From sequence record CP121101.1: a DNA stretch of 64,000 nt; one strand, 5' to 3'. Shown here piece by piece: positions 1-64,000 of the stretch. Source of the DNA: a plasmid. The notes beneath the pieces are model-generated. The model saw only the letters and a program-made list of their open reading frames with translations, ran no database searches and was not told the origin of the DNA. Within the stretch, counting starts at the first letter, position 1; every line of letters begins with the position of its first letter. The translations under genes were made by a program, and so were the position numbers.

Positions 1-159
1 AGCGGCAATTCAGTCTGTTTATCGCATGGTTGATGAGCGCGCAGGACAATACACATCCAATCCACTCGTAGAACAGCTACTCGAGCAGATGAAAGAAGCA
101 TATCGCGAAAATATTCTTCAAAACGCCGCCGAAGCTAGGTTCAAGACTGACGAGAATGA

Positions 160-1057
160 ATGATGGCCCAAGACATTTTTTTAGAACTTAATAATGCCGT
201 TTTGGACTTACAAGCTTCACAGCTACAAACCTACGAGCGACCTCTAAAGAGACTTGCCCAGTTACTGAAACACCCAGAGCTCAACACCTACAACGCAGAA
301 TTAACTTGTGGGCTGGATCTAGAGGCCTTTATCAATAAAAGTGAGCAAACCGGCGGAAGTATGGTGGGTAGTGCGCAACTTGCTTGGCCGGAAGATCCTA
401 GGCAAGTGCTGGGCTGACATTGCTTCTTATCGAGAAATTGGGGGATGACCCGCGCTATGCAACCAACTTTAGCCATCACTTCTTCTACTCCGGTAAAAAG
501 ATCATAGCTGGTATCCACTCTCTCACTGGGCAGCTAATTGTTCCCTTTGTCCGAGATTACAGAAATTATGTTCAGTCCAAAGGAAACACCCAAACCGTGT
601 TTAAACCCCGCCTCTCCCGCAAAGTCTTTATAGTTCACGGCCATGACGAAGGTGCGCGCGAGACTGTAGCCCGTTTCCTAGAGCGTATCGATTTAGAGAC
701 CCCGTCATCCTGCATGAGCAGGCCAACCAAGGACGAACCGTCATAGAGAAAGTCATCGCGCATAGTGATGTCGGTTTTGCCGTTGTTTTGCTCACACCCG
801 ATGATGAAGGGTGTGTTAAAGGCGGGACCCTAGAACCTCGAGCGAGGCAAAACGTGCTGTTAGAGCTGGGCTACTTCATTGGCAGCCTGGGCCGAGATAA
901 GGTGTGTGCTTCAAGAGGGGCATGCTGGAAATCCCGAGTGACTTTGCGGGTGTAGTCTGGGAGACAATGGATAGTAGTGGTGGCTGGAAGCAGGCTCTTG
1001 CCCGTGAACTAGCCGCGGCAGGCTACGATATTGATTGGAATAAAGTGATGCGCTGAT
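160..1057 (+). pseudogene. TIR-like (COG4271 / Cap12-type) nucleotide-binding domain protein, broken by at least three frameshifts
   Basis: Frame-3 ORF 420-746 reads ...KVFIVHGHDEGARETVARFLERIDLETP. The homology continues in other frames as ILHEQANQGRTVIEKVIAHSDVGFAVVLLTPDDEG...RARQNVLLELGYFIGSLGRDKVCA and LKRGMLEIPSDFAGVVWETMDSSGGWKQALARELAAAGYDIDW. These are hallmark motifs of the bacterial TIR-like family. ORF 160-417 lies in yet another frame immediately upstream. Confidence 0.5.
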
Positions 1058-1103
1058 AAGTATTGAGATAGTGATGCCTCCTATCAGTTGAATATCGCTT
1101 ATC

Positions 1104-1517
1104 ATGGATCCCATTGAGATCCACCCCATCAAACCAAACGCAAGTTTAATTGCATCAATTGGTCACAACCCACACTTATCTAACGCAGAACATATGACAC
1201 ATAAAATCATCGATACCGCACTTTTCTTTAGTTATGAAAACATGCTCACTCGCTTCAAGCGGGCGAAGAGTGAAGACACCTTGGACACGATGTATCGGGG
1301 GGCCGTCTACAAAGCCAATTCAAATCTACAGGGTAGCGACCTATTTCTGGCGCAAATCGCTATCGAGAGAGCACTGAACCAGTGTCAGCAAGATTTCGAC
1401 ACATCTCACACAGGTATGACCCGCAAAGTTAACCACGCCATCAAGCAAGCAGAAGAACCTTGCAAGCAGTACAACCCAGAAGAGGAGATGCGGCGACTCC
1501 TCTCCAGCATGAGCTAA
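1104..1517 (+). CDS. hypothetical protein (137 aa)
   Basis: Intact ORF with no recognisable motif, in a moderately AT-rich region. Confidence 0.3.
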   Translation: MDPIEIHPIKPNASLIASIGHNPHLSNAEHMTHKIIDTALFFSYENMLTRFKRAKSEDTLDTMYRGAVYKANSNLQGSDLFLAQIAIERALNQCQQDFDTSHTGMTRKVNHAIKQAEEPCKQYNPEEEMRRLLSSMS

Positions 1518-2381
1518 ACGAACCCATCCGAGCATCGATATTGTTATTACCTGACTAAATAACTCAAGATGAGCACCTTGCGATGACTGACTCGCAGTCG
1601 ATTTTGGTTAAATGGTTAAGTAGTTTTTATATAAATACAGGTAATTGGTATACATGGGAGAGCGTTTCAAGATATTCGCTCCTCAACAGATATAATCGTT
1701 TTATAGCAATAATTTTTAACCGCCTAACCATGAGCACCTCAAACTCACTAATGGCGTGGGTTAGAGACTGATTAAGTGGCACAGAGCCAGTTTAACCAGT
1801 GTCTACTCACAATAAACCAAGATGTTTTTTAATTGCCGTTGGTAACGGCAAGTTATCCACTTCATTGAACGACCTACTAGGCCTAGAGATGCCTGTGTGG
1901 ATTATCAGTCGATGATAGGCTTTGGTATCGTAAGCACCGCCTGCAAAATTTGTACCCAGCGTACAACGCAATAACTAGCATGGTGCTTTTTTCCTAGCAA
2001 AATTGGCAATCACGGGTAATTTGGCCGAGGTAATTAAGTGCCCTCTTGAAAGTTTAAAAGCTTTCTCCCACACAGGCGTTGGTATTCGCACCTTTCTTAG
2101 CCTGCTCAAGCGTCAGCGGCAAGCCGGCAGGTGGTGTTGTGGGTTTGTTCATGGCCTGATGATGCCGGACAGGTGGGATCAGGCAAGGAGCAACAGAGGA
2201 TCAAGGGACGATCGTCTCACTTTTCCCTATCAATACCCTCTGGGTGAACAGTTACGCCCAAACTCCATACCCAGAACGCTCAGCATAGTCCCTAGAATCG
2301 CGTAGGTGAGCATTTACTGGCTGGTGAGTGGCAATATATGCCTCCGCACCTCAATTCAATACAGAGCCTCTGGTGGCTGGT

Positions 2382-2401
2382 CTGTCGATGCAATATAAAA
2401 C
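2382..2401. repeat. direct repeat copy 1 (GTCGATGCAATATAAAA)
   Basis: The 17-20 bp sequence gtcgatgcaatataaaa(c) recurs about 257 bp downstream in AT-rich non-coding DNA. Confidence 0.5.
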
Positions 2402-2638
2402 ACCACAAGGGACTCATATGAACTTTTTTGAAATATTTTCAACTTTACCACTTGAAAATTTTCGAAATATGTCCACGTATTATAATTGAGAGCAATGAAA
2501 TTCTTATCTCTATTTCCCTATGCTTTCTCCTCTGAGAATCCTCTGTAATACCTCATATTTTAGCCACTATCAATACTCAAAGATGAGAATCAATGTCAAA
2601 CAAGATGAATGAGGGTGCGTTCTCTAGTATGGCTGACT

Positions 2639-2658
2639 GCATCGCTCGTCGATGCAAT
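2639..2658. repeat. direct repeat copy 2 (GTCGATGCAATATAAAA)
   Basis: Second copy of the 17-20 bp direct repeat. Confidence 0.5.
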
Positions 2659-2777
2659 ATAAAAACGTCGGAATGAATTTTTTCACGAAAGAAAATTTTC
2701 ACGCTAGTGATCTTGTTTTTTTGTGAACAAAAATACCAATACCACTTTTTAAAAAAATTAGATTATGAATTAACCCT

Positions 2778-4024
2778 TACCCATCCCCTCATATGAGCGA
2801 GGCGTGGCGCGGCTTCTGCGCTATCATCCTGCTCTTTGACCGGCAAATACCTGACTACTGACCTCCATGCTCGACCACCACACTATTCTCCAGCACATCG
2901 ATGACATATTGGCCAGGACAGGACATGCATGCCAAGCGCGTCCTCTCTCTGGCAAATGCAACCCAGGGCGTGCTCAGCTCCGGCTCTCTCGCCATCCATG
3001 CCATTGGCAATGGCCTCTCCGTTGCCCGCAGCATTGACCGCAAGCATGCCGTCAAACAGGTCGACCGCCTGCTGACCAACACCAAGCTCAACGTCTGGCT
3101 CCTGTTTCAGGATTGGGTGCCCTATGTCGTTGCCGAGCGCAAAGAGATTGTCGTCTCCATGGACTGGACCGAGTTTGACCAGGATGACCACTGCACCCTG
3201 GTCATCAGCCTGCAAACCAGCCACAGCCGTAACACGCCCCTGCTCTGGCAAACCCACCAGAAGTCGCTACTCAAGGGCAAGCGCAATGAGCATGAGCGCA
3301 CCTTGCTGGCCAAACTCAAGGCGTGCCTGCCAGCCGGCATCTTCACCACGGTGGTCGCCGACCGTGGCTTTGGCTACCGGGAGATGTTCGAACTGTTGGA
3401 AACCGAGTTCGATTTTGCCTATCTCATTCGTTTTAAAGGCAATATCCTGGTCGGTCATGCCGATGCAGAGCAGGTTCCTGCCCGTCAATGGCTCACCCCG
3501 ACCGGGCGAACGCGCACCCTCAAAGAGGTCGAGATGACCTGGACCCGTCATCCGGTCGCCCGCGTCTATTGCTGCCAGAAGAGTGGTATGAAGGAGCCCT
3601 GGTTTTTAGCCAGCAACCGCACCGACCTGAGCGCGGCCAGGGCACTGGGCCTGTACGGCAAGCGTTGGGGCATTGAAACCAGCTTCCGTGACATCAAGGA
3701 CTACCGTTTTGGCATGGGGATGGGGCAGGTACGGCTGAGCAGTCCGGCACGCCGTGACCGGCTGTTCCTGTTCAGCGCGCTGGCGATAGTGTTGCTGACG
3801 CTGCTGGGTAAGGCGGGTGACAGTATAGGGCTGGAGCGGACCATCAAGGTCAACACCAGCAAGAGCCGGAACTATTCGTTCTTCCGTCAAGGGTGCATTT
3901 ATTACGAATTATTACGACGATGAAGGAGGCGAATGCCCGACCGCTGATGGAGAAATTTGTTTATTACTTGAAACAGCACCGTTTATACACCAGCACGCTT
4001 GGCATTATTTGAGTCTTAAAAAAT
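2778..4024 (+). mobile_element. IS4-family insertion sequence (IS10-like architecture), about 1.25 kb
   Basis: Imperfect terminal inverted repeats CCCTTACCCATCCCCTCAT (left, about 2778-2797) and reverse complement CCCTTAGGGATCCCCTCAT (right, about 4005-4024) flank the transposase ORF. Exact termini and any TSD were not resolved. Confidence 0.5.
2901..3923 (+). CDS. IS4-family DDE transposase
   Basis: 340 aa and alignable with IS10 transposase: KRVLSL...KQVDRLLTN, VSMDWTEF, ADRGFG, KEPWFLASN, YGKRWGIETSFRDIKDYRFGMG. The ORF stops about 100 bp before the right IR, whereas the +1 frame continues to about 3990, so a 3-prime frameshift is possible. Confidence 0.75.
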   Translation: MTYWPGQDMHAKRVLSLANATQGVLSSGSLAIHAIGNGLSVARSIDRKHAVKQVDRLLTNTKLNVWLLFQDWVPYVVAERKEIVVSMDWTEFDQDDHCTLVISLQTSHSRNTPLLWQTHQKSLLKGKRNEHERTLLAKLKACLPAGIFTTVVADRGFGYREMFELLETEFDFAYLIRFKGNILVGHADAEQVPARQWLTPTGRTRTLKEVEMTWTRHPVARVYCCQKSGMKEPWFLASNRTDLSAARALGLYGKRWGIETSFRDIKDYRFGMGMGQVRLSSPARRDRLFLFSALAIVLLTLLGKAGDSIGLERTIKVNTSKSRNYSFFRQGCIYYELLRR

Positions 4025-4830
4025 GAGGGGATCCCTAAGGGTATAGTGGGGGCTGAGTTGTTCGCGTTTCATCATCCATGCTCTGGTGTCTCGACCTCGG
4101 GATGCGAAGTAGACCTTTCCCAACCGCCCCCTGATTAATCCTATCGATCACCTGCATATGTGCATCGCTACGGGGGTCGTGCTGCTAGTTTCTGAATGGA
4201 TCTCATTGCTGTATGCCTTTGGGAGAGAAGTCCGCCAGCATGACTCCACCCTTCATATAGCGGACATCATCCCGCCAGATCCGATGTAGCAGGAATTCGA
4301 TCTGGGCAAGCAACTCACGGGTATCAGCAGTGGGTATCGGCAACCGTGTGGATATTTGGTTGGCGTAGTGTGTTTCCCACTCCGCAAATGGGCTCGAACG
4401 TATGAATACTGTGACATGGCAGCAGTACATGCCCTCTGCCCTGAGTTTCTCAGCAGACCGTTCCATGTAGCCAGCGAGAGCCTCCCGCATGGGGCCAAAT
4501 TCGGTGATCCGCTTCCCGAAAGAGCGGGAGCAGATGATCTGCTGCTTGGCCTGGGCCATCGGCTCCAGTTCGGCGCAGGGAATCCCCCGCAGTTCCTGTA
4601 CTGTGCGTTCGACGACGCCATACCGGCGCCGCAGGCTCTTGGCATCAGGCGCTACTAGGCCAGCTACGGTGTTGATGTCTTGGGCTGTCATCCGTTGTTG
4701 AGCCGAATGCACAAACCTGGAGATGAGAAGCGGAGTTTGGTTATTGTCCCAACGTAGGATTACGACGGCTGGCTGGGTTGTCGTGACCCAGAGTTGGTAC
4801 GAACCTACCTTGTTCAGCAGGAAGCAGAAG
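4025..4830 (-). pseudogene. umuC: umuC-like remnant (second, diverged copy), multiply frameshifted, truncated at both ends
   Basis: ORF 4203-4712 ([25 protein letters not shown]...[37 protein letters not shown]...GGVMLADF) is about 80 percent identical to residues about 150-320 of the UmuC at 59075-60354. The homology continues downstream in another frame ([19 protein letters not shown]) right up to the IS4-family IS boundary at 4025, which lies about 12 codons before the expected stop. Weaker homology runs upstream to about 4830, and the N-terminal portion of the gene is absent. Confidence 0.7.
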
Positions 4831-4935
4831 TGTTGATGGGCTCGCCAACAAGCATAAAAAAGCTTTTGATAACAGTCGCTTCACTCACTCGATAAAATAT
4901 ATGGTGATTTTTATATACTCCCAAGGAAGTTATTT

Positions 4936-5409
4936 TTAGATGTCTGGTGCTAAGTTGAGTTTAAATTCCTTAAGCATCTCAAATGCTGCGGGATCCTTCG
5001 GTACAGGTAGTTGGTTGGCTTTCAGAACAGCTGCCCTACCGGACCTACAGACAGATGGGTCACCCTGGCCGTTATCCACTGAGTGGACAAAGCCACTGCT
5101 GGTAAGCTTCACACCGATAGTACAAGTTTTACCCCGCATTGTAGGATCTAATATCATATATCGATTAATCGTTGCGCTGATGAGGGCTGCATATTTGTCT
5201 ACGTCGCTTCTGGTTGTCACCGATGCGGTCTGGCTAAGGGAATAGGCTGCCATCTCTTTTTGCAGCCTTGCTTCTTCTGCCATCTGGGCTGTGGTTTTTG
5301 ACTTAGCTGGAGCTTGCATACTCGCAAGCGCCGCCATACAGCCAACCTTCCATTCATTTAAGCGTACCTGCCTACTCTCAATTACCTCTTTGAGATCGCC
5401 AGCAGCCAA
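4936..5409 (-). CDS. TolA C-terminal (domain III)-like protein, probably the C-terminal part of a short TolA paralog
   Basis: C-terminus aligns to E. coli TolA domain III: GKTCTIGVKLTSSG / QGDPSVCRSGRAAVLKANQLPVPK / AAFEMLKEFKLNLAP versus GKTCTLRIKLAPDG / GGDPALCQAALAAAKLAKIPKPP / AVYEVFKNAPLDFKP. Confidence 0.65.
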   Translation of the reverse strand: MAAGDLKEVIESRQVRLNEWKVGCMAALASMQAPAKSKTTAQMAEEARLQKEMAAYSLSQTASVTTRSDVDKYAALISATINRYMILDPTMRGKTCTIGVKLTSSGFVHSVDNGQGDPSVCRSGRAAVLKANQLPVPKDPAAFEMLKEFKLNLAPDI

Positions 5410-5747
5410 GACAGATTAGTATATTTTAATGTTTCCATTGGATCTCTTTCGAGTTTCCCCTCAACCAAAGCCATCGCTCTGCGCTCTTTTATTGCATACT
5501 GCTCAGTATTAATTTCATTGAGCTTATTTACCATTTGCTCTGTTTTATCTGCTTCGGTCCTTACGCTATCAAACCCTTTACATGTCTTGAATCCTGACCA
5601 AGAGTTGGCATCAGCTGACTGTGCAGCTTCAACTTTGATGCCAATGATCGCCATAACAGCTACCAACGTTAATCCTTGTACTTGGCGTGCGTTAACTTTA
5701 AAAACACCCCCTCCCAAAAAACAGTATGTCTGAGCATGTGATTTCAT
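5382..5747 (-). CDS. membrane-anchored coiled-coil protein, probably the N-terminal part of the TolA-like gene (28-nt overlap in a different frame)
   Basis: Single TM helix (GLTLVAVMAIIGI) followed by a charged coiled-coil segment. It overlaps ORF 4936-5409 in another frame, which suggests one gene with a frameshift. Confidence 0.4.
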   Translation of the reverse strand: MKSHAQTYCFLGGGVFKVNARQVQGLTLVAVMAIIGIKVEAAQSADANSWSGFKTCKGFDSVRTEADKTEQMVNKLNEINTEQYAIKERRAMALVEGKLERDPMETLKYTNLSWLLAISKR

Positions 5748-5883
5748 TTTTTTCCTATTTTTCTTTGTAGTAAAAAATTAGTAAACCCATCTCTAAAATG
5801 CATGTAACTAGCAAATATAAAAATAATTATCTGAGCAATACCTAGATACATATGTGGTTTCAATAAAACCGCAAAATATAGCA

Positions 5884-6186
5884 TCAATGAGACAACGACA
5901 CATAAAAATCGCTTGCAGCAGTATAGTAACTAAATTGACTTTCATTTGTTGATAATTTTATAGAACTTACAGATTTAGATATGTTGGCAGTTATTTGCCC
6001 AAATATTATGCATGCTGCTAACGACCAATCTGATGCTGTCAGTATATCTTGATAGTTTGAGCTGTATAATTTTACAAATACAAGTAAAATAAATGGGGTT
6101 ATTATGTAAATGTACGTAGCCTTGAGTTCCGCCATTATGGATTTTTTTTCGGAGTCAGAAATTTGATAACTCATGTTGATATCCAT
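5884..6186 (-). CDS. small two-TM membrane protein (about 95-100 aa)
   Basis: Two hydrophobic helices (YIYIITPFILLVFVKLY and WSLAACIIFGQITANI). It overlaps the upstream 287-aa gene by about 20-32 nt and lies in a region of about 30 percent GC. Confidence 0.45.
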   Translation of the reverse strand: MDINMSYQISDSEKKSIMAELKATYIYIITPFILLVFVKLYSSNYQDILTASDWSLAACIIFGQITANISKSVSSIKLSTNESQFSYYTAASDFYVSLSH

Positions 6187-7018
6187 GGCTCCTTATTATA
6201 GAGTTAATCTTAATTATCTTTGCATTTCTTATTTCTGTTTGCCCTTTTCCTGACGGCGTTTTATATATGTCGTATGTTATATCAGCATCAATCATATCTT
6301 TAGGGCCTATGGGTAGTATTAGTCCCTGCTGATATCGTTCTAACCATTCATTGTTTACAATGCGCGCACTAAAACTCCGTTCCATAATAGGACTTTTAAA
6401 AGTCCACACTGAATGACCTTCACCTTCATTCACAGCAATCTTTACATATAGTTTGTCAGTTATGGCATAGCTTTCAGATGCACCTAAAAACATTGCTTTA
6501 GGATTTCCCGTGAAACGCCACCTACTATTCAATGTGGCAACATTACCATTGTTAAGTGCTGATGTGAATTCTACATGTTCATTTGGTAATAGTTTCGAGT
6601 TTGCTTCGGATAATTTTGACAATACTGTAGCCAAATTTTTTCTGTCTACATATGGATCTAATTGTGATTCTGAGTTTTCATATAATTTGCTCTCTAACTT
6701 TAATGCAAGTAATTCGATGTCGGATTCTGACTCCGTGTGTTCTACGAGGTCGTCAAATAGTCGAAAACTACTATCTATAACTGTGTTAGCAACTGCACCT
6801 AATAATTTTTCTTTCAGTATAGATAGCTTTCCTATTACAGAGCTAATTGCTATATCATCCAGAATCAGTTCAAAATCACACTCTTGGTCAAGAGCGTTAG
6901 TAATAAGCTGTCCTAGATCCTTGTACCCATTGATATATAAAGCCATAGCTTGAAATACTTCGGATGGGTTATTTCTGTTTTTTAGAAAATCTATCTTAAT
7001 TGACAAATCAGAGTTCAA
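6155..7018 (-). CDS. hypothetical protein (287 aa), first gene of an AT-rich two-gene module
   Basis: Intact ORF with TTG start preceded by AAGGGGAA and an in-frame stop just upstream. No recognisable family, and GC is far below the surrounding DNA. Confidence 0.5.
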   Translation of the reverse strand: MNSDLSIKIDFLKNRNNPSEVFQAMALYINGYKDLGQLITNALDQECDFELILDDIAISSVIGKLSILKEKLLGAVANTVIDSSFRLFDDLVEHTESESDIELLALKLESKLYENSESQLDPYVDRKNLATVLSKLSEANSKLLPNEHVEFTSALNNGNVATLNSRWRFTGNPKAMFLGASESYAITDKLYVKIAVNEGEGHSVWTFKSPIMERSFSARIVNNEWLERYQQGLILPIGPKDMIDADITYDIYKTPSGKGQTEIRNAKIIKINSIIRSHGYQHELSNF

Positions 7019-7408
7019 TTATTTTCCCCTTTGAAACATTTTAATAATGCTCCTAGTACTGTAAGCCACAACCTGAAAAATATAATTTTAATGCCAATCT
7101 AACATACCCATTGTAATCTGTACCTGTTCACACATTCCTTAATCATGATTTCAAGTTCGTGCGGAACAATCAAAGCCCCGCATTGTCATCTTTCTTAAGA
7201 TCCTTATCGCACATATCTTTGTTGGAGAAGGCGTATTCTACTGTCAAATAACCGGTGTCTCCGCTGGCTGCATTCGCCATCAGGTACACATCAGTCAAAT
7301 TCCACGGCAGGGCTTTTTTTTCCCCCTTCCAGGAGCTTATCAGATAGCGATCTTTCTTGTTGAGCGCCATCATCCAATACTTACCTTCTTTCCAAATTGA
7401 TCCCGCCG

Positions 7409-8344
7409 TCAGGGGAAATCTAGCTTCTTGGCCTTGCCGTATTTTTCCGACAATATCTTATCAAGTTCATCAAATTCGCTTTTGACATCAAAACCATAGC
7501 CATTGGTCACAATGTCTTTGCCAATACCCTTAACCCAGCACAGCCCCGCATTATCCGAGATTTTGACGGCATAGTTTTCAAACTGGCTGTTGGGTTTGGG
7601 TGGATTGTCGAACAAATAAATGCCATTACCTTGCGGTTTCAGCTGGCCGGCAAACATGTCTACGGTCATCCCCATCGCCAAGCCAAAAGGGCCATCCGAC
7701 GCGACGATTTTACTAGTTTCAGCGACTGACACTGGTGCCGGAGCAGGAGTCAGTGTTGGTGCGGGGGATGCCGCCTGTGAGGCTGGCGTTGCAGCCGTTG
7801 CAGCCACGGCAGTGTTGGCCGGTGTAGCGGCGGACTTGCCCACTATCAACAAGCCGTATTTGGCTGACAAGCGTTGTTGCTCAAGCTGCGCAAGCGTTTG
7901 CTCGATAGTCGCGACCGTAGTCTGACTGAGGGCTGCCAGCAGGCCGCCGCTGTATTGCGCCGCCGTGGCCTTGGCATTGTCAAGTTTCAACTTGGTTTGC
8001 ACGATGTCGCCTTCCAGCTGCTTGGCTCGCTCTGGATCCGCTTTACTGGTGGGCGTTACCACCGTCACCTTCGTGCCGGTCTCAATAGCCTGGATACGTT
8101 GATTGACCACATCCTGACTCAGTTTCAGGGTCTCTTCTCGCATTTGCATGATGGTCAAGATCAGGCCGCTGCCCATTTGCGACATCTCGCCCGTTACACT
8201 GATGATCTCCTGCCCCAGTGCATCCCGCTCTTGCTTGAGCTGACCGACAAGCTCTTTTTCTTCTGTTGTTAATGTCTTTTGCTGATCACAGGCCGACATC
8301 ATAAAAACTGAACACACCAACAGTGCAACGTGCGTCTTTTTCAT
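7409..8344 (-). CDS. lipoprotein with coiled-coil region and Ala/Pro-rich linker
   Basis: Signal peptide plus lipobox (LLVCSVFMMSAC), long coiled-coil and a C-terminal globular domain. A 67-aa ORF (7170-7373) in another frame downstream may be a frameshifted continuation. Confidence 0.55.
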   Translation of the reverse strand: MKKTHVALLVCSVFMMSACDQQKTLTTEEKELVGQLKQERDALGQEIISVTGEMSQMGSGLILTIMQMREETLKLSQDVVNQRIQAIETGTKVTVVTPTSKADPERAKQLEGDIVQTKLKLDNAKATAAQYSGGLLAALSQTTVATIEQTLAQLEQQRLSAKYGLLIVGKSAATPANTAVAATAATPASQAASPAPTLTPAPAPVSVAETSKIVASDGPFGLAMGMTVDMFAGQLKPQGNGIYLFDNPPKPNSQFENYAVKISDNAGLCWVKGIGKDIVTNGYGFDVKSEFDELDKILSEKYGKAKKLDFP

Positions 8345-8633
8345 TTTTATCCTCTGTTTCTATATTATTAATTCATGATTAATATATAAACGAATAATGT
8401 CATACGGATAAATCAACACTAACCAGTCTGTCAGAAATCGGAATTCTTTAAAAGATTTATAGTTAAATGCGGGATTTTGATAGTAAAAGATCTGCCTAGC
8501 TTCACACTTTTGTGCTGCGTAGGGGCAGCAGTAAACAGCCTGCTCTCACCATGCGACAGCTAGTTTTGTATGCCATCTCCGTCCCTTAAAATATTTCTGT
8601 ATAGAGCTTGGATACTGCTATCAACTAGGCTAA

Positions 8634-9829
<1,196 letters not shown>

Positions 9830-9926
9830 TTAGCAGCATTCATTGCTGCTTCACGGGTCCGGTGGCTTTTAAATCACGGTCTTTGCCTGCTCGGAGGCTG
9901 TAAAACGGAGCGTTTTTGGTGGCCAT

Positions 9927-10202
9927 TCAGATGCCACCTTCTTCGATTGCCGGGCGCTTAGTCGGATCTAGCCACGCCAGAGCTTCCTTCTCGCATGCTT
10001 CGCGAGACGCGCTGAACCCGGCCTGCTCCATGACCCGGCCATACTCTGCTGCCAGGTATTCATAGGCGTCGGCTAGGTCACTCAGGAGCTGGGCTGCGTC
10101 GACATTTCCGGAATGGTACAGACCCTTTGCTTGCATTCTGACTTTGGGAATTCCTTTGATGCTCATGATGTTCTCTCTTTGGTCGAAATCGTTAATATTC
10201 AA
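9927..10202 (-). CDS. small hypothetical protein (probably about 79 aa from an internal Met)
   Basis: ORF only, with no recognised motif. Confidence 0.3.
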   Translation of the reverse strand: MNINDFDQRENIMSIKGIPKVRMQAKGLYHSGNVDAAQLLSDLADAYEYLAAEYGRVMEQAGFSASREACEKEALAWLDPTKRPAIEEGGI

Positions 10203-10507
10203 TGAGTTGAATGTACTATAATAATGCCGAGTGACGCAACTTCAGGAGCGCTCCCGGCTTGGTTAATCTAGGAATGGCAGGTCGCACTCACGAATGCTGA
10301 TCTGCTGTCGTGATTATGCCGAGGGGAGTAGGGGGAGCCAATAATGGGTGGCTATCCTAGATGTCTCGGTGGCGAGGTATCCTACGATGGGGCAGAGTGC
10401 TTTGTTGGGACATGCCCGAGCTCACAGCGCCAGCCTATCTATCAATACCGAGCGGCGTTTCGGCTTCGGCAAATATCCCGGGCCAGCTCATTGATTTCTA
10501 CGTTGTG

Positions 10508-10831
10508 TCACAAGCTCACCAAGACCCCAACCACAGCTATTAGCCACGGGATAGACCAAAGAGAAATGAAACCAACTAAATCATCATGTTGCCAAACATA
10601 ATCCAAGCCACAGGCAAGGCGAACTATGGCAGCTGTCATACAGATAAAAATGGTGATGACCCACCCAGGAATCACATCTGCATGCGCTTTCGCGATGTCT
10701 TTTATCGTTGGTCCATGTCTCATGCTTTCCGGCTCCTTCTTGGTTGACTTCGATGGGATGAATCTACCATAGAGCTGGGCAGCACAACCTTGCTGGTGGA
10801 CCCTCCCTGGGTCTCTCGGTTGGTGGGTCAC
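10508..10831 (-). CDS. small membrane protein (2 TM)
   Basis: Hydrophobic helices WVITIFICMTAAIVRLA and IPWLIAVVGVLVSL, immediately downstream of the Mrr-like gene. Confidence 0.35.
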   Translation of the reverse strand: MTHQPRDPGRVHQQGCAAQLYGRFIPSKSTKKEPESMRHGPTIKDIAKAHADVIPGWVITIFICMTAAIVRLACGLDYVWQHDDLVGFISLWSIPWLIAVVGVLVSL

Positions 10832-10837
10832 CGGCGG

Positions 10838-11407
10838 TTATGTTAGGAACTCGACGAGTTGTGGGCCGCTGATGATAGTGACAGGGGACCCTTTGATCGC
10901 GTGCCAAGCAGATTTCGGAGTACGTCCAGTATGAATGAATAGGCCTTTACATTCCTGCTGCCGGCATTGCTCGGTAAATGCTCTCACATGGTCTGTGCTG
11001 ATGAATTTCTTGTAGCGTTTTGCCTGGATGAGTACCAATTTACCGCCTATGACAGCCTTTCCATCAATTCCACCATCCCGGGAGTAGCTTTTGTTTCGAA
11101 TGATCGTCAATCCCTGCAGTTCCAATGCGCTGAGAATGAGCTCCTCAAATGTGTATGGGTCGATCTTGCGGAGGTAGGCTATCTGGGCCTGCCATGTCGG
11201 TATTCCCCGAATTTTTGCCAGCACCGAACCCGATTGTTCTATCCGAGCCTCATGCCTTCCTTTTCTCCCCCTTGACCTGCGGACCGGGTTAAAAAAGGCG
11301 AGCATTGCGAGCAACACAAATAGAACCAGAATCGGCCAGGTCTGCAGGTGAAGAAGAAGAGATGAAAGCGGCTCAGTGAATGAGGTTAGAGAAGGAAGAA
11401 CAATCAT
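10838..11407 (-). CDS. membrane-anchored restriction-endonuclease-like (Mrr_cat) protein
   Basis: N-terminal TM segment (WPILVLFVLLAMLAFF) followed by Mrr_cat motifs: YLRKIDPYTFEELILSALELQG ... SRDGGIDGKAVIGGKLVLIQAKRYKK. The likely start is the Met of MIVLPSL. Confidence 0.55.
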   Translation of the reverse strand: MIVLPSLTSFTEPLSSLLLHLQTWPILVLFVLLAMLAFFNPVRRSRGRKGRHEARIEQSGSVLAKIRGIPTWQAQIAYLRKIDPYTFEELILSALELQGLTIIRNKSYSRDGGIDGKAVIGGKLVLIQAKRYKKFISTDHVRAFTEQCRQQECKGLFIHTGRTPKSAWHAIKGSPVTIISGPQLVEFLT

Positions 11408-11518
11408 GGAAACGCCCTTGGTGGGTGGGTGGTGAATGGCTGGAGAGGCCCCCCCTGACAAGCACCGAATGTGAGAAGAAGGCGGGGCCTTTGGCCCCGC
11501 TGTTAGTTTCGGATCGCG

Positions 11519-11779
11519 CTATTCGCCGGCGTCTAGGACTTGGTAGGTACCGATGGCGGCCAACTCTTGCTCTAATTGCAGAAGGGCATCCGAGTTGTCC
11601 CCTGCATGTTGATGATCAAGGCATGTGGAAATGCGATCCCAGACAAACAACAGCTCTTTCATGCTGAGAGATGATTCGTGGCTGTCAGCAAGCAACTCCA
11701 ATGCTTGCGATGTCTCCAGACTGCTTACCCTGGATAGGATCGCAACGACGTGGGGTCTGGTCATGGGCTCCTCCATTAC
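11519..11779 (-). CDS. small hypothetical ICE protein
   Basis: An ORF starting at MEEPMTRPH would be translationally coupled to the upstream gene's stop. Confidence 0.3.
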   Translation of the reverse strand, partial: VMEEPMTRPHVVAILSRVSSLETSQALELLADSHESSLSMKELLFVWDRISTCLDHQHAGDNSDALLQLEQELAAIGTYQVLDAGE

Positions 11780-12447
11780 AGATGCTTTTTGAAGAACCTT
11801 ACTGCCAACCAGAGGGATACAGAGGACAGCACTGCACTGGGCACCAAAATCCAGTTGGGGTGGATTGTGAATGGAATGGCCAAGTACAGCCCCCACCCAC
11901 ACCACATGCACGGTAAAATCATGCGCTTGGCGTAGTGGTGTCTTAACCCAGACTCCCGAGCCCCTCCGTACTTGCGTAGATCCCGGAGCATCAACCCATC
12001 AAAGAAGGCCACAAACATGAATAGCCCATACAGTGGCAACGTAAACAGCAAGATCACCGCTCGGATTAGGCAGACGATAGTGATGTAGATGGCCGCGAGC
12101 AGGTACTGTTCGAAAACCGCCATCGAAGCAGACCAAGAGGTGATCCATCGATACCTCGCGGGGTCTAAAACGTCGGGCCCCATAGGGGAACCCGTTACGG
12201 CCTGTGTGATGTAATGGATATCCTCAGTCGGTGTCCAACCAAACAGCGCTGCATTAACGAAGTCTTCATTCAGATAACCAGCCTCTTCGATCACCATTTT
12301 GAGGGCGTGCTGGGCTCCTTGCTCAGGCCAGAACCATATCATGCCGCACCATTCAATCATGACGCCGGTGACGGTGGCCCCAACCACCATACCGATGGAG
12401 ACGATGACAAACGAGATGATGTCGATCCGTTCATTCGGTGTGGCCAT
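11776..12447 (-). CDS. ICE inner-membrane protein (TIGR03747-like, PFL_4697 family)
   Basis: Polytopic membrane protein immediately downstream of traD, as in ICEclc/PAPI-1-family elements. The family assignment comes from memory of the architecture, not a search. Confidence 0.45.
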   Translation of the reverse strand: MATPNERIDIISFVIVSIGMVVGATVTGVMIEWCGMIWFWPEQGAQHALKMVIEEAGYLNEDFVNAALFGWTPTEDIHYITQAVTGSPMGPDVLDPARYRWITSWSASMAVFEQYLLAAIYITIVCLIRAVILLFTLPLYGLFMFVAFFDGLMLRDLRKYGGARESGLRHHYAKRMILPCMWCGWGLYLAIPFTIHPNWILVPSAVLSSVSLWLAVRFFKKHL

Positions 12448-14188
12448 CAGGCAACCCTCGCAGCCAGTTCATCGGGGAGGCCAGCTGCAGTCTGACCAAA
12501 GGGGTTATTGGCCGCGGTTGGCCTGTCTATGCTCTTCCAGGATCTCAAGTTGTTATACCAGCTATCCGAGGTCTGGTAGTTCGATTCCATCAGTGCGCAG
12601 ATCTCTTCCACGTCTTTCGGGATTGGTATGTTGTCTTTCCTGTCATCCATTAGCGGGAAACGCAGCTTGTAGAGCTTGGCGCCATCGAGCAGTGCGAAGG
12701 CCTGACCCTTGGGCAGGCGAATAATATATCGGAGGGTTGTAGTAGTGGGACCTGGCGTGTGCCGATGGTATCCGAGTTGTTCGACTCGAAGTGAATGGTA
12801 CTAGTCACGTCGGAGTTATCACGTGCAGAACTCAGTGCGCCCAACTCGCTAATAGTGACCTCTGGCAACTGGTTGGTAAGAAGCTCAGCTGTTTCTATGG
12901 TTTTGACGCGCAGCATGATGATCGCATTGAAGTTTGACAACATTTGCTGGGCTTTGGCTGCGTCTCCAAGCTTGGCCTCTAGGTCGAAAACTGACTGGGT
13001 GTAGGCTGTGAACCTCACCCCAGAGCCACCGGACTTGTTGAGGATCGGGATGGCGAAATCTGTCGCCAGCTCATTGAACTCATCGCAGTGGAGGTAAACC
13101 TTCGGTAAAACGCCATTTCTTGCGTCCACCAACCCTTTTTCCATCCCGTATTTATACAGATAGCCACAGGTAGAGAGCAGGTCAGACAGCATAGAACCGC
13201 CAATGGCCTCTGCTACTGTCTTATCTGTCATGGCGTCCAGACCGATATAGACCACTGCCTTTTGCCGCATGATGGTCATCCAGTCGATAATGGGTCGGGA
13301 GTCTTTGGCGTCGTATGTTGGGGCCACCAGCTCCACCAGCCGGCCGGATGTGACTTTCTCCACGAACGGCAGCAAGGATGCAGTCAGTTTGTCAAAGTAG
13401 GTCTTGTCGTACTGAATTGCGGATAGCAAGGCCAGCAGCACAGGATCAAAGATGCGCTTCCCCTTGATGTAGGCTTCCAGGGCCGCGGTTCGCTTGGTCC
13501 GGCTTTGCATGTGCCGGGGAGGAGCCTTCATGTTCAATTCGATAGTGCTCACGTCCTCTCGCCAGCGAGCAATCCGGTGCTTCTCGAAATAATACTCGCT
13601 GTAGTCGTTGAATAGCGGTTCCATGTCAGCAATGTCACCTTGGATCTGCACGTAACTAGGCCGACTACCCATTGCAACCCTAGCTTGTGCAACGATGTTC
13701 ACGAATCGCCAAGAGAACTCCGCAAAAGCAGCACTGTTTCCCTCACTGGCGAGTTGGCTGGTGGCCCGGGTGGCCACTTCCGAAATCCTGGCGAATGAGC
13801 CCACGGCGTTATAGCGGCAGCTGATGTCGGGGAATCCTAAGTGGAAGATGTAGAACGGGCGATTGTGCCTCTTGGCTTCCGTATAGAGGCGCTTGAGGAT
13901 GCCGGCGTCAGATTTGGGGTCCATGAAGACCGTGCAGCCGTCGCCGCGGGCAATATCGGACGCAACGTAAATCTCGGCGGCTCGGGTCTTCCCCACGCGC
14001 GTTGTGCCAATCACGATTTTGTGAGCAACTCGTTCTCCCAGGTCTTCGTAGACATCCCTTTCATGAGGTTCAACAGCATGCATGATCGGCGATCCCCCAA
14101 CGGGGGGGAGGGGGCGGACAGGGTTCCATGGGCTGTCCTTGCGAAGCGCTTTGGCGATGGACTCAGCCAGCATCCCTTTCCCCTCCAA
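12447..14188 (-). CDS. traD: conjugative coupling protein TraD (T4CP, ICE/SXT-TraD type) with a 3-prime frameshift
   Basis: Walker A motif VIGTTRVGKTRAAE with a TraD-like FtsK/VirD4 body. At about 12722-12730 (cgaataatatatcgg) the frame changes: the 512-aa ORF ends ...VPLLQPSDILFACPRV*, while the true tail (RLPKGQAFALLDGAKLYKLRFPLMDDRKDNIPIPKDVEEICALMESNYQTSDSWY...) continues in the frame of ORF 12447-12650. This is consistent with a 2-bp TA expansion. Confidence 0.8.
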
Positions 14189-14217
14189 GGTAATTTCCGC
14201 CCGGCGGGCCAGCTTAC

Positions 14218-14592
14218 TTAGATTCTGGGCTCCAGGTACTTCATCGCCTTGATGGATTGCGCCTCAATCATCCGCTGTGTGTGAATGGGCTTCCACTCAA
14301 AACCTCGGCCGATCCAGTTGAGACGTTGCGAACATGGAACGTCCTGGGGCTTCATCTCGTAGTAACTGAGGCGCGTAAGGTTGCGATGGTACTTGCTGAC
14401 GGTCCATCCGTCGTGAAACCTGCTGAGGGCCCCGGCCGCCAATATACTGCCACAGGCATAGCTGACTGATGGAGTCATCATGAGAGTGTGAGGCGCCCAC
14501 ATGCACAGCGCTGCTCCCCCTGACATGATCGCAGAGCTGTAGAGCTCAACAGGCGGGCGTAGCAAGGACTCAATTTCAAATTTTGCAGTCAT
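14218..14592 (-). CDS. conserved ICE protein (TIGR03750-like)
   Basis: Position and size match the ICEclc/PFGI-1-family gene set. Confidence 0.4.
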   Translation of the reverse strand: MTAKFEIESLLRPPVELYSSAIMSGGAALCMWAPHTLMMTPSVSYACGSILAAGALSRFHDGWTVSKYHRNLTRLSYYEMKPQDVPCSQRLNWIGRGFEWKPIHTQRMIEAQSIKAMKYLEPRI

Positions 14593-14697
14593 GGATACAT
14601 TCCATATATGGGATATAAGGGGGGGGGAGAATCTCGCCGGGGAGCAAGGGGCACCGGCGTGGCTGCGGCAGATGGGAGGATGGCCATCTCGGACTAG

Positions 14698-15279
14698 CTA
14701 CTGAAAAAAACCAGATTTGGTGATCATGATCGGGTAGCCCGGGGCGCCTAGCTGATCGGCGAGGGCATCAGCATTCATTGGCCAGAGTTGCATGGGAGCC
14801 ACCAGCTTTTGCATGTACTCCCACTCGGTTTGGTTCCTTACCTTCGTCAACACCCCGGACGAACCATACTGCTCCAACACCTTTCGATTTGCCTGGAACC
14901 ATCGAATGCTGTACTCGTCGGTGCCGATGACGAACAGAGGCTGGGGGAGGTCCGGCAGCTCCTTGAGCATCTGGGTACCAGGAAGAACTACCGGCTTGAT
15001 GAGCTTTGGTTCAATAGGAAAGATCCTTGGCAGTGCTGCAGATGAGGGCTTGAAATTCTCCATAGCAGTTTTGAGGTTGGTCTTGATCTGATCCAGTGAA
15101 TCCGGTTTCTTCAGGTCGGAGTAAAACTGGTCATCAACCCAGTTCTTGATAGGGAAGGCCTTCTCATTCTGGTAGATGACAATCCCTGGCGATGGCACAT
15201 CTGCATGCGCACAGCCAGCGATCGCCGACAGCATGATCCCCAAAACGGTCATTGCATGGTTTGTTTTACATATTGCCAT
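14698..15279 (-). CDS. conserved exported ICE protein (TIGR03759-like)
   Basis: Signal peptide, and its position in the ICE transfer block. Confidence 0.4.
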   Translation of the reverse strand: MAICKTNHAMTVLGIMLSAIAGCAHADVPSPGIVIYQNEKAFPIKNWVDDQFYSDLKKPDSLDQIKTNLKTAMENFKPSSAALPRIFPIEPKLIKPVVLPGTQMLKELPDLPQPLFVIGTDEYSIRWFQANRKVLEQYGSSGVLTKVRNQTEWEYMQKLVAPMQLWPMNADALADQLGAPGYPIMITKSGFFQ

Positions 15280-15857
15280 TGTTTATACACCGACTTGCGA
15301 TAGGCTGCGGCTTTCGCTACATCCGTTGGGTTGTGATACTGGCCGGCTGCTTGCCACCAGTTTCGGGATTTCTGGTAATGCTCGGATAGGTAGTCAGCTG
15401 CCGCATTGAGGTTCGTCCATGGGTCAGTAGCCGCCCAGAGGTCTCCACCAAACCTCCCGGAGTGCCAACGCCAATTCACCTGGGCAATACCGATGTCTAC
15501 GGATCGGTGTCCCTGGTCAATTAGCCGCTTGCAAAACTGATACAGTGCAACGCGAGTTTTGAACCTATACCCTTTCCCTTTGAAGTTGGCCGTCCATGGC
15601 CACGGCACGATTCGCCCCTTGTTTGTCGGCAATTTACTTTCGGCCAACGAGATTGAATACAGAAGATCTGCCGGCACACGCTTAATCATGGCTACTTCAT
15701 AGTAGGCTGGTGGAATAGGTGCTACTTGGGGCTTTGCACCCTTAACCTGCTTAGTTGCATGGCGGCCTCGAGCATCGGTTGAGGCGCTTCCTTGTGAGGG
15801 GCTGGCAAAGGTGAGTATGGCCAGAATGACTGCAGCACTGATCGTCCCTATCCTCAT
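15249..15857 (-). CDS. lytic transglycosylase (SLT domain), ICE-associated
   Basis: Signal peptide. SLT motifs LLYSISLAESK ... IGIAQVNWRWHSGRFG ... AAADYL. Confidence 0.7.
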   Translation of the reverse strand: MRIGTISAAVILAILTFASPSQGSASTDARGRHATKQVKGAKPQVAPIPPAYYEVAMIKRVPADLLYSISLAESKLPTNKGRIVPWPWTANFKGKGYRFKTRVALYQFCKRLIDQGHRSVDIGIAQVNWRWHSGRFGGDLWAATDPWTNLNAAADYLSEHYQKSRNWWQAAGQYHNPTDVAKAAAYRKSVYKQWQYVKQTMQ

Positions 15858-16723
15858 GGCTTCAACTCAACCGTGTTGTTTAGTTGGACCCGGTATGCAA
15901 CCGGCAACCCAGGGGTAGGTTTAAGGCGAGCATAGTATCCACTGTCATAGTTCACGGTCGCTTTGCCATCAGCAAGCATCTGAGTTGAGATCCCGACACT
16001 TCGAGAGAAAGACAACAGGTTTTCATCGGCGTTGGCATTGATGACGAACAGATCAAGGCGATTGAGTTTGCTTGAGCTGGTGGCGAGATTCTTGATGAAC
16101 CTGGTGCACCTGACATCGCAGTTTGCAGCGTCAGCATAGGCAACGGTTCGCGTGTCCTTGATCGGTACCGCTACACTGTTGCTGCTGAAGCCTGCGGCCT
16201 TAGAGCTGTCAACGCCAGATTCAGCGCTGCGCTTGGCCCAAGCTCTTCTCTCCGAATCTGACATCCAAACCGGGTGGTTCGGGATCAGCGTCTTGATGTA
16301 TTGATTAACGGCCTCGTCAAACTGAACTTCCCTTGCCAATCGGGCACGTTCCATTTCGACCGAAAGTTTGGCATATCGGGATCGATCAAAATCTGTCTTG
16401 GCGTTTATACCCATGACCATGAGTGGTGTGAGCTCTGGTTTATTCGAGTAGTAGGCGGCATTCGGTCCGGTGGACATCAACTCCTTGTACTCCATCCATT
16501 CTGATTGTTTCATCCCCCATGCCTTGGACTGTCGAAGATCCTCTTTCGTCCACTGCAGATACGACGGTACTTCGTTAACGGTCGGTAAAGTTTCACGTTG
16601 TGTTGCTGATTGGCCTATGGTGGTGAGATTGGTATTTACTCCTGACCGCAGTTCTACAGCTTGTGCTGATATGCCGAGCGTGCCAGCGACAATGGCGGAA
16701 ATAATTGCACGTTGAAATTTCAT
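15854..16723 (-). CDS. conserved exported ICE protein (TIGR03756-like)
   Basis: Signal peptide MKFQRAIISAIVAGTLGISAQA. Stop/start overlap with neighbouring genes. Confidence 0.4.
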   Translation of the reverse strand: MKFQRAIISAIVAGTLGISAQAVELRSGVNTNLTTIGQSATQRETLPTVNEVPSYLQWTKEDLRQSKAWGMKQSEWMEYKELMSTGPNAAYYSNKPELTPLMVMGINAKTDFDRSRYAKLSVEMERARLAREVQFDEAVNQYIKTLIPNHPVWMSDSERRAWAKRSAESGVDSSKAAGFSSNSVAVPIKDTRTVAYADAANCDVRCTRFIKNLATSSSKLNRLDLFVINANADENLLSFSRSVGISTQMLADGKATVNYDSGYYARLKPTPGLPVAYRVQLNNTVELKP

Positions 16724-16992
16724 CGTAAGTACCTCAGTGGTAGAAGGCAGCGCGAGCCGTCCCGGCCGTAAATGAAGATTGAACCGCCAGAGTAGTAGGG
16801 CCTTGATGAGTCAATGTAAAGTGAACGGAGGCCGGTAATGTCTTGTTGTGAGCACGCGGGGACGGTAGCCACTTTCTTCGGCTCACTCTCTTTCTCTCCG
16901 AAGCTTTTGGCTAGCGAATTGGAAAGGTTCTGGATGGTGCTACACCCACTCAGTAACAAGACTGCCGCAGAAAGTAAAATCCATCTAGGCAT
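16720..16992 (-). CDS. conjugative transfer region lipoprotein (TIGR03751-like)
   Basis: Lipobox MPRWILLSAAVLLLSGC. Start overlaps the stop of the upstream gene. Confidence 0.5.
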   Translation of the reverse strand: MPRWILLSAAVLLLSGCSTIQNLSNSLAKSFGEKESEPKKVATVPACSQQDITGLRSLYIDSSRPYYSGGSIFIYGRDGSRCLLPLRYLR

Positions 16993-18362
16993 CAGTAGCC
17001 TCCGCTGGCCACAACAGTGAGAACCTTGTCCCCCTGGATGAATACAGCCTGTCTTGATTGACGGTCGGCACTCTCCAATCGCCACATTCCAATTTCATCG
17101 CCAACTTGAAGTCTCTTAACGTCGTCGCCATTGATCATGGTGACAAGCAGGATGCCCCCCCAATCATCAACATCGAAGAGTGTATGGCCATCGACGACTT
17201 TGGCCAACTGAGGTTTCCTGACTGGTAGAGTCTTCGTTGTGGAATAGTGTGACTCTGCAGTGCGTGTTGTTTGAGAGATGGCTTGGTGGCCGGTATTCTT
17301 TAGCTTATTGATAGCTGCCTGAGATGCCTCTTGACTAACCCTCAATGCATCAACAGACTCCTGAATGTTGTCGACTAGTTGGCGAGTTTGCCTAGCCCAA
17401 GTTAAACCAAGGTCTGTGTCCGTCGACAGTTTTTCGGTAGATGACTTTAGCGAGCTCAGCTCTGAGTTTAGAGCTGACAAATCTGCTGCCTGTTGCTGAA
17501 CATGCCGCGAAACTTCACCTACAGCAGCATCAATTTCAGAGGTCCTATTCACGGAGTTAGATTCGATTTTATCCATCCTAGCTACCATCTCAGTACGTAG
17601 GTCATCGAAAATCTGTTGAATGTTTTGATTCTTCGGGAGCGATAGAAATGTGTAGCTGGCTAAACCAAAGCTGAAAACACCAAGAGCAAAACTGACATAC
17701 GCCGCCGCAATGGTTCTTCCCCCTACAGGGTCAGTATCATACCGCTCATATCTGTCTCCTTGGTCATGATCCAGAGTCGACTCGCTCACAGGTTCATGTT
17801 CGGTGCTTGGATGAAGTGCCGGCTGCCTTGCTTTTTTCAATCGACGGAATATGCCGCTCGTTGATTTTTGTCTATCGCCAGACTCTGCATGAATTGATTC
17901 CAACGGAGGTTCGACAGGTACATCCCCATCATTTAGCTCTACGTCATTATTCGCGTGTGATGCATCCGGGGTTATCTCTGGAAGAAATTCGTCACCGTCG
18001 GTGACACTATCACTCCGCTGAAGTTGCATATCTTGAGGCTGTTCGGTAACTGAGCTTTGTTCTTCAGTGAATGTTTGCTCCGTTTTTTCTACCACTCCCC
18101 CTACAATCCAACCCGCACTTAAGTCTTCTCCCATGAGTTCTCTTGCAACATCCATCGGGTCGATTTCTGGGACTGCATCGATAGCTTTTGCCGTTTCTGC
18201 GCCTGCGTAATTTGGGGATGTGGCATCCCCACTCACCTGGTTTTTGCCAACTAATGAGTCATCATCCTGAATGACACCCTGGGCAGTTGAAACACCAAAT
18301 GAAGAAAGAAGGCTGTCTGTTTCACTGCTCTTTCGCTTGAGGAAATCGCTATCCGTTTTCAT
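16992..18362 (-). CDS. conserved ICE membrane protein (TIGR03752-like), acidic N-terminus, TM, coiled-coil
   Basis: 456 aa with a central TM (AAAYVSFALGVFSFGLASYTFL) and a coiled-coil C-terminal half. Typical partner of PilL in this ICE family. Confidence 0.45.
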   Translation of the reverse strand: MKTDSDFLKRKSSETDSLLSSFGVSTAQGVIQDDDSLVGKNQVSGDATSPNYAGAETAKAIDAVPEIDPMDVARELMGEDLSAGWIVGGVVEKTEQTFTEEQSSVTEQPQDMQLQRSDSVTDGDEFLPEITPDASHANNDVELNDGDVPVEPPLESIHAESGDRQKSTSGIFRRLKKARQPALHPSTEHEPVSESTLDHDQGDRYERYDTDPVGGRTIAAAYVSFALGVFSFGLASYTFLSLPKNQNIQQIFDDLRTEMVARMDKIESNSVNRTSEIDAAVGEVSRHVQQQAADLSALNSELSSLKSSTEKLSTDTDLGLTWARQTRQLVDNIQESVDALRVSQEASQAAINKLKNTGHQAISQTTRTAESHYSTTKTLPVRKPQLAKVVDGHTLFDVDDWGGILLVTMINGDDVKRLQVGDEIGMWRLESADRQSRQAVFIQGDKVLTVVASGGY

Positions 18363-18922
18363 TGCTTTACACCGTTAATTTCAATAGATGTAGGGTCTTC
18401 ATCATGGAGTAATGGGACAAATGTGACGACGCGATGCACAGGGTCTACAAGCAGCAAGAATGCATCACCAGCAAGTGTCTTGAGAGCGGATTGGACAGTG
18501 ACGTATGAAAATTTTCTTTGCACGCTTGGCAAGGGGAGGGTGAGCATCACTTTCGTGCTTTCTGGCAGATTAGACATCTCGGCAAGCGTGTACCCGGTCT
18601 GCTGAATTGTGTAGTTGATCGCTTGCCCTACTGTCTCTACGGTGGGTGGAAATGAAAAGCTCACAACGGTAAGAAGCGGATTAGATTGGCGTACTTCCGG
18701 AGTGGTGTCGATTGTGGTGTAACGCGAAATTGCATACCGGTCTTCTGGTGTAGCTGCGGTGACACCCTGCGCAATCATCATCCAGATTGTCGCTACTGTC
18801 AGCGCACTTTTTACTGTCTGCATCTCAATGCGTCCATGGTTGATTTTAGTCGCTAATTTTACCATGACGTGATACCGGAAAATGGGTGCAGTTTTGGCAG
18901 TGATTTTTTCAGCGATATGCAT
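18359..18922 (-). CDS. pilL: PilL-like ICE protein (TIGR03748-like)
   Basis: Signal peptide, and the first gene of the block after a long non-coding region, as in PAPI-1/ICEclc pil-tra clusters. Confidence 0.4.
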   Translation of the reverse strand: MHIAEKITAKTAPIFRYHVMVKLATKINHGRIEMQTVKSALTVATIWMMIAQGVTAATPEDRYAISRYTTIDTTPEVRQSNPLLTVVSFSFPPTVETVGQAINYTIQQTGYTLAEMSNLPESTKVMLTLPLPSVQRKFSYVTVQSALKTLAGDAFLLLVDPVHRVVTFVPLLHDEDPTSIEINGVKQ

Positions 18923-19871
18923 TGAGCGATATGCTGAAGCCTAACAGCATTAACTTCGATATCTAGCAGAGTGGGCAATGGCGAAGGATGGGTTCTACGG
19001 AGAGGAAATTGTTAATGCAGGAAGGCGTGTGATACGACCGTATAGCAGATAAAGTTAAGGCGCCATCAGGCGCCCTAATATGATTCGTGTTTTTCTTGAA
19101 ATTAAAAGGCCGGTTTCTTTTCCTGGCTATTTGATTTGATGTTGGGGAGGAATTTTCATTCCGGCCTCTGGCAGCCCCTGGGCCTTTCGTCGGGCCAGAT
19201 TTACTCTGACTAACTGGCCGATCGTTTTTGCCGACGATCTGCGCGGCGTTGTTGAAGTCATGTTCACCATGACGGTTCCAATGCTATCGGATCACTCCGG
19301 GCTGATCAAGGGAACTAATCGACAGCCAAAGAGCAAGGGGAATGGCGAAGGGAAGGGGGCAGGCTGCGCTGCCCTTAACCATTAAAGGGGGTGTGGGGGA
19401 AAATAGAGGGCCCTTCACCATTGCGCTGGCGTAGGCCTGCATAACCCCAAGGCGGATTGGGTTTTGATAGCCGTCGGCACTTGAATGCGGACCAAGCAAA
19501 GCATGCCGCGTTGTCATATCATATTGTTTTTTAACGTTTTGACTGTTTATTGCCCTTAGGGGAGATCTACCTTTCCAGCAGCCCAGCGGGCAGTAATATG
19601 TCAAAAATTGGCTCCGTATGGGTGTGTGCGTGTTGCTTAGCTCAATCCGTGTAGACCCAATGGGCTCCGCTAGGTTGATCCAACACGTGCCTGAGGAGGA
19701 GTGCCGCCCCGTTCTTCATGGGCACTTCGGTGCAATTGGTCGCTTGTATTGTGGGAATTCTCCCCAACGGCTGGGATGGTGAGTGCAATGAATGTGATCT
19801 GAGTCACGTTTTGTTTTAGGTGCATGCCACCACAAGTGGCGTGGGCGGCGTGCCGTTACTGTGCCGCCTAT

Positions 19872-19903
19872 AAAAAACGACCCGCAATAATCGCGGGTCT
19901 TTC
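19872..19903 (-). terminator. rho-independent terminator for gene 19904-20218
   Basis: Minus-strand reading GACCCGCGATTATTGCGGGTC followed by GTTTTTT. Confidence 0.6.
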
Positions 19904-20218
19904 CTATCTTCTCGTTCGCTTGGCGAACAGGCCGAGTTGAGAGTTTATATAGTCGAGCTGAGTTTGGGTTTTTATGGCCAGAGAGCTCTCTGTTTCATCT
20001 AGCTGGAGACCAAAACCACTGTAATTCGATATCCTTCTGTTACTACCATCGACAATCTTCCATCTGAGGTAAATCCTATTGTAACTCCGATGTGGGATTA
20101 TTATTAATGGAAGAGCATCGCGAATCTTCAAATTAAGCTCATGGACAATATTTGAAATCTCGGCCTCTATATAGTCATCGCTCATCTGTTTCAGAGAGTT
20201 TAGACAGAGGCCATCCAT
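19904..20218 (-). CDS. hypothetical protein (104 aa)
   Basis: ORF followed by a clear terminator. Confidence 0.4.
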   Translation of the reverse strand: MDGLCLNSLKQMSDDYIEAEISNIVHELNLKIRDALPLIIIPHRSYNRIYLRWKIVDGSNRRISNYSGFGLQLDETESSLAIKTQTQLDYINSQLGLFAKRTRR

Positions 20219-20227
20219 CTCTCTTCA

Positions 20228-21070
20228 TCATGCCTCTTCGGCTGTCGTTTCCTTAACGATTTCAGGTTCGATGTAAGCGTCCGCTGGGTTGCTCTTTCTT
20301 TCCGCTACGTTATGAATTTCAGGTGCGAATTCATGCCGAGTTTCACCGCGCATGTGGCCAATCGATGGCAAGATCCCAATCGACTCATAACGCTCTGCAG
20401 CGATGCGAGCTTTCTCGTTATTGGCTAACACGTCATCTCGAGTGACAGGAGTATGTCGATAAGACGCTGCGCGTGAAATGAGTGCTCGGCAGCCCCGCAT
20501 AACATCGCGAATGTAAGTGGTTCTTGCACTCGGGCTAAGCAGAGCTACATGGCTTGCAAGCATGACAAGGCGAATGAAGGAGTCAATTTCCAGGACTGTA
20601 TACAGGAACTGATAGTAGAGCTGGCTACCACTACGAACCTGATAGACGATGGGTTTCACGGAGAAAGATTCAGAGGATGTGAAATTCTCTGGAACCCGGT
20701 CTTCCATGTAGCTAATCAGTGCCTGCTTTTTGGTTTTCAACTCTTCTCTGAACTCTGTAATTGCTGTCCAGATTGAATCAAACCAGAAGTCTGCATAGGG
20801 GTTGTCGAGTCGGATATCCCCTTCCAGGATCATCATGGATTGCGCCAACATGGTCAGATTGTGTGGGGTGAATTTTTTCTTCTGACCATTGTCATCAGTA
20901 CCGTCCTGATCCGATTCACGCTTGACGCCGGAAAACAGTGCGGCTCCTTCATAGGTATGGATCTCAATTTTGATGTGTGACCTGAGTCTGCCCAGTTCGG
21001 TTACTCGATTGCTCGGTGTGCTCGAGGTCTCTTCATTGCTGAGGGCTCCAAGAATCAGTTTGCTGCTCAT
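20228..21070 (-). CDS. conserved ICE protein (possibly TIGR03761 / PFL_4669-like)
   Basis: 280-aa ORF in the ICE core. Family assignment is tentative. Confidence 0.4.
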   Translation of the reverse strand: MSSKLILGALSNEETSSTPSNRVTELGRLRSHIKIEIHTYEGAALFSGVKRESDQDGTDDNGQKKKFTPHNLTMLAQSMMILEGDIRLDNPYADFWFDSIWTAITEFREELKTKKQALISYMEDRVPENFTSSESFSVKPIVYQVRSGSQLYYQFLYTVLEIDSFIRLVMLASHVALLSPSARTTYIRDVMRGCRALISRAASYRHTPVTRDDVLANNEKARIAAERYESIGILPSIGHMRGETRHEFAPEIHNVAERKSNPADAYIEPEIVKETTAEEA

Positions 21071-21179
21071 TTTTCCTTTTTCTCCGTTTGTTGATCAAAT
21101 GATGATGTCGACAGCGTGGTATACCTGTGTTGCCATTTTTTTTATGCTGGGTGTGATAGTGATGTTGAGACCCATGCCA

Positions 21180-21686
21180 CTACATGCATTCGTACATCTC
21201 CTGACATCGGCCTGATTCCACTTTGAAAATCCTCCCCATAAGTACGCCAAGATGCTGGCCTGCATGCTTCAGTGAAATTTCCTCCCGCTCATCGCCTTGG
21301 TAAAATTCGACTATGAATCTGACGATCTGCGTGTAGAGATCCAGAGGGTCCATTACATCAAAACTTGGTTGGAAGAGATTCAGCGTGTGAATCACAAGCC
21401 CCTCCAGACGGGGGTCGATTTTCGACGTTGGTCGGCCGGGAGTATTTTGCGTCCCCATCCACTGGATGGCTGAAATTGGCGAGCCCGTGATGATACCGAT
21501 TTTCTTCCTGTGAATTTTCAGCATGGACAGAAGCTGTTGAGTTCGTATCACTTCGTTAAGCTGTTCAGAGGTCTCCCCAATGATCATGGCGATGTCTGGC
21601 GATAACCTTATGTGCTCCGGTAGTATCAATGTAGCAAGAGAACCGAGCCTACTTGGATTCATCCTGCAGTATTGGACTACTGACAT
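21180..21686 (-). CDS. hypothetical protein (168 aa)
   Basis: ORF only. Confidence 0.4.
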   Translation of the reverse strand: MSVVQYCRMNPSRLGSLATLILPEHIRLSPDIAMIIGETSEQLNEVIRTQQLLSMLKIHRKKIGIITGSPISAIQWMGTQNTPGRPTSKIDPRLEGLVIHTLNLFQPSFDVMDPLDLYTQIVRFIVEFYQGDEREEISLKHAGQHLGVLMGRIFKVESGRCQEMYECM

Positions 21687-21718
21687 AAGTTCATCCCTTT
21701 TCAGTAGACATACATCTG

Positions 21719-22078
21719 CTAGGAATCACAATTTGTGAAGCTACTACTGATCAAATGCAGTAGAAGTGCCCGAGGGAATTGAGCATCTGCGTCCTCGTCC
21801 CTTGCAGGCATACCGTTGGCGATGGCATTGAATACTGGTCGAAGATCGATAGTTCCAAAGCACCCGCTAGGGTCATCATGAATGTCATCCATCACTCGGC
21901 GTTTGAACTGAAGCGTCTTTATCCAAAATTCATTCTGGCAAAATTGCTCAAGCCCATACCCTGTTAGATTGTGAGAAAAGGGGGCCGCATATGAACGATG
22001 TAGGATGGCGTGCCTGATTATCTCTGCCAGGAGTGAGCCACAGCATGCGATCAATTTGTCCCGTTTATTCGACATCAC
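21719..22078 (-). CDS. hypothetical protein (119 aa)
   Basis: ORF only. 14-nt overlap with the upstream gene. Confidence 0.35.
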   Translation of the reverse strand: MMSNKRDKLIACCGSLLAEIIRHAILHRSYAAPFSHNLTGYGLEQFCQNEFWIKTLQFKRRVMDDIHDDPSGCFGTIDLRPVFNAIANGMPARDEDADAQFPRALLLHLISSSFTNCDS

Positions 22079-22904
22079 ACTCTCCGCTGTTTAGTGCCAC
22101 GCTGATCGACATGCGTCGTATCAATCGCATTAGTCTGCCACAAGCTGGGTGAATTGTGTTGTCGTTTGATTCGTCGATCATGGAGATGATTGTTGCGTTG
22201 GCCCAGGACGAACGAGATAGGTTGAATCGCAGATGAATTGACTCTGCCATCTCGTTTTCATCGCGATATCCATTTCTGAGAGCCAACTTATCGAGGCCGG
22301 CCGCCAGTGACTCGCTTCGTGATGATTGTGCGCCGAGCAGAAGTAAAGGGATTGCTCTGACCATTTGTACTCTGCTGGAGACGCTGCGCAGATCAACACA
22401 GAAACCGCCATGTATAAGCGTTGATAGTTTTATGCCATATGTTGAGGCAATAGATTCGGCGGTGAGATAGATTGCGTGATCAAGAAATGAGAGGTCTTGT
22501 TGTGCTTCAGAGATCTGCTCTGGTGCTGTGGAGATCTCGATGTCTGGTTTTGTGGCGACCAGAAATGAAATGGCATGGCCAACAGTGTAACCCTCGATGG
22601 GGCTTGTTGGATTGTTGTCCCACTTATCCTGACCGTCGCAAATCTGCGAGAGAAGGGCGGCCACGTTTTTGATTTCCATGGCCGACGCCGACCGGAGCTT
22701 CTCAGCACCAAATGTTACGATGCTGTTCCAGCTTGCTCGGTAGTCGCGAATAAACCGCTTCGATGAGGCCATCACCTCTTCGTAACTACTAGGTGTATCA
22801 ATTGGAATTTCAAGCTGCTCGTTGCCGTAGAGTGCTGCAATTGCTAACAGTCTCTCCCCGCCATCAAGCTTCCTAAGATCCAAATCTTCTTCTAGCCCGT
22901 TCAC
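22065..22904 (-). CDS. hypothetical protein (279 aa)
   Basis: ORF only. A T11 homopolymer (22945-22955) sits about 40 nt upstream of its start. Confidence 0.45.
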   Translation of the reverse strand: MNGLEEDLDLRKLDGGERLLAIAALYGNEQLEIPIDTPSSYEEVMASSKRFIRDYRASWNSIVTFGAEKLRSASAMEIKNVAALLSQICDGQDKWDNNPTSPIEGYTVGHAISFLVATKPDIEISTAPEQISEAQQDLSFLDHAIYLTAESIASTYGIKLSTLIHGGFCVDLRSVSSRVQMVRAIPLLLLGAQSSRSESLAAGLDKLALRNGYRDENEMAESIHLRFNLSRSSWANATIISMIDESNDNTIHPACGRLMRLIRRMSISVALNSGECDVE

Positions 22905-22957
22905 TATTTATCCTCCCGCAATCACCACAAAATTTGTGTCTTTTTTTTTTGCGATAT

Positions 22958-23194
22958 CTATCTGATATCGCCGAGTGTTATGAATCTATTTGCATTGTTG
23001 AAATCGAGGTCAAGCATCAGCTCTTCGGTACCCTGTGCTGTCAGCACCATCACGTGCAAGTCAGCTCGTTTTCGCATGCCAACAATTTCAGCTGTGATCA
23101 TTGTGCCACCCAGGATAGAACGCTCAAACGTCAATACCGATGCAATGGCGTGCTGAATTTTGGACACTGCATCGCGTCTCGCTTTGGGATCCAT
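22958..23194 (-). CDS. small hypothetical protein (about 79 aa)
   Basis: An ORF from the internal Met (MDPKARRDAV...) would begin just after the relaxase stop. Confidence 0.25.
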   Translation of the reverse strand: MDPKARRDAVSKIQHAIASVLTFERSILGGTMITAEIVGMRKRADLHVMVLTAQGTEELMLDLDFNNANRFITLGDIR

Positions 23195-23217
23195 GTTCTT
23201 GTTCGCGCCATTTTGAT

Positions 23218-25016
23218 CTAGAAGGTGTAGAAAAGCCCCGGGCTGACAAAACAGAGCCTGCGTTCTGAAACGATATGTACTGCGCCAGCTCTTGCATTGA
23301 CCTGGATGGTCCCGGTCATGATCTGTGCACGTAGCCACTCAATAAATTGGTGTGCTGTATCAGAACGGCCAGAATTTTTTTTTTTGATGGAGTGTGGCGC
23401 GGACTGTCGAGTCTCCTGACGTGTACTCGGCGCCTCATTTCCTTGAATGAAGTTTTTGAAGTCGTCGCTTGTAGTCTTCACCGTCAAAGGGTATTCAACG
23501 TTGCTCGCTACCACTTCGGCAGTAAGTTCAGTGAAGCTCTGATTATCGGTGCAGGTTGGTGGGACTTGCTCATTACGCTGTTGAGGTTGTGACTCCATGC
23601 TCTGATCGGGTGGGACCATTTTGGCTTCAGGAGCGGCGGTGTTTTTCGGTATCGTCTGAGTAGAGATAGCCTTCTGATCTGAATGAACTTGTGATTGAGC
23701 GGGCTTAGCAACCTGCTTCACATCGCTTGTTGATGAGCCTGCCTTGGCCGGCTGAGCTTCACCGGGGATCTGATGATGATATTGTTCATCTACAGATGGG
23801 CATAGAAGCCTGCCGGTGTAGACTGGAAGCTTTGCATCTGGGTCTAGGACCTGGCGTTTGATCAGCACCACTGCAAGTGGCTTTTGATTTGGAGTGAACA
23901 TGAGCGAGTGCATCGCCTTCCCATTCATGTTCAGTATCAACATGCCGTTGTCACCCATTGTGTCGTAAATCAAGCTGGTGTTATCCGGCAGGAACTGGTT
24001 TTCGGAGCCGAGGGCAGATCGGATGCATTCGACGAAACGCGGGGCGACACAAGCAATGAAGTGTTGGGATACCCAATAGGGTGAATTTTTCTTGTTAGGC
24101 TCAAAGTCACGCAGTGACAGCGTAATTCCCTTGATGGCCAGGGCATGAATTTGCGGCCTTTTTGCAAGAGAGCTATTCACAGTGGCTTGTGCAGCTATTG
24201 CTACAGGGGCATCTGCCATGGGTCGCCTGTTGATTGAGAGTCGCACTCAATCACGCACCGACCGATATTCCCCCCTAGCTCCATTGCTTTTCCACCAATC
24301 GTGGCAAGCCATTCATCGCGGATGATTGATTTTTTCCAGATCCAACTGAGTGCAGCCCTTGGCATGATTTGGAATATCAGTGGAAGACTCGCAACTTCGT
24401 GTACGCCGTGCTGGCGGCGGTCATTGTATCGATAGATGTACTTGGTACCCGGCGCCATGGGGCCAAGGTGTGGCAACCAGGGTGTCATGTTTGACCCCTT
24501 CACAACCACCACATCAACATCAGTGAGGAGCTTGCCAATATCGTGCAGTGCCCCCGCTGAAGTCATCGCGAAGATATATAAGGCCTGCCATTGAGAGATC
24601 TGTTCCTCTCCATCGGCTATGTATAAGAATCGACCTGCGATTCGGGCTGAGTACACCGCAACTTCGATACTGTGCTCTAACAGACCACCAAGGTGAGCGT
24701 GGTGATGTCGTTCACTCGCGGGCAGGTGCTGGCACCAAGCTGCAAGATTTCGAAAGAGCTCCATGTAAATTTGATTGAATCGGGTCTCATCGAGTTGCGT
24801 GAACGCACTCAAGTTCTGCAGCAGGGGTATATGGCGTTTTAACAAGGCATCAGGGCTCTCTGCGACGAGGGCACCACCGCTTAATGCATTTGCTTGTTGT
24901 GCTGGATCAGCGTGTGATTTGTTATCGATTTGTCCGACTTGTTGCCTTGTTGACCGCTTGAACCACCAATTACGCACGCCTGCTTCTCCTTCACTTCTTG
25001 TAGTATTTTCTTCCAA
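23218..25016 (-). CDS. traI: MobH-family (TraI_2) ICE relaxase, split into two overlapping ORFs (probable frameshift near 24201-24246)
   Basis: N-terminal ORF 24201-25016 carries the HD/3H motif LPASERHHHAHLGGLLEHSIEV...LHDIGK. ORF 23218-24246 ends with a TraI_2_C-type tail (FIEWLRAQIMTGTIQVNARAGAVHIVSERRLCFVSPGLFYTF). The two pieces overlap by 46 nt in different frames, and together they are about 613 aa. An A12 homopolymer (23375-23386, coding IKKKN) lies inside the C-terminal part. Confidence 0.7.
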
Positions 25017-25167
25017 ACACTGATCACTCTGGGGTCAGCCTCTGGCATCACTTTTCTCTGAACTTGTGTTGGGTACATTCGACCGATGAAAGAGTGAAGG
25101 GCTTCATCTTCAGGGTTCCAGCTTTCCCCCTGGCAGTAGAAGTGCAGCCTCCCTAATGAACAGCTTG

Positions 25168-25455
25168 CTATCGCCATATGGGCGGCGGCTTCCGGAGTTT
25201 TCTCGGTTTGTGGCAATGGCTTGCCACAAGCAGCAACGGAAGTTCATTTTTGGGGGCCATTGAGCTGGGTGTTGCTGAGTCAAAAATTGCACAGTGGGCG
25301 GAAAAATCTCTGATCGCTGTATAAAGGACTCTCATCTCTGGCTCAAGAGCAAAGTTGAGCTTGTCCTTCCCGGTCAGAAATTCGTATAACTCACCCCAAG
25401 GGTTCACCGCTTTCTCTTTAACCAACACAACACCCCCCTTTAAGTTTTGTGGCAT
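25168..25455 (-). CDS. small hypothetical protein (95 aa) between the relaxase and the divergent 522-aa gene
   Basis: ORF with an ATG start; no motif recognised. Confidence 0.25.
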   Translation of the reverse strand: MPQNLKGGVVLVKEKAVNPWGELYEFLTGKDKLNFALEPEMRVLYTAIRDFSAHCAIFDSATPSSMAPKNELPLLLVASHCHKPRKLRKPPPIWR

Positions 25456-25507
25456 TATCTAGCAACTGAGGACTAATAAACGGCTGTCAATTTAGAGGGG
25501 GGTTTTT

Positions 25508-27076
25508 ATGGCGGGTGTTTGGGTTGTAAAGGGGGGGACGCTTCAACCGATTAGGCGTCTCGAGAAGTCTATAATCCTGCATCCAGACAACCGCGATAGC
25601 CTTGAGACGCAGGAGCTTCTTGCAACGTTGCACCACAATAAGTATTGGCTACTCTGTGGGTGTAAGAAGCCGGACGCGAGGATGTTTGTGCGCCAGGTTG
25701 CGGAAGATAGGTACCTGATAGTCAATCACCATGAGCATGGTCACCACGACCCACATTGCCCTCTGCGCACGTCTCTTGGGTTGGGAGGCGCATCGGAGGA
25801 CTCTGGCCCTGATGCTGGCGACAACACTACCGCGATGAAGCAGCCAGAGTATCGCCTGATCTCTCCATACCGCAAGATAGACCTGCTTTCGTTGGATGGT
25901 GATGTCATTGATGATGCGGAAGCACAACGGAGTGCTGCTCTTGATGAATTGGGCATATCACCTGTTGATAATTCGGATAAACCGAAACGAACTCAGGCTG
26001 AGAACCCCGCTCAGAAGGTAGATGTTCTCTACAAACTCCTCTGGCAACTGATGGACGATTCGTTCTGCACTTATCGTCACCACCGGCAGAAGATCTCGAT
26101 GAACTCTTTGCAGATGAAGATACGGGCGGCAGCGTATCCGCTCAATCTCAAAGGGTTTGGGTGCTTGCAGCAATTCACATTTGTTGGGGAACAGGGATTG
26201 GACATGCTGCTTGGCCAACTAAATCGTGCCCATAAACGCGACCCTAAGACCCGGCACCAATTCCTTTTTTTGTGTGTGATCGCCGACTACACCCTGTTTA
26301 ATGGTGCGGCTTCTTGCGTCTTGCTCAATGGTTCTGCACTAATGTTGGGGCAGGCTAAACGACCACCACTGTTGCTAAATGGGATGCAGTCAGGTGATGG
26401 TCCGTTCATGCTGGCTGTAACCTTTGCCTACGATAAGCCAACCGATGAGGGACCCTCAATCCTCCGTTGGGCGTTGCAACCGCTTGCCAGTGCAGAGACC
26501 CCGTTACCAGTTGCCAGTTGGCCAGAGCGCCTTATTGTGATTGAGATGGCCCGTTGCCTGGACAACATTGATCCCAACATCAGCACACGTTACCAGCTCT
26601 GGTTGCATAAGCCTGTTTTGCCAATGGTCGACCGAATGACTGGAGTCTGGATCCAGCCGGCGATCACGTTGATGGCCAAGGACTCTCGCGGTGAACGTTG
26701 CCGCGTTGCCTTCAGGCTCCAGGGGGAGGGTGACAATATCGAGGCCTACAAACGTACTTTTGAGCATGTCCATACCCTGGATCTGGATAGCCCCAGTACG
26801 TTGGCTAAGTCATGCCAAGAGATGTTTGTCATTGGGAAGGGGGTGATTGACGATCACTATCGGGCGCTTGACAAAGAGCGTGCTGAACTGGAAGCAATGG
26901 AAGAACAGAAAAAAATCGAGTATCGAATGCAGAATAGAGAGCTTGAAATCCGTGGAGAGCTATCCCTAGCTTCAGCTGGCCACCCAGATATTCCCCCGAT
27001 GCCGATGGACACTCCAGAGTATGAGATCCCTTACGATGAAGAGTGGGATCGCATGATAGAGGACCCGGACGACTGA
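25508..27076 (+). CDS. hypothetical protein (522 aa), divergent from the relaxase
   Basis: Intact ORF, His-rich patch NHHEHGHHDPHCP, acidic C-terminus, followed by a strong terminator. Confidence 0.5.
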   Translation: MAGVWVVKGGTLQPIRRLEKSIILHPDNRDSLETQELLATLHHNKYWLLCGCKKPDARMFVRQVAEDRYLIVNHHEHGHHDPHCPLRTSLGLGGASEDSGPDAGDNTTAMKQPEYRLISPYRKIDLLSLDGDVIDDAEAQRSAALDELGISPVDNSDKPKRTQAENPAQKVDVLYKLLWQLMDDSFCTYRHHRQKISMNSLQMKIRAAAYPLNLKGFGCLQQFTFVGEQGLDMLLGQLNRAHKRDPKTRHQFLFLCVIADYTLFNGAASCVLLNGSALMLGQAKRPPLLLNGMQSGDGPFMLAVTFAYDKPTDEGPSILRWALQPLASAETPLPVASWPERLIVIEMARCLDNIDPNISTRYQLWLHKPVLPMVDRMTGVWIQPAITLMAKDSRGERCRVAFRLQGEGDNIEAYKRTFEHVHTLDLDSPSTLAKSCQEMFVIGKGVIDDHYRALDKERAELEAMEEQKKIEYRMQNRELEIRGELSLASAGHPDIPPMPMDTPEYEIPYDEEWDRMIEDPDD

Positions 27077-27094
27077 ATTTCGGGCAAAAAAAAA

Positions 27095-27125
27095 CCACGC
27101 CAATAGGCGTGGTTTTTTGTTTTTT
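27095..27125. terminator. bidirectional rho-independent terminator
   Basis: AAAAAAAACCACGCCAATAGGCGTGGTTTTTTGTTTTTT. Confidence 0.65.
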
Positions 27126-27571
27126 AACTTCGGGCCTTAATTCGCAGGAGGCGTGAACGTTCAAATGCGGCCGCATCCTCCCGGCACATAAACCAGAAAC
27201 GAATCGCAAAGGCTAAGCCGACGACTTCAAGTGCTAAAACAATGTTGATCCACATAATGAGATCCTTGGCCAGAAAGGCCTGGTTGAGGTGGCCCAGATG
27301 GGCGGGTTGGAGGTTGGCAGCCGCGGTTAGCGGTACAGGCTGGTTATGCCATCGCCTGTCAGCACACTCTCGGGAGAGAGTGGTTTGGGCTGTGCGCATA
27401 TGAGGGCGCTCAGGCCAAACATGACAGTCTGAGAACGACAAAACGCAGCCAGGGCTGCGTTTTGTGATTGGGGTGACTCCGATGCATTTCTGCGTGTGCT
27501 ATGCGGGTAAACCGAAGGAGAATGAGCACTTCGGTAAAATTATCCTATAAGCGGCCGTCATGCAACGGCTG

Positions 27572-28285
27572 TTATTTATTGCCCATGATGTTCGTGACCA
27601 ATTTCTTGAGCATCCCGGGTTCGTGTTGCCCTTCCTGGGAAATGGGATGGCCCTGTTCACTGTTTGGTGAGTGACGGCGGGAGCGTTCTTGCCTATCACG
27701 CTCTGCCCGCTCTAGCGCGACGCGATAAGTGATACTGCCGCGCATAAAACCAATCAAGGCGCTGAAGCTGAGGCAAAATGCCTGGCACAGTCTGCGGCTG
27801 GTTTCATGCTTGTCTTTGGGTGAGCGATTGTGGGTCAGCAGCTCCATAAACTGCAGATCACGGTCGCTGGGCCCATCTGGAATGACGATGCCTGTTGGAG
27901 GGGTGATGTCGAAAACCTCCAGGATCGCTTTCTCTGGTGAGTAACCCATATCGAAGACAAGCTGGCGTAGCCTTGTGATGTGCTGCCGTGCTCGTTCTGC
28001 TCTCCGGTCGGCCTCGATCATCTCCAATTTAGTGGCACTCATACCCGGGGTGCATAAGGTGGAGGCATTTATTGGTTTGATGTTGACTGCCAGAAAACCT
28101 TTTTGTACGGCGCGAGCGTTGAATTCTACAATCATGCCGACTTCAGGAGGAGCCTCACCTAGCCAGTTTTGAGGGGTGATGAAGTAATCGACGCCGGAGA
28201 TGTCTGCGATAGTGCCGATGGGGCCCGTATCATTGATCACTGTACCGACGACAAAGCCGCGTAGAGGGCCAAATGCGATGCTCAT
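27572..28285 (-). CDS. hypothetical protein (237 aa)
   Basis: ORF only. Confidence 0.45.
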   Translation of the reverse strand: MSIAFGPLRGFVVGTVINDTGPIGTIADISGVDYFITPQNWLGEAPPEVGMIVEFNARAVQKGFLAVNIKPINASTLCTPGMSATKLEMIEADRRAERARQHITRLRQLVFDMGYSPEKAILEVFDITPPTGIVIPDGPSDRDLQFMELLTHNRSPKDKHETSRRLCQAFCLSFSALIGFMRGSITYRVALERAERDRQERSRRHSPNSEQGHPISQEGQHEPGMLKKLVTNIMGNK

Positions 28286-28291
28286 GATTTA

Positions 28292-28666
28292 CTACTGCTC
28301 CTGGTAAAGCCAGAGGCGCGAGATAAGCGGCTCATTGGCGGTTTTTTTTGTTTGCCGCGGTGGGCGTTTTTGGGTGACGTCGTAGTTCTTTAGAAGACCG
28401 ATCTTCACCTTCTGAGCTCCGAGAATGAGAACCGGGGTCGATGCTACTTGCATACGACGGCTATCTCCTTCCACCAGCCAGGCTTGCGGATGGACTGGAT
28501 TGGGGCGCCGGATGACAAGACGAGCATCATCGGAGAGTGCGGATAGCAGCACAATTTCATCCTCTAGCTGTGCGACCCAACCAGTTGGATCGATTACATG
28601 GCGAGGGGGGGAGTCCTGTGATGCTCTAAGCGTACCGATGATCTGTTGTTTGGTCATTCTCTGCAT
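28292..28666 (-). CDS. hypothetical protein (124 aa)
   Basis: 13-nt overlap with the upstream gene (operon). Confidence 0.4.
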   Translation of the reverse strand: MQRMTKQQIIGTLRASQDSPPRHVIDPTGWVAQLEDEIVLLSALSDDARLVIRRPNPVHPQAWLVEGDSRRMQVASTPVLILGAQKVKIGLLKNYDVTQKRPPRQTKKTANEPLISRLWLYQEQ

Positions 28667-29271
28667 AGTGTTTTTATGAGCCCAACAGAACGAAATTGAT
28701 CGGGCTGTGTGTCGCAGGCGACGGTGATTTGTCGGTAAAACTGCAAAGTGATCAGCCCCTCGAACATGCCTTTGCTATGCAGAAACTCCCACCGAGTATT
28801 GGGTCCCCCAATTATTGTGCCTGAGTTTGTTACTAGGTCTCGGAAGGTTTTTCGGTCTGCATTAATGGCATCGATTATACCGGCGAGCTCCTCGTTGTGC
28901 CTGGAGTGAATCTGAATCGCTCCCGGCAAGCGGTACACCAGGCGAGTGTTTTCACCAGCGTCCGCGTACAGATGGCCCCAAGCATGGTGAGCAGCATACA
29001 GAGCTTCGAGTCCGTGAGCCGGAGTCACCGTTATAGAGGGAGTGTCGTGGCGGGTATCCTGCTTCGGGTCATGCGGGGGGAGGGCAAAGGTGCTTCCTTG
29101 GATGAACTCGCTGTCGTCAATGAAGTCGCGCAGCATGGCCAACAGCTGGTGTTGACGCTGCTCCAGAGTGCGGAGCTGTGCAGCTAGTTCGTACTTATTC
29201 ATGGGGCACTCCATCGAGGGGCTCAAACTGGTGCTATTATGACCAGTGGAGAGTGATTTCTCAACCAACAT
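28654..29271 (-). CDS. hypothetical protein (205 aa)
   Basis: ORF only. Confidence 0.45.
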   Translation of the reverse strand: MLVEKSLSTGHNSTSLSPSMECPMNKYELAAQLRTLEQRQHQLLAMLRDFIDDSEFIQGSTFALPPHDPKQDTRHDTPSITVTPAHGLEALYAAHHAWGHLYADAGENTRLVYRLPGAIQIHSRHNEELAGIIDAINADRKTFRDLVTNSGTIIGGPNTRWEFLHSKGMFEGLITLQFYRQITVACDTQPDQFRSVGLIKTLCRE

Positions 29272-29624
29272 TCCTATAGGATGATCTTCAATCAGAACAC
29301 AGCCCTTCGGGCTGTGCTCAACTCCTGGGCTACTTTGCTCTAACGACGCCCCGAGTGCTCGGCTAGACCCGGTTCCGCTACTTCTGCGAGACCGCGCTCG
29401 CGCGAAGAGAAAGGGTGAGAGAGTGAAGAGAAAGAGAGAAAATAGAGATCATTACTTAGGCTTCGGAGTTTATGAGGATCGTATCGGTTCAGCAGCTAGG
29501 CGTCTTGTATCAGTTATCGAAATAGGAATGTTGGTTGAGATTTTAAATGTGACCACCTATCACAATAAGCTCTCCCCCGGAGATACCTCACACCTATGGC
29601 GCGATGGCCACAAAGCAGGGCATA

Positions 29625-29655
29625 AAAAAGCCCCGCTGTGCGGGGCTATTTCTTG
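29625..29655. terminator. rho-independent terminator (bidirectional)
   Basis: AAAAAAGCCCCGCTGTGCGGGGCTATTTCTT. Confidence 0.55.
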
Positions 29656-29684
29656 AATGTCAGTCTATGTGCTGCATTCACTGT

Positions 29685-30065
29685 TCAACAGACCTCATCT
29701 AGTGAGAGGTAACCTTGCGCACTGAGCCAGTTCAGTACCGCTTCGTGAAGAAGCTGGTCCGACTCCATTTTCAGTACAGACTCGAGAATCACTCGAGCCA
29801 GGCAATCCCCATCTTTCTTGTCAGCATGATCGTAGTCGAAGATGCATGCAAGCCGGGAGTAATCAACTAGCTCAGCAATCCAGGCAGAGGTTTTGCCACA
29901 GGCGGTAACCAGAGCATCCATTACCCCATCGTGTTCGTCCGGAGAGGCCTTACGATCACGTAAGTGCATTTGCCAGGTGTTTGCCAGCAGATAACCCATG
30001 GTGCTATCGAACATCGGTTTAGTAGCTACGGTGGTAGTAGCGGTATCTTGCAATGAGTTGTGCAT
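29685..30065 (-). CDS. hypothetical protein (126 aa)
   Basis: ORF only. Confidence 0.4.
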   Translation of the reverse strand: MHNSLQDTATTTVATKPMFDSTMGYLLANTWQMHLRDRKASPDEHDGVMDALVTACGKTSAWIAELVDYSRLACIFDYDHADKKDGDCLARVILESVLKMESDQLLHEAVLNWLSAQGYLSLDEVC

Positions 30066-30183
30066 TTGTATTCCAAAAGCCCAGAGGGCTGGTTAAACCT
30101 TCAACACGAATGTTGAGGCGAAAGGCCGTTGGCCTGGTTGAAGTGAATAGGGGTATAGCAGTCCAAAAAATCAGATTGACGAC

Positions 30184-30566
30184 CTATTCGTTATGGAAAA
30201 GAACATATCCAGCTCCGATTTTGCTGGCATCTCTGAACACCGGCCACAATCGTTCTGGGATTGCTCCTTCATCGAGGGCGTCGTAGTTCGCCATATTAAA
30301 AAGAAACTCATAAGTTGGGTTGTCATGGTGATGGTTGCCCTTATGAGAGAAGGAGGCGTGCTCACGCACCCATTCCCACTCCGGGACGTCATATGCGCAG
30401 TCATAATCTCCGACGGTTTCAGGCATGCTGATTTCCAGCACATGACAGACAGGGCCGGCAGTCACTGCCGGTATCTGAGACTTTCCGACTCTTAGATCAA
30501 TGACCTCGATTACTGCGCCCCGCATGGACGATGCGATACTCTCAACGACCCTTAGAAGCTCTGGAA
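30184..30566 (-). pseudogene. 3-prime part of a hypothetical gene interrupted by the Tn21-family transposon
   Basis: The reading frame ...PELLRVVESIASSMRGAVIEVIDLRVGKSQ...YVLFHNE runs in frame into the TGGAA duplication. The ORF-track ORF 30184-30666 is an artefactual fusion with transposon sequence. Confidence 0.6.
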
Positions 30567-30604
30567 GGGGTCGTCTCAGAAAACGGAAAATAAAGCACGC
30601 TAAG
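30567..30604. repeat. Tn21-family IR (tnp end)
   Basis: 38-bp terminal repeat identical to the Tn21 IR. The tnpA stop lies inside it. Confidence 0.9.
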
Positions 30605-33571
30605 CCGGTTGCAGAGGCCGTAGCGGCCTGAACTTCCCCGCGCCGATCTTGGCGCTGCTGCGCCATAGGTAATCACCGGTCAGGTTGATGTGCTCCCAGC
30701 CGAGAGTGGCGACAGGTACTGCAATAGCGAGTCATCGACGGCATGACCATTGCCGCGCAACGCATGCGCCGCACGCTCCAGGTAGACCGTGTTCCACAGC
30801 ACGATGGCCGCCGTCACCAGGTTGAGGCCGCTGGCCCGGTAGCGCTGCTGCTCGAAACTGCGGTCACGGATTTCACCAAGGCGGTTGAAGAACACGGCAC
30901 GGGCCAGCGCATTGCGCGCCTCGCCCTTGTTCAGCCCGGCATGCACGCGGCGGCGTAGCTCGACGCTTTGCAGCCAGTCGAGGATGAACAGCGTGCGCTC
31001 GATGCGGCCCAACTCGCGCAGCGCGACGGCCAAGCCGTTCTGGCGCGGGTAGCTGCCGAGTTTCCTGAGCATCAGCGAGGCCGTCACCGTGCCCTGCTTG
31101 ATCGAGGTGGCCAGCCGCAGGATTTCGTCCCAATGGGCGCGGACGTGCTTGATGTTGAGCGTGCCGCCGATCATCGGCTTGAGCGCGTCATAGGCGGCAT
31201 CGCCCTTCGGGATGTAGAGCTTGGTGTCGCCCAGGTCGCGGATGCGCGGCGCGAAGCGGAAGCCCAAGAGGTGCATCAGGGCGAAGACGTGATCGGTGAA
31301 GCCCGCCGTGTCGGTGTAGTGCTCCTCGATCCGCAGGTCGGATTCGTGGTACAGCAGGCCGTCGAGCACGTAGGTTGAGTCGCGCAGGCCGACATTGACC
31401 ACCTTGGTGTGGAATGGCGCGTATTGGTCGGAGATGTGGGTGTAGAAAGTCCGTCCTGGGCTGCTGCCATATTTTGGGTTGATGTGCCCCGTGCTCTTTG
31501 CCTTGCTAGCGGTTCGGAAATTCTGTCCGTCCGATGATGATGTGGTGCCATCGCCCCAGTGCCCGGCAAAGGGATGCCGAAACTGAGCGTTGACCAGTTC
31601 AGCCAACGCTGTCGAGTACGTTTCGTCGCGGGTATGCCAGGCTTGCAGCCAAGCGAGCTTCGCGTAGGTCGTGCCGGGGCAGGACTCGGCCATCTTGGTC
31701 AGGCCCAGGTTGATGATCGCGTCGGCCAGGATCGTGGTCAACAACAGGTTCTTGTCCTTGGCCAGATCGCCCGATTTCAAGTGCGTGAAGTGCCGGGTGA
31801 AGCCCGTCCACTCATCGACTTCGAGCAGCAGTTCGGTGATCTTGACGTGCGGCAGGACCATGGCTGTCTGGTCTATCAGCGCCTGCGCGGTGTCGGGCAC
31901 CGCCGCATCCAGCGGCGTGATCTTCAAGCCCGACTCGGTGATGATGGCATCCGGCAGGTCGTTGGCTGCCGCCATGCGGTTGACGGTGGCAAGTTGTGCT
32001 TCCAGCAGCGTCAGCCGCTCATGCAGATATTGTTCGCAGTCGGTGGCCACGGCCAGCGGCAATTCGCTGGACTGCTTGAGGCTGGTGAACTTCTCGGGCG
32101 GTACCAGGTAGTCCTCGAAGTCCTTGAACTGGCGTGAACCCTGCACCCAGATGTCGCCCGAGCGCAGGGAGTTCTTCAACTCGGACAGCGCGCACAGTTC
32201 GTAGTAGCGCCGGTCGATGCCGGCGTCGGTCATCACCAGTTTCTGCCAGCGCGGCTTGATGAAGCCGGTCGGTGCATCGGCTGGCAGCTTGCGGGCGTTG
32301 TCGGTGTTCATGCCGCGCAGCACCTCAATGGCATCAAGCACGTTTTTGGCGGCGGGCGCGGCCCGCAGCTTGAGCACGGCAAGGAATTCCGGTGCATAGC
32401 GGCGCAGGGTGGCGTAGCTCTCGCCGATGCGATGCAGGAAATCGAAGTCATCGGGTTGCGCGAGCTTCTGCGCCTCGGTGACGCTCTCGGCAAAGGAATC
32501 CCAGGACATGACGGCCTCGATGGCGGCAAACGCATCGCGGCCTGATTGCTTGGCGTCGATCAGCGCCTGACCGATGCGCCCGTACAGACGTACCTTGGCG
32601 TTGATGGCCTTGCCTGACGCCTGGAACTGCTGCTGATGCTTATTCTTGGCAGCGTTAAACAGCTTACCCAGGATGCGGTCGTGCAGGTCGATGATTTCGT
32701 CGGTGACGGTGGCCATGCCCTCGGTGGCCAGCGCCACGAGAGTGGCGTAGCGCCGTTGCGGCTCGAATTTGGCCAGGTCGGCGGGTGTCATCTGGCCGCC
32801 CTCGCGGGCAATCTTGAGCAGGCGGTTCTGGTGAACCAGCCGCTCGATGCCGGTAGGCAGATCGAGTGCCTGCCATGCCTTGAGGCGTTCGATGTGTTCC
32901 AGCATATGCCGCGAATTTGGCTTGGCCGGAGACTGGCGCAACCAAGCCAACCAGGTCGTCTTGCCGTTGTCCCGGCGCTTGAGCAGATCGTCGAGGCGGC
33001 GGCGATGCGCGTCCGCCAGTGGTTCGGCCAAGGCGTCGTAGATGCGCCGGTTAGCACGGGTGATCGCCTCTGCACTCGCCCGCTCGACGGCGTTGAGGGC
33101 GGGCAGAATGACCGACTGCCGCCGCAGGTGCCCGATCAAGGCGCTGGCCAGCACGATGCCTTTGTCGGTTTGCATCGCCAGCTCGGTCAGCATCTGGACG
33201 GCCTGCCGGTAATGGCTCATGGTGAAGGGCCGGAAACCGAACACGGTTTGCAGCTCGCTCAGGTGCTCGCGCCGGGTCTGCTCCCGCTGGCCGTACTCGT
33301 TCCAGCTTTCGACGCCGACCTTGAGCTGGTCGGCGACCAGCTTCAACAAGGGCGGGAACGGTAGTTCATCGACGCCCAGGATGACGCCGGGAAAGCGCAG
33401 GTAACAGAGCTGCACCGCGAAGCCCAGCCGATTGGCTGGCCCGCGCCGCTGTCGGATGATCGAGAGGTCGGTATCGTTGAATGTGTAATGTCGGATCAGG
33501 TCGTCCTTGGAGTCCGGCAACGCCAGCAGGCTTTCCCGCTCGGCGGCGGACAGGATAGAACGACGTGGCAT
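30600..33571 (-). CDS. tnpA: Tn21-family transposase TnpA with a 3-prime frameshift
   Basis: N-terminus [60 protein letters not shown] matches Tn21 TnpA. The 963-aa ORF ends ...[15 protein letters not shown]. The canonical tail [36 protein letters not shown] is in another frame, after a CTCTC (2-bp) expansion at about 30703. Confidence 0.9.
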
Positions 33572-33583
33572 ATTTACTGATCC

Positions 33584-34133
33584 GTTCTCAAGTATTGATA
33601 CAGGGTTTCGCGACTGATTCCGAATTCACGAGCAAGCTTGGTCTTTTGCTCGCCAGCCTCGACACGTTGGCGCAGTTCGGCAATACGCTCAGACGACAGG
33701 GATTTCTTCCGCCACGGTAAGCCCCGCGTTGCTTGGCGAGCGCAATACCCTCGCGCTGACGCTCGCGGATCAGGGCGCGCTCGAACTCGGCGAACGCGCC
33801 CATCACCGAGAGCATCAGGTTCGCCATCGGAGAGTCTTCGCCAGTAAAACTGAGGTGTTCCTTGACGAATTCGATATGCACGCCGCGTTGTGTCAGCGTT
33901 TGCACGATCCGGCGCAAATCATCGAGATTGCGCGCCAGGCGATCCATGCTATGCACCACCACGGTGTCGCCGGTGCGGGCGAAGCTTATCAGCGCTTCCA
34001 GTTGCGGACGCTTGACATCCTTGCCGGATGCCTTGTCGCTAAAAGCGCGATCAACCTTGACGCCTTCCAGTTGCCGTTCCGGGTTCTGGTCGAAGGTGCT
34101 GACCCTGATATACCCAATGCGCTGTCCAGTCAT
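33584..34133 (-). CDS. tnpR: resolvase TnpR with a 3-prime frameshift
   Basis: [39 protein letters not shown]... is a serine recombinase. After [15 protein letters not shown] the frame shifts (about 33708-33713): the ORF reads GRNPCRL..., whereas the canonical [45 protein letters not shown] lies in the other frame. Confidence 0.85.
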
Positions 34134-34258
34134 GGAATTCCCTGCAAAATGTCAGGGAAGACTCTATGACCTTCAACGAGATATGTCAATAAATTCAAAA
34201 TTCAATCCTATCCTGACGCAATTTACACATGGCATCTGACATCAGGTTAGGGTATGCC
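34134..34258. promoter_or_regulatory. res site region of the Tn21-family transposon
   Basis: Intergenic region upstream of tnpR containing TGTCAGGGAAGACTCTATGACC-type resolvase sub-sites. Boundaries are approximate. Confidence 0.55.
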
Positions 34259-34610
34259 TCAACCTGACGGCGGCGAATCACAAGCGTCCGGTTTGACGCT
34301 GGTTTCGGTCGCAGTGCTGGCCCGCGCCTGGAAGCGCTGATAGCACTCCAGCCCGCAGAAATGCTCCACGTACTCGGCCCCTTCCGGCGTGAAGGCGGCA
34401 TCGAGCGGGATTTCCTTGCAGCACACGCAGCAACTGGTGCTCGGTTCATTGGCGTTCATGGTGGTGTTCCTCCATTGGTTGACGAAGCCGACGAAGGCCG
34501 CCGCCGGCATCGGCCTGGCGAACAGGAAACCCTGCACCGTGTCGCAACCCGCCTGCCGCAACCACGCAAGGCAGTCGGGTGTTTCCACACCCTCGGCTAC
34601 CACCTCCATT
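34259..34610 (-). CDS. urf2 3-prime remnant (tnpM region: EAL-domain C-terminus followed by a Cys-rich DUF3330-like ORF)
   Basis: ...[44 protein letters not shown] is an EAL C-terminus. [43 protein letters not shown] follows. This is the urf2 half left behind by the integron insertion, as in Tn21. Confidence 0.5.
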
Positions 34611-34611
34611 G

Positions 34612-34636
34612 TCGTTTTCAGAAGACGGCTGCACTG
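34612..34636. repeat. IRi of the class 1 integron
   Basis: TGTCGTTTTCAGAAGACGGCTGCAC, preceded by TCCAT. The same 5 bp follows IRt at 52279-52283, so the TSD is TCCAT as for In2 in Tn21. Confidence 0.85.
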
Positions 34637-34810
34637 AACGTCAGAAGCCGACTGCACTATAGCAGCGGAGGGGTTGGATCCATCAGGCAACGACGGGCTG
34701 CTGCCGGCATCAGCGGACGCAGGGAGGACTTTCCGCAACCGGCCGTTCGATGCGGCACCGATGGCCTTCGCGCAGGGGTAGTGAATCCGCCAGGATTGAC
34801 TTGCGCTGCC

Positions 34811-35824
34811 CTACCTCTCACTAGTGAGGGGCGGCAGCGCATCAAGCGGTGAGCGCACTCCGGCACCGCCAACTTTCAGCACATGCGTGTAAATCATCGT
34901 CGTAGAGACGTCGGAATGGCCGAGCAGATCCTGCACGGTTCGAATGTCGTAACCGCTGCGGAGCAAGGCCGTCGCGAACGAGTGGCGGAGGGTGTGCGGT
35001 GTGGCGGGCTTCGTGATGCCTGCTTGTTCTACGGCACGTTTGAAGGCGCGCTGAAAGGTCTGGTCATACATGTGATGGCGACGCACGACACCGCTCCGTG
35101 GATCGGTCGAATGCGTGTGCTGCGCAAAAACCCAGAACCACGGCCAGGAATGCCCGGCGCGCGGATACTTCCGCTCAAGGGCGTCGGGAAGCGCAACGCC
35201 GCTGCGGCCCTCGGCCTGGTCCTTCAGCCACCATGCCCGTGCACGCGACAGCTGCTCGCGCAGGCTGGGTGCCAAGCTCTCGGGTAACATCAAGGCCCGA
35301 TCCTTGGAGCCCTTGCCCTCCCGCACGATGATCGTGCCGTGATCGAAATCCAGATCCTTGACCCGCAGTTGCAAACCCTCACTGATCCGCATGCCCGTTC
35401 CATACAGAAGCTGGGCGAACAAACGATGCTCGCCTTCCAGAAAACCGAGGATGCGAACCACTTCATCCGGGGTCAGCACCACCGGCAAGCGCCGCGACGG
35501 CCGAGGTCTTCCGATCTCCTGAAGCCAGGGCAGATCCGTGCACAGCACCTTGCCGTAGAAGAACAGCAAGGCCGCCAATGCCTGACGATGCGTGGAGACC
35601 GAAACCTTGCGCTCGTTCGCCAGCCAGGACAGAAATGCCTCGACTTCGCTGCTGCCCAAGGTTGCCGGGTGACGCACACCGTGGAAACGGATGAAGGCAC
35701 GAACCCAGTGGACATAAGCCTGTTCGGTTGGTAAGCTGTAATGCAAGTAGCGTATGCGCTCACGCAACTGGTCCAGAACCTTGACCGAACGCAGCGGTGG
35801 TAACGGCGCAGTGGCGGTTTTCAT
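34811..35824 (-). CDS. intI1: class 1 integron integrase IntI1 (337 aa, intact)
   Basis: Full-length match to IntI1: [30 protein letters not shown]...[24 protein letters not shown]. Confidence 0.97.
35709..35737 (+). promoter_or_regulatory. Pc cassette promoter, weak variant with TGN-extended -10
   Basis: -35 TGGACA (35709-35714), 17-bp spacer, -10 TAAGCT (35732-35737) preceded by TGG. Confidence 0.65.
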
Positions 35825-35889
35825 GGCTTGTTATGACTGTTTTTTTGTACAGTCTATGCCTCGGGCATCCAAGCAGCAAGCGCGTTACG

Positions 35890-35968
35890 CCGTGGGTCGA
35901 TGTTTGATGTTATGGAGCAGCAACGATGTTACGCAGCAGGGCAGTCGCCCTAAAACAAAGTTATGTGT
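35890..35968 (+). promoter_or_regulatory. attI1 recombination site
   Basis: ...ACGCAGCAGGGCAGTCGCCCTAAAACAAAGTTA followed by the first cassette (junction reads GTTATGT). Confidence 0.55.
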
Positions 35969-36175
35969 TTTTCTTGCAAGCGCCATGATTAATCAAAACT
36001 TTTTTCTAGCCATGCGGCATGGGTGAATTAAAAAACAGTGCCTTAGAGCGTCAATTTGGTACCTTATTTTTGCGATTTTAAGTGGTTGTAAGTTGCTGTT
36101 TTTAAGGTGTTTATTTTTCTTGAGAACTGGTTGGTAAATGTTAGTCTTCGACTCAAATAGAAAGAGGGCTAGAAA

Positions 36176-36831
36176 ATGGATAAAACAGACCAGTTATATG
36201 TACAAGCAGACTTTTCACATCAAGACATGAGTGGTCAGTATTTTAAAAATTGCAAATTTTTCTGCTGTTCCTTTAAACGAGCGAACCTCCGCGATACACA
36301 ATTTGTAGATTGTTCTTTCATTGAACGAGGTGAATTAGAGGGGTGTGATTTTTCTTACTCGGATCTTAGAGATGCATCTTTTAAAAACTGCAGTCTTTCA
36401 ATGTCGTATTTCAAAGGTGCAAATTGTTTTGGTATCGAGTTCAGAGAATGCGATTTAAAGGGTGCCAATTTTGCTCAAGCTAGCTTCATGAATCAGGTAT
36501 CGAACAGAATGTATTTTTGTTCAGCTTATATAACAGGTTGTAATCTTTCATACGCCAACTTTGAAAGGCAGTGTATCGAAAAGTGTGATTTGTTTGAGAA
36601 TAGATGGATTGGCGCAAATCTGAGTGGTGCATCATTTAAAGAGTCTGATTTAAGTCGGGGAGTATTTTCTGAAGGGTGTTGGAGCCAGTGTAGGTTGCAA
36701 GGTTGTGTTTGAGCCACTCGGAGTTGTATGGTTTAGACCCTCGGAAAGTTGACCTTACAGGTGTAAAAATCTGTTCGTGGCAGCAAGAACAACTTTTAGA
36801 GCAATTAGGTTTAATAGTAGTTCCTGACTAA
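36176..36831 (+). pseudogene. qnrVC: qnrVC-type pentapeptide-repeat quinolone resistance cassette gene, frameshifted near the 3-prime end
   Basis: MDKTDQLYVQADFSHQDMSGQYFKNCKFFCCSFKRANLRDTQFVDCSF... matches QnrVC. The ORF stops at 36712 (...CRLQGCV*), but the remaining QnrVC C-terminus SHSELYGLDPRKVDLTGVKICSWQQEQLLEQLGLIVVPD* is encoded in the next frame to 36831. This is consistent with a 1-bp deletion near 36706. Confidence 0.85.
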
Positions 36832-37087
36832 ATTTGATGGTTTGAACACACACATAACAAACGCCTCAAGAGGGACTGTCAACGCGTGGCGTTTCCAGTC
36901 CCAATGAGCTGTGGTGGTTACGGCTGTTGTGTTTGGGTTTAGTGTCATGCGTTGCCAGCCCCTTAGGCGGGCGTTAGATGCCAGATTTGGCGTTGCGTAT
37001 GCTCACAGAAAATCGACAGCCGCAAGACTGTTTTTGGCAACTCATAGCCACCACTATTTATCCTTCATACCGTAGAGGAGATTGCAC

Positions 37088-37418
37088 GTGAAGAACTGGC
37101 TCTTTCTGGCTATTGCAATATTTGGTGAGGTCGTCGCAACTTCCGCACTGAAGTCCAGCCATGGATTCACCAAGTTAGTTCCTTCTGTTGTAGTTGTGGC
37201 TGGCTAGGCTTGCGTTCTATTTCCTCTCTCTCGCAATCAAGTCCATCCCGGTCGGCATTGCTTATGCTGTTTGGGCTGGCCTCGGCATCGTACTTGTGGC
37301 AGCTATCGCTTGGATCTTCCATGGCCAGAAACTAGACTTGTGGGCGTTCGTTGGCATGGGACTTATCGTTAGTGGCGTCGCCGTTCTAAATCTGCTATCC
37401 AAGGTCAGCGCACATTGA
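37088..37418 (+). pseudogene. qacH: qacH/qacF-like small multidrug resistance (SMR) cassette gene, frameshifted
   Basis: GTG start. [39 protein letters not shown] is then continued in another frame by ORF 37194-37418 (...[69 protein letters not shown]). Together they form a QacE-family SMR protein with an indel near 37205. Confidence 0.75.
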
Positions 37419-37479
37419 TCGGGCTGGCATCTAACAATTCATTCAAGCCGACGCCGCTTCGCGGCGCGGCTTAATTCAG

Positions 37480-38061
37480 GTGTTAGGCATCACAAAGTAC
37501 AGCATCGTGACCAACAGCAACGATTCCGTCACACTGCGCCTCATGACTGAGCATGACCTTGCGATGCTCTATGAGTGGCTAAATCGATCTCATATCGTCG
37601 AGTGGTGGGGCGGAGAAGAAGCACGCCCGACACTTGCTGACGTACAGGAACAGTACTTGCCAAGCGTTTTAGCGCAAGAGTCCGTCACTCCATACATTGC
37701 AATGCTGAATGGAGAGCCGATTGGGTATGCCCAGTCGTACGTTGCTCTTGGAAGCGGGGACGGATGGTGGGAAGAAGAAACCGATCCAGGAGTACGCGGA
37801 ATAGACCAGTCACTGGCGAATGCATCACAACTGGGCAAAGGCTTGGGAACCAAGCTGGTTCGAGCTCTGGTTGAGTTGCTGTTCAATGATCCCGAGGTCA
37901 CCAAGATCCAAACGGACCCGTCGCCGAGCAACTTGCGAGCGATCCGATGCTACGAGAAAGCGGGGTTTGAGAAGCAAGGTACCGTAACCACCCCAGATGG
38001 TCCAGCCGTGTACATGGTTCAAACACGCCAGGCATTCGAGCGAACACGCAGTGATGCCTAA
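37480..38061 (+). CDS. aacA4: aminoglycoside 6'-N-acetyltransferase AAC(6')-Ib (W102, D179, so not the -cr variant)
   Basis: ...[93 protein letters not shown]...RTRSDA. Confidence 0.9.
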
Positions 38062-38274
38062 GTCAAACGTTGGGCGCACAATAAGGCTCCTCGCAGAGTT
38101 GCTTGAAAGTTGTTACGATTCAAATTCAATCATGAGATAGTCAGCAGATGAGCACTTCCAAGAACGCAGACAAGTAAGCCGCAGCAACCTTCATTTTTCG
38201 GTTTTGCGGCGTTCTCATGAATCCTTTTGCTCTACGGGAGCGCCGCCAAATCCTTTGTTCAAGGAGATGGTTTC

Positions 38275-39534
38275 GTGCGCTCAAAAAACTTTAGTTGGCG
38301 GTACTCCCTTGCCGCCACGGTGTTGTTGTTATCACCGTTCGATTTATTGGCATCACTCGGCATGGACATGTACTTGCCAGCAGTGCCGTTTATGCCAAAC
38401 GCGCTTGGTACGACAGCGAGCACAATTCAGCTTACGCTGACAACGTACTTGGTCATGATTGGTGCCGGTCAGCTCTTGTTTGGACCGCTATCGGACCGAC
38501 TGGGGCGCCGCCCCGTTCTACTGGGAGGTGGCCTCGCCTACGTTGTGGCGTCAATGGGCCTCGCTCTTACGTCATCGGCTGAAGTCTTTCTGGGGCTTCG
38601 GATTCTTCAGGCTTGTGGTGCCTCGGCGTGCCTTGTTTCCACATTTGCAACAGTACGTGACATTTACGCAGGTCGCGAGGAAAGTAATGTCATTTACGGC
38701 ATACTCGGATCCATGCTGGCCATGGTCCCGGCGGTAGGCCCATTGCTCGGAGCGCTCGTCGACATGTGGCTTGGGTGGCGGGCTATCTTTGCGTTTCTAG
38801 GTTTGGGCATGATCGCTGCATCTGCAGCAGCGTGGCGATTCTGGCCTGAAACCCGGGTGCAACGAGTTGCGGGCTTGCAATGGTCGCAGCTGCTACTCCC
38901 CGTTAAGTGCCTGAACTTCTGGTTGTACACGTTGTGTTACGCCGCTGGAATGGGTAGCTTCTTCGTCTTTTTCTCCATTGCGCCCGGACTAATGATGGGC
39001 AGGCAAGGTGTGTCTCAGCTTGGCTTCAGCCTGCTGTTCGCCACAGTGGCAATTGCCATGGTGTTTACGGCTCGTTTTATGGGGCGTGTGATACCCAAGT
39101 GGGGCAGCCCAAGTGTCTTGCGAATGGGAATGGGATGCCTGATAGCTGGAGCAGTATTGCTTGCCATCACCGAAATATGGGCTTCGCAGTCCGTGTTAGG
39201 CTTTATTGCTCCAATGTGGCTAGTGGGTATTGGTGTCGCCACAGCGGTATCTGTGTCGCCCAATGGCGCTCTTCGAGGATTCGACCATGTTGCTGGAACG
39301 GTCACGGCAGTCTACTTCTGCTTGGGCGGTGTACTGCTAGGAAGCATCGGAACGTTGATCATTTCGCTGTTGCCGCGCAACACGGCTTGGCCGGTTGTCG
39401 TGTACTGTTTGACCCTTGCAACAGTCGTGCTCGGTCTGTCTTGTGTTTCCCGAGTGAAGGGCTCTCGCGGCCAGGGGGAGCATGATGTGGTCGCGCTACA
39501 AAGTGCGGAAAGTACATCAAATCCCAATCGTTGA
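38275..39534 (+). CDS. cmlA: chloramphenicol efflux MFS transporter CmlA (419 aa from GTG; leader region upstream)
   Basis: VRSKNFSWRYSLAATVLLLSPFDLLASLGMDMYLPAVPFMPNALGTTASTIQLTLTTYLVMIGAGQLLFGPLSDRLGRRP... is full length, ending ESTSNPNR. Confidence 0.9.
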   Translation: MRSKNFSWRYSLAATVLLLSPFDLLASLGMDMYLPAVPFMPNALGTTASTIQLTLTTYLVMIGAGQLLFGPLSDRLGRRPVLLGGGLAYVVASMGLALTSSAEVFLGLRILQACGASACLVSTFATVRDIYAGREESNVIYGILGSMLAMVPAVGPLLGALVDMWLGWRAIFAFLGLGMIAASAAAWRFWPETRVQRVAGLQWSQLLLPVKCLNFWLYTLCYAAGMGSFFVFFSIAPGLMMGRQGVSQLGFSLLFATVAIAMVFTARFMGRVIPKWGSPSVLRMGMGCLIAGAVLLAITEIWASQSVLGFIAPMWLVGIGVATAVSVSPNGALRGFDHVAGTVTAVYFCLGGVLLGSIGTLIISLLPRNTAWPVVVYCLTLATVVLGLSCVSRVKGSRGQGEHDVVALQSAESTSNPNR

Positions 39535-39798
39535 GAGAATGTGGCAAGCTATCGCCCAACAAATCGCTGCAGCCGACCCAAAACCGCTACGCGGTTTCGG
39601 TCGGCTGAGCTCAGGCGTTAGGCCTCGCCGAAGCGAAAGATCGCTACTTGAAGTGTTGACGCCTTTGTTTTAAAGTTTCGCGTCTATCTTTCTGATTTTG
39701 TTAAAAAATCAGACTTTGATTAATCATGTTAGACGTCAGAGGTATTTTGACTTAAACGCCTCTGAGGTCGAATTAACGTTAGCCACCAAGAAGGTGCC

Positions 39799-40599
39799 AT
39801 GAAAACATTTGCCGCATATGTAATTATCGCGTGTCTTTCGAGTACGGCATTAGCTGGTTCAATTACAGAAAATACGTCTTGGAACAAAGAGTTCTCTGCC
39901 GAAGCCGTCAATGGTGTCTTCGTGCTTTGTAAAAGTAGCAGTAAATCCTGCGCTACCAATGACTTAGCTCGTGCATCAAAGGAATATCTTCCAGCATCAA
40001 CATTTAAGATCCCCAACGCAATTATCGGCCTAGAAACTGGTGTCATAAAGAATGAGCATCAGGTTTTCAAATGGGACGGAAAGCCAAGAGCCATGAAGCA
40101 ATGGGAAAGAGACTTGACCTTAAGAGGGGCAATACAAGTTTCAGCTGTTCCCGTATTTCAACAAATCGCCAGAGAAGTTGGCGAAGTAAGAATGCAGAAA
40201 TACCTTAAAAAATTTTCCTATGGCAACCAGAATATCAGTGGTGGCATTGACAAATTCTGGTTGGAAGGCCAGCTTAGAATTTCCGCAGTTAATCAAGTGG
40301 AGTTTCTAGAGTCTCTATATTTAAATAAATTGTCAGCATCTAAAGAAAACCAGCTAATAGTAAAAGAGGCTTTGGTAACGGAGGCGGCACCTGAATATCT
40401 AGTGCATTCAAAAACTGGTTTTTCTGGTGTGGGAACTGAGTCAAATCCTGGTGTCGCATGGTGGGTTGGGTGGGTTGAGAAGGAGACAGAGGTTTACTTT
40501 TTCGCCTTTAACATGGATATAGACAACGAAAGTAAGTTGCCGCTAAGAAAATCCATTCCCACCAAAATCATGGAAAGTGAGGGCATCATTGGTGGCTAA
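39799..40599 (+). CDS. blaOXA-10: class D beta-lactamase OXA-10 family (266 aa, intact)
   Basis: [81 protein letters not shown]...[11 protein letters not shown]. Confidence 0.95.
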
Positions 40600-40615
40600 A
40601 ACAAAGTTAAACATC

Positions 40616-41407
40616 ATGAGGGAAGTGGTGATCGCCGAAGTATCGACTCAACTATCAGAGGTAGTTGGCGTCATCGAGCGCCATCTCGAACCGACGTTGC
40701 TGGCCGTACATTTGTACGGCTCCGCAGTGGATGGCGGCCTGAAGCCACACAGTGATATTGATTTGCTGGTTACGGTGACCGTAAGGCTTGATGAAACAAC
40801 GCGGCGAGCTTTGATCAACGACCTTTTGGAAACTTCGGCTTCCCCTGGAGAGAGCGAGATTCTCCGCGCTGTAGAAGTCACCATTGTTGTGCACGACGAC
40901 ATCATTCCGTGGCGTTATCCAGCTAAGCGCGAACTGCAATTTGGAGAATGGCAGCGCAATGACATTCTTGCAGGTATCTTCGAGCCAGCCACGATCGACA
41001 TTGATCTGGCTATCTTGCTGACAAAAGCAAGAGAACATAGCGTTGCCTTGGTAGGTCCAGCGGCGGAGGAACTCTTTGATCCGGTTCCTGAACAGGATCT
41101 ATTTGAGGCGCTAAATGAAACCTTAACGCTATGGAACTCGCCGCCCGACTGGGCTGGCGATGAGCGAAATGTAGTGCTTACGTTGTCCCGCATTTGGTAC
41201 AGCGCAGTAACCGGCAAAATCGCGCCGAAGGATGTCGCTGCCGACTGGGCAATGGAGCGCCTGCCGGCCCAGTATCAGCCCGTCATACTTGAAGCTAGAC
41301 AGGCTTATCTTGGACAAGAAGAAGATCGCTTGGCCTCGCGCGCAGATCAGTTGGAAGAATTTGTTCACTACGTGAAAGGCGAGATCACCAAGGTAGTCGG
41401 CAAATAA
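40616..41407 (+). CDS. aadA1: aminoglycoside 3''-adenylyltransferase AadA1 (263 aa)
   Basis: MREVVIAEVSTQLSEVVGVIERHLEPTLLAVHLYGSAVDGGLKPHSDIDLLVTVTVRLDETTRRALINDLLETSASPGESE...EFVHYVKGEITKVVGK. Immediately preceded by AACAAAGTTAAAC, an attI1-type junction. Confidence 0.9.
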   Translation: MREVVIAEVSTQLSEVVGVIERHLEPTLLAVHLYGSAVDGGLKPHSDIDLLVTVTVRLDETTRRALINDLLETSASPGESEILRAVEVTIVVHDDIIPWRYPAKRELQFGEWQRNDILAGIFEPATIDIDLAILLTKAREHSVALVGPAAEELFDPVPEQDLFEALNETLTLWNSPPDWAGDERNVVLTLSRIWYSAVTGKIAPKDVAADWAMERLPAQYQPVILEARQAYLGQEEDRLASRADQLEEFVHYVKGEITKVVGK

Positions 41408-41432
41408 TGTCTAACTCAAGCGTTAACCCAGG

Positions 41433-41915
41433 ATGAGAACCTTGAAAGTATCATTGATGGCTGCGAAAGCGAAAAACGGCGTGATTGGTTGCGGTCCAGA
41501 CATACCCTGGTCCGCGAAAGGGGAGCAGCTACTTTTTAAAGCATTGACCTACAATCAGTGGCTTCTGGTGGGTCGCAAGACGTTTGAATCTATGGGCGCA
41601 CTCCCCAATAGGAAATACGCGGTCGTTACCCGCTCAGGTTGGACATCAAATGATGACAATGTAGTTGTATTTCAGTCAATCGAAGAGGCCATGGACAGGC
41701 TAGCTGAATTCACCGGTCACGTTATAGTGTCTGGTGGCGGAGAAATTTACCGAGAAACATTACCCATGGCCTCTACGCTCCACTTATCGACGATCGACAT
41801 CGAGCCAGAGGGGGATGTTTTCTTCCCGAGTATTCCAAATACCTTCGAAGTTGTTTTTGAGCAACACTTTACTTCAAACATTAACTATTGCTATCAAATT
41901 TGGAAAAAGGGTTAA
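41433..41915 (+). CDS. dfrA14: trimethoprim-resistant dihydrofolate reductase, DfrA14-like
   Basis: (MRT)[65 protein letters not shown]...[12 protein letters not shown]. The exact allele was not determined. Confidence 0.85.
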
Positions 41916-42126
41916 CAAAGCTATGCAATCGACGGCAAAAAGCTTCGTTCGCTTCGCGCACTACGCCTTTTCCGCGATTGATAGCGACGTTATGTGAATA
42001 TTGAAATGAGCATTCCAAAGAAAGGAAGTAGAAAAATTATCGTGGGCGAAAATGAGTTTTTGTGGCTCATTAGGTCAAAACTCACATATTCGCAGGACTG
42101 TTTAGGTACAGAAATGACTGCGGTCG

Positions 42127-42402
42127 TTGAACCGGATGCCGGTCCTCACTGATGAAGAAGTGAACACCGTACGGGAATCGTGCCGGCAGCTTGGAGCTAT
42201 CGGCCGGAACCTCAACCAGGTGGCCAGGGCCTTGAACATCGAGTTCAGGGAAAGTGACAAGCTCAAGCAAGAGGCCATCGAAAAACTGGCCGAACGGATC
42301 GACCAGCATTTGGACCATGTGTCTGAGCTGTTCGATAAGACCTGGAGCCGGTGGCACGATTGTCATTTTCAGAAGACGACTGCACCAGTTGATTGGGCGT
42401 AA
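42127..42402 (+). CDS. mobC: mobilisation protein MobC fragment (MobC-IS6100 junction typical of In4-like 3-prime ends lacking the 3-prime CS)
   Basis: MNRMPVLTDEEVNTVRESCRQLGAIGRNLNQVARALNIEFRESDKLKQEAIEKLAERIDQHLDHVSELFDKTW, running into the IRt-derived sequence. Confidence 0.55.
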   Translation: MNRMPVLTDEEVNTVRESCRQLGAIGRNLNQVARALNIEFRESDKLKQEAIEKLAERIDQHLDHVSELFDKTWSRWHDCHFQKTTAPVDWA

Positions 42403-42483
42403 TGGCTGTTGTGCAGCCAGCTCCTGACAGTTCAATATCAGAAGTGATCTGCACCAATCTCGACTATGCTCAATACTCGTGTG
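42358..42483. repeat. inverted partial copy of the integron IRt end (In4-type), abutting IS6100
   Basis: TGTCATTTTCAGAAGACGACTGCACCAGTTGATTGGGCGTAATGGCTGTTGTGCAGCCAGCTCCTGACAGTTCAATATCAGAAGTGATCTGCACC... It is in the orientation opposite to the true IRt at 52254-52278. Confidence 0.65.
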
Positions 42484-43365
42484 GGCTCTGTTGCAAAAAT
42501 CGTGAAGCTTGAGCATGCTTGGCGGAGATTGGACGGACGGAACGATGACGGATTTCAAGTGGCGCCATTTCCAGGGTGATGTGATCCTGTGGGCGGTGCG
42601 CTGGTATTGTCGCTATCCGATCAGCTATCGCGACCTTGAGGAAATGCTGGCGGAACGCGGCATTTCGGTCGACCATACGACGATCTATCGCTGGGTCCAG
42701 TGCTACGCCCCGGAGATGGAGAAGCGGCTGCGCTGGTTCTGGCGGCGTGGCTTTGATCCGAGCTGGCGCCTGGATGAAACCTACGTCAAGGTGCGGGGCA
42801 AGTGGACCTACCTGTACCGGGCAGTCGACAAGCGGGGCGACACGATCGATTTCTACCTGTCGCCGACCCGCAGCGCCAAGGCAGCGAAGCGGTTCCTGGG
42901 CAAGGCCCTGCGAGGCCTGAAGCACTGGGAAAAGCCTGCCACGCTCAATACCGACAAAGCGCCGAGCTATGGTGCAGCGATCACCGAATTGAAGCGCGAA
43001 GGAAAGCTGGACCGGGAGACGGCCCACCGGCAGGTGAAGTATCTCAATAACGTGATCGAGGCCGATCACGGAAAGCTCAAGATACTGATCAAGCCGGTGC
43101 GCGGTTTCAAATCGATCCCCACGGCCTATGCCACGATCAAGGGATTCGAAGTCATGCGAGCCCTGCGCAAAGGACAGGCTCGCCCCTGGTGCCTGCAGCC
43201 CCCGGCATCAGGGGCGAGGTGCGCCTTGTGGAGAGAGCTTTTGGCATTGGGCCCTCGGCGCTGACGGAGGCCATGGGCATGCTCAACCACCATTTCGCAG
43301 CAGCCGCCTGATCGGCGCAGAGCGACAGCCTACCTCTGACTGCCGCCAATCTTTGCAACAGAGCC
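42484..43365 (+). mobile_element. IS6100 (IS6 family), 882 bp
   Basis: Termini GGCTCTGTTGCAAA ... TTTGCAACAGAGCC. Canonical IS6100 is 880 bp, and the extra 2 bp are the CC expansion in tnp. Confidence 0.9.
42545..43311 (+). pseudogene. IS6100 transposase with a 3-prime frameshift
   Basis: MTDFKWRHFQGDVILWAVRWYCRYPISYRDLEEMLAERGISVDHTTIYRWVQCYAPEMEKRLRWFWRRGFDPSWRLDETYVKVRGKWTYLYRAVDKRGDTIDFYLSPTR... matches IS6100 transposase. After RPWCLQP the ORF reads PASGARCALW*. The canonical tail GIRGEVRLVERAFGIGPSALTEAMGMLNHHFAAAA* is in the other frame, after a CC insertion at about 43198-43203. Confidence 0.85.
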
Positions 43366-43627
43366 CGCCGTGCTAGTCTGCTCGGTGATGGTGGAGTGAA
43401 GCCAACCCGCAATCGGGTTATGAATCTGCATCGCGATTCGCAATCAGCTGTCTCTTGAGCATGTCGAACTCCTGCGATGTTATCTCGCCGTGCTCGTGCT
43501 GCTACACCAACTTGTCCAACTCATCCGCCACACCGCTCCCCACCACCTGCGATGGCCAGGTTGTTTGCTGGGCGCATTGGCGGAGTATCGTCTCGACCCG
43601 GGACACCCACACCGGCACAACCTTACG

Positions 43628-46600
43628 GGGGTTCTAGGGATTTTCCGTCCAAAAACGACAAAGTGCTCTGGAGGCCGCGCCGTCCGTGGCCTCCAGAGGG
43701 GTATTACTTTTCGCTGACGGGTAAATATCCCTCGATTGAGCGCATAAGCTCCTCCAGATCTGGCAATTTTTCGCTCAATTCGAAGTGGTAAGTCCCCTTG
43801 AGGTTAATGTTGTGCCAGGCCACAGGGGATGCCTGTTTGACGATATCTATTCTCTTGGTATCTCCTTGGTATTCGAAGCTGGTCAACAGCTGGCTGAGTA
43901 TCCTGGAGTTGAAGTAAACGATGGCATTGGTGACCAGGCGAGCGCACTCATTCCATAGCTGGATTTCTTCGTCTGAACTGCCCCGGAACTGATCCCCATT
44001 GACGCTGCTCACGGCCCGACGCAGTTGGTGATAGGCCTCTCCCCGGTTCAGCGCGCGCTGAACATAGTTTCTTAAACTGGCATCATCGATGTAGCACAGT
44101 AGATAATTCGCTTTCACCAGGCGATTGTATTCCGTCAGGGCTTCCAGCAGCGGGTGATTGCGCTTGTACTCCGAGAGCTTTCTCACCAAGGTGGCTTGCG
44201 TTGCGTTGTTTTCCGCTGCTTAAGTGATACTGCAATCCGTTGGATGGTATCCCAGTGCTGCGCAATACGATGGGTATTGATTGGCTTTTTTAAGCACAGC
44301 TGAATTCGGTGTTCTTTGTCTTCCTTGACATCAAACATGTCATTGATCACTTTGCCAACCTGGGCATAGCGTGGGGCAAACTGGTATCCGAACAGATCCA
44401 GTAACGCGAAGTTCACATGGTTCACCCCATGGGTATCGGTTGAGAGCACATCCGGAATGATGTCTGACGTATTGCTCATCAACAAATCAAAGATGTAGTG
44501 CGATTCATGTTCGTTGGCGCCGATCACTCTGGCGTTGATCGCAGCGTGATTGGCGATCAAGGTCATGGCAGAAACACCTTTTTGAGTGCCAAAGTACTTC
44601 GACGAATAACGGGTTTTGAAGGTCTCGCGCCGGGCTTCGAACTTTTGACCATCGGCACTGGCGTGGATCACATCTTCCTGGATGTTGTAGTACCGGAAGA
44701 TGGGTAGCTTGGCTGTCGCGTTATTGATGTTGTCGTTAGCAGCATTCAATGTTTCCAGGCGAAGATAGTTCGCCTGGATAGTGCTGAGCTGATCATAGGT
44801 ACGATCAGAGATCTGTGCCATGCCGTAAATGCCTTGATTGGTTGCATTGCCGACCAGAATTGCCAACAGGTCATATTCATGGGAACGGCTTCTGGATTGG
44901 GAACCCAGCACATGAGCGAAGCAGTCAATGAAACCGGTGTCACGATCAACCATGCGCAGTACATCCGCAATCCCCGTTGTGGGAATTTGCTGGAAGAAGG
45001 GATTGTTGACCAGATGATGTTTGCTGGCCGAAGGCAGGCGCCAGAAGCGTTTACCCTGCGGATTACGCAAGATGATATTCCGGTTGTCTTCCTGTTCAAG
45101 ATATTCGCCGACTTCGTACAAACGGGTATCCAATTCCATGGCCATCTGTTTGATCAGCTTTTCAGGCTCCTCCGCTAATTTTGTAAAATGGCTCTGTTGA
45201 AGCAGCGTATATTTGTGTTTTTTCGCCAATGTTCCCCGTCGATCAGGTCGGCGTCGAGTGCCCGGTATTTAGTGATATCAGGCAGCGTCAGCTGGCCATT
45301 CAGGCGATCAGGAATCTGTTGATAGAGGAACCACTCATAACGATCGATCAGGATATTCCCTTCACCATCCAGCAGGAATTCACGTGATTTTTTGGAAAGG
45401 AGTCTGGTGTCGGCAGTTTGCAACTGAGCGTCCTGGCCGTTGAGTTCGTTTTGTGTTTTCGCCAAGGCGGCCGCTAAGTGCTGGGTGCCGTCGCAGCCTT
45501 CGAAGCGCAGACATAGGAACAACTCTCGCAGCAAACCTTTCCGCAGACTTTCTTTCTCGTCGCAGTACTGCCACATGGCTTCATCGACCGATCGTCGCTG
45601 CTCGTTCAGGAAGAGACATACAGATTCCAGATCCCTTTTGGTCAGCAGGCTCAGTGCTTGCTGTCTTACTGTTGCAAACGGTAGTTGCAGATCAATGCTG
45701 TCATCAATGAACAGGTGCAGTACTTCAGCTGCCTTGCTGACATTTTTAGCTGCTTTTTGCCAATCCTTAAACACCGCTTCCTGCGCATAATCCTTTGCCT
45801 TCTGTTTGGTCTGTCTGACATGATGCACAAAGCCATCGGCAATACGTTCCAGCGCTTGCTGCCATCGCGTTTGAAGATAGCACAATAAATACAGCCATTG
45901 GCTGCCTACGGTTTGACGTTTCAGTTTGGCACCGTAGTAGTCGACTTTCTCTGCCAGGTGTTGCAGATTTTTCTGCGACAGTGATAGCGTGCTCAACAGC
46001 AGATCCACTTCCGGCATCCAATGCTGGATATGGCGATAGACAATCAGTTCTTTCTCCAACTCGGTTCCGGTGAAGTTACGAGCCGATTGTCGCAACTGTC
46101 GGAACGGCAGTGGACCTGTGCCGTTCACGAGCTCCGCCAGTGCTTGCTTAAGACCGCGTGACATTGCACGCTCAAGGTGCGCGGCCATGTGTTCCTGTTC
46201 GTCTCCCACCACCTGACTGATGATCTTTTGCAGCGTGCTGTAGGCAGGGATTGCGATCTTCTGCCCCGAACAATATTCAATGGCCGCATCGAAGAGGTGC
46301 CTAGGCGCTGTCCAGGCTCTGGCTTGCTGGGATAAGTAATCTCTCAACGCCGCTCCATGGTCTTTGACATTCCAGCGCTGGTAGTTGCAGAGCTGGAAAA
46401 CACGTTGGTAAATCCGTTCGTTCTCTTTTGGCGTGAGATTAAAGGGTCTACAGCCTGGGCCTGGTAGAACGGTTTGATAAACGTATTTGAGGTCCTGCTT
46501 GATCTGATGAAAGCCGGGATTCAGCACCACCGGCTTGGCTTTGAAATAGCCCAGCAGTACCACCAGCATGTAACGCTGGCCCCGATGACGGAGGCTTTTA

Positions 46601-46869
46601 GCGATCGCCAGTTCCTTATCGTTCAGCGAGAAAAAGAAGCGTTGGTCGGCGGAGGTGAAAGCGGGGGGTCCATATAACTCATCTTGTTCTGCCTCGGACA
46701 AGATTTGACACGTTCTTCGAATGCCATGGATTTAGCCCAAAAAGACTAAATCTTACTCAAACAGAGCCCAAATAGGGATCTCGAAAAAAGTAATACCCCT
46801 CTGGAGGCCACAGACGGCGGGGCCTCCAGAGCACTTTGTCGTTTTTGGACGGAAAATCCCTAGAACCCC
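43628..46869 (-). mobile_element. IS1071-like Tn3-family insertion sequence (tnpA only, 3242 bp) with 5-bp TSD TTACG
   Basis: Terminal IRs of about 80 bp (GGGGTTCTAGGGATTTTCCGTCCAAAAACGACAAAGTGCTCTGGAGGCC...CCTCCAGAGGGGTATTACTTTT) at both ends in inverted orientation. TTACG occurs at 43623-43627 and 46870-46874. It is inserted in the mphR(A)-IS6100 spacer. Confidence 0.8.
43704..46701 (-). pseudogene. tnpA: Tn3-family transposase TnpA (about 1000 aa) split by two frameshifts
   Basis: Three consecutive ORFs (46701-45175, 45229-44183, 44189-43704) together form a Tn3-family TnpA: N-terminal MSEAEQDELYGPPAFTSADQRFFFSLNDKELAIAKSLRHRGQRYMLVVLLGYFKA..., then the DDE core ...VLSTDTHGVNHVNFALLDLFGYQFAPRYAQ... 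and a C-terminal part. The frame changes at about 45175-45229 and 44183-44189. Confidence 0.8.
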
Positions 46870-47050
46870 TTACGGGAGTGATTCACTGTCAAAGAATCGG
46901 CCCGGTGCTCTGACGCAAGTATCGGGATGGTCACCATTTGTAAGCCGTAGACCTGAGTGGTGATCAAGACTTCGATACCACCGACCGTACCGGTACTAAT
47001 CGACGACGGTCGTGTTCGTCGCCTGCCGCAGGGACTCTGCACACCTCCGT

Positions 47051-47635
47051 TTACGCATGTGCCTGGAGGAGTTGGAAATCGTCGTGTTCGGGAAACATTA
47101 AACACAGGATGGCAGCGATCTGAGCCAGCACATGATCAGCTAGCTCACCATCCGGATCGACGGCCCACTGCATCGTCGCGCCAGCGATGACCGAGTGCAG
47201 GAGCAAATCAGCTGCCGCAGGAGCACCTGGGGGCAGTCGCTTGCGGATCCCCTCCACCACCGCGCGGTTCCGCTGGATCGCAAGCGTGCGTAGCTCCGGC
47301 ACCTGGAGCTCGTACCAGGAGATGAGATAGTTCACCGAGAAGTCGTTGCGAGTGTTCATGCTCCGAACGAGCACCTGCAAAAATTCCCAGAGCCCTTGCG
47401 GCCCTGCGCCTATCGGTATCGCATTCAGGTAATGCCGCACCTGCTCGACGCCGCGCTCCATCATCCTCACCAGCAGCGTATCGCGGTTGGTGAAGCGCTG
47501 GATTAACGCTGCGCGGGAGAGCCCCACCTCCTTTGCTACTCCGCTGAGCGTGAACTCTATGGGACCGCAACGCTTCAGCACTACGGTGGCGGCCTCGAGT
47601 ACCTCGTCATCGGACTTGAGCTTGGGGCGGGGCAT
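47051..47635 (-). CDS. mphR(A): TetR-family repressor MphR(A) (194 aa, intact)
   Basis: MPRPKLKSDDEVLEAATVVLKRCGPIEFTLSGVAKEVGLSRAALIQRFTNRDTLLVRMMERGVEQVRHYLNAIP... Confidence 0.9.
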   Translation of the reverse strand: MPRPKLKSDDEVLEAATVVLKRCGPIEFTLSGVAKEVGLSRAALIQRFTNRDTLLVRMMERGVEQVRHYLNAIPIGAGPQGLWEFLQVLVRSMNTRNDFSVNYLISWYELQVPELRTLAIQRNRAVVEGIRKRLPPGAPAAADLLLHSVIAGATMQWAVDPDGELADHVLAQIAAILCLMFPEHDDFQLLQAHA

Positions 47636-48875
47636 CAGTGTTCACCTTCTGTATGGGTTGGGGCGGAGGCTGTGGCTGCCGCCGCCATTGTAGCAAATTG
47701 AAGACGGAGCGAGAGTAGAGCCACGAGCCCCGCAAACACGGCCGATACAACGAGGCCAGGGAGCGGACCAGCAAGGTCGACAAACGCGCCGGCCGCAAGC
47801 ATAACCATGGGCGAGGCTGACAGCATCACCGCCGAGACCGTGCCGAGTACCCGGCCGAGAAGTTCTGGCGGCGTGCGGTTGTAGATGGCAGCGTTGAGAA
47901 TGGGAGAGACTGAGCCGGTCAGCAGTCCCACGAGCGCGCCCAACAACATCAGCACCGGCACGCCTGGCAACTGTGAAAGCAGAAGCGAGCCCACCGCAGA
48001 GCCACAAAATGCCACCGCCAGCCAGTTCTGCGCTGATATCCGGGCGCCGACCGACGCATGAATGGCAATGCCAAGGAGACCACCAGCCCCCATCATTGAG
48101 GAGAACAGCCCGAGCTCTGCTACTTGGCGTCCTGCATCTACAAACAGCGCAGGCATGATGACGCTGCCGTTGGCGCCAACGATGCCCACGAAGATCATCA
48201 CTATACCAAAGAGAGGGCGCAGCAGGGGTTCGCTCCAGAGAAAAGCGACGCCGGCGCGCATGGAGAGAGTCGCCGTCGTGGTCATCGTCCGAGCGGCACG
48301 CGCGGGAAGCACCCACGCGCCGAGCAGACCTGCAAGGACGGAGCAGAACGCCGTCAGCCCGAGCGTTGGCGCAGCGCCAAGCAGGCCGATTGCGGCCCCC
48401 CCAAGGGCCGGGCCACCTAGAATCGCGACGTTCCCGATCACCGCTTTCAGTGACGAGACGCGCTCAACGGAGAGCCCGGCGACGTGGCCGAGTTTGGGCA
48501 GCTCACTGTCCTGCGCGGCCATACCGGGTGCGTCGAACGCGGCACCGAGCACCACGCAAGCGATCAGCCCAGTGTTCGAGAGGGCGCCAACGGCATCGAG
48601 CAGTGGGATGCTCGCCATGGCCACGCCGCCCACCACACCCGAGATCAATGCGACGGGCGCGCGCCCGAACCGATCGACGAGGCCACCACCAACCCACGCG
48701 CCGATGATGGTCGCGCGATGACGCTGCTAGCGGCCGTGGCGCCCGCCCAGGCCGCGCTCTTTGTATGAGACAGGACGAACCATGGAAGCGCGAGGGCCGC
48801 CACCGCGTTGCCGATCCGGAAGAGAAAGGTCGCCGCGAACAGCGTCGCGAGCGGGCTATATCGACGTTCGCTCAT
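47635..48875 (-). pseudogene. mrx: Mrx MFS-type membrane protein of the mph(A) module, frameshifted
   Basis: ORF 48875-48645 (MSERRYSPLATLFAATFLFRIGNAVAALALPWFVLSHTKSAAWAGATAASSVIA...) and ORF 48648-47635 (ISGVVGGVAMASIPLLDAVGALSNTG...) are the two parts of Mrx (412 aa). They are separated by a CG dinucleotide expansion (gtcatcgcgcgacc) at about 48712-48716. Confidence 0.85.
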
Positions 48876-49708
48876 TCCGCTGCGGCGAGCTGCGCCTTCG
48901 CCGCAGCGAGGTACTCTTCGTTACCCGAGTCGAGGGCGAAGAGTGCGTAGGTGACCGCCCCGAACGCAAGGCGCTCCGCGATGTGGTGGGCGAGCCGCGG
49001 CCACACCCGGCCACCGGCCGCTTCATACGTGAGGAGGAGCTTCGCGAGCCCCTCTTCACCAAAGACCATAAGGTGCGCGGCCATGTCGATGGCAGGGTCA
49101 TCAACGCGGGCCTCGCTCCAGTCGATCATCCCGCTGACGCGCTCCGTGTTGTCGATGAGCACATGGCCCACGTAGAGATCGCCATGCACCACCACGGAGA
49201 AATCTGGCCACGACGAATCGTCGTCGAGCCAGCGCTGCCACCGGTGGAGGCGCTTGTCGTTCACCACGAACTCGCGTCGGACGCGGTCAACGTCGTCGGC
49301 CACCTTCTGACGGGCCTGCGTCGGTGTACGGATGAGCATCCCCGCATCCACGGCGGCGGAAATGGGGACGGCATGCAGGGCGGCGAGCGCGGTCGCGAAG
49401 CTCTCCGCGAAGACCTCCGAGTCCTGCGGCACGACCCAGTCGGGCGTGGACGAACCAGGCTGGATGACCATCGCAGTCGAGTCTTCGAGCATGGGATAGG
49501 CAACGAGCTCGGCGTTGGCCACGCGCCAGTCCGGCACCGCGAACGGCAGGCGATTCTTGAGCATTGCCAGCACCCGCGCCTCTGGTTCGACCTTCGCGCT
49601 TACCTCGGCTCGGCGCGGGATGCGCAGCACCCACCGACGTCCATCGTCGACGGTGGCGATCACGATCCTATAGTCGAGCCCAAGCTCATTGACAGTCAGC
49701 GGGCTCAT
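48872..49708 (-). CDS. mph(A): macrolide 2'-phosphotransferase Mph(A) variant with an in-frame 69-bp (23-codon) N-terminal deletion
   Basis: 278 aa, MSPLTVNELGLDYRIVIATVDDGRRWVLRIPRRAEVSAKVEPEARVLAMLKN...LAAAKAQLAAAE. Canonical Mph(A) is 301 aa, MTVVTTADTSQLYALAARHGLKLHGPLTVNELG.... Here the RBS AGGAGTGAATC-ATGA is joined directly to GCCCGCTGACT, removing residues 2-24. Confidence 0.8.
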   Translation of the reverse strand: MSPLTVNELGLDYRIVIATVDDGRRWVLRIPRRAEVSAKVEPEARVLAMLKNRLPFAVPDWRVANAELVAYPMLEDSTAMVIQPGSSTPDWVVPQDSEVFAESFATALAALHAVPISAAVDAGMLIRTPTQARQKVADDVDRVRREFVVNDKRLHRWQRWLDDDSSWPDFSVVVHGDLYVGHVLIDNTERVSGMIDWSEARVDDPAIDMAAHLMVFGEEGLAKLLLTYEAAGGRVWPRLAHHIAERLAFGAVTYALFALDSGNEEYLAAAKAQLAAAE

Positions 49709-49777
49709 GATTCACTCCTGAGGGCTTGACGGGTTTAGCCACCTAAATGTAACAGTCACGTCGGTTATATTCAATCC

Positions 49778-50596
49778 GGCACTGTTGCAAAGTTAGCGAT
49801 GAGGCAGCCTTTTGTCTTATTCAAAGGCCTTACATTTCAAAAACTCTGCTTACCAGGCGCATTTCGCCCAGGGGATCACCATAATAAAATGCTGAGGCCT
49901 GGCCTTTGCGTAGTGCACGCATCACCTCAATACCTTTGATGGTGGCGTAAGCCGTCTTCATGGATTTAAATCCCAGCGTGGCGCCGATTATCCGTTTCAG
50001 TTTGCCATGATCGCATTCAATCACGTTGTTCCGGTACTTAATCTGTCGGTGTTCAACGTCAGACGGGCACCGGCCTTCGCGTTTGAGCAGAGCAAGCGCG
50101 CGACCATAGGCGGGCGCTTTATCCGTGTTGATGAATCGCGGGATCTGCCACTTCTTCACGTTGTTGAGGATTTTACCCAGAAACCGGTATGCAGCTTTGC
50201 TGTTACGACGGGAGGAGAGATAAAAATCGACAGTGCGGCCCCGGCTGTCGACGGCCGGTACAGATACGCCCAGCGGCCATTGACCTTCACGTAGGTTTCA
50301 TCCATGTGCCACGGGCAAAGATCGGAAGGGTTACGCCAGTACCAGCGCAGCCGTTTTTCCATTTCAGGCGCATAACGCTGAACCCAGCGGTAAATCGTGG
50401 AGTGATCGACATTCACTCCGCGTTCAGCCAGCATCTCCTGCAGCTCACGGTAACTGATGCCGTATTTGCAGTACCAGCGTACGGCCCACAGAATGATGTC
50501 ACGCTGAAAATGCCGGCCTTTGAATGGGTTCATGTGCAGCTCCATCAGCAAAAGGGGATGATAAGTTTATCACCACCGACTATTTGCAACAGTGCC
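49778..50596 (-). mobile_element. IS26 copy 1 (819 bp; transposase frameshifted by a 1-bp deletion)
   Basis: GGCACTGTTGCAAAGTTAGCGATGAGGCAGCC... ...ACCGACTATTTGCAACAGTGCC. The Tnp26 ORFs 50551-50156 and 50159-49830 are split at gacggccggtac (about 50255), which has CC where copy 2 has CCC. Confidence 0.9.
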
Positions 50597-50597
50597 C

Positions 50598-51415
50598 TTG
50601 CAAAGTTGCAAATTATGAGGCAGCCTTTTTTATTCAAAGGCCTTACATTTCAAAAACTCTGCTTACCAGGCGCATTTCGCCCAGGGGATCACCATAATAA
50701 AATGCTGAGGCCTGGCCTTTGCGTAGTGCACGCATCACCTCAATACCTTACCTTTGATGGTGGCGTAAGCCGTCTTCATGGATTTAAATCCCAGCGTGGC
50801 GCCGATTATCCGTTTCAGTTTGCCATGATCGCATTCAATCACGTTGTTCCGGTACTTAATCTGTCGGTGTTCAACGTCAGACGGGCACCGGCCTTCGCGT
50901 TTGAGCAGAGCAAGCGCGCGACCATAGGCGGGCGCTTTATCCGTGTTGATGAATCGCGGGATCTGCCACTTCTTCACGTTGTTGAGGATTTTACCCAGAA
51001 ACCGGTATGCAGCTTTGCTGTTACGACGGGAGGAGAGATAAAAATCGACAGTGCGGCCCCGGCTGTCGACGGCCCGGTACAGATACGCCCAGCGGCCATT
51101 GACCTTCACGTAGGTTTCATCCATGTGCCACGGGCAAAGATCGGAAGGGTTACGCCAGTACCAGCGCAGCCGTTTTTCCATTTCAGGCGCATAACGCTGA
51201 ACCCAGCGGTAAATCGTGGAGTGATCGACATTCACTCCGCGTTCAGCCAGCATCTCCTGCAGCTCACGGTAACTGATGCCGTATTTGCAGTACCAGCGTA
51301 CGGCCCACAGAATGATGTCACGCTGAAAATGCCGGCCTTTGAATGGGTTCATGTGCAGCTCCATCAGCAAAAGGGGATGATAAGTTTATCACCACCGACT
51401 ATTTGCAACAGTGCC
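50598..51415 (-). mobile_element. IS26 copy 2, directly abutting copy 1; variant left terminus and a 5-bp duplication near the 3-prime end of tnp
   Basis: Right end ...TATTTGCAACAGTGCC at 51415. Left end begins CTTGCAAAGTTGCAAATTATGAGGCAGCC instead of the canonical GGCACTGTTGCAAAGTTAGCGATGAGGCAGCC. Tnp26 ORF 51370-50735 ends ...TAYATIKGKVLR* because of an extra TTACC at about 50748-50752. Confidence 0.8.
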
Positions 51416-52172
51416 GGCAGGCGACATGCACGAGGCACAGGCCAACCGAAACGGCAGACGGCGCTTCCAGCGTGACGACCATGCCGAGCACGCAGCGGGT
51501 GAACACGTCGATGGCGAGGGTCAGGTACGGGCGGCCAATAGGTTGCCGGTCGCGGTCATCGACCACGATCAGGTCGATGACCGTATGGTCTATCTGCACC
51601 TGCTCCAGCGGCGCGGTCACGGCAGGAGGCTCGCCGCCCACACCTTGTAGGTCACGAGCGGCATCCTGGCCTTCCCGCCGGCGGATGACCTTGCGCGGGT
51701 CAAGGCTAGCGATCCGTAAGGCCACGGTATTGCGCGCCGGCACTCGCAGTTTTTGAGCCTTGCACACCTGAGTGACTTCGCGGTGAAAGGCCGCTAGGCT
51801 GCGCTTCTGCTTGGTCAGGAACCGCTTTTGCAGTAGCTCGTGGATGACGCGCTCGACCGGTTCCGGCAAGCGCCCCTTACCTTTACCTCCACCGGACTGG
51901 CCGGGCACCAGATCCGTCACGAGGCCGCTGCCTTGCCGGGCACGCCGGATCAGAACGTATACCTGGCGCCGAGACAAGCCCAGCGCCTGAGCCGCCATAT
52001 CGGCCGCTTCGTGCCCGACCGTCTCCGACTGCGCCAACGGACTGATGATCTCCGCACGACGGCGCGCACGCTCCCAAGCCTCATCAGGCAGAGTGGCCAC
52101 GCCTTGTTCTGGAATCCGTGGGGTGTCCGTCGCCATGCTCACCTCGCTTTGGTGCACACGAGTATTGAGCAT
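51416..52172 (-). CDS. tniA: TniA (Tn402-family transposase) N-terminal fragment, truncated by IS26
   Basis: MATDTPRIPEQGVATLPDEAWERARRRAEIISPLAQSETVGHEAADMAAQALGLSRRQVYVLIRRARQGSG...IDHTVIDLIVVDDRDRQPIGRPYLTLAIDVFTRCVLGMVVTLEAPSAVSVGLCLVHVA, interrupted at the IS26 end. Confidence 0.8.
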
Positions 52173-52253
52173 AGTCGAGATTGGTGCAGATCACTTCTGA
52201 TATTGAACTGTCAGGAGCTGGCTGCACAACAGCCATTACGCCCAATCAACTGG

Positions 52254-52278
52254 TGCAGTCGTCTTCTGAAAATGACAT
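52254..52278. repeat. IRt of the class 1 integron (outer, correctly oriented copy)
   Basis: GTGCAGTCGTCTTCTGAAAATGACA followed by TCCAT (TSD). Confidence 0.85.
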
Positions 52279-52920
52279 CCATGCCCAGCCCGTGCGCGAG
52301 CTGGATCACCGCCCGCACGATAGTTTGGTCACGGGCATCATCCGGGAGCCTGGCGACAAAGGATTGGTCGATTTTCAATGTGGTGATGGGGCAGCATTTC
52401 AGATGTTGCAGGCAGGAATAGCCGGTGCCGAAGTCGTCGGCGGCGAAGCGCACGCCGATGGCGCGCAAGGCGTCGAAACTGGCGAACAGGGCTGGATTGC
52501 CGAATGCGACCGATTCGGTCAGTTCGATCTCCAGAAGCTCGGCGGGCAGGGCCATATCGGCCAGCACCCGCTTTACCTCGTCGTCGAACGTTGGCCCAAC
52601 CTGGCTGGCGGACACATTGATGGCAAGACGGAACGGTTGCCATGCCGGTCCTTGCCACTTGTGCATCTGGCGACAGGCCTCGCCCAGCACCCACGCGCCT
52701 ATTTCCGGCATCAGGCCGAACGACTCGGCCAGCGGCAGGAACTGGCCGGGCGGCAACAGGCCAAGCCTCGGATGCCGCCAGCGCATCAACGCTTCCGCGC
52801 CAGCGATCCGGTGATCGCGCAGATCGACCAGCGGCTGGTAATGCAGGTCAAGCTGTCCGCGCGCCGCCGCCTGCGCCAACTCGGCCGCCGTCCATCCGGC
52901 GGGCTGCGAACTCGTCATGA
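52279..52920 (-). CDS. urf2: urf2 5-prime remnant (EAL-domain protein N-terminal part) of the Tn21 backbone
   Basis: [85 protein letters not shown]... ends at the integron boundary. Confidence 0.6.
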
Positions 52921-53151
52921 TCCGCCCCGGAAGGCGCGCAGCAGCCGCGTTACGGCCAGAACGAACAAGCCGGTCAGCGCGAGCGCGGCAACACCCCAAT
53001 GCTCGCCAAGGAAGGCACCGGCGGTCGTCCCGGCCAGCACGGCGGCGAGAATCGGCAGATGGCAGGGGCAGGTCAACACGGCCAGCGCACCCCACAGGTA
53101 GCCGGAAACGGGTTGGCGCGTCTCGGGCGGCAGTTTGTCAGGGGCGTTCAC
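52915..53151 (-). CDS. merE: MerE (78 aa)
   Basis: [78 protein letters not shown]. Confidence 0.85.
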
Positions 53152-53513
53152 GGCAATGCCTCCTCGTGCGCCCGCTCGGCTGGCATGGAGGCCAGTTGCG
53201 CGTCCAGATGGGCCAACGCCGCGCGCCGCCGCTCGACCAACTGGCGCAGCACGGCAAGCTGCGCTGCGGCTTGTGCGCCGTCCGCTGCGTCGAGCGCACG
53301 GCACAGCCGCGCCAGGGCATCCAGGCCGATACCCGCCTCGAAGGCCGCGCGCACGAAGCACAGCCGTTGCAAGGCCGCATCGTCGAACACGCCGTAGCCG
53401 CCCGTGGTGCAGGCCACCGGCCGTAACAAGCCGCGCACCAGGTAGTCGCGCACGATATGTACGCTCACCCCAGCGTTATGGGCCAGTTGCGATACCGTGT
53501 AGGCGCTCATCGC
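53148..53513 (-). CDS. merD: MerD co-regulator (121 aa)
   Basis: [74 protein letters not shown]... Confidence 0.85.
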
Positions 53514-53527
53514 ACACCTCCTTGTCC

Positions 53528-55273
<1,746 letters not shown>

Positions 55274-55696
55274 TCACAAGCGCTTGGCGGGGAGTTCGCA
55301 GCCGTCCGGTCCGCAACGGCGATGCGCCGGCGACACGAAGTCCCAGATCGACACCCCAATCATCAAGGCCAGGCCGACGTACATCAGGTTCGCCGTCCAC
55401 CAGTTGCCGAGCAGCCAGACCGTGGCCGCAAACACGATGGCCGGGCCGATCATGCCGAGCAGACTGCGCAGCCATTGCCGATGACTGAACCAACCCAGCG
55501 CGTTCGCCAGGAAGGCCAGCGCGGCAAACAGCGGCAGCAGGCGGCTGATGAACAGTCCCTCGTACTGGCTCAAGAAGCCCAGCCCGATGGCCGCGCCGAA
55601 GCTGGCGAGGGCTGGAAAGCAGGCGGCGCAGCCCATCGCGGAAACGACGCTGCCGAGCGCGCCGGTTTTATCGGCAATGCGTGTCATCAGTCCCAT
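55274..55696 (-). CDS. merC: MerC mercury transporter (140 aa)
   Basis: MGLMTRIADKTGALGSVVSAMGCAACFPALASFGAAIGLGFLSQYEGLFISRLLPLFAALAFLANALGWF... Confidence 0.9.
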   Translation of the reverse strand: MGLMTRIADKTGALGSVVSAMGCAACFPALASFGAAIGLGFLSQYEGLFISRLLPLFAALAFLANALGWFSHRQWLRSLLGMIGPAIVFAATVWLLGNWWTANLMYVGLALMIGVSIWDFVSPAHRRCGPDGCELPAKRL

Positions 55697-55731
55697 GAAG
55701 CGGCTCTCGCTGTTGTCGTTGGCTTGCTGGC

Positions 55732-56007
55732 TCACTGCTTGACGCTGGACGGATAGCCGGCGTCTGCGGTGGCCTTGGTCAGCTTCTGTACGCTGGCCTT
55801 GGTGTCGTCAAAAGTGACGACGGCCTCGCGCTTCTCGAAGCCCACATCGACCTTGCTCACGCCTTCGACCTTGGAGAGCGCTTTCTTGACTGTGATCGGG
55901 CAGGCGGCGCAAGTCATGCCGGGAACCGCTAGCGTGACGGTCTGGGTAGCGGCCCACACCGGGGCAACAGCGGCGGCGAGGGCAAGGGAGGCAAACAGTT
56001 TCTTCAT
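55732..56007 (-). CDS. merP: MerP periplasmic mercury-binding protein (91 aa)
   Basis: MKKLFASLALAAAVAPVWAATQTVTLAVPGMTCAACPITVKKALSKVEGVSKVDVGFEKREAVVTFDDTKASVQKLTKATADAGYPSSVKQ. Confidence 0.95.
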   Translation of the reverse strand: MKKLFASLALAAAVAPVWAATQTVTLAVPGMTCAACPITVKKALSKVEGVSKVDVGFEKREAVVTFDDTKASVQKLTKATADAGYPSSVKQ

Positions 56008-56020
56008 GATGAACTCCTGG

Positions 56021-56371
56021 TTAATAGAAAAATGGAACGACATAGGGAAATCCAAGCGCGACCAGGACCAGCACGGCCACGATCCAGAAAATCAGCTTGT
56101 AGGTGGCGCGCACCTGCGGAATCGCGCAGACCTCACCTGGCTTGCATGCCTGCACGGGCCGGTAAATCCGCTTCCAGGCGAAGAACAGCGCCACTAGCGC
56201 CGCGCCGATGAACAACGGTCGATAGGGTTCCAGCACCGTCAGGTTGCCGATCCAAGCACCGGAGAAGCCCAGGGCGACCAGTACTAGCGGCCCCAGGCAG
56301 CAGGTCGATGCAAGAATGGCGGCCAGCCCGCCGGCGAAGAGCGCACCGCGCCCGTTTTGTGGTTCAGACAT
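56021..56371 (-). CDS. merT: MerT mercury transporter (116 aa)
   Basis: [72 protein letters not shown]... Confidence 0.95.
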
Positions 56372-56394
56372 ACGTTGGCCCTTTTGAATTTGGA

Positions 56395-56440
56395 TTGGAT
56401 AGCGTAACCTTACTTCCGTACTCATGTACGGAGTCAAGCG
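56395..56440. promoter_or_regulatory. mer operator/promoter (MerR dyad between divergent merR and merT promoters)
   Basis: Reverse complement reads CGCTTGACTCCGTACATGAGTACGGAAGTAAGGTTACGCTATCC: -35 TTGACT, the dyad TCCGTACATGAGTACGGA, and -10 TAAGGT with 19-bp spacing, as in Tn21/Tn501. Confidence 0.85.
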
Positions 56441-56442
56441 AT

Positions 56443-56877
56443 ATGGAAAATAATTTGGAAAACCTGACCATTGGCGTTTTTGCCAAGGCGGCCGGGGTCA
56501 ACGTGGAGACAATCCGCTTCTATCAGCGCAAGGGCCTGTTGCGGGAACCGGACAAGCCTTACGGCAGCATCCGCCGCTATGGGGAGGCGGACGTGGTTCG
56601 GGTGAAATTCGTGAAATCGGCACAGCGGCTGGGGTTCAGTCTGGACGAGATTGCCGAGCTGTTGCGGCTCGACGATGGCACCCACTGCGAGGAGGCCAGC
56701 AGCCTGGCCGAACACAAGCTCAAGGACGTGCGCGAGAAGATGGCCGACTTGGCGCGCATGGAAACCGTGCTGTCTGAACTCGTGTGCGCCTGCCATGCAC
56801 GAAAGGGGAATGTTTCCTGCCCGTTGATCGCGTCACTACAGGGCGAAGCAGGCCTGGCAAGGTCAGCTATGCCTTAG
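56443..56877 (+). CDS. merR: MerR Hg(II)-responsive regulator (144 aa)
   Basis: [144 protein letters not shown]. The stop codon lies within IRmer. Confidence 0.95.
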
Positions 56878-56910
56878 CGTGCTTTATTTTCCGTTTTCTG
56901 AGGTGCCCCC
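56873..56910. repeat. Tn21-family IR (mer end), imperfect copy
   Basis: CTTAGCGTGCTTTATTTTCCGTTTTCTGAGGTGCCCCC. The 30 inner bp are identical to the tnp-end IR; the tip differs (GTGCCCCC against ACGACCCC). Followed by TGGAA. Confidence 0.85.
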
Positions 56911-57287
56911 TGGAAGAGCGAGGTTTTCATAGGTTTCGCTGGGCACATAGCTACATAGGGAATCGCCTGATTTGACAGAATTCAGAAGATCCTGGTACGC
57001 AGATAGCCACTGTTGTTTATCAATATGTGGGAATACTTGAGCCATCGCATGAGCGAGTAGCACATCATCGATTGCTTGGTTCATGAATTGGACCTCGTTG
57101 CATCTGGGCTTTACGCCCGGGTTGGTGTTGGTCACGAGTGGCACATTGCGGACCGAGTGCCATAAGACAGCCTTGGGCTGTTTCTGCATGTGCGCTGACG
57201 CCGGAGAAATACCGGTGAACGGACATGCAGAATCAGCCAACGAGGGCTTGGGTGATAGATCACAGGTGGGGGTACCTGCAGAGTGCA
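56911..57287 (-). pseudogene. 5-prime part of the hypothetical gene interrupted by the transposon
   Basis: MNQAIDDVLLAHAMAQVFPHIDKQQWLSAYQDLLNSVKSGDSLCSYVPSETYENLAL, with RBS GAGG upstream. Removing the transposon and one TGGAA copy restores a single ORF of about 200 aa with the 30184-30566 part. Confidence 0.6.
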
Positions 57288-57488
57288 GGGAGAGTTGAAG
57301 TTGGTGCCTGGCCGGACGGCCTGTCCCCACGTGGGCACCGAGGACAACCGCAGGATACCGAATATCATGAATGGGAGCAACAGCATCAACTCAGGTTGCG
57401 GCTGGCGACCTGATTACCTAAGCAAGGCAAAGCAGCAATGTATGGGGGGCACTGACCCCCTACAAATGTGCAGAGTTCCCTGATCGAA

Positions 57489-58379
57489 TTAGCCACCCCT
57501 CAAGGTTGCCATCCACCGCTGTGCCTGCGCCACCAGTATCCCTCCGCCGGCGCTCTCCAGGATCGTCCGCACACTGCCGACCACGGCGCCAATCACTGAC
57601 CATTTTGGGTTAGGGGAGGCGGCCTGGGCCTTGAGGGTATCCAGATCGGCCTGCAGCTCTGCACACGCCTCTCCCTGCAGTTGCCCTTGCGCGACCACCT
57701 GCTGCAGCCACGGCAACAAAGCCGCCAGCGCCTCGGACTTCTGCTCGCCTGTCACCGTCTGCTGTTGTTGGCCGCCGGGCGAGCCCAACATCATTTGACC
57801 TCCGATGACATCCCCCCCAATGAAAATATTGGTCACCGATTCCGCCTGCTTCTGCTCCTGGGTGGTAAAGCTCATCCCTTCACCTTGGATCCCCAACTCA
57901 TCCAGATCGAGTGCCCATTCAAGGACCTTAGTACGCACCGCACCGATCAAACGCTGGACCTGATTTGCTCCAAATCGAACTTGTGGTGCGATTGGCATTT
58001 TATAGAGAGCCGCTACCATCTTCGATTGAGACGGGTCCATGGGCAACACTACATATTCTGTCCCTGAAGCCAATGGTTCCACTCCATCAATGGGATAATA
58101 GAAGGGACATGTTGTCATCACCTCGTGAAGCTCTGCATTCAGGACCGGTAGCAGCACAAGACCTTTCCCCGGGTTAATGGCGTACAGTTGCCCCGTCAAA
58201 ATCCGGTACTGAGGGATAACAGCCGACTCTGGGTAGCCATCAAGTTCGTTTTTGATCCAGCTAACCCAGTCAGGCTGCTTGAGCTTACGTGCGGCCACCA
58301 GTGCGTTTCGCAGTAGATCGGTTGTCTTGACTTCGGGATTACTGGCTATGGTGATGAGCTGAGGGATAAGGGCGGGCAT
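57489..58379 (-). CDS. paralog 1 of a tandem family: AbiTii-like N-terminal domain protein with poly-Q linker and C-terminal hydrophobic helix (296 aa)
   Basis: MPALIPQLITIASNPEVKTTDLLRNALVAARKLKQPDWVSWIKNELDGYP... resembles the N-terminal domain of AbiTii abortive-infection proteins (assignment from memory). ...GSPGGQQQQTVTGEQK... C-terminal PKWSVIGAVVGSVRTILESAGGGILVAQAQRWMATL. RBS AGGAG 7 nt before the ATG. Confidence 0.5.
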   Translation of the reverse strand: MPALIPQLITIASNPEVKTTDLLRNALVAARKLKQPDWVSWIKNELDGYPESAVIPQYRILTGQLYAINPGKGLVLLPVLNAELHEVMTTCPFYYPIDGVEPLASGTEYVVLPMDPSQSKMVAALYKMPIAPQVRFGANQVQRLIGAVRTKVLEWALDLDELGIQGEGMSFTTQEQKQAESVTNIFIGGDVIGGQMMLGSPGGQQQQTVTGEQKSEALAALLPWLQQVVAQGQLQGEACAELQADLDTLKAQAASPNPKWSVIGAVVGSVRTILESAGGGILVAQAQRWMATLRGG

Positions 58380-58435
58380 CAATGCGCTCCTGGGCGATAT
58401 TGGGCCCTATTGTACCCGGGTTCGGTGGTTTGGAT

Positions 58436-58449
58436 TGCAGGATTGCAAG
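58436..58449. promoter_or_regulatory. palindromic operator-like site TTGCA-N4-TGCAA in the leader of paralog 1
   Basis: TTGCAGGATTGCAA, about 20-25 nt upstream (in gene sense) of a TACAAT -10-like hexamer. The same dyad occurs in all four complete leaders. Confidence 0.45.
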
Positions 58450-58619
58450 CGGCAGGATCCCGGCCGCCCTCATGGCCAGCGGTTGGCTCACGTTGACCGG
58501 TCACCCAGCCGGCAAACGCGGCAGTTTACCCGTTCCGCAGGTGCTGCTAGAACCAACGCAAAACGACAAAAAATGCGGAGCTAAATGCTAAACGGTGATC
58601 CTCACTGGGTTGGTTGGTA

Positions 58620-58639
58620 TACTGTGTTTTTATACAGCA
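58620..58639. promoter_or_regulatory. LexA (SOS) box upstream of umuD
   Basis: TACTGTGTTTTTATACAGCA = CTGT-N8-ACAG, 8-10 nt before the umuD ATG at 58647. Confidence 0.8.
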
Positions 58640-58646
58640 ACCAGAG

Positions 58647-59078
58647 ATGACCAGCATGTTTGCTCAACCCGCCCCTAATGCTCCCTTGCTGGAGATCCCC
58701 CTGTTTCTCTCCCCTGTAGCCTGCGGCTTTCCGTCCCCGGCGCAGGATTACACCGAGCAAACCATAGACCTTAATCTGCTGTGCGTGGCGCACCCGGCGG
58801 CCACCTACTTTGTGCGGGCGGCCGGTGACAGTATGGTCGACCACGGGATCCGCGATGGCGACCTGCTGGTCGTGGACCGCAGTCGCAAGGCGCGCCACGG
58901 TAGCGTGGTGGTCGCCGCGGTCGATGGTGAGTTCACCGTGAAGCAGCTGCAGCTTGATCCCACTGTGGCCTTGCTCCCTGGCAACCCGGCCTATCGGCCT
59001 ATCCATTTCAGTGAGGGGCAGGAGCTGGAAATCTTCGGGGTGGTGTCCTTTATCGTGCATCAGGTGGATGCCCCATGA
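58647..59078 (+). CDS. umuD: UmuD (translesion polymerase V accessory subunit, LexA-like self-cleaving)
   Basis: ...[78 protein letters not shown]... Ser/Lys protease motifs (GDSM...K) present. The stop overlaps the umuC start (ATGA). Confidence 0.85.
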
Positions 59079-60354
59079 ACAAGTGCTGCACCGTCGCCCT
59101 GGTGGACGTGAACAACTTCTACGCTAGCTGCGAGCGGCTGTTTCGGCCCGACCTTAAGGGGCGGCCAATAGTCGTGCTCTCGAACAACGATGGCTGCGTG
59201 GTAGCCCGTTCGGCAGAGGCCAAAGCGCTCGGCATCAAGATGGGAGTGCCGTACTTTCAGATCCGTCAATTCTTCGAGGCTATGGGCGGGGTCTGGTTTT
59301 CCAGCAATTATGCCCTTTATGGCGACATGTCGAACCGGGTGATGACCATTTTGGAGGGGATGGCCCCGGCGGTGGAGGTCTACAGCGTTGACGAGGCCTT
59401 TATCGAGTGAGCGAACGCTGGGCGGGCGACTTGGTGGCCTATGGCCACCAAGTCCGCGAGCGGGTGCAGCAGTGGACCGGGCTGACCGTGGGGGTCGGCA
59501 TCGGCCCCACCAAGACGCTCGCCAAGCTCGCCAACTACGCCGCCAAGAAGTGGCCCGCCACGGGCGGTGTGGTCGATCTGCGGGATGAAGGACGCCGCGT
59601 CAGGCTGATGGCGATCACCCCGGTAGACGAGGTATGGGGTATTGGTCGGCGGCTCACCGCCAAGCTGGAGACCCAGGGCATCAAGACCGTGGCGGAACTG
59701 GTCGCCGCCGACCCCAAGAGCCTGCGCCGCCGCTATGGCGTGGTGGTCGAGCGCACGGTGCAGGAACTGCGGGGGATACCCTGCGCTGAGCTGGTGCAAG
59801 TGGCCCAGGCCAAACAGCAGATTATCTGCTCGCGTTCGTTTGGGGAGCGCATCACCCAGATCGGCCCCATGCATCAGGCTCTGGCGGGTTACATGGAGCG
59901 GGCCGCCGAGAAATTGCGAGGGGAGGGGATGTGCTGCCGCCATGTCACCCTGTTCATTCGCACCAGCCCATTCAGCGACCGGGAGCCCTATTACGGCAAC
60001 CAGGTGAGCAGCAGGCTGGTCATGCCCACCCATGACACCCGGGCGCTGCTGGCTCTTATCCCCGAGCTACTCCCCCGCATCTGGCGTGACGAGCAGCGTT
60101 ATCAGAAGGGAGGCGTGATGCTGGCCGACTTCACCCCCGCCAACATGCAACAGGGCGACCTGTTCGCAGCTGAGCTGCAATCTCCGCGCAGTGAGGCGCT
60201 GATGCAGGTCATCGACAAGATCAATCAGGGGAGGCTTGGTAAAGTCTTCTTCGCGGCCCGAGGCCAAGAGAACAGAGAATGGATGATGAAGCGAGAGCAG
60301 TTGAGCCCTCGTTATACCACTGCCCTACATGAATTGCCGATCGCAATGACATAA
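59075..60354 (+). CDS. umuC: UmuC (Y-family DNA polymerase V catalytic subunit) with a frameshift after about codon 110
   Basis: ORF 59075-59410 ([62 protein letters not shown]...[10 protein letters not shown]) and ORF 59407-60354 ([48 protein letters not shown]...) are contiguous UmuC. They are separated by a -1 shift at TTTATCGAGTGAGCG (about 59400-59412). Confidence 0.85.
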
Positions 60355-60476
60355 CCATGATTTTGAGTGATGAGGGGAAAAACCATTCCACTAAAGATGA
60401 GTTATTTCCTCCTTCTTCGGCTGTTTTCCCAAAATGCAAAGCGGACTGTCGCCCCGCCCATGAATCCGGCTATCAA

Positions 60477-61354
60477 TCAGCTACCGGTCAAGATAGCCAG
60501 CCACCCCAGCGCTTGTGCCGAAAGCACTCCTCCGGCGCCTTCCAGGATCGCCCGCACACTGTTGGCCAAGGTTCCAATCAACGGCCAGCTCGGCGTGGGG
60601 GCGTCGGCCTGCGCCTGCAGGGCTGCATGCTTGGCCTGCAAATCGGCGTGTGCCGATACCGATAGCGTTCCCTCGGCGTTCACCTGCTGGAGCCAGGCCA
60701 GCAAGAAGACAGAGCATCGGTCTTTTGCTCGCCGGACACTGTCTGCTGTTGATGGCCCCCGGGCGAGTTCAGCTGAATTTGAACACCAGTCGCATTCCCT
60801 CCGATGTGTATGCTCACCGGCGCCACCTGCCGTTCTTGCGGAGTGACGCTCATGCTGTCCCCCTGAACACCGGAAGCGGCCAAAGCGAGTGCCCAGTCTA
60901 GCACCCGCTCCTGCACCGCCGCGATGAGGGCCCGCATCTGGACCGTCGGCATACAAATCTCCACCTCCCGTTCGGTACCGATTTCGGCCATCAGCAAGCT
61001 CATGAGCTCAGGGGGGAATCGGACCCTCAGTGCTTTGCCGGTTGCGGCCAGCTCAGCCAGCTCGCTTGCGGGCAGCGAGAGCGGGCAAGTTTGCCACTGT
61101 ACCGCCCGCTCGGTGTTGGCAACTGACAGCAAGTGGTGGGACCCTGCCTGCCAGTACGCCAGATTCCCGCGCCGCTGGCGATAACGGGGCACACCGCAGC
61201 CGTCAGGATAGCCCTGTAGCTCATGGTCAAGCCAGATGATTGCCTCGGGCTGTTGGAGCAGACGTGCCACCACCTTTGCCATGCGCAGCAACTTAGTGAT
61301 TTCAACGTTCGGATCGCTGGCCAGGGTGATGAGTTCGGGAACATGGGCAGGCAT
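60477..61354 (-). CDS. paralog 2 of the AbiTii-like family, with a 3-prime frameshift
   Basis: MPAHVPELITLASDPNVEITKLLRMAKVVARLLQQPEAIIWLDHELQGYPDGCGV... The ORF stops at 60680 (...QQQTVSGEQKTDALSSCWPGSSR*). The family-typical C-terminus (...LQAKHAALQAQADAPTPSWPLIGTLANSVRAILEGAGGVLSAQALGWLAILTGS) continues in the frame of ORF 60477-60956. Confidence 0.5.
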
Positions 61355-61409
61355 GGGGTGCTCCTGGGCAATAGTGGGGGCCTATTGTACCCGGTTTCGG
61401 TCGTGCGGG

Positions 61410-61423
61410 TTGTAGTGCTACAA
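61410..61423. promoter_or_regulatory. palindromic operator-like site (variant TTGTA-N4-TACAA) in the leader of paralog 2
   Basis: TTGTAGTGCTACAA upstream of TACAAT (gene sense), RBS AGGAG. Confidence 0.45.
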
Positions 61424-61916
61424 GCGGAGAGGATCCGCTCCGGGTCAAAAAAAAGGGAGGCCGAAGCCTCCCTCCAAAAAGTCACTTTTTGAACCAGTTT
61501 CACTGGCCTACGTGTAGGTGAAAGTGAAGAGAAATCTTCACTTGATACACGCAGATCAGCATCAAACCGCTAGCGATAATCATGCTTGATAGCATATCGA
61601 TCTCCATATCAAATCAGGTGAATCCGTTCACCTGAGGGTTATTGGCCTCCTGGCTAGCCATAAGACTCGCTCTTGTGCCCGTGTTGACATTATACACCCT
61701 GCCCCCCAACATTTTTCATAAATTCATGATAAATCATGTAGATAATATATAATTCTCACGCTGGTATCACTCGCCCCCAATACTTGACCAGCCCTGTTTA
61801 TCTACGAAGTATTCCCCGCGTCCACAATATGGGCTGCACCAGTTGATCTGGCTTGTATCTCGCAACGCCACCCGCCGCACGAAGAAAACGTGGCCTGCTG
61901 CCTCTGCCGGACTAGC

Positions 61917-62774
61917 TCAGTGGCCGTTAAGGGTTGCCAGCCACTTCAGCACCAGTTCGCTCAGAACCCCGCCGCCGGCTCCTTCCAGAATCGCCGCAAC
62001 AGTGCTGGCCACCGCAGCGATCACCGGCCATTTCCACTTGGGGGCGGCGGTCTGGGCCTTGATAGTATCCAGCTCGCTCTGAAGCACATTGCCGTTTGCC
62101 AGCTGCAGTGGCTTCTCCTGCGCCACCCCAGGCTGGTCCGTAGCCTTCTGCCCGCCGGTGATGGTTTGCTGTTGCTGGCCCCCGGGCGAGCTCACCATCA
62201 GTTGACCACCGTTGAACCCGCCCTCGATGCGAATGGTAACCGGCGCCAGCGGCTGGGGCGAGGAGGGCATTTCGTCCCCCTCGATCCCGGCCTCAACCAA
62301 GTCGAGCACCCAGGTCAACAGTTGGTCCCGGACCGCATCAACAAGTGCGCGGATCTGATTGCCGCCAACCACCCGTACCGGCTCCATTGAGATATTCAGG
62401 TCTTGCATCAGCATGGCCATCATCTCCGGCGGGAGAACCATGCTCACATTTTTCCCGGGAATAGCCACGTCTTCCAACCCGCTGATGGGCTGACCAATGC
62501 TGCATGTCGAGACAGCTTCTGCGAATTCAGGGTGGTCGATGATGATGGGGATCAGCCCTCGAAAGGGATTCCGAGCTTTCAATTCACAGCGTATGACACG
62601 ATAGGAGGGCAGCTTGGCATCATCCGGATAGCCCCGCAGCTCATGGTCGATCCAGGTAGCCCACTCAGCCTGTTTTAGCATACGGGCGACCACCTTGGCC
62701 TTGCGGAGCAGATCGGTGGTCTTAACTGCCGGATCACCGGCCAGGGCAATCAGGTCAGATAGCGAGGTGGACAT
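61917..62774 (-). CDS. paralog 3 of the AbiTii-like family (286 aa, apparently intact)
   Basis: MSTSLSDLIALAGDPAVKTTDLLRKAKVVARMLKQAEWATWIDHELRGYPDD...VSSPGGQQQQTITGGQK...KWKWPVIAAVASTVAAILEGAGGGVLSELVLKWLATLNGH. RBS AGGAG. Confidence 0.5.
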   Translation of the reverse strand: MSTSLSDLIALAGDPAVKTTDLLRKAKVVARMLKQAEWATWIDHELRGYPDDAKLPSYRVIRCELKARNPFRGLIPIIIDHPEFAEAVSTCSIGQPISGLEDVAIPGKNVSMVLPPEMMAMLMQDLNISMEPVRVVGGNQIRALVDAVRDQLLTWVLDLVEAGIEGDEMPSSPQPLAPVTIRIEGGFNGGQLMVSSPGGQQQQTITGGQKATDQPGVAQEKPLQLANGNVLQSELDTIKAQTAAPKWKWPVIAAVASTVAAILEGAGGGVLSELVLKWLATLNGH

Positions 62775-62829
62775 CGAGGTGCTCCTGGGCGACAAGGGAG
62801 GTCCAGTGTACCCGATCTGGCCCGGTCAG

Positions 62830-62843
62830 TTGCAACGCTGCAA
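62830..62843. promoter_or_regulatory. palindromic operator-like site in the leader of paralog 3
   Basis: TTGCAACGCTGCAA, about 19 nt upstream (gene sense) of TACACT. Confidence 0.45.
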
Positions 62844-62915
62844 GCGGGTCGGATACAGCCGGTCCGCTCTGGCTGGATTTGAGCTTGGCTTTGTCCGTTG
62901 GCCCCAGTATGCAAA

Positions 62916-62933
62916 GCGGGGCCGCAGCCCCGC
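62916..62933 (-). terminator. conserved GC hairpin in the 3-prime UTR of paralog 4
   Basis: Gene-sense GAGCGGGGCTGCGGCCCCGCTTTGCATAC: 7-8 bp stem followed by TTTGC. The same element recurs at 63971-63988, and degenerately at about 60435-60460. Confidence 0.5.
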
Positions 62934-62953
62934 TCATACCCCGACGATAGCGA

Positions 62954-63828
62954 TCAGCCGCCGCTCAAGCTGGCCAGCCACTTCAGCACCAGCTCGCTCA
63001 GCACCCCGCCGCCGGCGCCTTGCAGCACGGCCAGCACGCTACTACCGGCCAGCACGACGATCAGCGGCCATTTCCGCTTGGCGGTGGCGGCCTGGGGCTT
63101 GAGGGTGTTCTGCTCGCTCTGCCGCGTGTCGCGGTCTGCCGGCTGCCGTGGTGCATCCGCGCTCCCCTGCGCCAACCCGGACGGGCCCGCGGCCTTCTGC
63201 TCGCCGGTGACGGTTTGCTGTTGCTGGCCTCCCGGCGAGCTCACCATGACTTGGCCACCGTGGAACCCGCCCTCGATGTGAACGGTCACCGGCGCCAACG
63301 GCTGGGGTGGGGAGGGCATCCCGTCCCCCTCGATCCCGGCCTTGGCCAGCTCGAGTGCCCAGTCCAACACCTTGTCACGGACTTGAGCTACGACGGCCTC
63401 AGTTGGGATGCGTCCAGTTGATGCACGACCTGGTACTGATCGCGGGCTTTCGCTGACAAGCCATCGTAAACGCGATGCCCAGAGGGGAGTTGCACATAGA
63501 GGGTGCCTTGTGACCCCAGCGCCTCCAACTTGCTGATCGAATCAAAACAGAGGTGAGCCTGAGCGGGAATCTCACCGTCAGTTTGGAACGTAAACAGATC
63601 AGTCAATTCGCCTGTCTGGACATCCCGCAGGTACACCGGGGCACGGATAAAACGGTATAGAGGAAGAGGATCTGACTCACGGTAGCCCCGCAGCTCCAGG
63701 TCGATCCAGGCTAACTGGTCGGATAGCTGGCACCGGTGGGCGATCACCTTGGCCTTGCGCAGCAGATCGGCTGTCTTGACGGCCGGATCGCTGGCCTGGG
63801 CGATGAGTTCAGGGAGTGGGGCGGGCAT
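62954..63828 (-). CDS. paralog 4 of the AbiTii-like family, frameshifted in the middle
   Basis: MPAPLPELIAQASDPAVKTADLLRKAKVIAHRCQLSDQLAWIDLELRGYRESD... (ORF 63388-63969 frame) continues after a shift at about 63370-63410 as ...IPTEAVVAQVRDKVLDWALELAKAGIEGDGMPSPPQPLAPVTVHIEGGFHGGQVMVSSPGGQQQQTVTGEQK...KWPLIVVLAGSSVLAVLQGAGGGVLSELVLKWLASLSGG (ORF 62954-63370). Confidence 0.5.
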
Positions 63829-63883
63829 CCAGGCGCTCCTAGGCGACAAAAGAGCCCCAGTGTACCCGATTTGGCCTGCGCGA

Positions 63884-63897
63884 TTGCAGCGCTGCAA
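63884..63897. promoter_or_regulatory. palindromic operator-like site in the leader of paralog 4 (perfect dyad)
   Basis: TTGCAGCGCTGCAA, about 19 nt upstream (gene sense) of TACACT, RBS AGGAG. Confidence 0.45.
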
Positions 63898-63970
63898 GCG
63901 CGGGGCGGACCCCGCTCGCCCTCGCTGACCCGATTGGGGGTGGGCTTTGGCCGCTGACCAAGAAAGCAAA

Positions 63971-63988
63971 GCGGGGCCGCAGCCCCGC
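63971..63988 (-). terminator. conserved GC hairpin, presumably the 3-prime end of a fifth paralog lying beyond the window
   Basis: GCGGGGCCGCAGCCCCGC in the same context (aaagcaaagc...cccatgcccc) as the hairpin at 62916-62933. Confidence 0.4.
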
Positions 63989-64000
63989 CCATGCCCCGAT

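Follow-up and report, generated by a model that had tools for sequence, protein, structure and literature searches.

Genuine reductive pseudogenisation is exemplified by the pseudogene load of Aeromonas salmonicida A449 or Mycobacterium leprae. A default window of 500 bp is used by Racon, and 500 bp is also the chunk size of PacBio Quiver/Arrow. In Racon-type schemes the pile of alignments is cut into non-overlapping 500-bp windows that are then concatenated (PMC9636371), and the Racon-like polisher of metaMDBG has an acknowledged fault in the trimming of junctions (PMC13087279). In long-read assemblies, errors in fewer than 0.05% of bases gave 23% pseudogenes (PMC12007338).

Here, a stretch of 64,000 nucleotides from plasmid record CP121101.1 (the window) was aligned to near-identical public copies. 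Its backbone belongs to an Aeromonas MOBH plasmid family and carries a 26.3-kb Tn21-type resistance transposon. About 25 genes were found to be frameshifted. As the indels lie mainly on a regular 500-bp lattice and no related sequence shares them, we attribute them to polishing errors and not to gene decay; that the frameshifts are artefacts of assembly construction rather than mutations is highly probable (roughly 0.93). A sequence-only reading of the window had left open whether assembly error or large-scale pseudogenisation was at work: the former is strongly supported, the latter unsupported.

Small indels across the window

Near-identical DNA confirmed 39 small indels; three more were deduced from protein homology, and one deletion of 69 bp completes the inventory. 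The indel error rate of the window is 0.064%. Only 4 of the 39 are in frame. Exact tandem duplications of the adjoining 1–6 bases account for 15 of the 19 insertions, with a commonest length of 2 bp and with 4–6 bp duplications of unique sequence. The deletions are single-base losses (n = 19), one 2-bp loss and the 69-bp loss. An isolated base was removed in 11 of 20 single-base deletions, near random expectation, in a tally made by hand from the alignments that took in site 61446, dropped later. Deletions occur irrespective of homopolymer context, and a few lesions lie in homopolymers (8831 in T4; 21226, 21723, 23221, and 29710 in A3; 50254 in C3). The earlier description of many lesions as short tandem duplications rather than homopolymer errors holds. 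Two candidate sites were rejected: at 56887 the difference belonged to the first reference used, and at 61446 it is again the first reference that differs, not the window.

More than 20 conserved genes had been read as frameshifted, and nearly all of the breaks were recovered almost exactly at the coordinates proposed. In the brackets below, a figure after the coordinates is the position modulo 500. The TIR-like gene (163–1056, + strand), for which at least three breaks had been claimed, has three frame switches (near 412, 700, and 905), deduced by tblastn with homologues (P0124–P0133) and sequence view: from frame 1 to 3 at 411–414, probably through loss of a single base, and on the lattice (phase ~415); from 3 to 2 in an ACCCCG tract at 698–704, off the lattice; and from 2 to 1 in a GTGTGTG tract at 902–909, probably a TG duplication ~8 bp from lattice point 915. 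The TolA-like gene (270 aa in relatives) has lost a T (5412–5413; 412), leaving ORFs of 157 and 121 aa. The T gained in the T4 run of the IS5 transposase (8831, off the lattice; compared with L013, the closest IS5 variant) may be a real variant or a homopolymer error of the usual kind. The TA expansion in traD is +AT (12724–12725; ATAT to ATATAT), and a second, unlisted lesion is a lost G (14224–14225; 224). Similarly, the traI relaxase gene lacks a C (24221–24222; 221) and, unlisted before, an A (23221–23222; 221).

In the transposon, the Tn21-family tnpA (963 aa here, 988 aa in the canonical form) carries +GA (30702–30703; 202) and a previously unlisted in-frame tandem duplication, +TGA (31711–31713; 211), while tnpR has lost a T (33710–33711; 210). 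The broken qnrVC gene proved to be qnrVC4, with an A lost (36707–36708; 207; compared with L005), and the qacH-like gene to be qacF, with CG lost (37206–37207; 206). The IS6100 transposase gained CC (43199–43200; 199). Three lesions were found in the IS1071-like, second Tn3-family tnpA (1005 aa): a tandem duplication of TTGCG (44196–44200; 196), +TG (45214–45215; 214), and a G lost near the 5' end (46706–46707; 206). In mrx, CGCG became CGCGCG (48712–48713; 212). Both IS26 copies are hit, but each by a different lesion, CCC to CC in copy 1 (50254–50255; product 125 aa) and a tandem duplication of TACCT in copy 2 (50744–50748). The loss of a C splits umuC (426 aa) into 111 and 315 aa (59407–59408; 407). 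Among the AbiTii-domain paralogs thought to be broken, one (291 aa) was confirmed to be so, by loss of a G (63399–63400; 399). As had been stated, intI1, aacA4, cmlA5, blaOXA-10, aadA1, dfrA14, mphR, and all mer genes are free of indels.

Further lesions had gone unlisted. An IS4-family transposase gene (380 aa in relatives) is altered at its 5' end by +AGGA with two adjacent substitutions (2915–2918; 415; compared with L014, L015, and L020) and at its 3' end by loss of a C (3915–3916; 415). A complex +2 change (GC with an adjacent substitution) lies in a 142-aa gene (5915–5917; 415) and an in-frame tandem duplication of CCTTCA in a 285-aa gene (6423–6428; 423), and +GG divides a 390-aa protein (P0121) into 311 aa (P0078) and a 67-aa fragment (7414–7415; 414). 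A C is lost from a 79-aa gene remnant cut by IS5 (9872–9873, off the lattice), an intergenic 3-bp tandem duplication has an adjacent substitution (10217–10220; 217), and a C is added where the stop of the AcaB gene meets the start of a 107-aa gene (20223; 223). A 326-aa gene gained an A (21226; 226) and lost another (21723–21724; 223). An A is also missing from a 182-aa gene (25211–25212; 211) and a 123-aa gene (29710–29711; 210), and the Ter/Tus-like gene, with +TG (28706–28707; 206), encodes 182 aa compared to 302 aa in relatives. Spacers are affected by loss of a C between the urf/EAL remnant and intI1 (34707–34708; 207), of a G between aacA4 and cmlA5 (38203–38204; 203), and of a C both upstream of umuD (58408–58409; 408) and downstream of umuC (60407–60408; 407), as well as by +GC between AbiTii paralogs (63898–63899; 398). 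The 69-bp deletion in mph(A) is in frame, removes codons 2–24 and lies on the lattice (49705–49706; 205). Finally, the tandem IS26–IS26 junction is garbled (50597–50630, off the lattice): compared with two IS26 copies in natural tandem, TG is missing, AGCG has become GCAAATT, and GTC is missing.

Comparison with relatives and public sequences

Over 13.3 kb of backbone (24334–30567 and 56910–64000), 8 indels and 0 substitutions were counted relative to L022, L024, and L026, which belong to the same plasmid lineage and were assembled independently from short reads (one is a metagenome contig). Against L027, which overlaps from 26722, seven of these eight indels and no substitution were seen. Across 27.8 kb of backbone, 17 indels stand against 2 isolated substitutions; the stretch 9826–26721 has 10 indels and 3 substitutions relative to L010 and L011, and at 6 indels in 2773–8633 the window stands alone against the common sequence of eight independent contigs.

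Of nine truncated products sought in the public protein collection, eight are limited to a single NCBI contig of 211,418 bp, that from which the window comes; the exception is the 125-aa product of IS26 copy 1 (22 contigs). Both pieces of the 390-aa protein (311 and 67 aa) are on this contig, its intact form on 20 contigs (indexed in 47 blocks). A full-length DUF4400 protein with a window-unique substitution (12221) is likewise found only on the 211,418-bp contig. Comparison with near-identical copies, as the sequence-only reading had proposed, covered thousands of IS26 and mrx copies without the lesions tested: the IS26 duplication was absent from the best-scoring 5,000 plasmid records (19,567 matched places) and the mrx +CG from 2,861 mrx-carrying plasmid records. 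None of 2,837 plasmid records had the mph(A) deletion, and a 38-mer spanning the traD +AT was absent from genome and metagenome collections.

The mer end (51417–56910) is identical to canonical Tn21. In the nearest relatives TraI (673 aa), TraD (714 aa), and UmuC (426 aa) are all intact and, with a MOBH plasmid backbone, the suggestion of a decaying, probably non-self-transmissible ICE with inactivated transposases was not borne out. The frame break in the umuC remnant also occurs in an independent assembly and therefore lies outside the window-specific lesions; it had been correctly noticed, but wrongly counted as part of the same phenomenon. It is the only frame break common to relatives and is therefore genuine.

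Spacing of the lesions and its probable origin

In 32 of 39 cases the distance between consecutive lesions deviates by at most 25 bp from a multiple of 500 (binomial p = 1.4e-25), and 0 of 20,000 random position sets matched the observed periodicity, which is decisive evidence for a technical cause. Modulo 500, the positions are 412–423 for 2915–7414, 211–226 for 10217–25211, 196–214 for 28706–49705, 407–408 for 58408–60407, and 398–399 for 63399–63898. There is a drift of a few bases per kb in the lattice, ~70% of whose junctions are clean; its phase jumps at 7.4–10.2 kb, at ~50 kb, and within 50.7–58.4 kb, and these jumps are not accounted for in detail by the window scheme. The three or four lesions that miss the lattice (8831, 9872, the near-700 break of the TIR-like gene, and the cluster at 50600–50630) must have arisen otherwise, for example by ordinary homopolymer error, through a locally wrong consensus at the palindromic IS26–IS26 junction, or as real variants. 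Many lesions had been described as lying near the 3' ends of genes; they are not concentrated there, and their positions follow the lattice whatever the gene structure. Apart from the lattice, the lesions are spread evenly along the window (KS p = 0.70; largest gap 7.7 kb, P = 0.21). In resistance genes, 3 lesions compare with ~7.3–7.8 expected (binomial P ~0.03–0.05), a weak, post hoc deficit. The uniform placement, the few in-frame lesions, and the differing IS26 lesions give no sign of selection.

The lesion types fit those expected from mis-stitched 500-bp consensus windows, as in Racon-type or similar polishers. The consensus would have been computed in consecutive windows of ~500 bp and then concatenated, with ~30% of the junctions joined out of register; at a misjoined junction, one base (or, in one case each, 2 or 69 bp) would be dropped, or the last 2–6 bases written twice to give a tandem duplication. 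Because junctions fall anywhere, genes and spacers would be hit alike, and ~25 genes seem frameshifted. The responsible software was probably a polisher with 500-bp windows, and the genes of the biological plasmid are presumably intact and should be read as such. The practical value of this result is a quality-control warning, and its biological interest is low.

Ordinary stochastic or homopolymer errors of a long-read consensus, made at low depth without short-read polishing and independent of window junctions, are a very improbable source. Long reads were needed for a contig with several repeats (two IS26, two Tn3-family transposase genes, IS5, and IS6100), published long-read assemblies show a comparable error rate and degree of gene fragmentation (PMC12007338), a few lesions, listed above, lie in homopolymers, and in the reference pAER-f909 traD itself has a G-run error. 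However, random placement would not give a 500-bp lattice (p ~1e-25), the share of isolated bases among the single-base deletions is near random expectation, and the 2-bp mode and the 4–6 bp duplications are unlike the homopolymer-dominated profile of PMC12007338. Still less probable is an alteration of the finished assembly, whether through deliberate synthetic corruption or through a consensus or VCF-application script that ran faultily in chunks of 500 bp. Any chunk-wise handling of the sequence as text would also fit the strict periodicity and the duplicate-or-drop lesions. However, the public protein entries from the 211,418-bp contig already include the truncated products, so that the lesions are in the deposited record and were not added to the window; moreover, lattice drift and clean junctions are better explained by a window consensus built on alignment than by text handling at fixed offsets.

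Genuine pseudogenisation, a frameshift burst in a decaying plasmid or ICE caused for example by intercalating curing agents or an indel-specific mutator, is the least probable reading of all. In its favour, replication slippage also makes lesions of both kinds (tandem duplications as well as losses of one base), the resistance genes have slightly fewer hits than expected, the mer operon is untouched, and the umuC remnant has one real old lesion in the lineage. Against it, no biological process is known to space mutations every 500 bp, the lesions are confined to one contig, the IS26 copies are hit at different sites, and the nearest relatives differ by indels without substitutions over 13.3 kb. 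Spontaneous bacterial mutation yields about ten substitutions per indel in E. coli mutation-accumulation studies. One indel per 1.6 kb genome-wide would be expected to break ~40% of genes and be lethal, and we know of no plasmid-restricted indel mechanism. The targets inactivated on such a reading are transposases, the relaxase, the coupling protein, and some resistance genes.

Likeness to known systems

The window-junction errors of metaMDBG (PMC13087279) and of Racon-type polishers, in which non-overlapping 500-bp windows of partial-order alignment are trimmed before concatenation, share with the window the 500-bp period and the confinement of lesions to junctions; as here, Racon-type errors affect any gene content and a single assembly only. 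For the duplication half of the lesion spectrum, no paper documenting such a polisher fault was found. PacBio Quiver/Arrow also works in 500-bp chunks and is a possible alternative source. Gene-fragmenting indels of long-read assemblies (PMC12007338, Kastor; PMC9262707; PMC8442456) resemble those of the window in that well below 0.1% of bases are wrong, a large share of genes is frameshifted, and comparison with close relatives reveals them; homopolymer-length errors dominate the published profiles, whereas here the deletions are mostly of isolated bases, the insertions mostly 2–6 bp duplications, and both are periodically placed. After reductive pseudogenisation, too, many genes are frameshifted, those for transposases and transfer among them. 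Real decay, however, is common to related isolates, non-periodic, and accompanied by substitutions and relaxed codon constraint, a pattern matched in the window by the umuC remnant only.

Composition of the window

The window belongs to an Aeromonas-type plasmid. Its backbone segments (9826–30567 and 56910–64000) were 99.7% identical to pAER-f909 (NZ_CP026221.1) and shared approximately 90% identity with other Aeromonas plasmids. In the plasmid database, every close relative was a circular plasmid of 161–244 kb, the source contig being 211 kb long, and the three relatives that were typed (L001, which is pAER-f909, L003, and L004) were all MOBH and rep_cluster_1332. Neither an integrase nor an attachment site is present within the 64-kb window. 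Given these two observations, the earlier description of the backbone as an ICE is not supported, and the "ICE protein" names denote no more than families. In the right-hand backbone (57489–64000), AbiTii-domain paralogs (PF18864; 285–300 aa each) form an array with small ORFs between them. It adjoins umuDC and comprises at least seven copies in the relatives.

Between the two backbone segments, a Tn21-type transposon of 26.3 kb (30567–56910) interrupts a 183-aa backbone gene that is whole in the relatives. Its 38-bp terminal inverted repeats and the CTGGA(A) direct repeat of the target are the signature of ordinary transposition. The element carries, in this order, tnpA, tnpR, and intI1; the cassettes qnrVC4, qacF, aacA4, cmlA5, blaOXA-10, aadA1, and dfrA14; IS6100 and a second Tn3-family tnpA; and mphR, mrx, mph(A), two IS26 copies, and the mer operon. 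The IS26 copies (49779–51415) lie in direct tandem, the second without the first 4 bp of its inverted repeat; CP067938.1 (L029) contains a natural tandem IS26 pair with the same arrangement.

On the left, an IS-bounded module (2773–8633) recurs in Aeromonas contigs and metagenomes, and IS5 occupies 8630–9834. Inside the former, a 4.6-kb module (L014–L021) is near-identical in Aeromonas isolates and several metagenomes, with IS4-family elements on either side. It contains genes of 381, 390, 285, and 142 aa, a TolA-like gene, and a umuC remnant, and behaves like composite transposon cargo, a putative unit with no function assigned. The TIR-like gene (163–1056) combines an N-terminal domain of unknown function with a C-terminal CAP12/Pycsar-type TIR domain (PF10137). 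Its best homologues, mostly fragments, share 70–84% protein identity. The gene may encode a defence effector.

Number, type, and spacing of the lesions

The window was aligned to near-identical public copies, every difference was listed, and backbone differences were polarised with outgroups. In total, 39 small indels were verified against DNA references, and about 25 genes are affected. Further lesions are three changes of reading frame in the TIR-like gene (located from protein homology, as this gene has no near-identical DNA reference), an in-frame loss of 69 bp from mph(A), and a garbled IS26–IS26 junction. Almost all frame breaks noticed in the sequence-only reading were recovered at the same positions, together with further ones, and the genes it had called intact contained zero indels. 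The mer end was identical to canonical Tn21 across 5.5 kb. In mph(A), codons 2–24 are missing at 49705–49706, leaving 278 aa instead of 301, a deletion found in none of 2,837 plasmid records with mph(A).

Five candidate indels were dropped: 22940 is a T-run of variable length, 61446 is common to relatives, 56887 is peculiar to the reference, and the apparent +T at 49705 turned out to be a border of the 69-bp deletion. At 14102 the error belongs to pAER-f909, which has lost 1 bp of a G-run and thereby splits traD into 544 + 193 aa. Similarly, L010 (QORK01000032.1) has a split traI of its own; the public relatives are not error-free either.

Insertions, mostly of at least 2 bp, were exact tandem duplications of the adjacent 1–6 bases in 15 of 19 cases; the remaining four were complex (either one added base or a duplication next to a substitution). 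Of the 22 deletions, 19 removed 1 bp. Twenty single-base deletions, including the later dropped 61446, were tallied by hand from the alignments; the lost base lay in a run of length 1 in 11 cases, 2 in three, 3 in five, and at least 4 in one, compared to a random expectation of 56, 28, 10, and 5%. The concentration in homopolymer runs that characterises the classic homopolymer-length long-read error was therefore not seen in this tally. A link of the deletions to homopolymers or to methylation motifs was considered, and neither was supported.

The spacing of the lesions was highly regular. Of 39 spacings between consecutive lesions, 32 deviated from a multiple of 500 by no more than 25 bp, mostly by no more than 10 bp (binomial p = 1.4e-25), which was matched by 0 of 20,000 random position sets. 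Examples are the runs 23221, 24221, 25211; 36707, 37206, 38203; and 58408, 59407, 60407. Two of the three breaks in the TIR-like gene, placed independently by protein homology, fall at predicted points of this 500-bp lattice. The mph(A) deletion of 69 bp also falls on the lattice and is therefore probably a junction artefact too. Four lesions are off the lattice: the T added to the T-run of IS5 (8831), the −C at 9872, the TIR-like break at about 700, and the IS26–IS26 junction cluster, where three further changes lie within 50597–50630. These four could be real variants or common errors of the consensus. At the kilobase scale, placement was uniform (KS p = 0.70).

Isolated substitutions unique to the window (6259, 12221, 23378, 33071, and 47207) were few and mostly G-to-T or C-to-A. 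Those at 12221 and 47207 lie on the lattice; at 23378 a G within a T-run is replaced by T.

Gene decay or a single faulty assembly

Searching for exact matches to the protein of an intact backbone gene recovered numerous independent contigs from this plasmid lineage. Two of them, L010 and L011, differed from the window by 3 substitutions and 10 indels across 9826–26721. A second such search yielded L022, L024, L026, and L027. Across 24334–30567 and 56910–64000 (13.3 kb), L022, L024, and L026 showed 0 substitutions and 8 indels, and L027, whose overlap begins at 26722, shows seven of these eight. At six indels within 2773–8633, eight independent contigs share one sequence and the window differs. 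The backbone comparison, covering 27.8 kb, gave 17 indels and 2 isolated substitutions. In the relatives, TraI (673 aa), TraD (714 aa), UmuC (426 aa), and the Ter-binding protein (302 aa) are all full-length, and none of the 39 verified indels was found in any relative.

When truncated products were looked up, eight of nine were each present on exactly one contig (NCBI, 211,418 bp). A full-length DUF4400 protein with the window-unique substitution at 12221 was likewise confined to this contig, which also holds a 311-aa fragment and its 67-aa partner. The lesions are thus peculiar to the deposited record. The +TACCT in IS26 and the +CG in mrx were not found among thousands of plasmid records. 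The exception was the truncated product of IS26 copy 1 (P0181, 125 aa, CCC-to-CC loss at 50254), which occurred on 22 other contigs. This suggests a recurrent sequencing error at the site, or a circulating dead IS26 variant. The 22 contigs come from Klebsiella and E. coli assemblies, and some of these contigs exceed 5 Mb.

The alternative to an assembly error is that the indels are real: a plasmid-restricted burst of frameshifts, by short tandem duplications and single-base deletions, would have silenced transfer and transposition genes and spared most resistance genes, with the 500-bp spacing either coincidental or due to an unrecognised periodic process. Resistance genes did carry 3 lesions compared to about 7.3–7.8 expected, a marginal deficit in a post hoc test (P about 0.03–0.05, or about 0.03–0.07 in the placement tests). 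A mer block of 5.5 kb without lesions is consistent with chance (P = 0.49 for a largest gap of at least 6,143 bp on an earlier list and 0.21 for at least 7,664 bp on the final one). In E. coli mutation-accumulation studies, spontaneous mutation yields roughly ten substitutions per indel; the 17 indels and 2 substitutions of the backbone are the reverse of natural divergence, which argues against a biological origin. The proportionate substitutions that decay under relaxed constraint should leave were absent from both the 13.3-kb and the 27.8-kb comparisons. Furthermore, we know of no mutational process that acts on a 500-bp grid, whereas consensus software with 500-bp windows does act on such a grid, so the lattice is the decisive result against biology. 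We consider real indels of this kind extremely improbable.

As the lesions occur in no relative and the indels lack matching substitutions, the gene decay raised as one alternative from the sequence is not borne out. The described bias toward 3′ ends is not supported either. Two other signals also faded. A synonymous bias (10 of 17 window-derived substitutions relative to pAER-f909) at first hinted at real evolution, but most of these substitutions are common to the closer relatives L010 and L011. A depletion of lesions in coding sequence (24 of 35, p = 0.036) weakened once two sites counted as "intergenic" had been placed in small genes.

The umuC remnant (4140–4794, minus strand), which retains the C-terminal half only, is a separate case. 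Its frame break near residue 385–390 (about 4.2 kb) had been counted among the lesions of the window and is shared with the independent contig L014. The gene fragment lies beside an IS4-family element, and its break is, as judged from this comparison, old and genuine, the only genuine one found.

Probable stitching errors between consensus windows

The frameshifts are not biological; they are assembly errors. This possibility, already raised in the sequence-only reading, holds in a specific and recognisable form, the stitching of 500-bp windows. The consensus would have been built in such windows and neighbouring pieces joined out of register, so that the last few bases were either doubled, as a tandem duplication, or lost. 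Doubled bases would give the 15 of 19 insertions that are 1–6 base duplications, and lost bases the 19 single-base losses irrespective of homopolymer context. Window-length spacing, loss or duplication at joins, and confinement to one assembly, as known for chunk-boundary artefacts, were all observed. At three places the phase of the lattice shifts abruptly, which the stitching explanation does not account for.

The Racon default window and the PacBio Quiver/Arrow chunk size are both 500 bp. A windowed polisher of either kind would fit the lesions. In Racon-type schemes, the alignment pile is cut into non-overlapping 500-bp windows and the results are concatenated (PMC9636371).

Every functional reading of the window depends on the choice between artefact and decay. 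For the organism itself, the relaxase, coupling protein, transposases, qnrVC4, qacF, mrx, umuC, and mph(A) are best taken to be intact, and the plasmid should not be called decaying or immobile. The deposited NCBI contig contains about one such error per 1.6 kb, and its truncated products are already in large protein collections as singleton sequences. For quality control, frameshifts with a common remainder modulo 500 allow window-stitching errors to be spotted from sequence alone, without reads. The value of the finding lies in this simple test and in an annotation warning for the record. Both the error density in the window (0.064%) and its share of broken genes are within the range for long-read assemblies (PMC12007338).

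Follow-up and report, generated by a model that had tools for sequence, protein, structure and literature searches.

Diverged AbiTii-AbiTi-like fusion genes arrayed on an Aeromonas-type MOBH plasmid: a probable panel of phage sensors

What is the function of diverged paralogs arranged in tandem on a conjugative plasmid? The question is raised by four homologous minus-strand genes, g1 to g4, called as ORFs at one end of the window (the whole 64,000-nt stretch of plasmid record CP121101.1 analysed here; Table 1). Direct-repeat families found by a repeat search of the window span the 5' ends, linkers and 3' ends of all four genes, and these repeats, the shared leaders and the hairpins bear out the repeated leader-gene-terminator unit proposed in an earlier sequence-only reading. 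In the window, four units open a longer tandem array, which belongs to a conjugative MOBH plasmid of Aeromonas type; at least nine copies are present on near-identical MOBH plasmids of Aeromonas/Enterobacter. A fifth gene had been placed at the window edge, where its 3' flank and terminator are indeed present but none of its coding sequence. The array had also been taken for ICE cargo, which could not be demonstrated: its setting is the backbone of circular plasmids, ~30 kb from traI/traD.

Table 1. Features of the array region (g, paralog)
Feature	Coordinates	Strand	Description
g1	57489..58379	-	Intact, 296 aa, ATG at 58379; AbiTii domain (residues 5-184, E-value: 2.8e-33), Q-motif, AbiTi-like four-helix bundle (AF2 pLDDT 85); ORF, Pfam AbiTii, AF2
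g1 leader	58380..58470	-	GGATCC; dyad TTGCAATCCTGCAA 58435-58448; TACAAT 58414-58409; RBS CCCAGGAG
SOS box, LexA-type	58622..58637	+	CTGTGTTTTTATACAG; upstream of umuD
umuD	58656..59078	+	Coordinates transferred from CP071789 and NZ_CP026221 annotation
umuC	59075..60354	+	1-nt deletion at 59407 vs both related plasmids
Hairpin after g2	60439..60459	-	Degenerate terminator
g2	60477..61354	-	Frameshifted paralog, pseudogene; ORFs, relatives' annotation
g2 leader	61355..61440	-	Compensated dyad TTGTAGCACTACAA 61410-61423; TACAAT
Insert between g3 and g2	61441..61916	-	AT-richer
g3	61917..62774	-	Intact paralog, 285 aa, class B; ORF, Pfam
g3 leader	62775..62860	-	Dyad 62830-62843; TACACT; CCCAGGAG
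Hairpin after g4	~62916..62933	-	GCGGGGCTGCGGCCCCGC; repeat family D13
g4	62954..63828	-	Broken here by 1-nt deletion at ~63399; ORFs, relatives
g4 leader	63829..63910	-	Perfect dyad TTGCAGCGCTGCAA 63884-63897 (repeat family I17); TACACT 63864-63859; CCTAGGAG
Terminator hairpin of g5	63969..63990	-	g5 coding sequence past window end

Plasmid neighbours of the array include a ParE toxin-antitoxin, a KfrA-like gene, a tyrosine recombinase, umuDC and transposons; no recognised defence system was found among them. The umuDC genes lie on the plus strand in the g1-g2 gap, behind a LexA box, as had been described. This box was the single match to CTGT-N8-ACAG over 57-64 kb, and none precedes the paralogs in that interval. 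The umuC deletion is specific to the window, being absent from CP071789 and NZ_CP026221. An array next to umuDC on a conjugative backbone resembles the rumAB-oriT neighbourhood of SXT/R391 elements. The umuDC genes are not a constant companion: the A. caviae CP121792 array lacks them.

Four complete genes had been read in the window. Their coordinates and homology hold, but the reading frame is unbroken only in g1 and g3. g2 is split into an N part (60680-61354) and a C part in another frame (60477-60956) by a frameshift near 60700, between KTDALS and VFLLAWLQQV. The shift is common to all three near-identical plasmids (the window, CP071789 and NZ_CP026221), and the only ORF annotated there in the latter two is 675 nt long. 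g4 is split into ORFs 62954-63370 and 63388-63969; in both relatives it is an intact 876-nt gene without the 1-nt deletion. Indels relative to both related plasmids occur at six positions in 7 kb. Within the insert between g3 and g2 lie a strong terminator (61452-61475) and an ORF for a hydrophobic peptide of 35 aa (61500-61607); the insert has no Pfam match and no credible Rfam match.

The N-terminal domain is clearly AbiTii. The paralogs match Pfam PF18864 with E-values of 2e-33 to 7e-30 (scores of 105-116 bits, the cut-off being 27.6 bits; model positions 2-188 of 189) and PADLOC AbiTii at ~1e-33 to 1e-35. A resemblance to AbiTii had been noticed in the first ~60 aa; it is strong, but the domain extends over ~180 aa (5-184). 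AF2 predicts an alpha+beta fold (block-mean pLDDT mostly 86-97 for residues 11-160 and 81 for 1-10) followed by a disordered segment (182-206). Residue E46, in the WIxxELxGYP motif, is invariant in 35 homologs, in agreement with the conserved glutamate of AbiTii domains (PMC3710099). Such domains are elsewhere fused to HEPN effectors (c2405 and Ymh families; Anantharaman et al. 2013, PMC3710099), and these fusion proteins likewise consist of an N-terminal ~180-aa AbiTii domain with a conserved glutamate and a C-terminal helical module. Unlike these fusions, the window proteins have no detectable HEPN family, and their C module lacks the R-x4-6-H motif or an invariant His.

The C-terminal part, previously divided into a G/Q-rich linker and a separate membrane helix, is instead a single conserved module made up of a Q-rich motif and a modelled four-helix bundle (residues 212-295; AF2 block-mean pLDDT 85-96). 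In g3, a hydrophilic stretch takes the place of bundle helix 1. A phmmer search with g1 residues 204-297 retrieved 229 cluster representatives (E<=1e-3), the best 150 of which comprise 64 AbiTii fusions, at least 31 proteins with other N domains and 55 short proteins. The C module is thus separable as a unit. Genes for its stand-alone form are surrounded by metabolic genes; these neighbours, the maintenance-type plasmid neighbours of the array and the common broken copies were counted against a defence reading.

Among non-AbiTii members of the C-module family, 30/32 match PADLOC PDC-M14B and 22/32 match PADLOC AbiTi, the best AbiTi matches running end to end (positions 2-113 of 114; best E-value: 8.5e-10). 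A profile of the window-type module finds a stand-alone 127-aa protein (E-value: 6e-37) that itself matches AbiTi (E-value: 1.4e-8). g2 matches AbiTi directly but weakly (E-value: 5.8e-4), and g1 has no AbiTi match at E<=1, only PDC-M14B (E-value: 4e-4). The tie of the window proteins to AbiTi is mostly transitive. Because the C-module profile links to both AbiTi and PDC-M14B, the proteins can be read as single-chain AbiTii+AbiTi. In PDC-M14 gene B, a PADLOC candidate, the C-terminal ~100 positions match the C module (region ~152-265 of 261-276; relatives down to 2.7e-13), but the N-terminal two thirds are unmatched by the window proteins, and PDC-M14 is multi-gene and a candidate only. PDC systems consist of genes that lie inside loci for BREX, DISARM or type I RM (Payne et al., bioRxiv 10.1101/2024.01.29.577857).

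AbiT of L. lactis (abiTi and abiTii) has been validated as an Abi system of two genes (PMC13064643). It shares with the array the AbiTii domain (Pfam, PADLOC), the AbiTi model that the C-module family matches end to end, the structural neighbour YicC 8VER (also reported for AbiTi) and a plasmid location. In contrast to the two lactococcal genes, a single polypeptide is encoded here, in the order AbiTii then AbiTi, and the genes, which occur in Gammaproteobacteria and are known from sequence alone, form arrays of 4 to >9 diverged paralogs that include a hypervariable subdomain.

If the Ala/Gly-rich C-terminal helix inserted into the membrane, it could itself be the effector, permeabilising the membrane upon activation and killing the cell. 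The hydrophobic stretches of class B members reach the usual threshold (best 19-aa Kyte-Doolittle window 1.56 in g3 and 1.64-1.92 in relatives of g4, preceded by KRKW), and elsewhere small-residue-rich four-helix bundles are able to enter membranes by refolding. However, g1 (1.32) and most class A members score only 1.0-1.35, and in distant relatives the helix scores 0.8-1.2 and is charged and amphipathic, with Lys, Arg and Glu distributed over its length (WEIIKATARSIKTVAEGAAG). Two independent AF2 runs place it with high confidence as helix 3 of the soluble bundle, the conserved EGAxG being located at the turn that joins helices 3 and 4. The hydrophobic helix of the sequence-only reading is therefore predicted to lie within a soluble fold; the family does not conserve a transmembrane helix, and a membrane effector is doubtful.

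The paralogs are 38-74% identical, as expected of a diversified array rather than the recent duplication that had already been discounted. Mean identity is 27% in residues 61-140 and 59-69% elsewhere, and the C module is the most homogenised part (pS 0.37 vs 0.72 in the variable part). Hypervariable as they are among paralogs, residues 61-140 are under purifying selection between orthologs. Selection is strong in the best-sampled ortholog pair, u7 and its A. rivuli counterpart, where dN/dS is 0.14 overall and, within residues 61-135, 0.05 (dS 0.5). This selection, together with seven intact full-length copies each in pAER-f909 and pIncA_P7536, more than 100 distinct clusters of full-length homologs (~298 aa) and the conservation of promoter, RBS and terminator, makes a decaying repeat family without current function a very unlikely reading of the array. 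Decay would account for the shared g2 frameshift, the broken copies (2/4 in the window) and partial copies (4/6 in A. caviae CP121792, 1/5 in A. rivuli) and a dN/dS of ~0.7 in g4 orthologs, a value derived from few changes.

The homogenised C module may not be the output at all. It could be a homotypic adaptor or oligomerisation domain that joins the paralogs to each other or to a separate effector, so that a single unit would be inactive alone. The module occurs on very different N domains, including bSEFIR (E-value: 1.4e-36) and the nucleic-acid binders wHTH and CsrA; its stand-alone form (~120 aa) is paired with a second gene, and PDC-M14 is a multi-gene candidate. Fusions to SEFIR/TIR (itself an effector type), CsrA and wHTH are no harder to explain if the module is an adaptor or assembly domain than if it is an effector. 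Against this, the Aeromonas units are monocistronic with their own terminators and have no consistent adjoining partner gene. An adaptor is possible, if on the unlikely side.

As had been claimed for AGGAG, TACA(A/C)T and a shared operator, every g1-g4 leader contains CCCAGGAG, TACAAT or TACACT, and a 14-bp dyad, TTG(C/T)A-N4-T(G/A)CAA, which in g2 has compensatory changes in both arms. Conservation of the leader spans ~110 nt across 14 units, which come from three replicons; no sigma-70 -35 at 16-18 nt spacing was called in the paralog leaders. The dyad occurs five times in the window (0.33 expected; 15-fold enrichment), four times upstream of paralogs and once at 50598 in the resistance island, which is a chance occurrence. 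The hairpins described after g2, g4 and g5 were all located, degenerate after g2 and followed by TTTGC after g4 and g5.

The dyad extends beyond the paralogs. In A. rivuli, TTGCAG-N2-CTGCAA in its promoter cassette also precedes a KfrA_N gene and two or more further non-AbiTii ORFs (palindromes at locus positions 4067, 5489 and 9515), and in pAER-f909 the dyad alone (locus position 25866) lies ~120 nt upstream of a ParE/RelE module; the leader of that gene itself fails to align with the paralog cassette. The IncP-1 kilE (kleA-F)/kor regulon of conjugative plasmids likewise consists of repeated promoter-gene units encoding paralogs, with a shared operator and a KfrA-type gene in the regulon, but its proteins and operator sequence are unrelated to those here. 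By analogy, the paralogs might be host-modulating or anti-defence proteins in a plasmid establishment and maintenance regulon under a global regulator and act in the life of the plasmid rather than against phages, a reading that would suit the conjugative backbone and the adjoining umuDC. It is nevertheless unlikely, as the relatives of both modules are defence-type only (AbiT, HEPN fusions, bSEFIR, PDC-M14) and some family members are chromosomal; shared regulation with maintenance genes would also be compatible with a defence role.

The proposed model, a single-chain AbiTii-AbiTi array directed against phage or invader cues, is somewhat favoured and is as follows. Each unit is monocistronic, with a conserved promoter/operator leader, a ~290-aa gene and, after g2, g4 and g5 in the window, an intrinsic terminator hairpin. 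We infer that a common factor binds TTGCAG-N2-CTGCAA, the centre of which is ~39 bp ahead of the presumed start site, in promoters without a recognisable -35. The conserved helical scaffold of the AbiTii domain (1-60 and ~139-165) would bear the hypervariable alpha/beta insert (~61-138), whose surface would recognise a cue from phages or other invaders, and the AbiTi-like module may serve as shared output or assembly module, making the array a co-regulated panel of specificities. Domain homology suggests the defence role: as each gene appears to be a fusion of both lactococcal AbiT proteins, the array is probably a panel of phage sensors.

The sequence-only reading had described four complete homologous genes at the end of the window and the 3' end of a fifth. 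Four homologs (g1-g4) are present on the minus strand (see the table); g1 and g3 are open, but g2 and g4 are split in the window. No coding sequence of the fifth gene (g5) was found, as the window ends 5 nt before the g5 stop codon and so includes only the g5 terminator. The 7-kb region matches two circular plasmids at 99.7% identity, namely Enterobacter cloacae pIncA_P7536 (CP071789) and Aeromonas sp. pAER-f909 (NZ_CP026221). Base-by-base comparison places the g2 frameshift, between KTDALS and VFLLAWLQQV, in all three sequences, and both plasmid records annotate only a 675-nt ORF at the g2 position. The break in g4 is a 1-nt deletion at ~63399 that is absent from both related plasmids, as is a 1-nt deletion in umuC at 59407. 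Because there are 6 indel positions in 7 kb between the window and these near-identical plasmids, the two window-only deletions may be sequencing or assembly errors rather than real inactivation.

Positions of the array genes, umuDC and the LexA-type box in the window (state of g1-g4 from the ORF listing)
Feature	Position	Strand	Remarks
g1	57489-58379	minus	open
g2	60680-61354 and 60477-60956	minus	split into two ORFs
g3	61917-62774	minus	open
g4	62954-63370 and 63388-63969	minus	split into two ORFs
umuD	58656-59078	plus	between g1 and g2
umuC	59075-60354	plus	between g1 and g2
LexA-type box (CTGT-N8-ACAG)	58622-58637		before umuD; only such box in 57-64 kb

An AT-richer insert of ~480 nt (61441-61916, minus strand) separates g3 and g2. 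It contains a 35-aa hydrophobic ORF (MEIDMLSSMIIASGLMLICVYQVKISLHFHLHVGQ; 61500-61607, minus) with a structured region 5' and a strong terminator 3' (61452-61475), a layout that recalls type I toxins. The ORF has no match in Pfam and no credible match in Rfam.

AbiTii is a widespread orphan "sensor-like" domain. An AbiTii-like domain had been proposed for the N-terminal ~60 aa of these proteins; the family assignment is strongly borne out, but the domain extends over residues 5-184. The Pfam PF18864 scores are 116.1 bits for g1, 116.5 for g3 and 105.1 for the N-terminal part of g2 (cut-off 27.6; model positions 2-188 of 189), and the N-terminal fragment of g4 scores 64.6 bits. In g1 the match covers residues 5-184 (E-value: 2.8e-33), and the PADLOC AbiTii result is concordant. 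The AF2 model (35-sequence alignment; mean pLDDT 85) has an alpha+beta domain at residues 5-162; block-mean pLDDT is 81 over the first ten residues and 86-97 over residues 11-160. E46 is invariant among the 35 homologs. In profile score, fold and conserved glutamate the window proteins agree with AbiTii, described (PMC3710099) as a globular alpha+beta domain at the N-terminus, ~180 aa long, in which a glutamate is highly conserved. A Foldseek search of the full model against the PDB gave no match at E<=0.001, and structure searches found no similar solved structure for the N domain.

The remainder of each protein had been interpreted as a G/Q-rich linker followed by a membrane-inserting helix, and neither element holds as such. 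The AF2 model has a low-confidence Q-rich segment (residues 182-206) and a four-helix bundle (residues 212-295; block-mean pLDDT 85-96) of generic fold, and the same four helices are recovered when this C-terminal module (C module) is modelled alone. The Q-rich segment is part of the C module: Q196, Q206 and Q208 are invariant, and the segment aligns to positions 2-30 of the AbiTi model. In the predicted bundle, the supposed membrane helix corresponds to helix 3. Taking a transmembrane segment as a conserved hydrophobic stretch of at least ~19 aa with a Kyte-Doolittle value above ~1.6, the C-terminal helix reaches this threshold in only 7 of 35 aligned proteins (1.64-1.92). All seven are class B relatives of g3 and g4, in which helix 1 of the bundle is replaced by a hydrophilic stretch. 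The value for g1 is below threshold (1.32) and that for g3 borderline (1.56). Two further homologs also reach it, P0040 (1.60) and P0058 (1.73), the P0058 segment being N-terminal; in distant relatives the values are 0.8-1.2 and the helix is charged. Since hydropathy is high only in class B and is low, with a charged helix, in distant relatives, a transmembrane segment is not a feature of the family. Action of this helix as a membrane effector, which the class B values would favour, is a weak alternative. The class B C-terminus was also considered as a frameshift artefact and this was rejected, as no alternative frame restores helix 1 and the variant occurs in several database clusters.

The Pfam HEPN families have no match to the window proteins at E<=1. 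The C modules of 35, 32 or 17 aligned sequences contain no invariant or near-invariant His, and an R-x4-6-H motif is not conserved, so HEPN membership is unsupported. The best match of the C-module profile among PDB sequences, phycocyanin beta (E-value: 0.023), was judged spurious.

Residues 204-297 of g1, used as a phmmer query on 1.84 billion representatives, gave 229 matches at E<=1e-3. Among the best 150 of these, 64 carry AbiTii, at least 31 have other N-terminal regions and 55 are short. Most non-AbiTii members match PADLOC PDC-M14B (30/32) or AbiTi (22/32), the AbiTi matches covering up to positions 2-113 of the 114-position model (best E-value: 8.5e-10). With a profile of window-type C modules (A4) as query, stand-alone proteins 115-135 aa long were found, including P0288 (E-value: 6e-37), which itself matches PADLOC AbiTi (1.4e-8). 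g2 matches the AbiTi model directly, over only 27 residues (E-value: 5.8e-4). g1 residues 203-289 match positions 173-261 of the 275-position PDC-M14B model (E-value: 4e-4), a similarity confined to the C-terminal third of the B models. As C-module relatives match AbiTi and the Q-rich segment aligns to it, the window proteins can be read as single-chain AbiTii+AbiTi. The weakest link in this reading is g1, which has no direct match to the PADLOC AbiTi model and is connected to it transitively via relatives, by a link that is strong. Lactococcal AbiT consists of two genes in one operon, whereas here one ORF encodes both parts, and every unit is equipped with a promoter and a terminator of its own.

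The C module is also found with other partners. In other bacteria it is fused to a wHTH-like N domain of ~100 aa (P0211 and others), to a SEFIR/TIR domain (P0166; PADLOC bSEFIR E-value: 1.4e-36) and, in a further search, to CsrA (P0332, P0327, P0331 and P0336). Two loci (L008 and L009) have a stand-alone C-module gene of ~120 aa, with a 158-aa gene starting 9 nt later. Gene neighbourhoods around the CsrA fusion and a 203-aa relative are uninformative, and no paper on "PDC-M14" by that name was found. Because its partners include an effector-type domain and nucleic-acid binders, the C module may be either an effector or an adaptor.

The paralogs are 38-74% identical, which upholds the earlier description of a diversified array rather than a recent duplication. 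Between paralogs, mean identity is 27% in the beta-rich insert of the model (residues 61-140; pS 0.72, near saturation), compared with 59-69% (pS 0.37-0.58) for the flanks, linker and C module. For the window and pAER-f909 paralogs, pS is 0.37 in the C module, 0.50 at the 5' end and 0.72 in the insert. The lower pS of the conserved parts suggests homogenisation there or separate histories for the insert; the contrast would fit gene conversion at the conserved ends or cassette-like insert exchange. The best-sampled ortholog pair (array unit u7 and its A. rivuli counterpart) has, at dS 0.5, an overall dN/dS of 0.14, which falls to 0.05 within the insert. Ortholog dN/dS is 0.26 for g3 and 0.72, from few changes, for g4. 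This conservation indicates that the copies are mostly functional genes with distinct, maintained inserts, a pattern that would be expected of specificity variants.

Each gene has its own leader with a shared operator-like dyad, as the sequence-only reading proposed. The leader aligns across 14 units from the window, pAER-f909 and an A. rivuli contig, with the consensus CGGGATCC-N3-5-CGCTTGCAGCGCTGCAATCC-N~14-CGGGTACA(A/C)T-N~16-TTGTCG-CCCAGGAGCACC-N3-4-ATG. The 14-bp dyad (TTGYA-N4-TRCAA) occurs five times in the window against 0.33 expected, and four of the five copies lie 19-20 nt upstream of a TACAAT/TACACT hexamer. Both arms of the g2 dyad are changed in compensating fashion (TTGTA...TACAA). 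The copy at 50598, which sits in the resistance island without a leader, is taken as a chance occurrence. The paralog leaders were not called in a consensus promoter scan because they lack a -35 element at 16-18 nt spacing. With this element absent and the dyad centred near -39, the dyad could act either as an operator that covers the -35 region or as an activator site of class-II type. Of the hairpins described after genes 2, 4 and 5, those 3' of g4 and g5 are GC-rich and followed by TTTGC, and that 3' of g2 is degenerate, as had been stated. An Rfam search of 56.5-64 kb gave sub-threshold chance matches only.

The dyad is also found 5' of non-AbiTii genes, which indicates a plasmid regulon. 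On the A. rivuli contig (L004; copies at 4067, 5489 and 9515) the dyad (TTGCAG-N2-CTGCAA) lies ahead of a gene for a KfrA_N coiled-coil protein, a 305-340-aa gene with a small membrane ORF after it, and a gene for a different membrane protein. On pAER-f909 (L003) a copy at 25866 lies ~120 nt upstream of a ParE/RelE module, the leader of which does not itself align with the cassette. These positions suggest that the dyad marks a plasmid-wide regulon, for which the KfrA-like DNA-binding protein is, speculatively, a candidate regulator. The umuDC operon, which has a LexA-type box, was correctly placed between units 1 and 2 on the opposite strand. A scan of 57-64 kb found no CTGT-N8-ACAG box in the paralog leaders, and by this measure the paralogs fall outside the SOS regulon. 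Past the window edge, pAER-f909 encodes 92-aa ORFs with two transmembrane segments between paralogs (L003 31084-31362 and 32604-32882), and a similar ORF lies within the A. rivuli array (L004 ~7929). A perfect LexA box (CTGTATATGGATACAG) lies upstream of each, and these ORFs may encode SOS-induced membrane peptides. The 92-aa ORF, the 305-aa gene and the ParE partner have no match in Pfam.

The window carries MOBH TraI/TraD conjugation genes (9826-25000; 99.7% identical to pAER-f909) and a composite resistance island (32001-56889) with a mer operon, class 1 integron, cmlA5, ISCR1 and ISEcp1-type elements, which adjoins the array ~600 nt from g1. The setting is therefore a conjugative plasmid backbone, and not demonstrably the ICE cargo once suggested. 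The array is larger in relatives, and dynamic: tblastn and local HMM scans found seven full-length and two partial copies in each of pAER-f909 and pIncA_P7536, four full and one partial in A. rivuli, and two full and four partial in A. caviae CP121792. Linkage to umuDC is variable, being present in the window but not in the CP121792 array. In A. caviae plasmid CP039630.1 a PAAR-domain protein is annotated beside umuD and array remnants. Full-length homologs of ~298 aa form more than 100 database clusters; nearly all that are named derive from plasmids of Aeromonas, and some lie on contigs of chromosome size. Species-representative genomes, scanned with the closer alignment as query, gave four loci only, all in Aeromonas, and a genome-contig scan with a single protein as query found no match.

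The homology and associations of both modules suggest a defence role for the array. AbiT is a validated lactococcal abortive-infection system (PMC13064643), AbiTii domains of other bacteria form fusions with HEPN effectors (PMC3710099), the C module is joined to bSEFIR, and PDC candidates are defined by their position inside BREX, DISARM or type I RM loci (bioRxiv 10.1101/2024.01.29.577857). Alternatively, the array may have a role in plasmid establishment. Of the readings considered, the one with most support is that the array encodes a panel of AbiT-type fusion proteins under common regulation; the variable insert of each would sense invader cues, with the AbiTi-like module as their shared means of output or assembly. 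The fuller proposal, a plasmid-borne repertoire of single-chain AbiT-type immune sensors with distinct, stable recognition subdomains and one shared AbiTi-like output/assembly module, is made tentatively, the odds being somewhat against it.

The domain family is already known, and the NCBI name for these proteins is "AbiTii domain-containing". Judged by the literature that could be searched, four things are new: the interpretation as an AbiTii-AbiTi fusion, the modular nature of the AbiTi-like module, the arrays of several paralogs with a delimited hypervariable insert, and the regulon marked by the shared dyad. No paper linking AbiT to Aeromonas plasmids was found there. AbiT was reportedly discovered in 2002, and to our knowledge its mechanism is still unknown. 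The proposed natural AbiTii/AbiTi fusion argues that the two AbiT parts act as one physical unit and offers a compact single-gene model for study. Residues ~61-138, which differ between paralogs and are conserved in the best-sampled ortholog pair, stand out in the paralog panel as a candidate specificity region. Its occurrence on several unrelated N domains flags the C module as a reusable immune module. If the sensor-repertoire proposal is true, this would be a widespread new signalling/effector module of prokaryotic immunity, found also with wHTH, SEFIR/TIR, CsrA and PDC-M14, and the arrays would have a receptor-cluster organisation comparable to NLR gene clusters. The megaplasmids that carry the arrays confer multidrug resistance and pass between Aeromonas and Enterobacterales; if the arrays block phages, both phage therapy and plasmid ecology could be affected.
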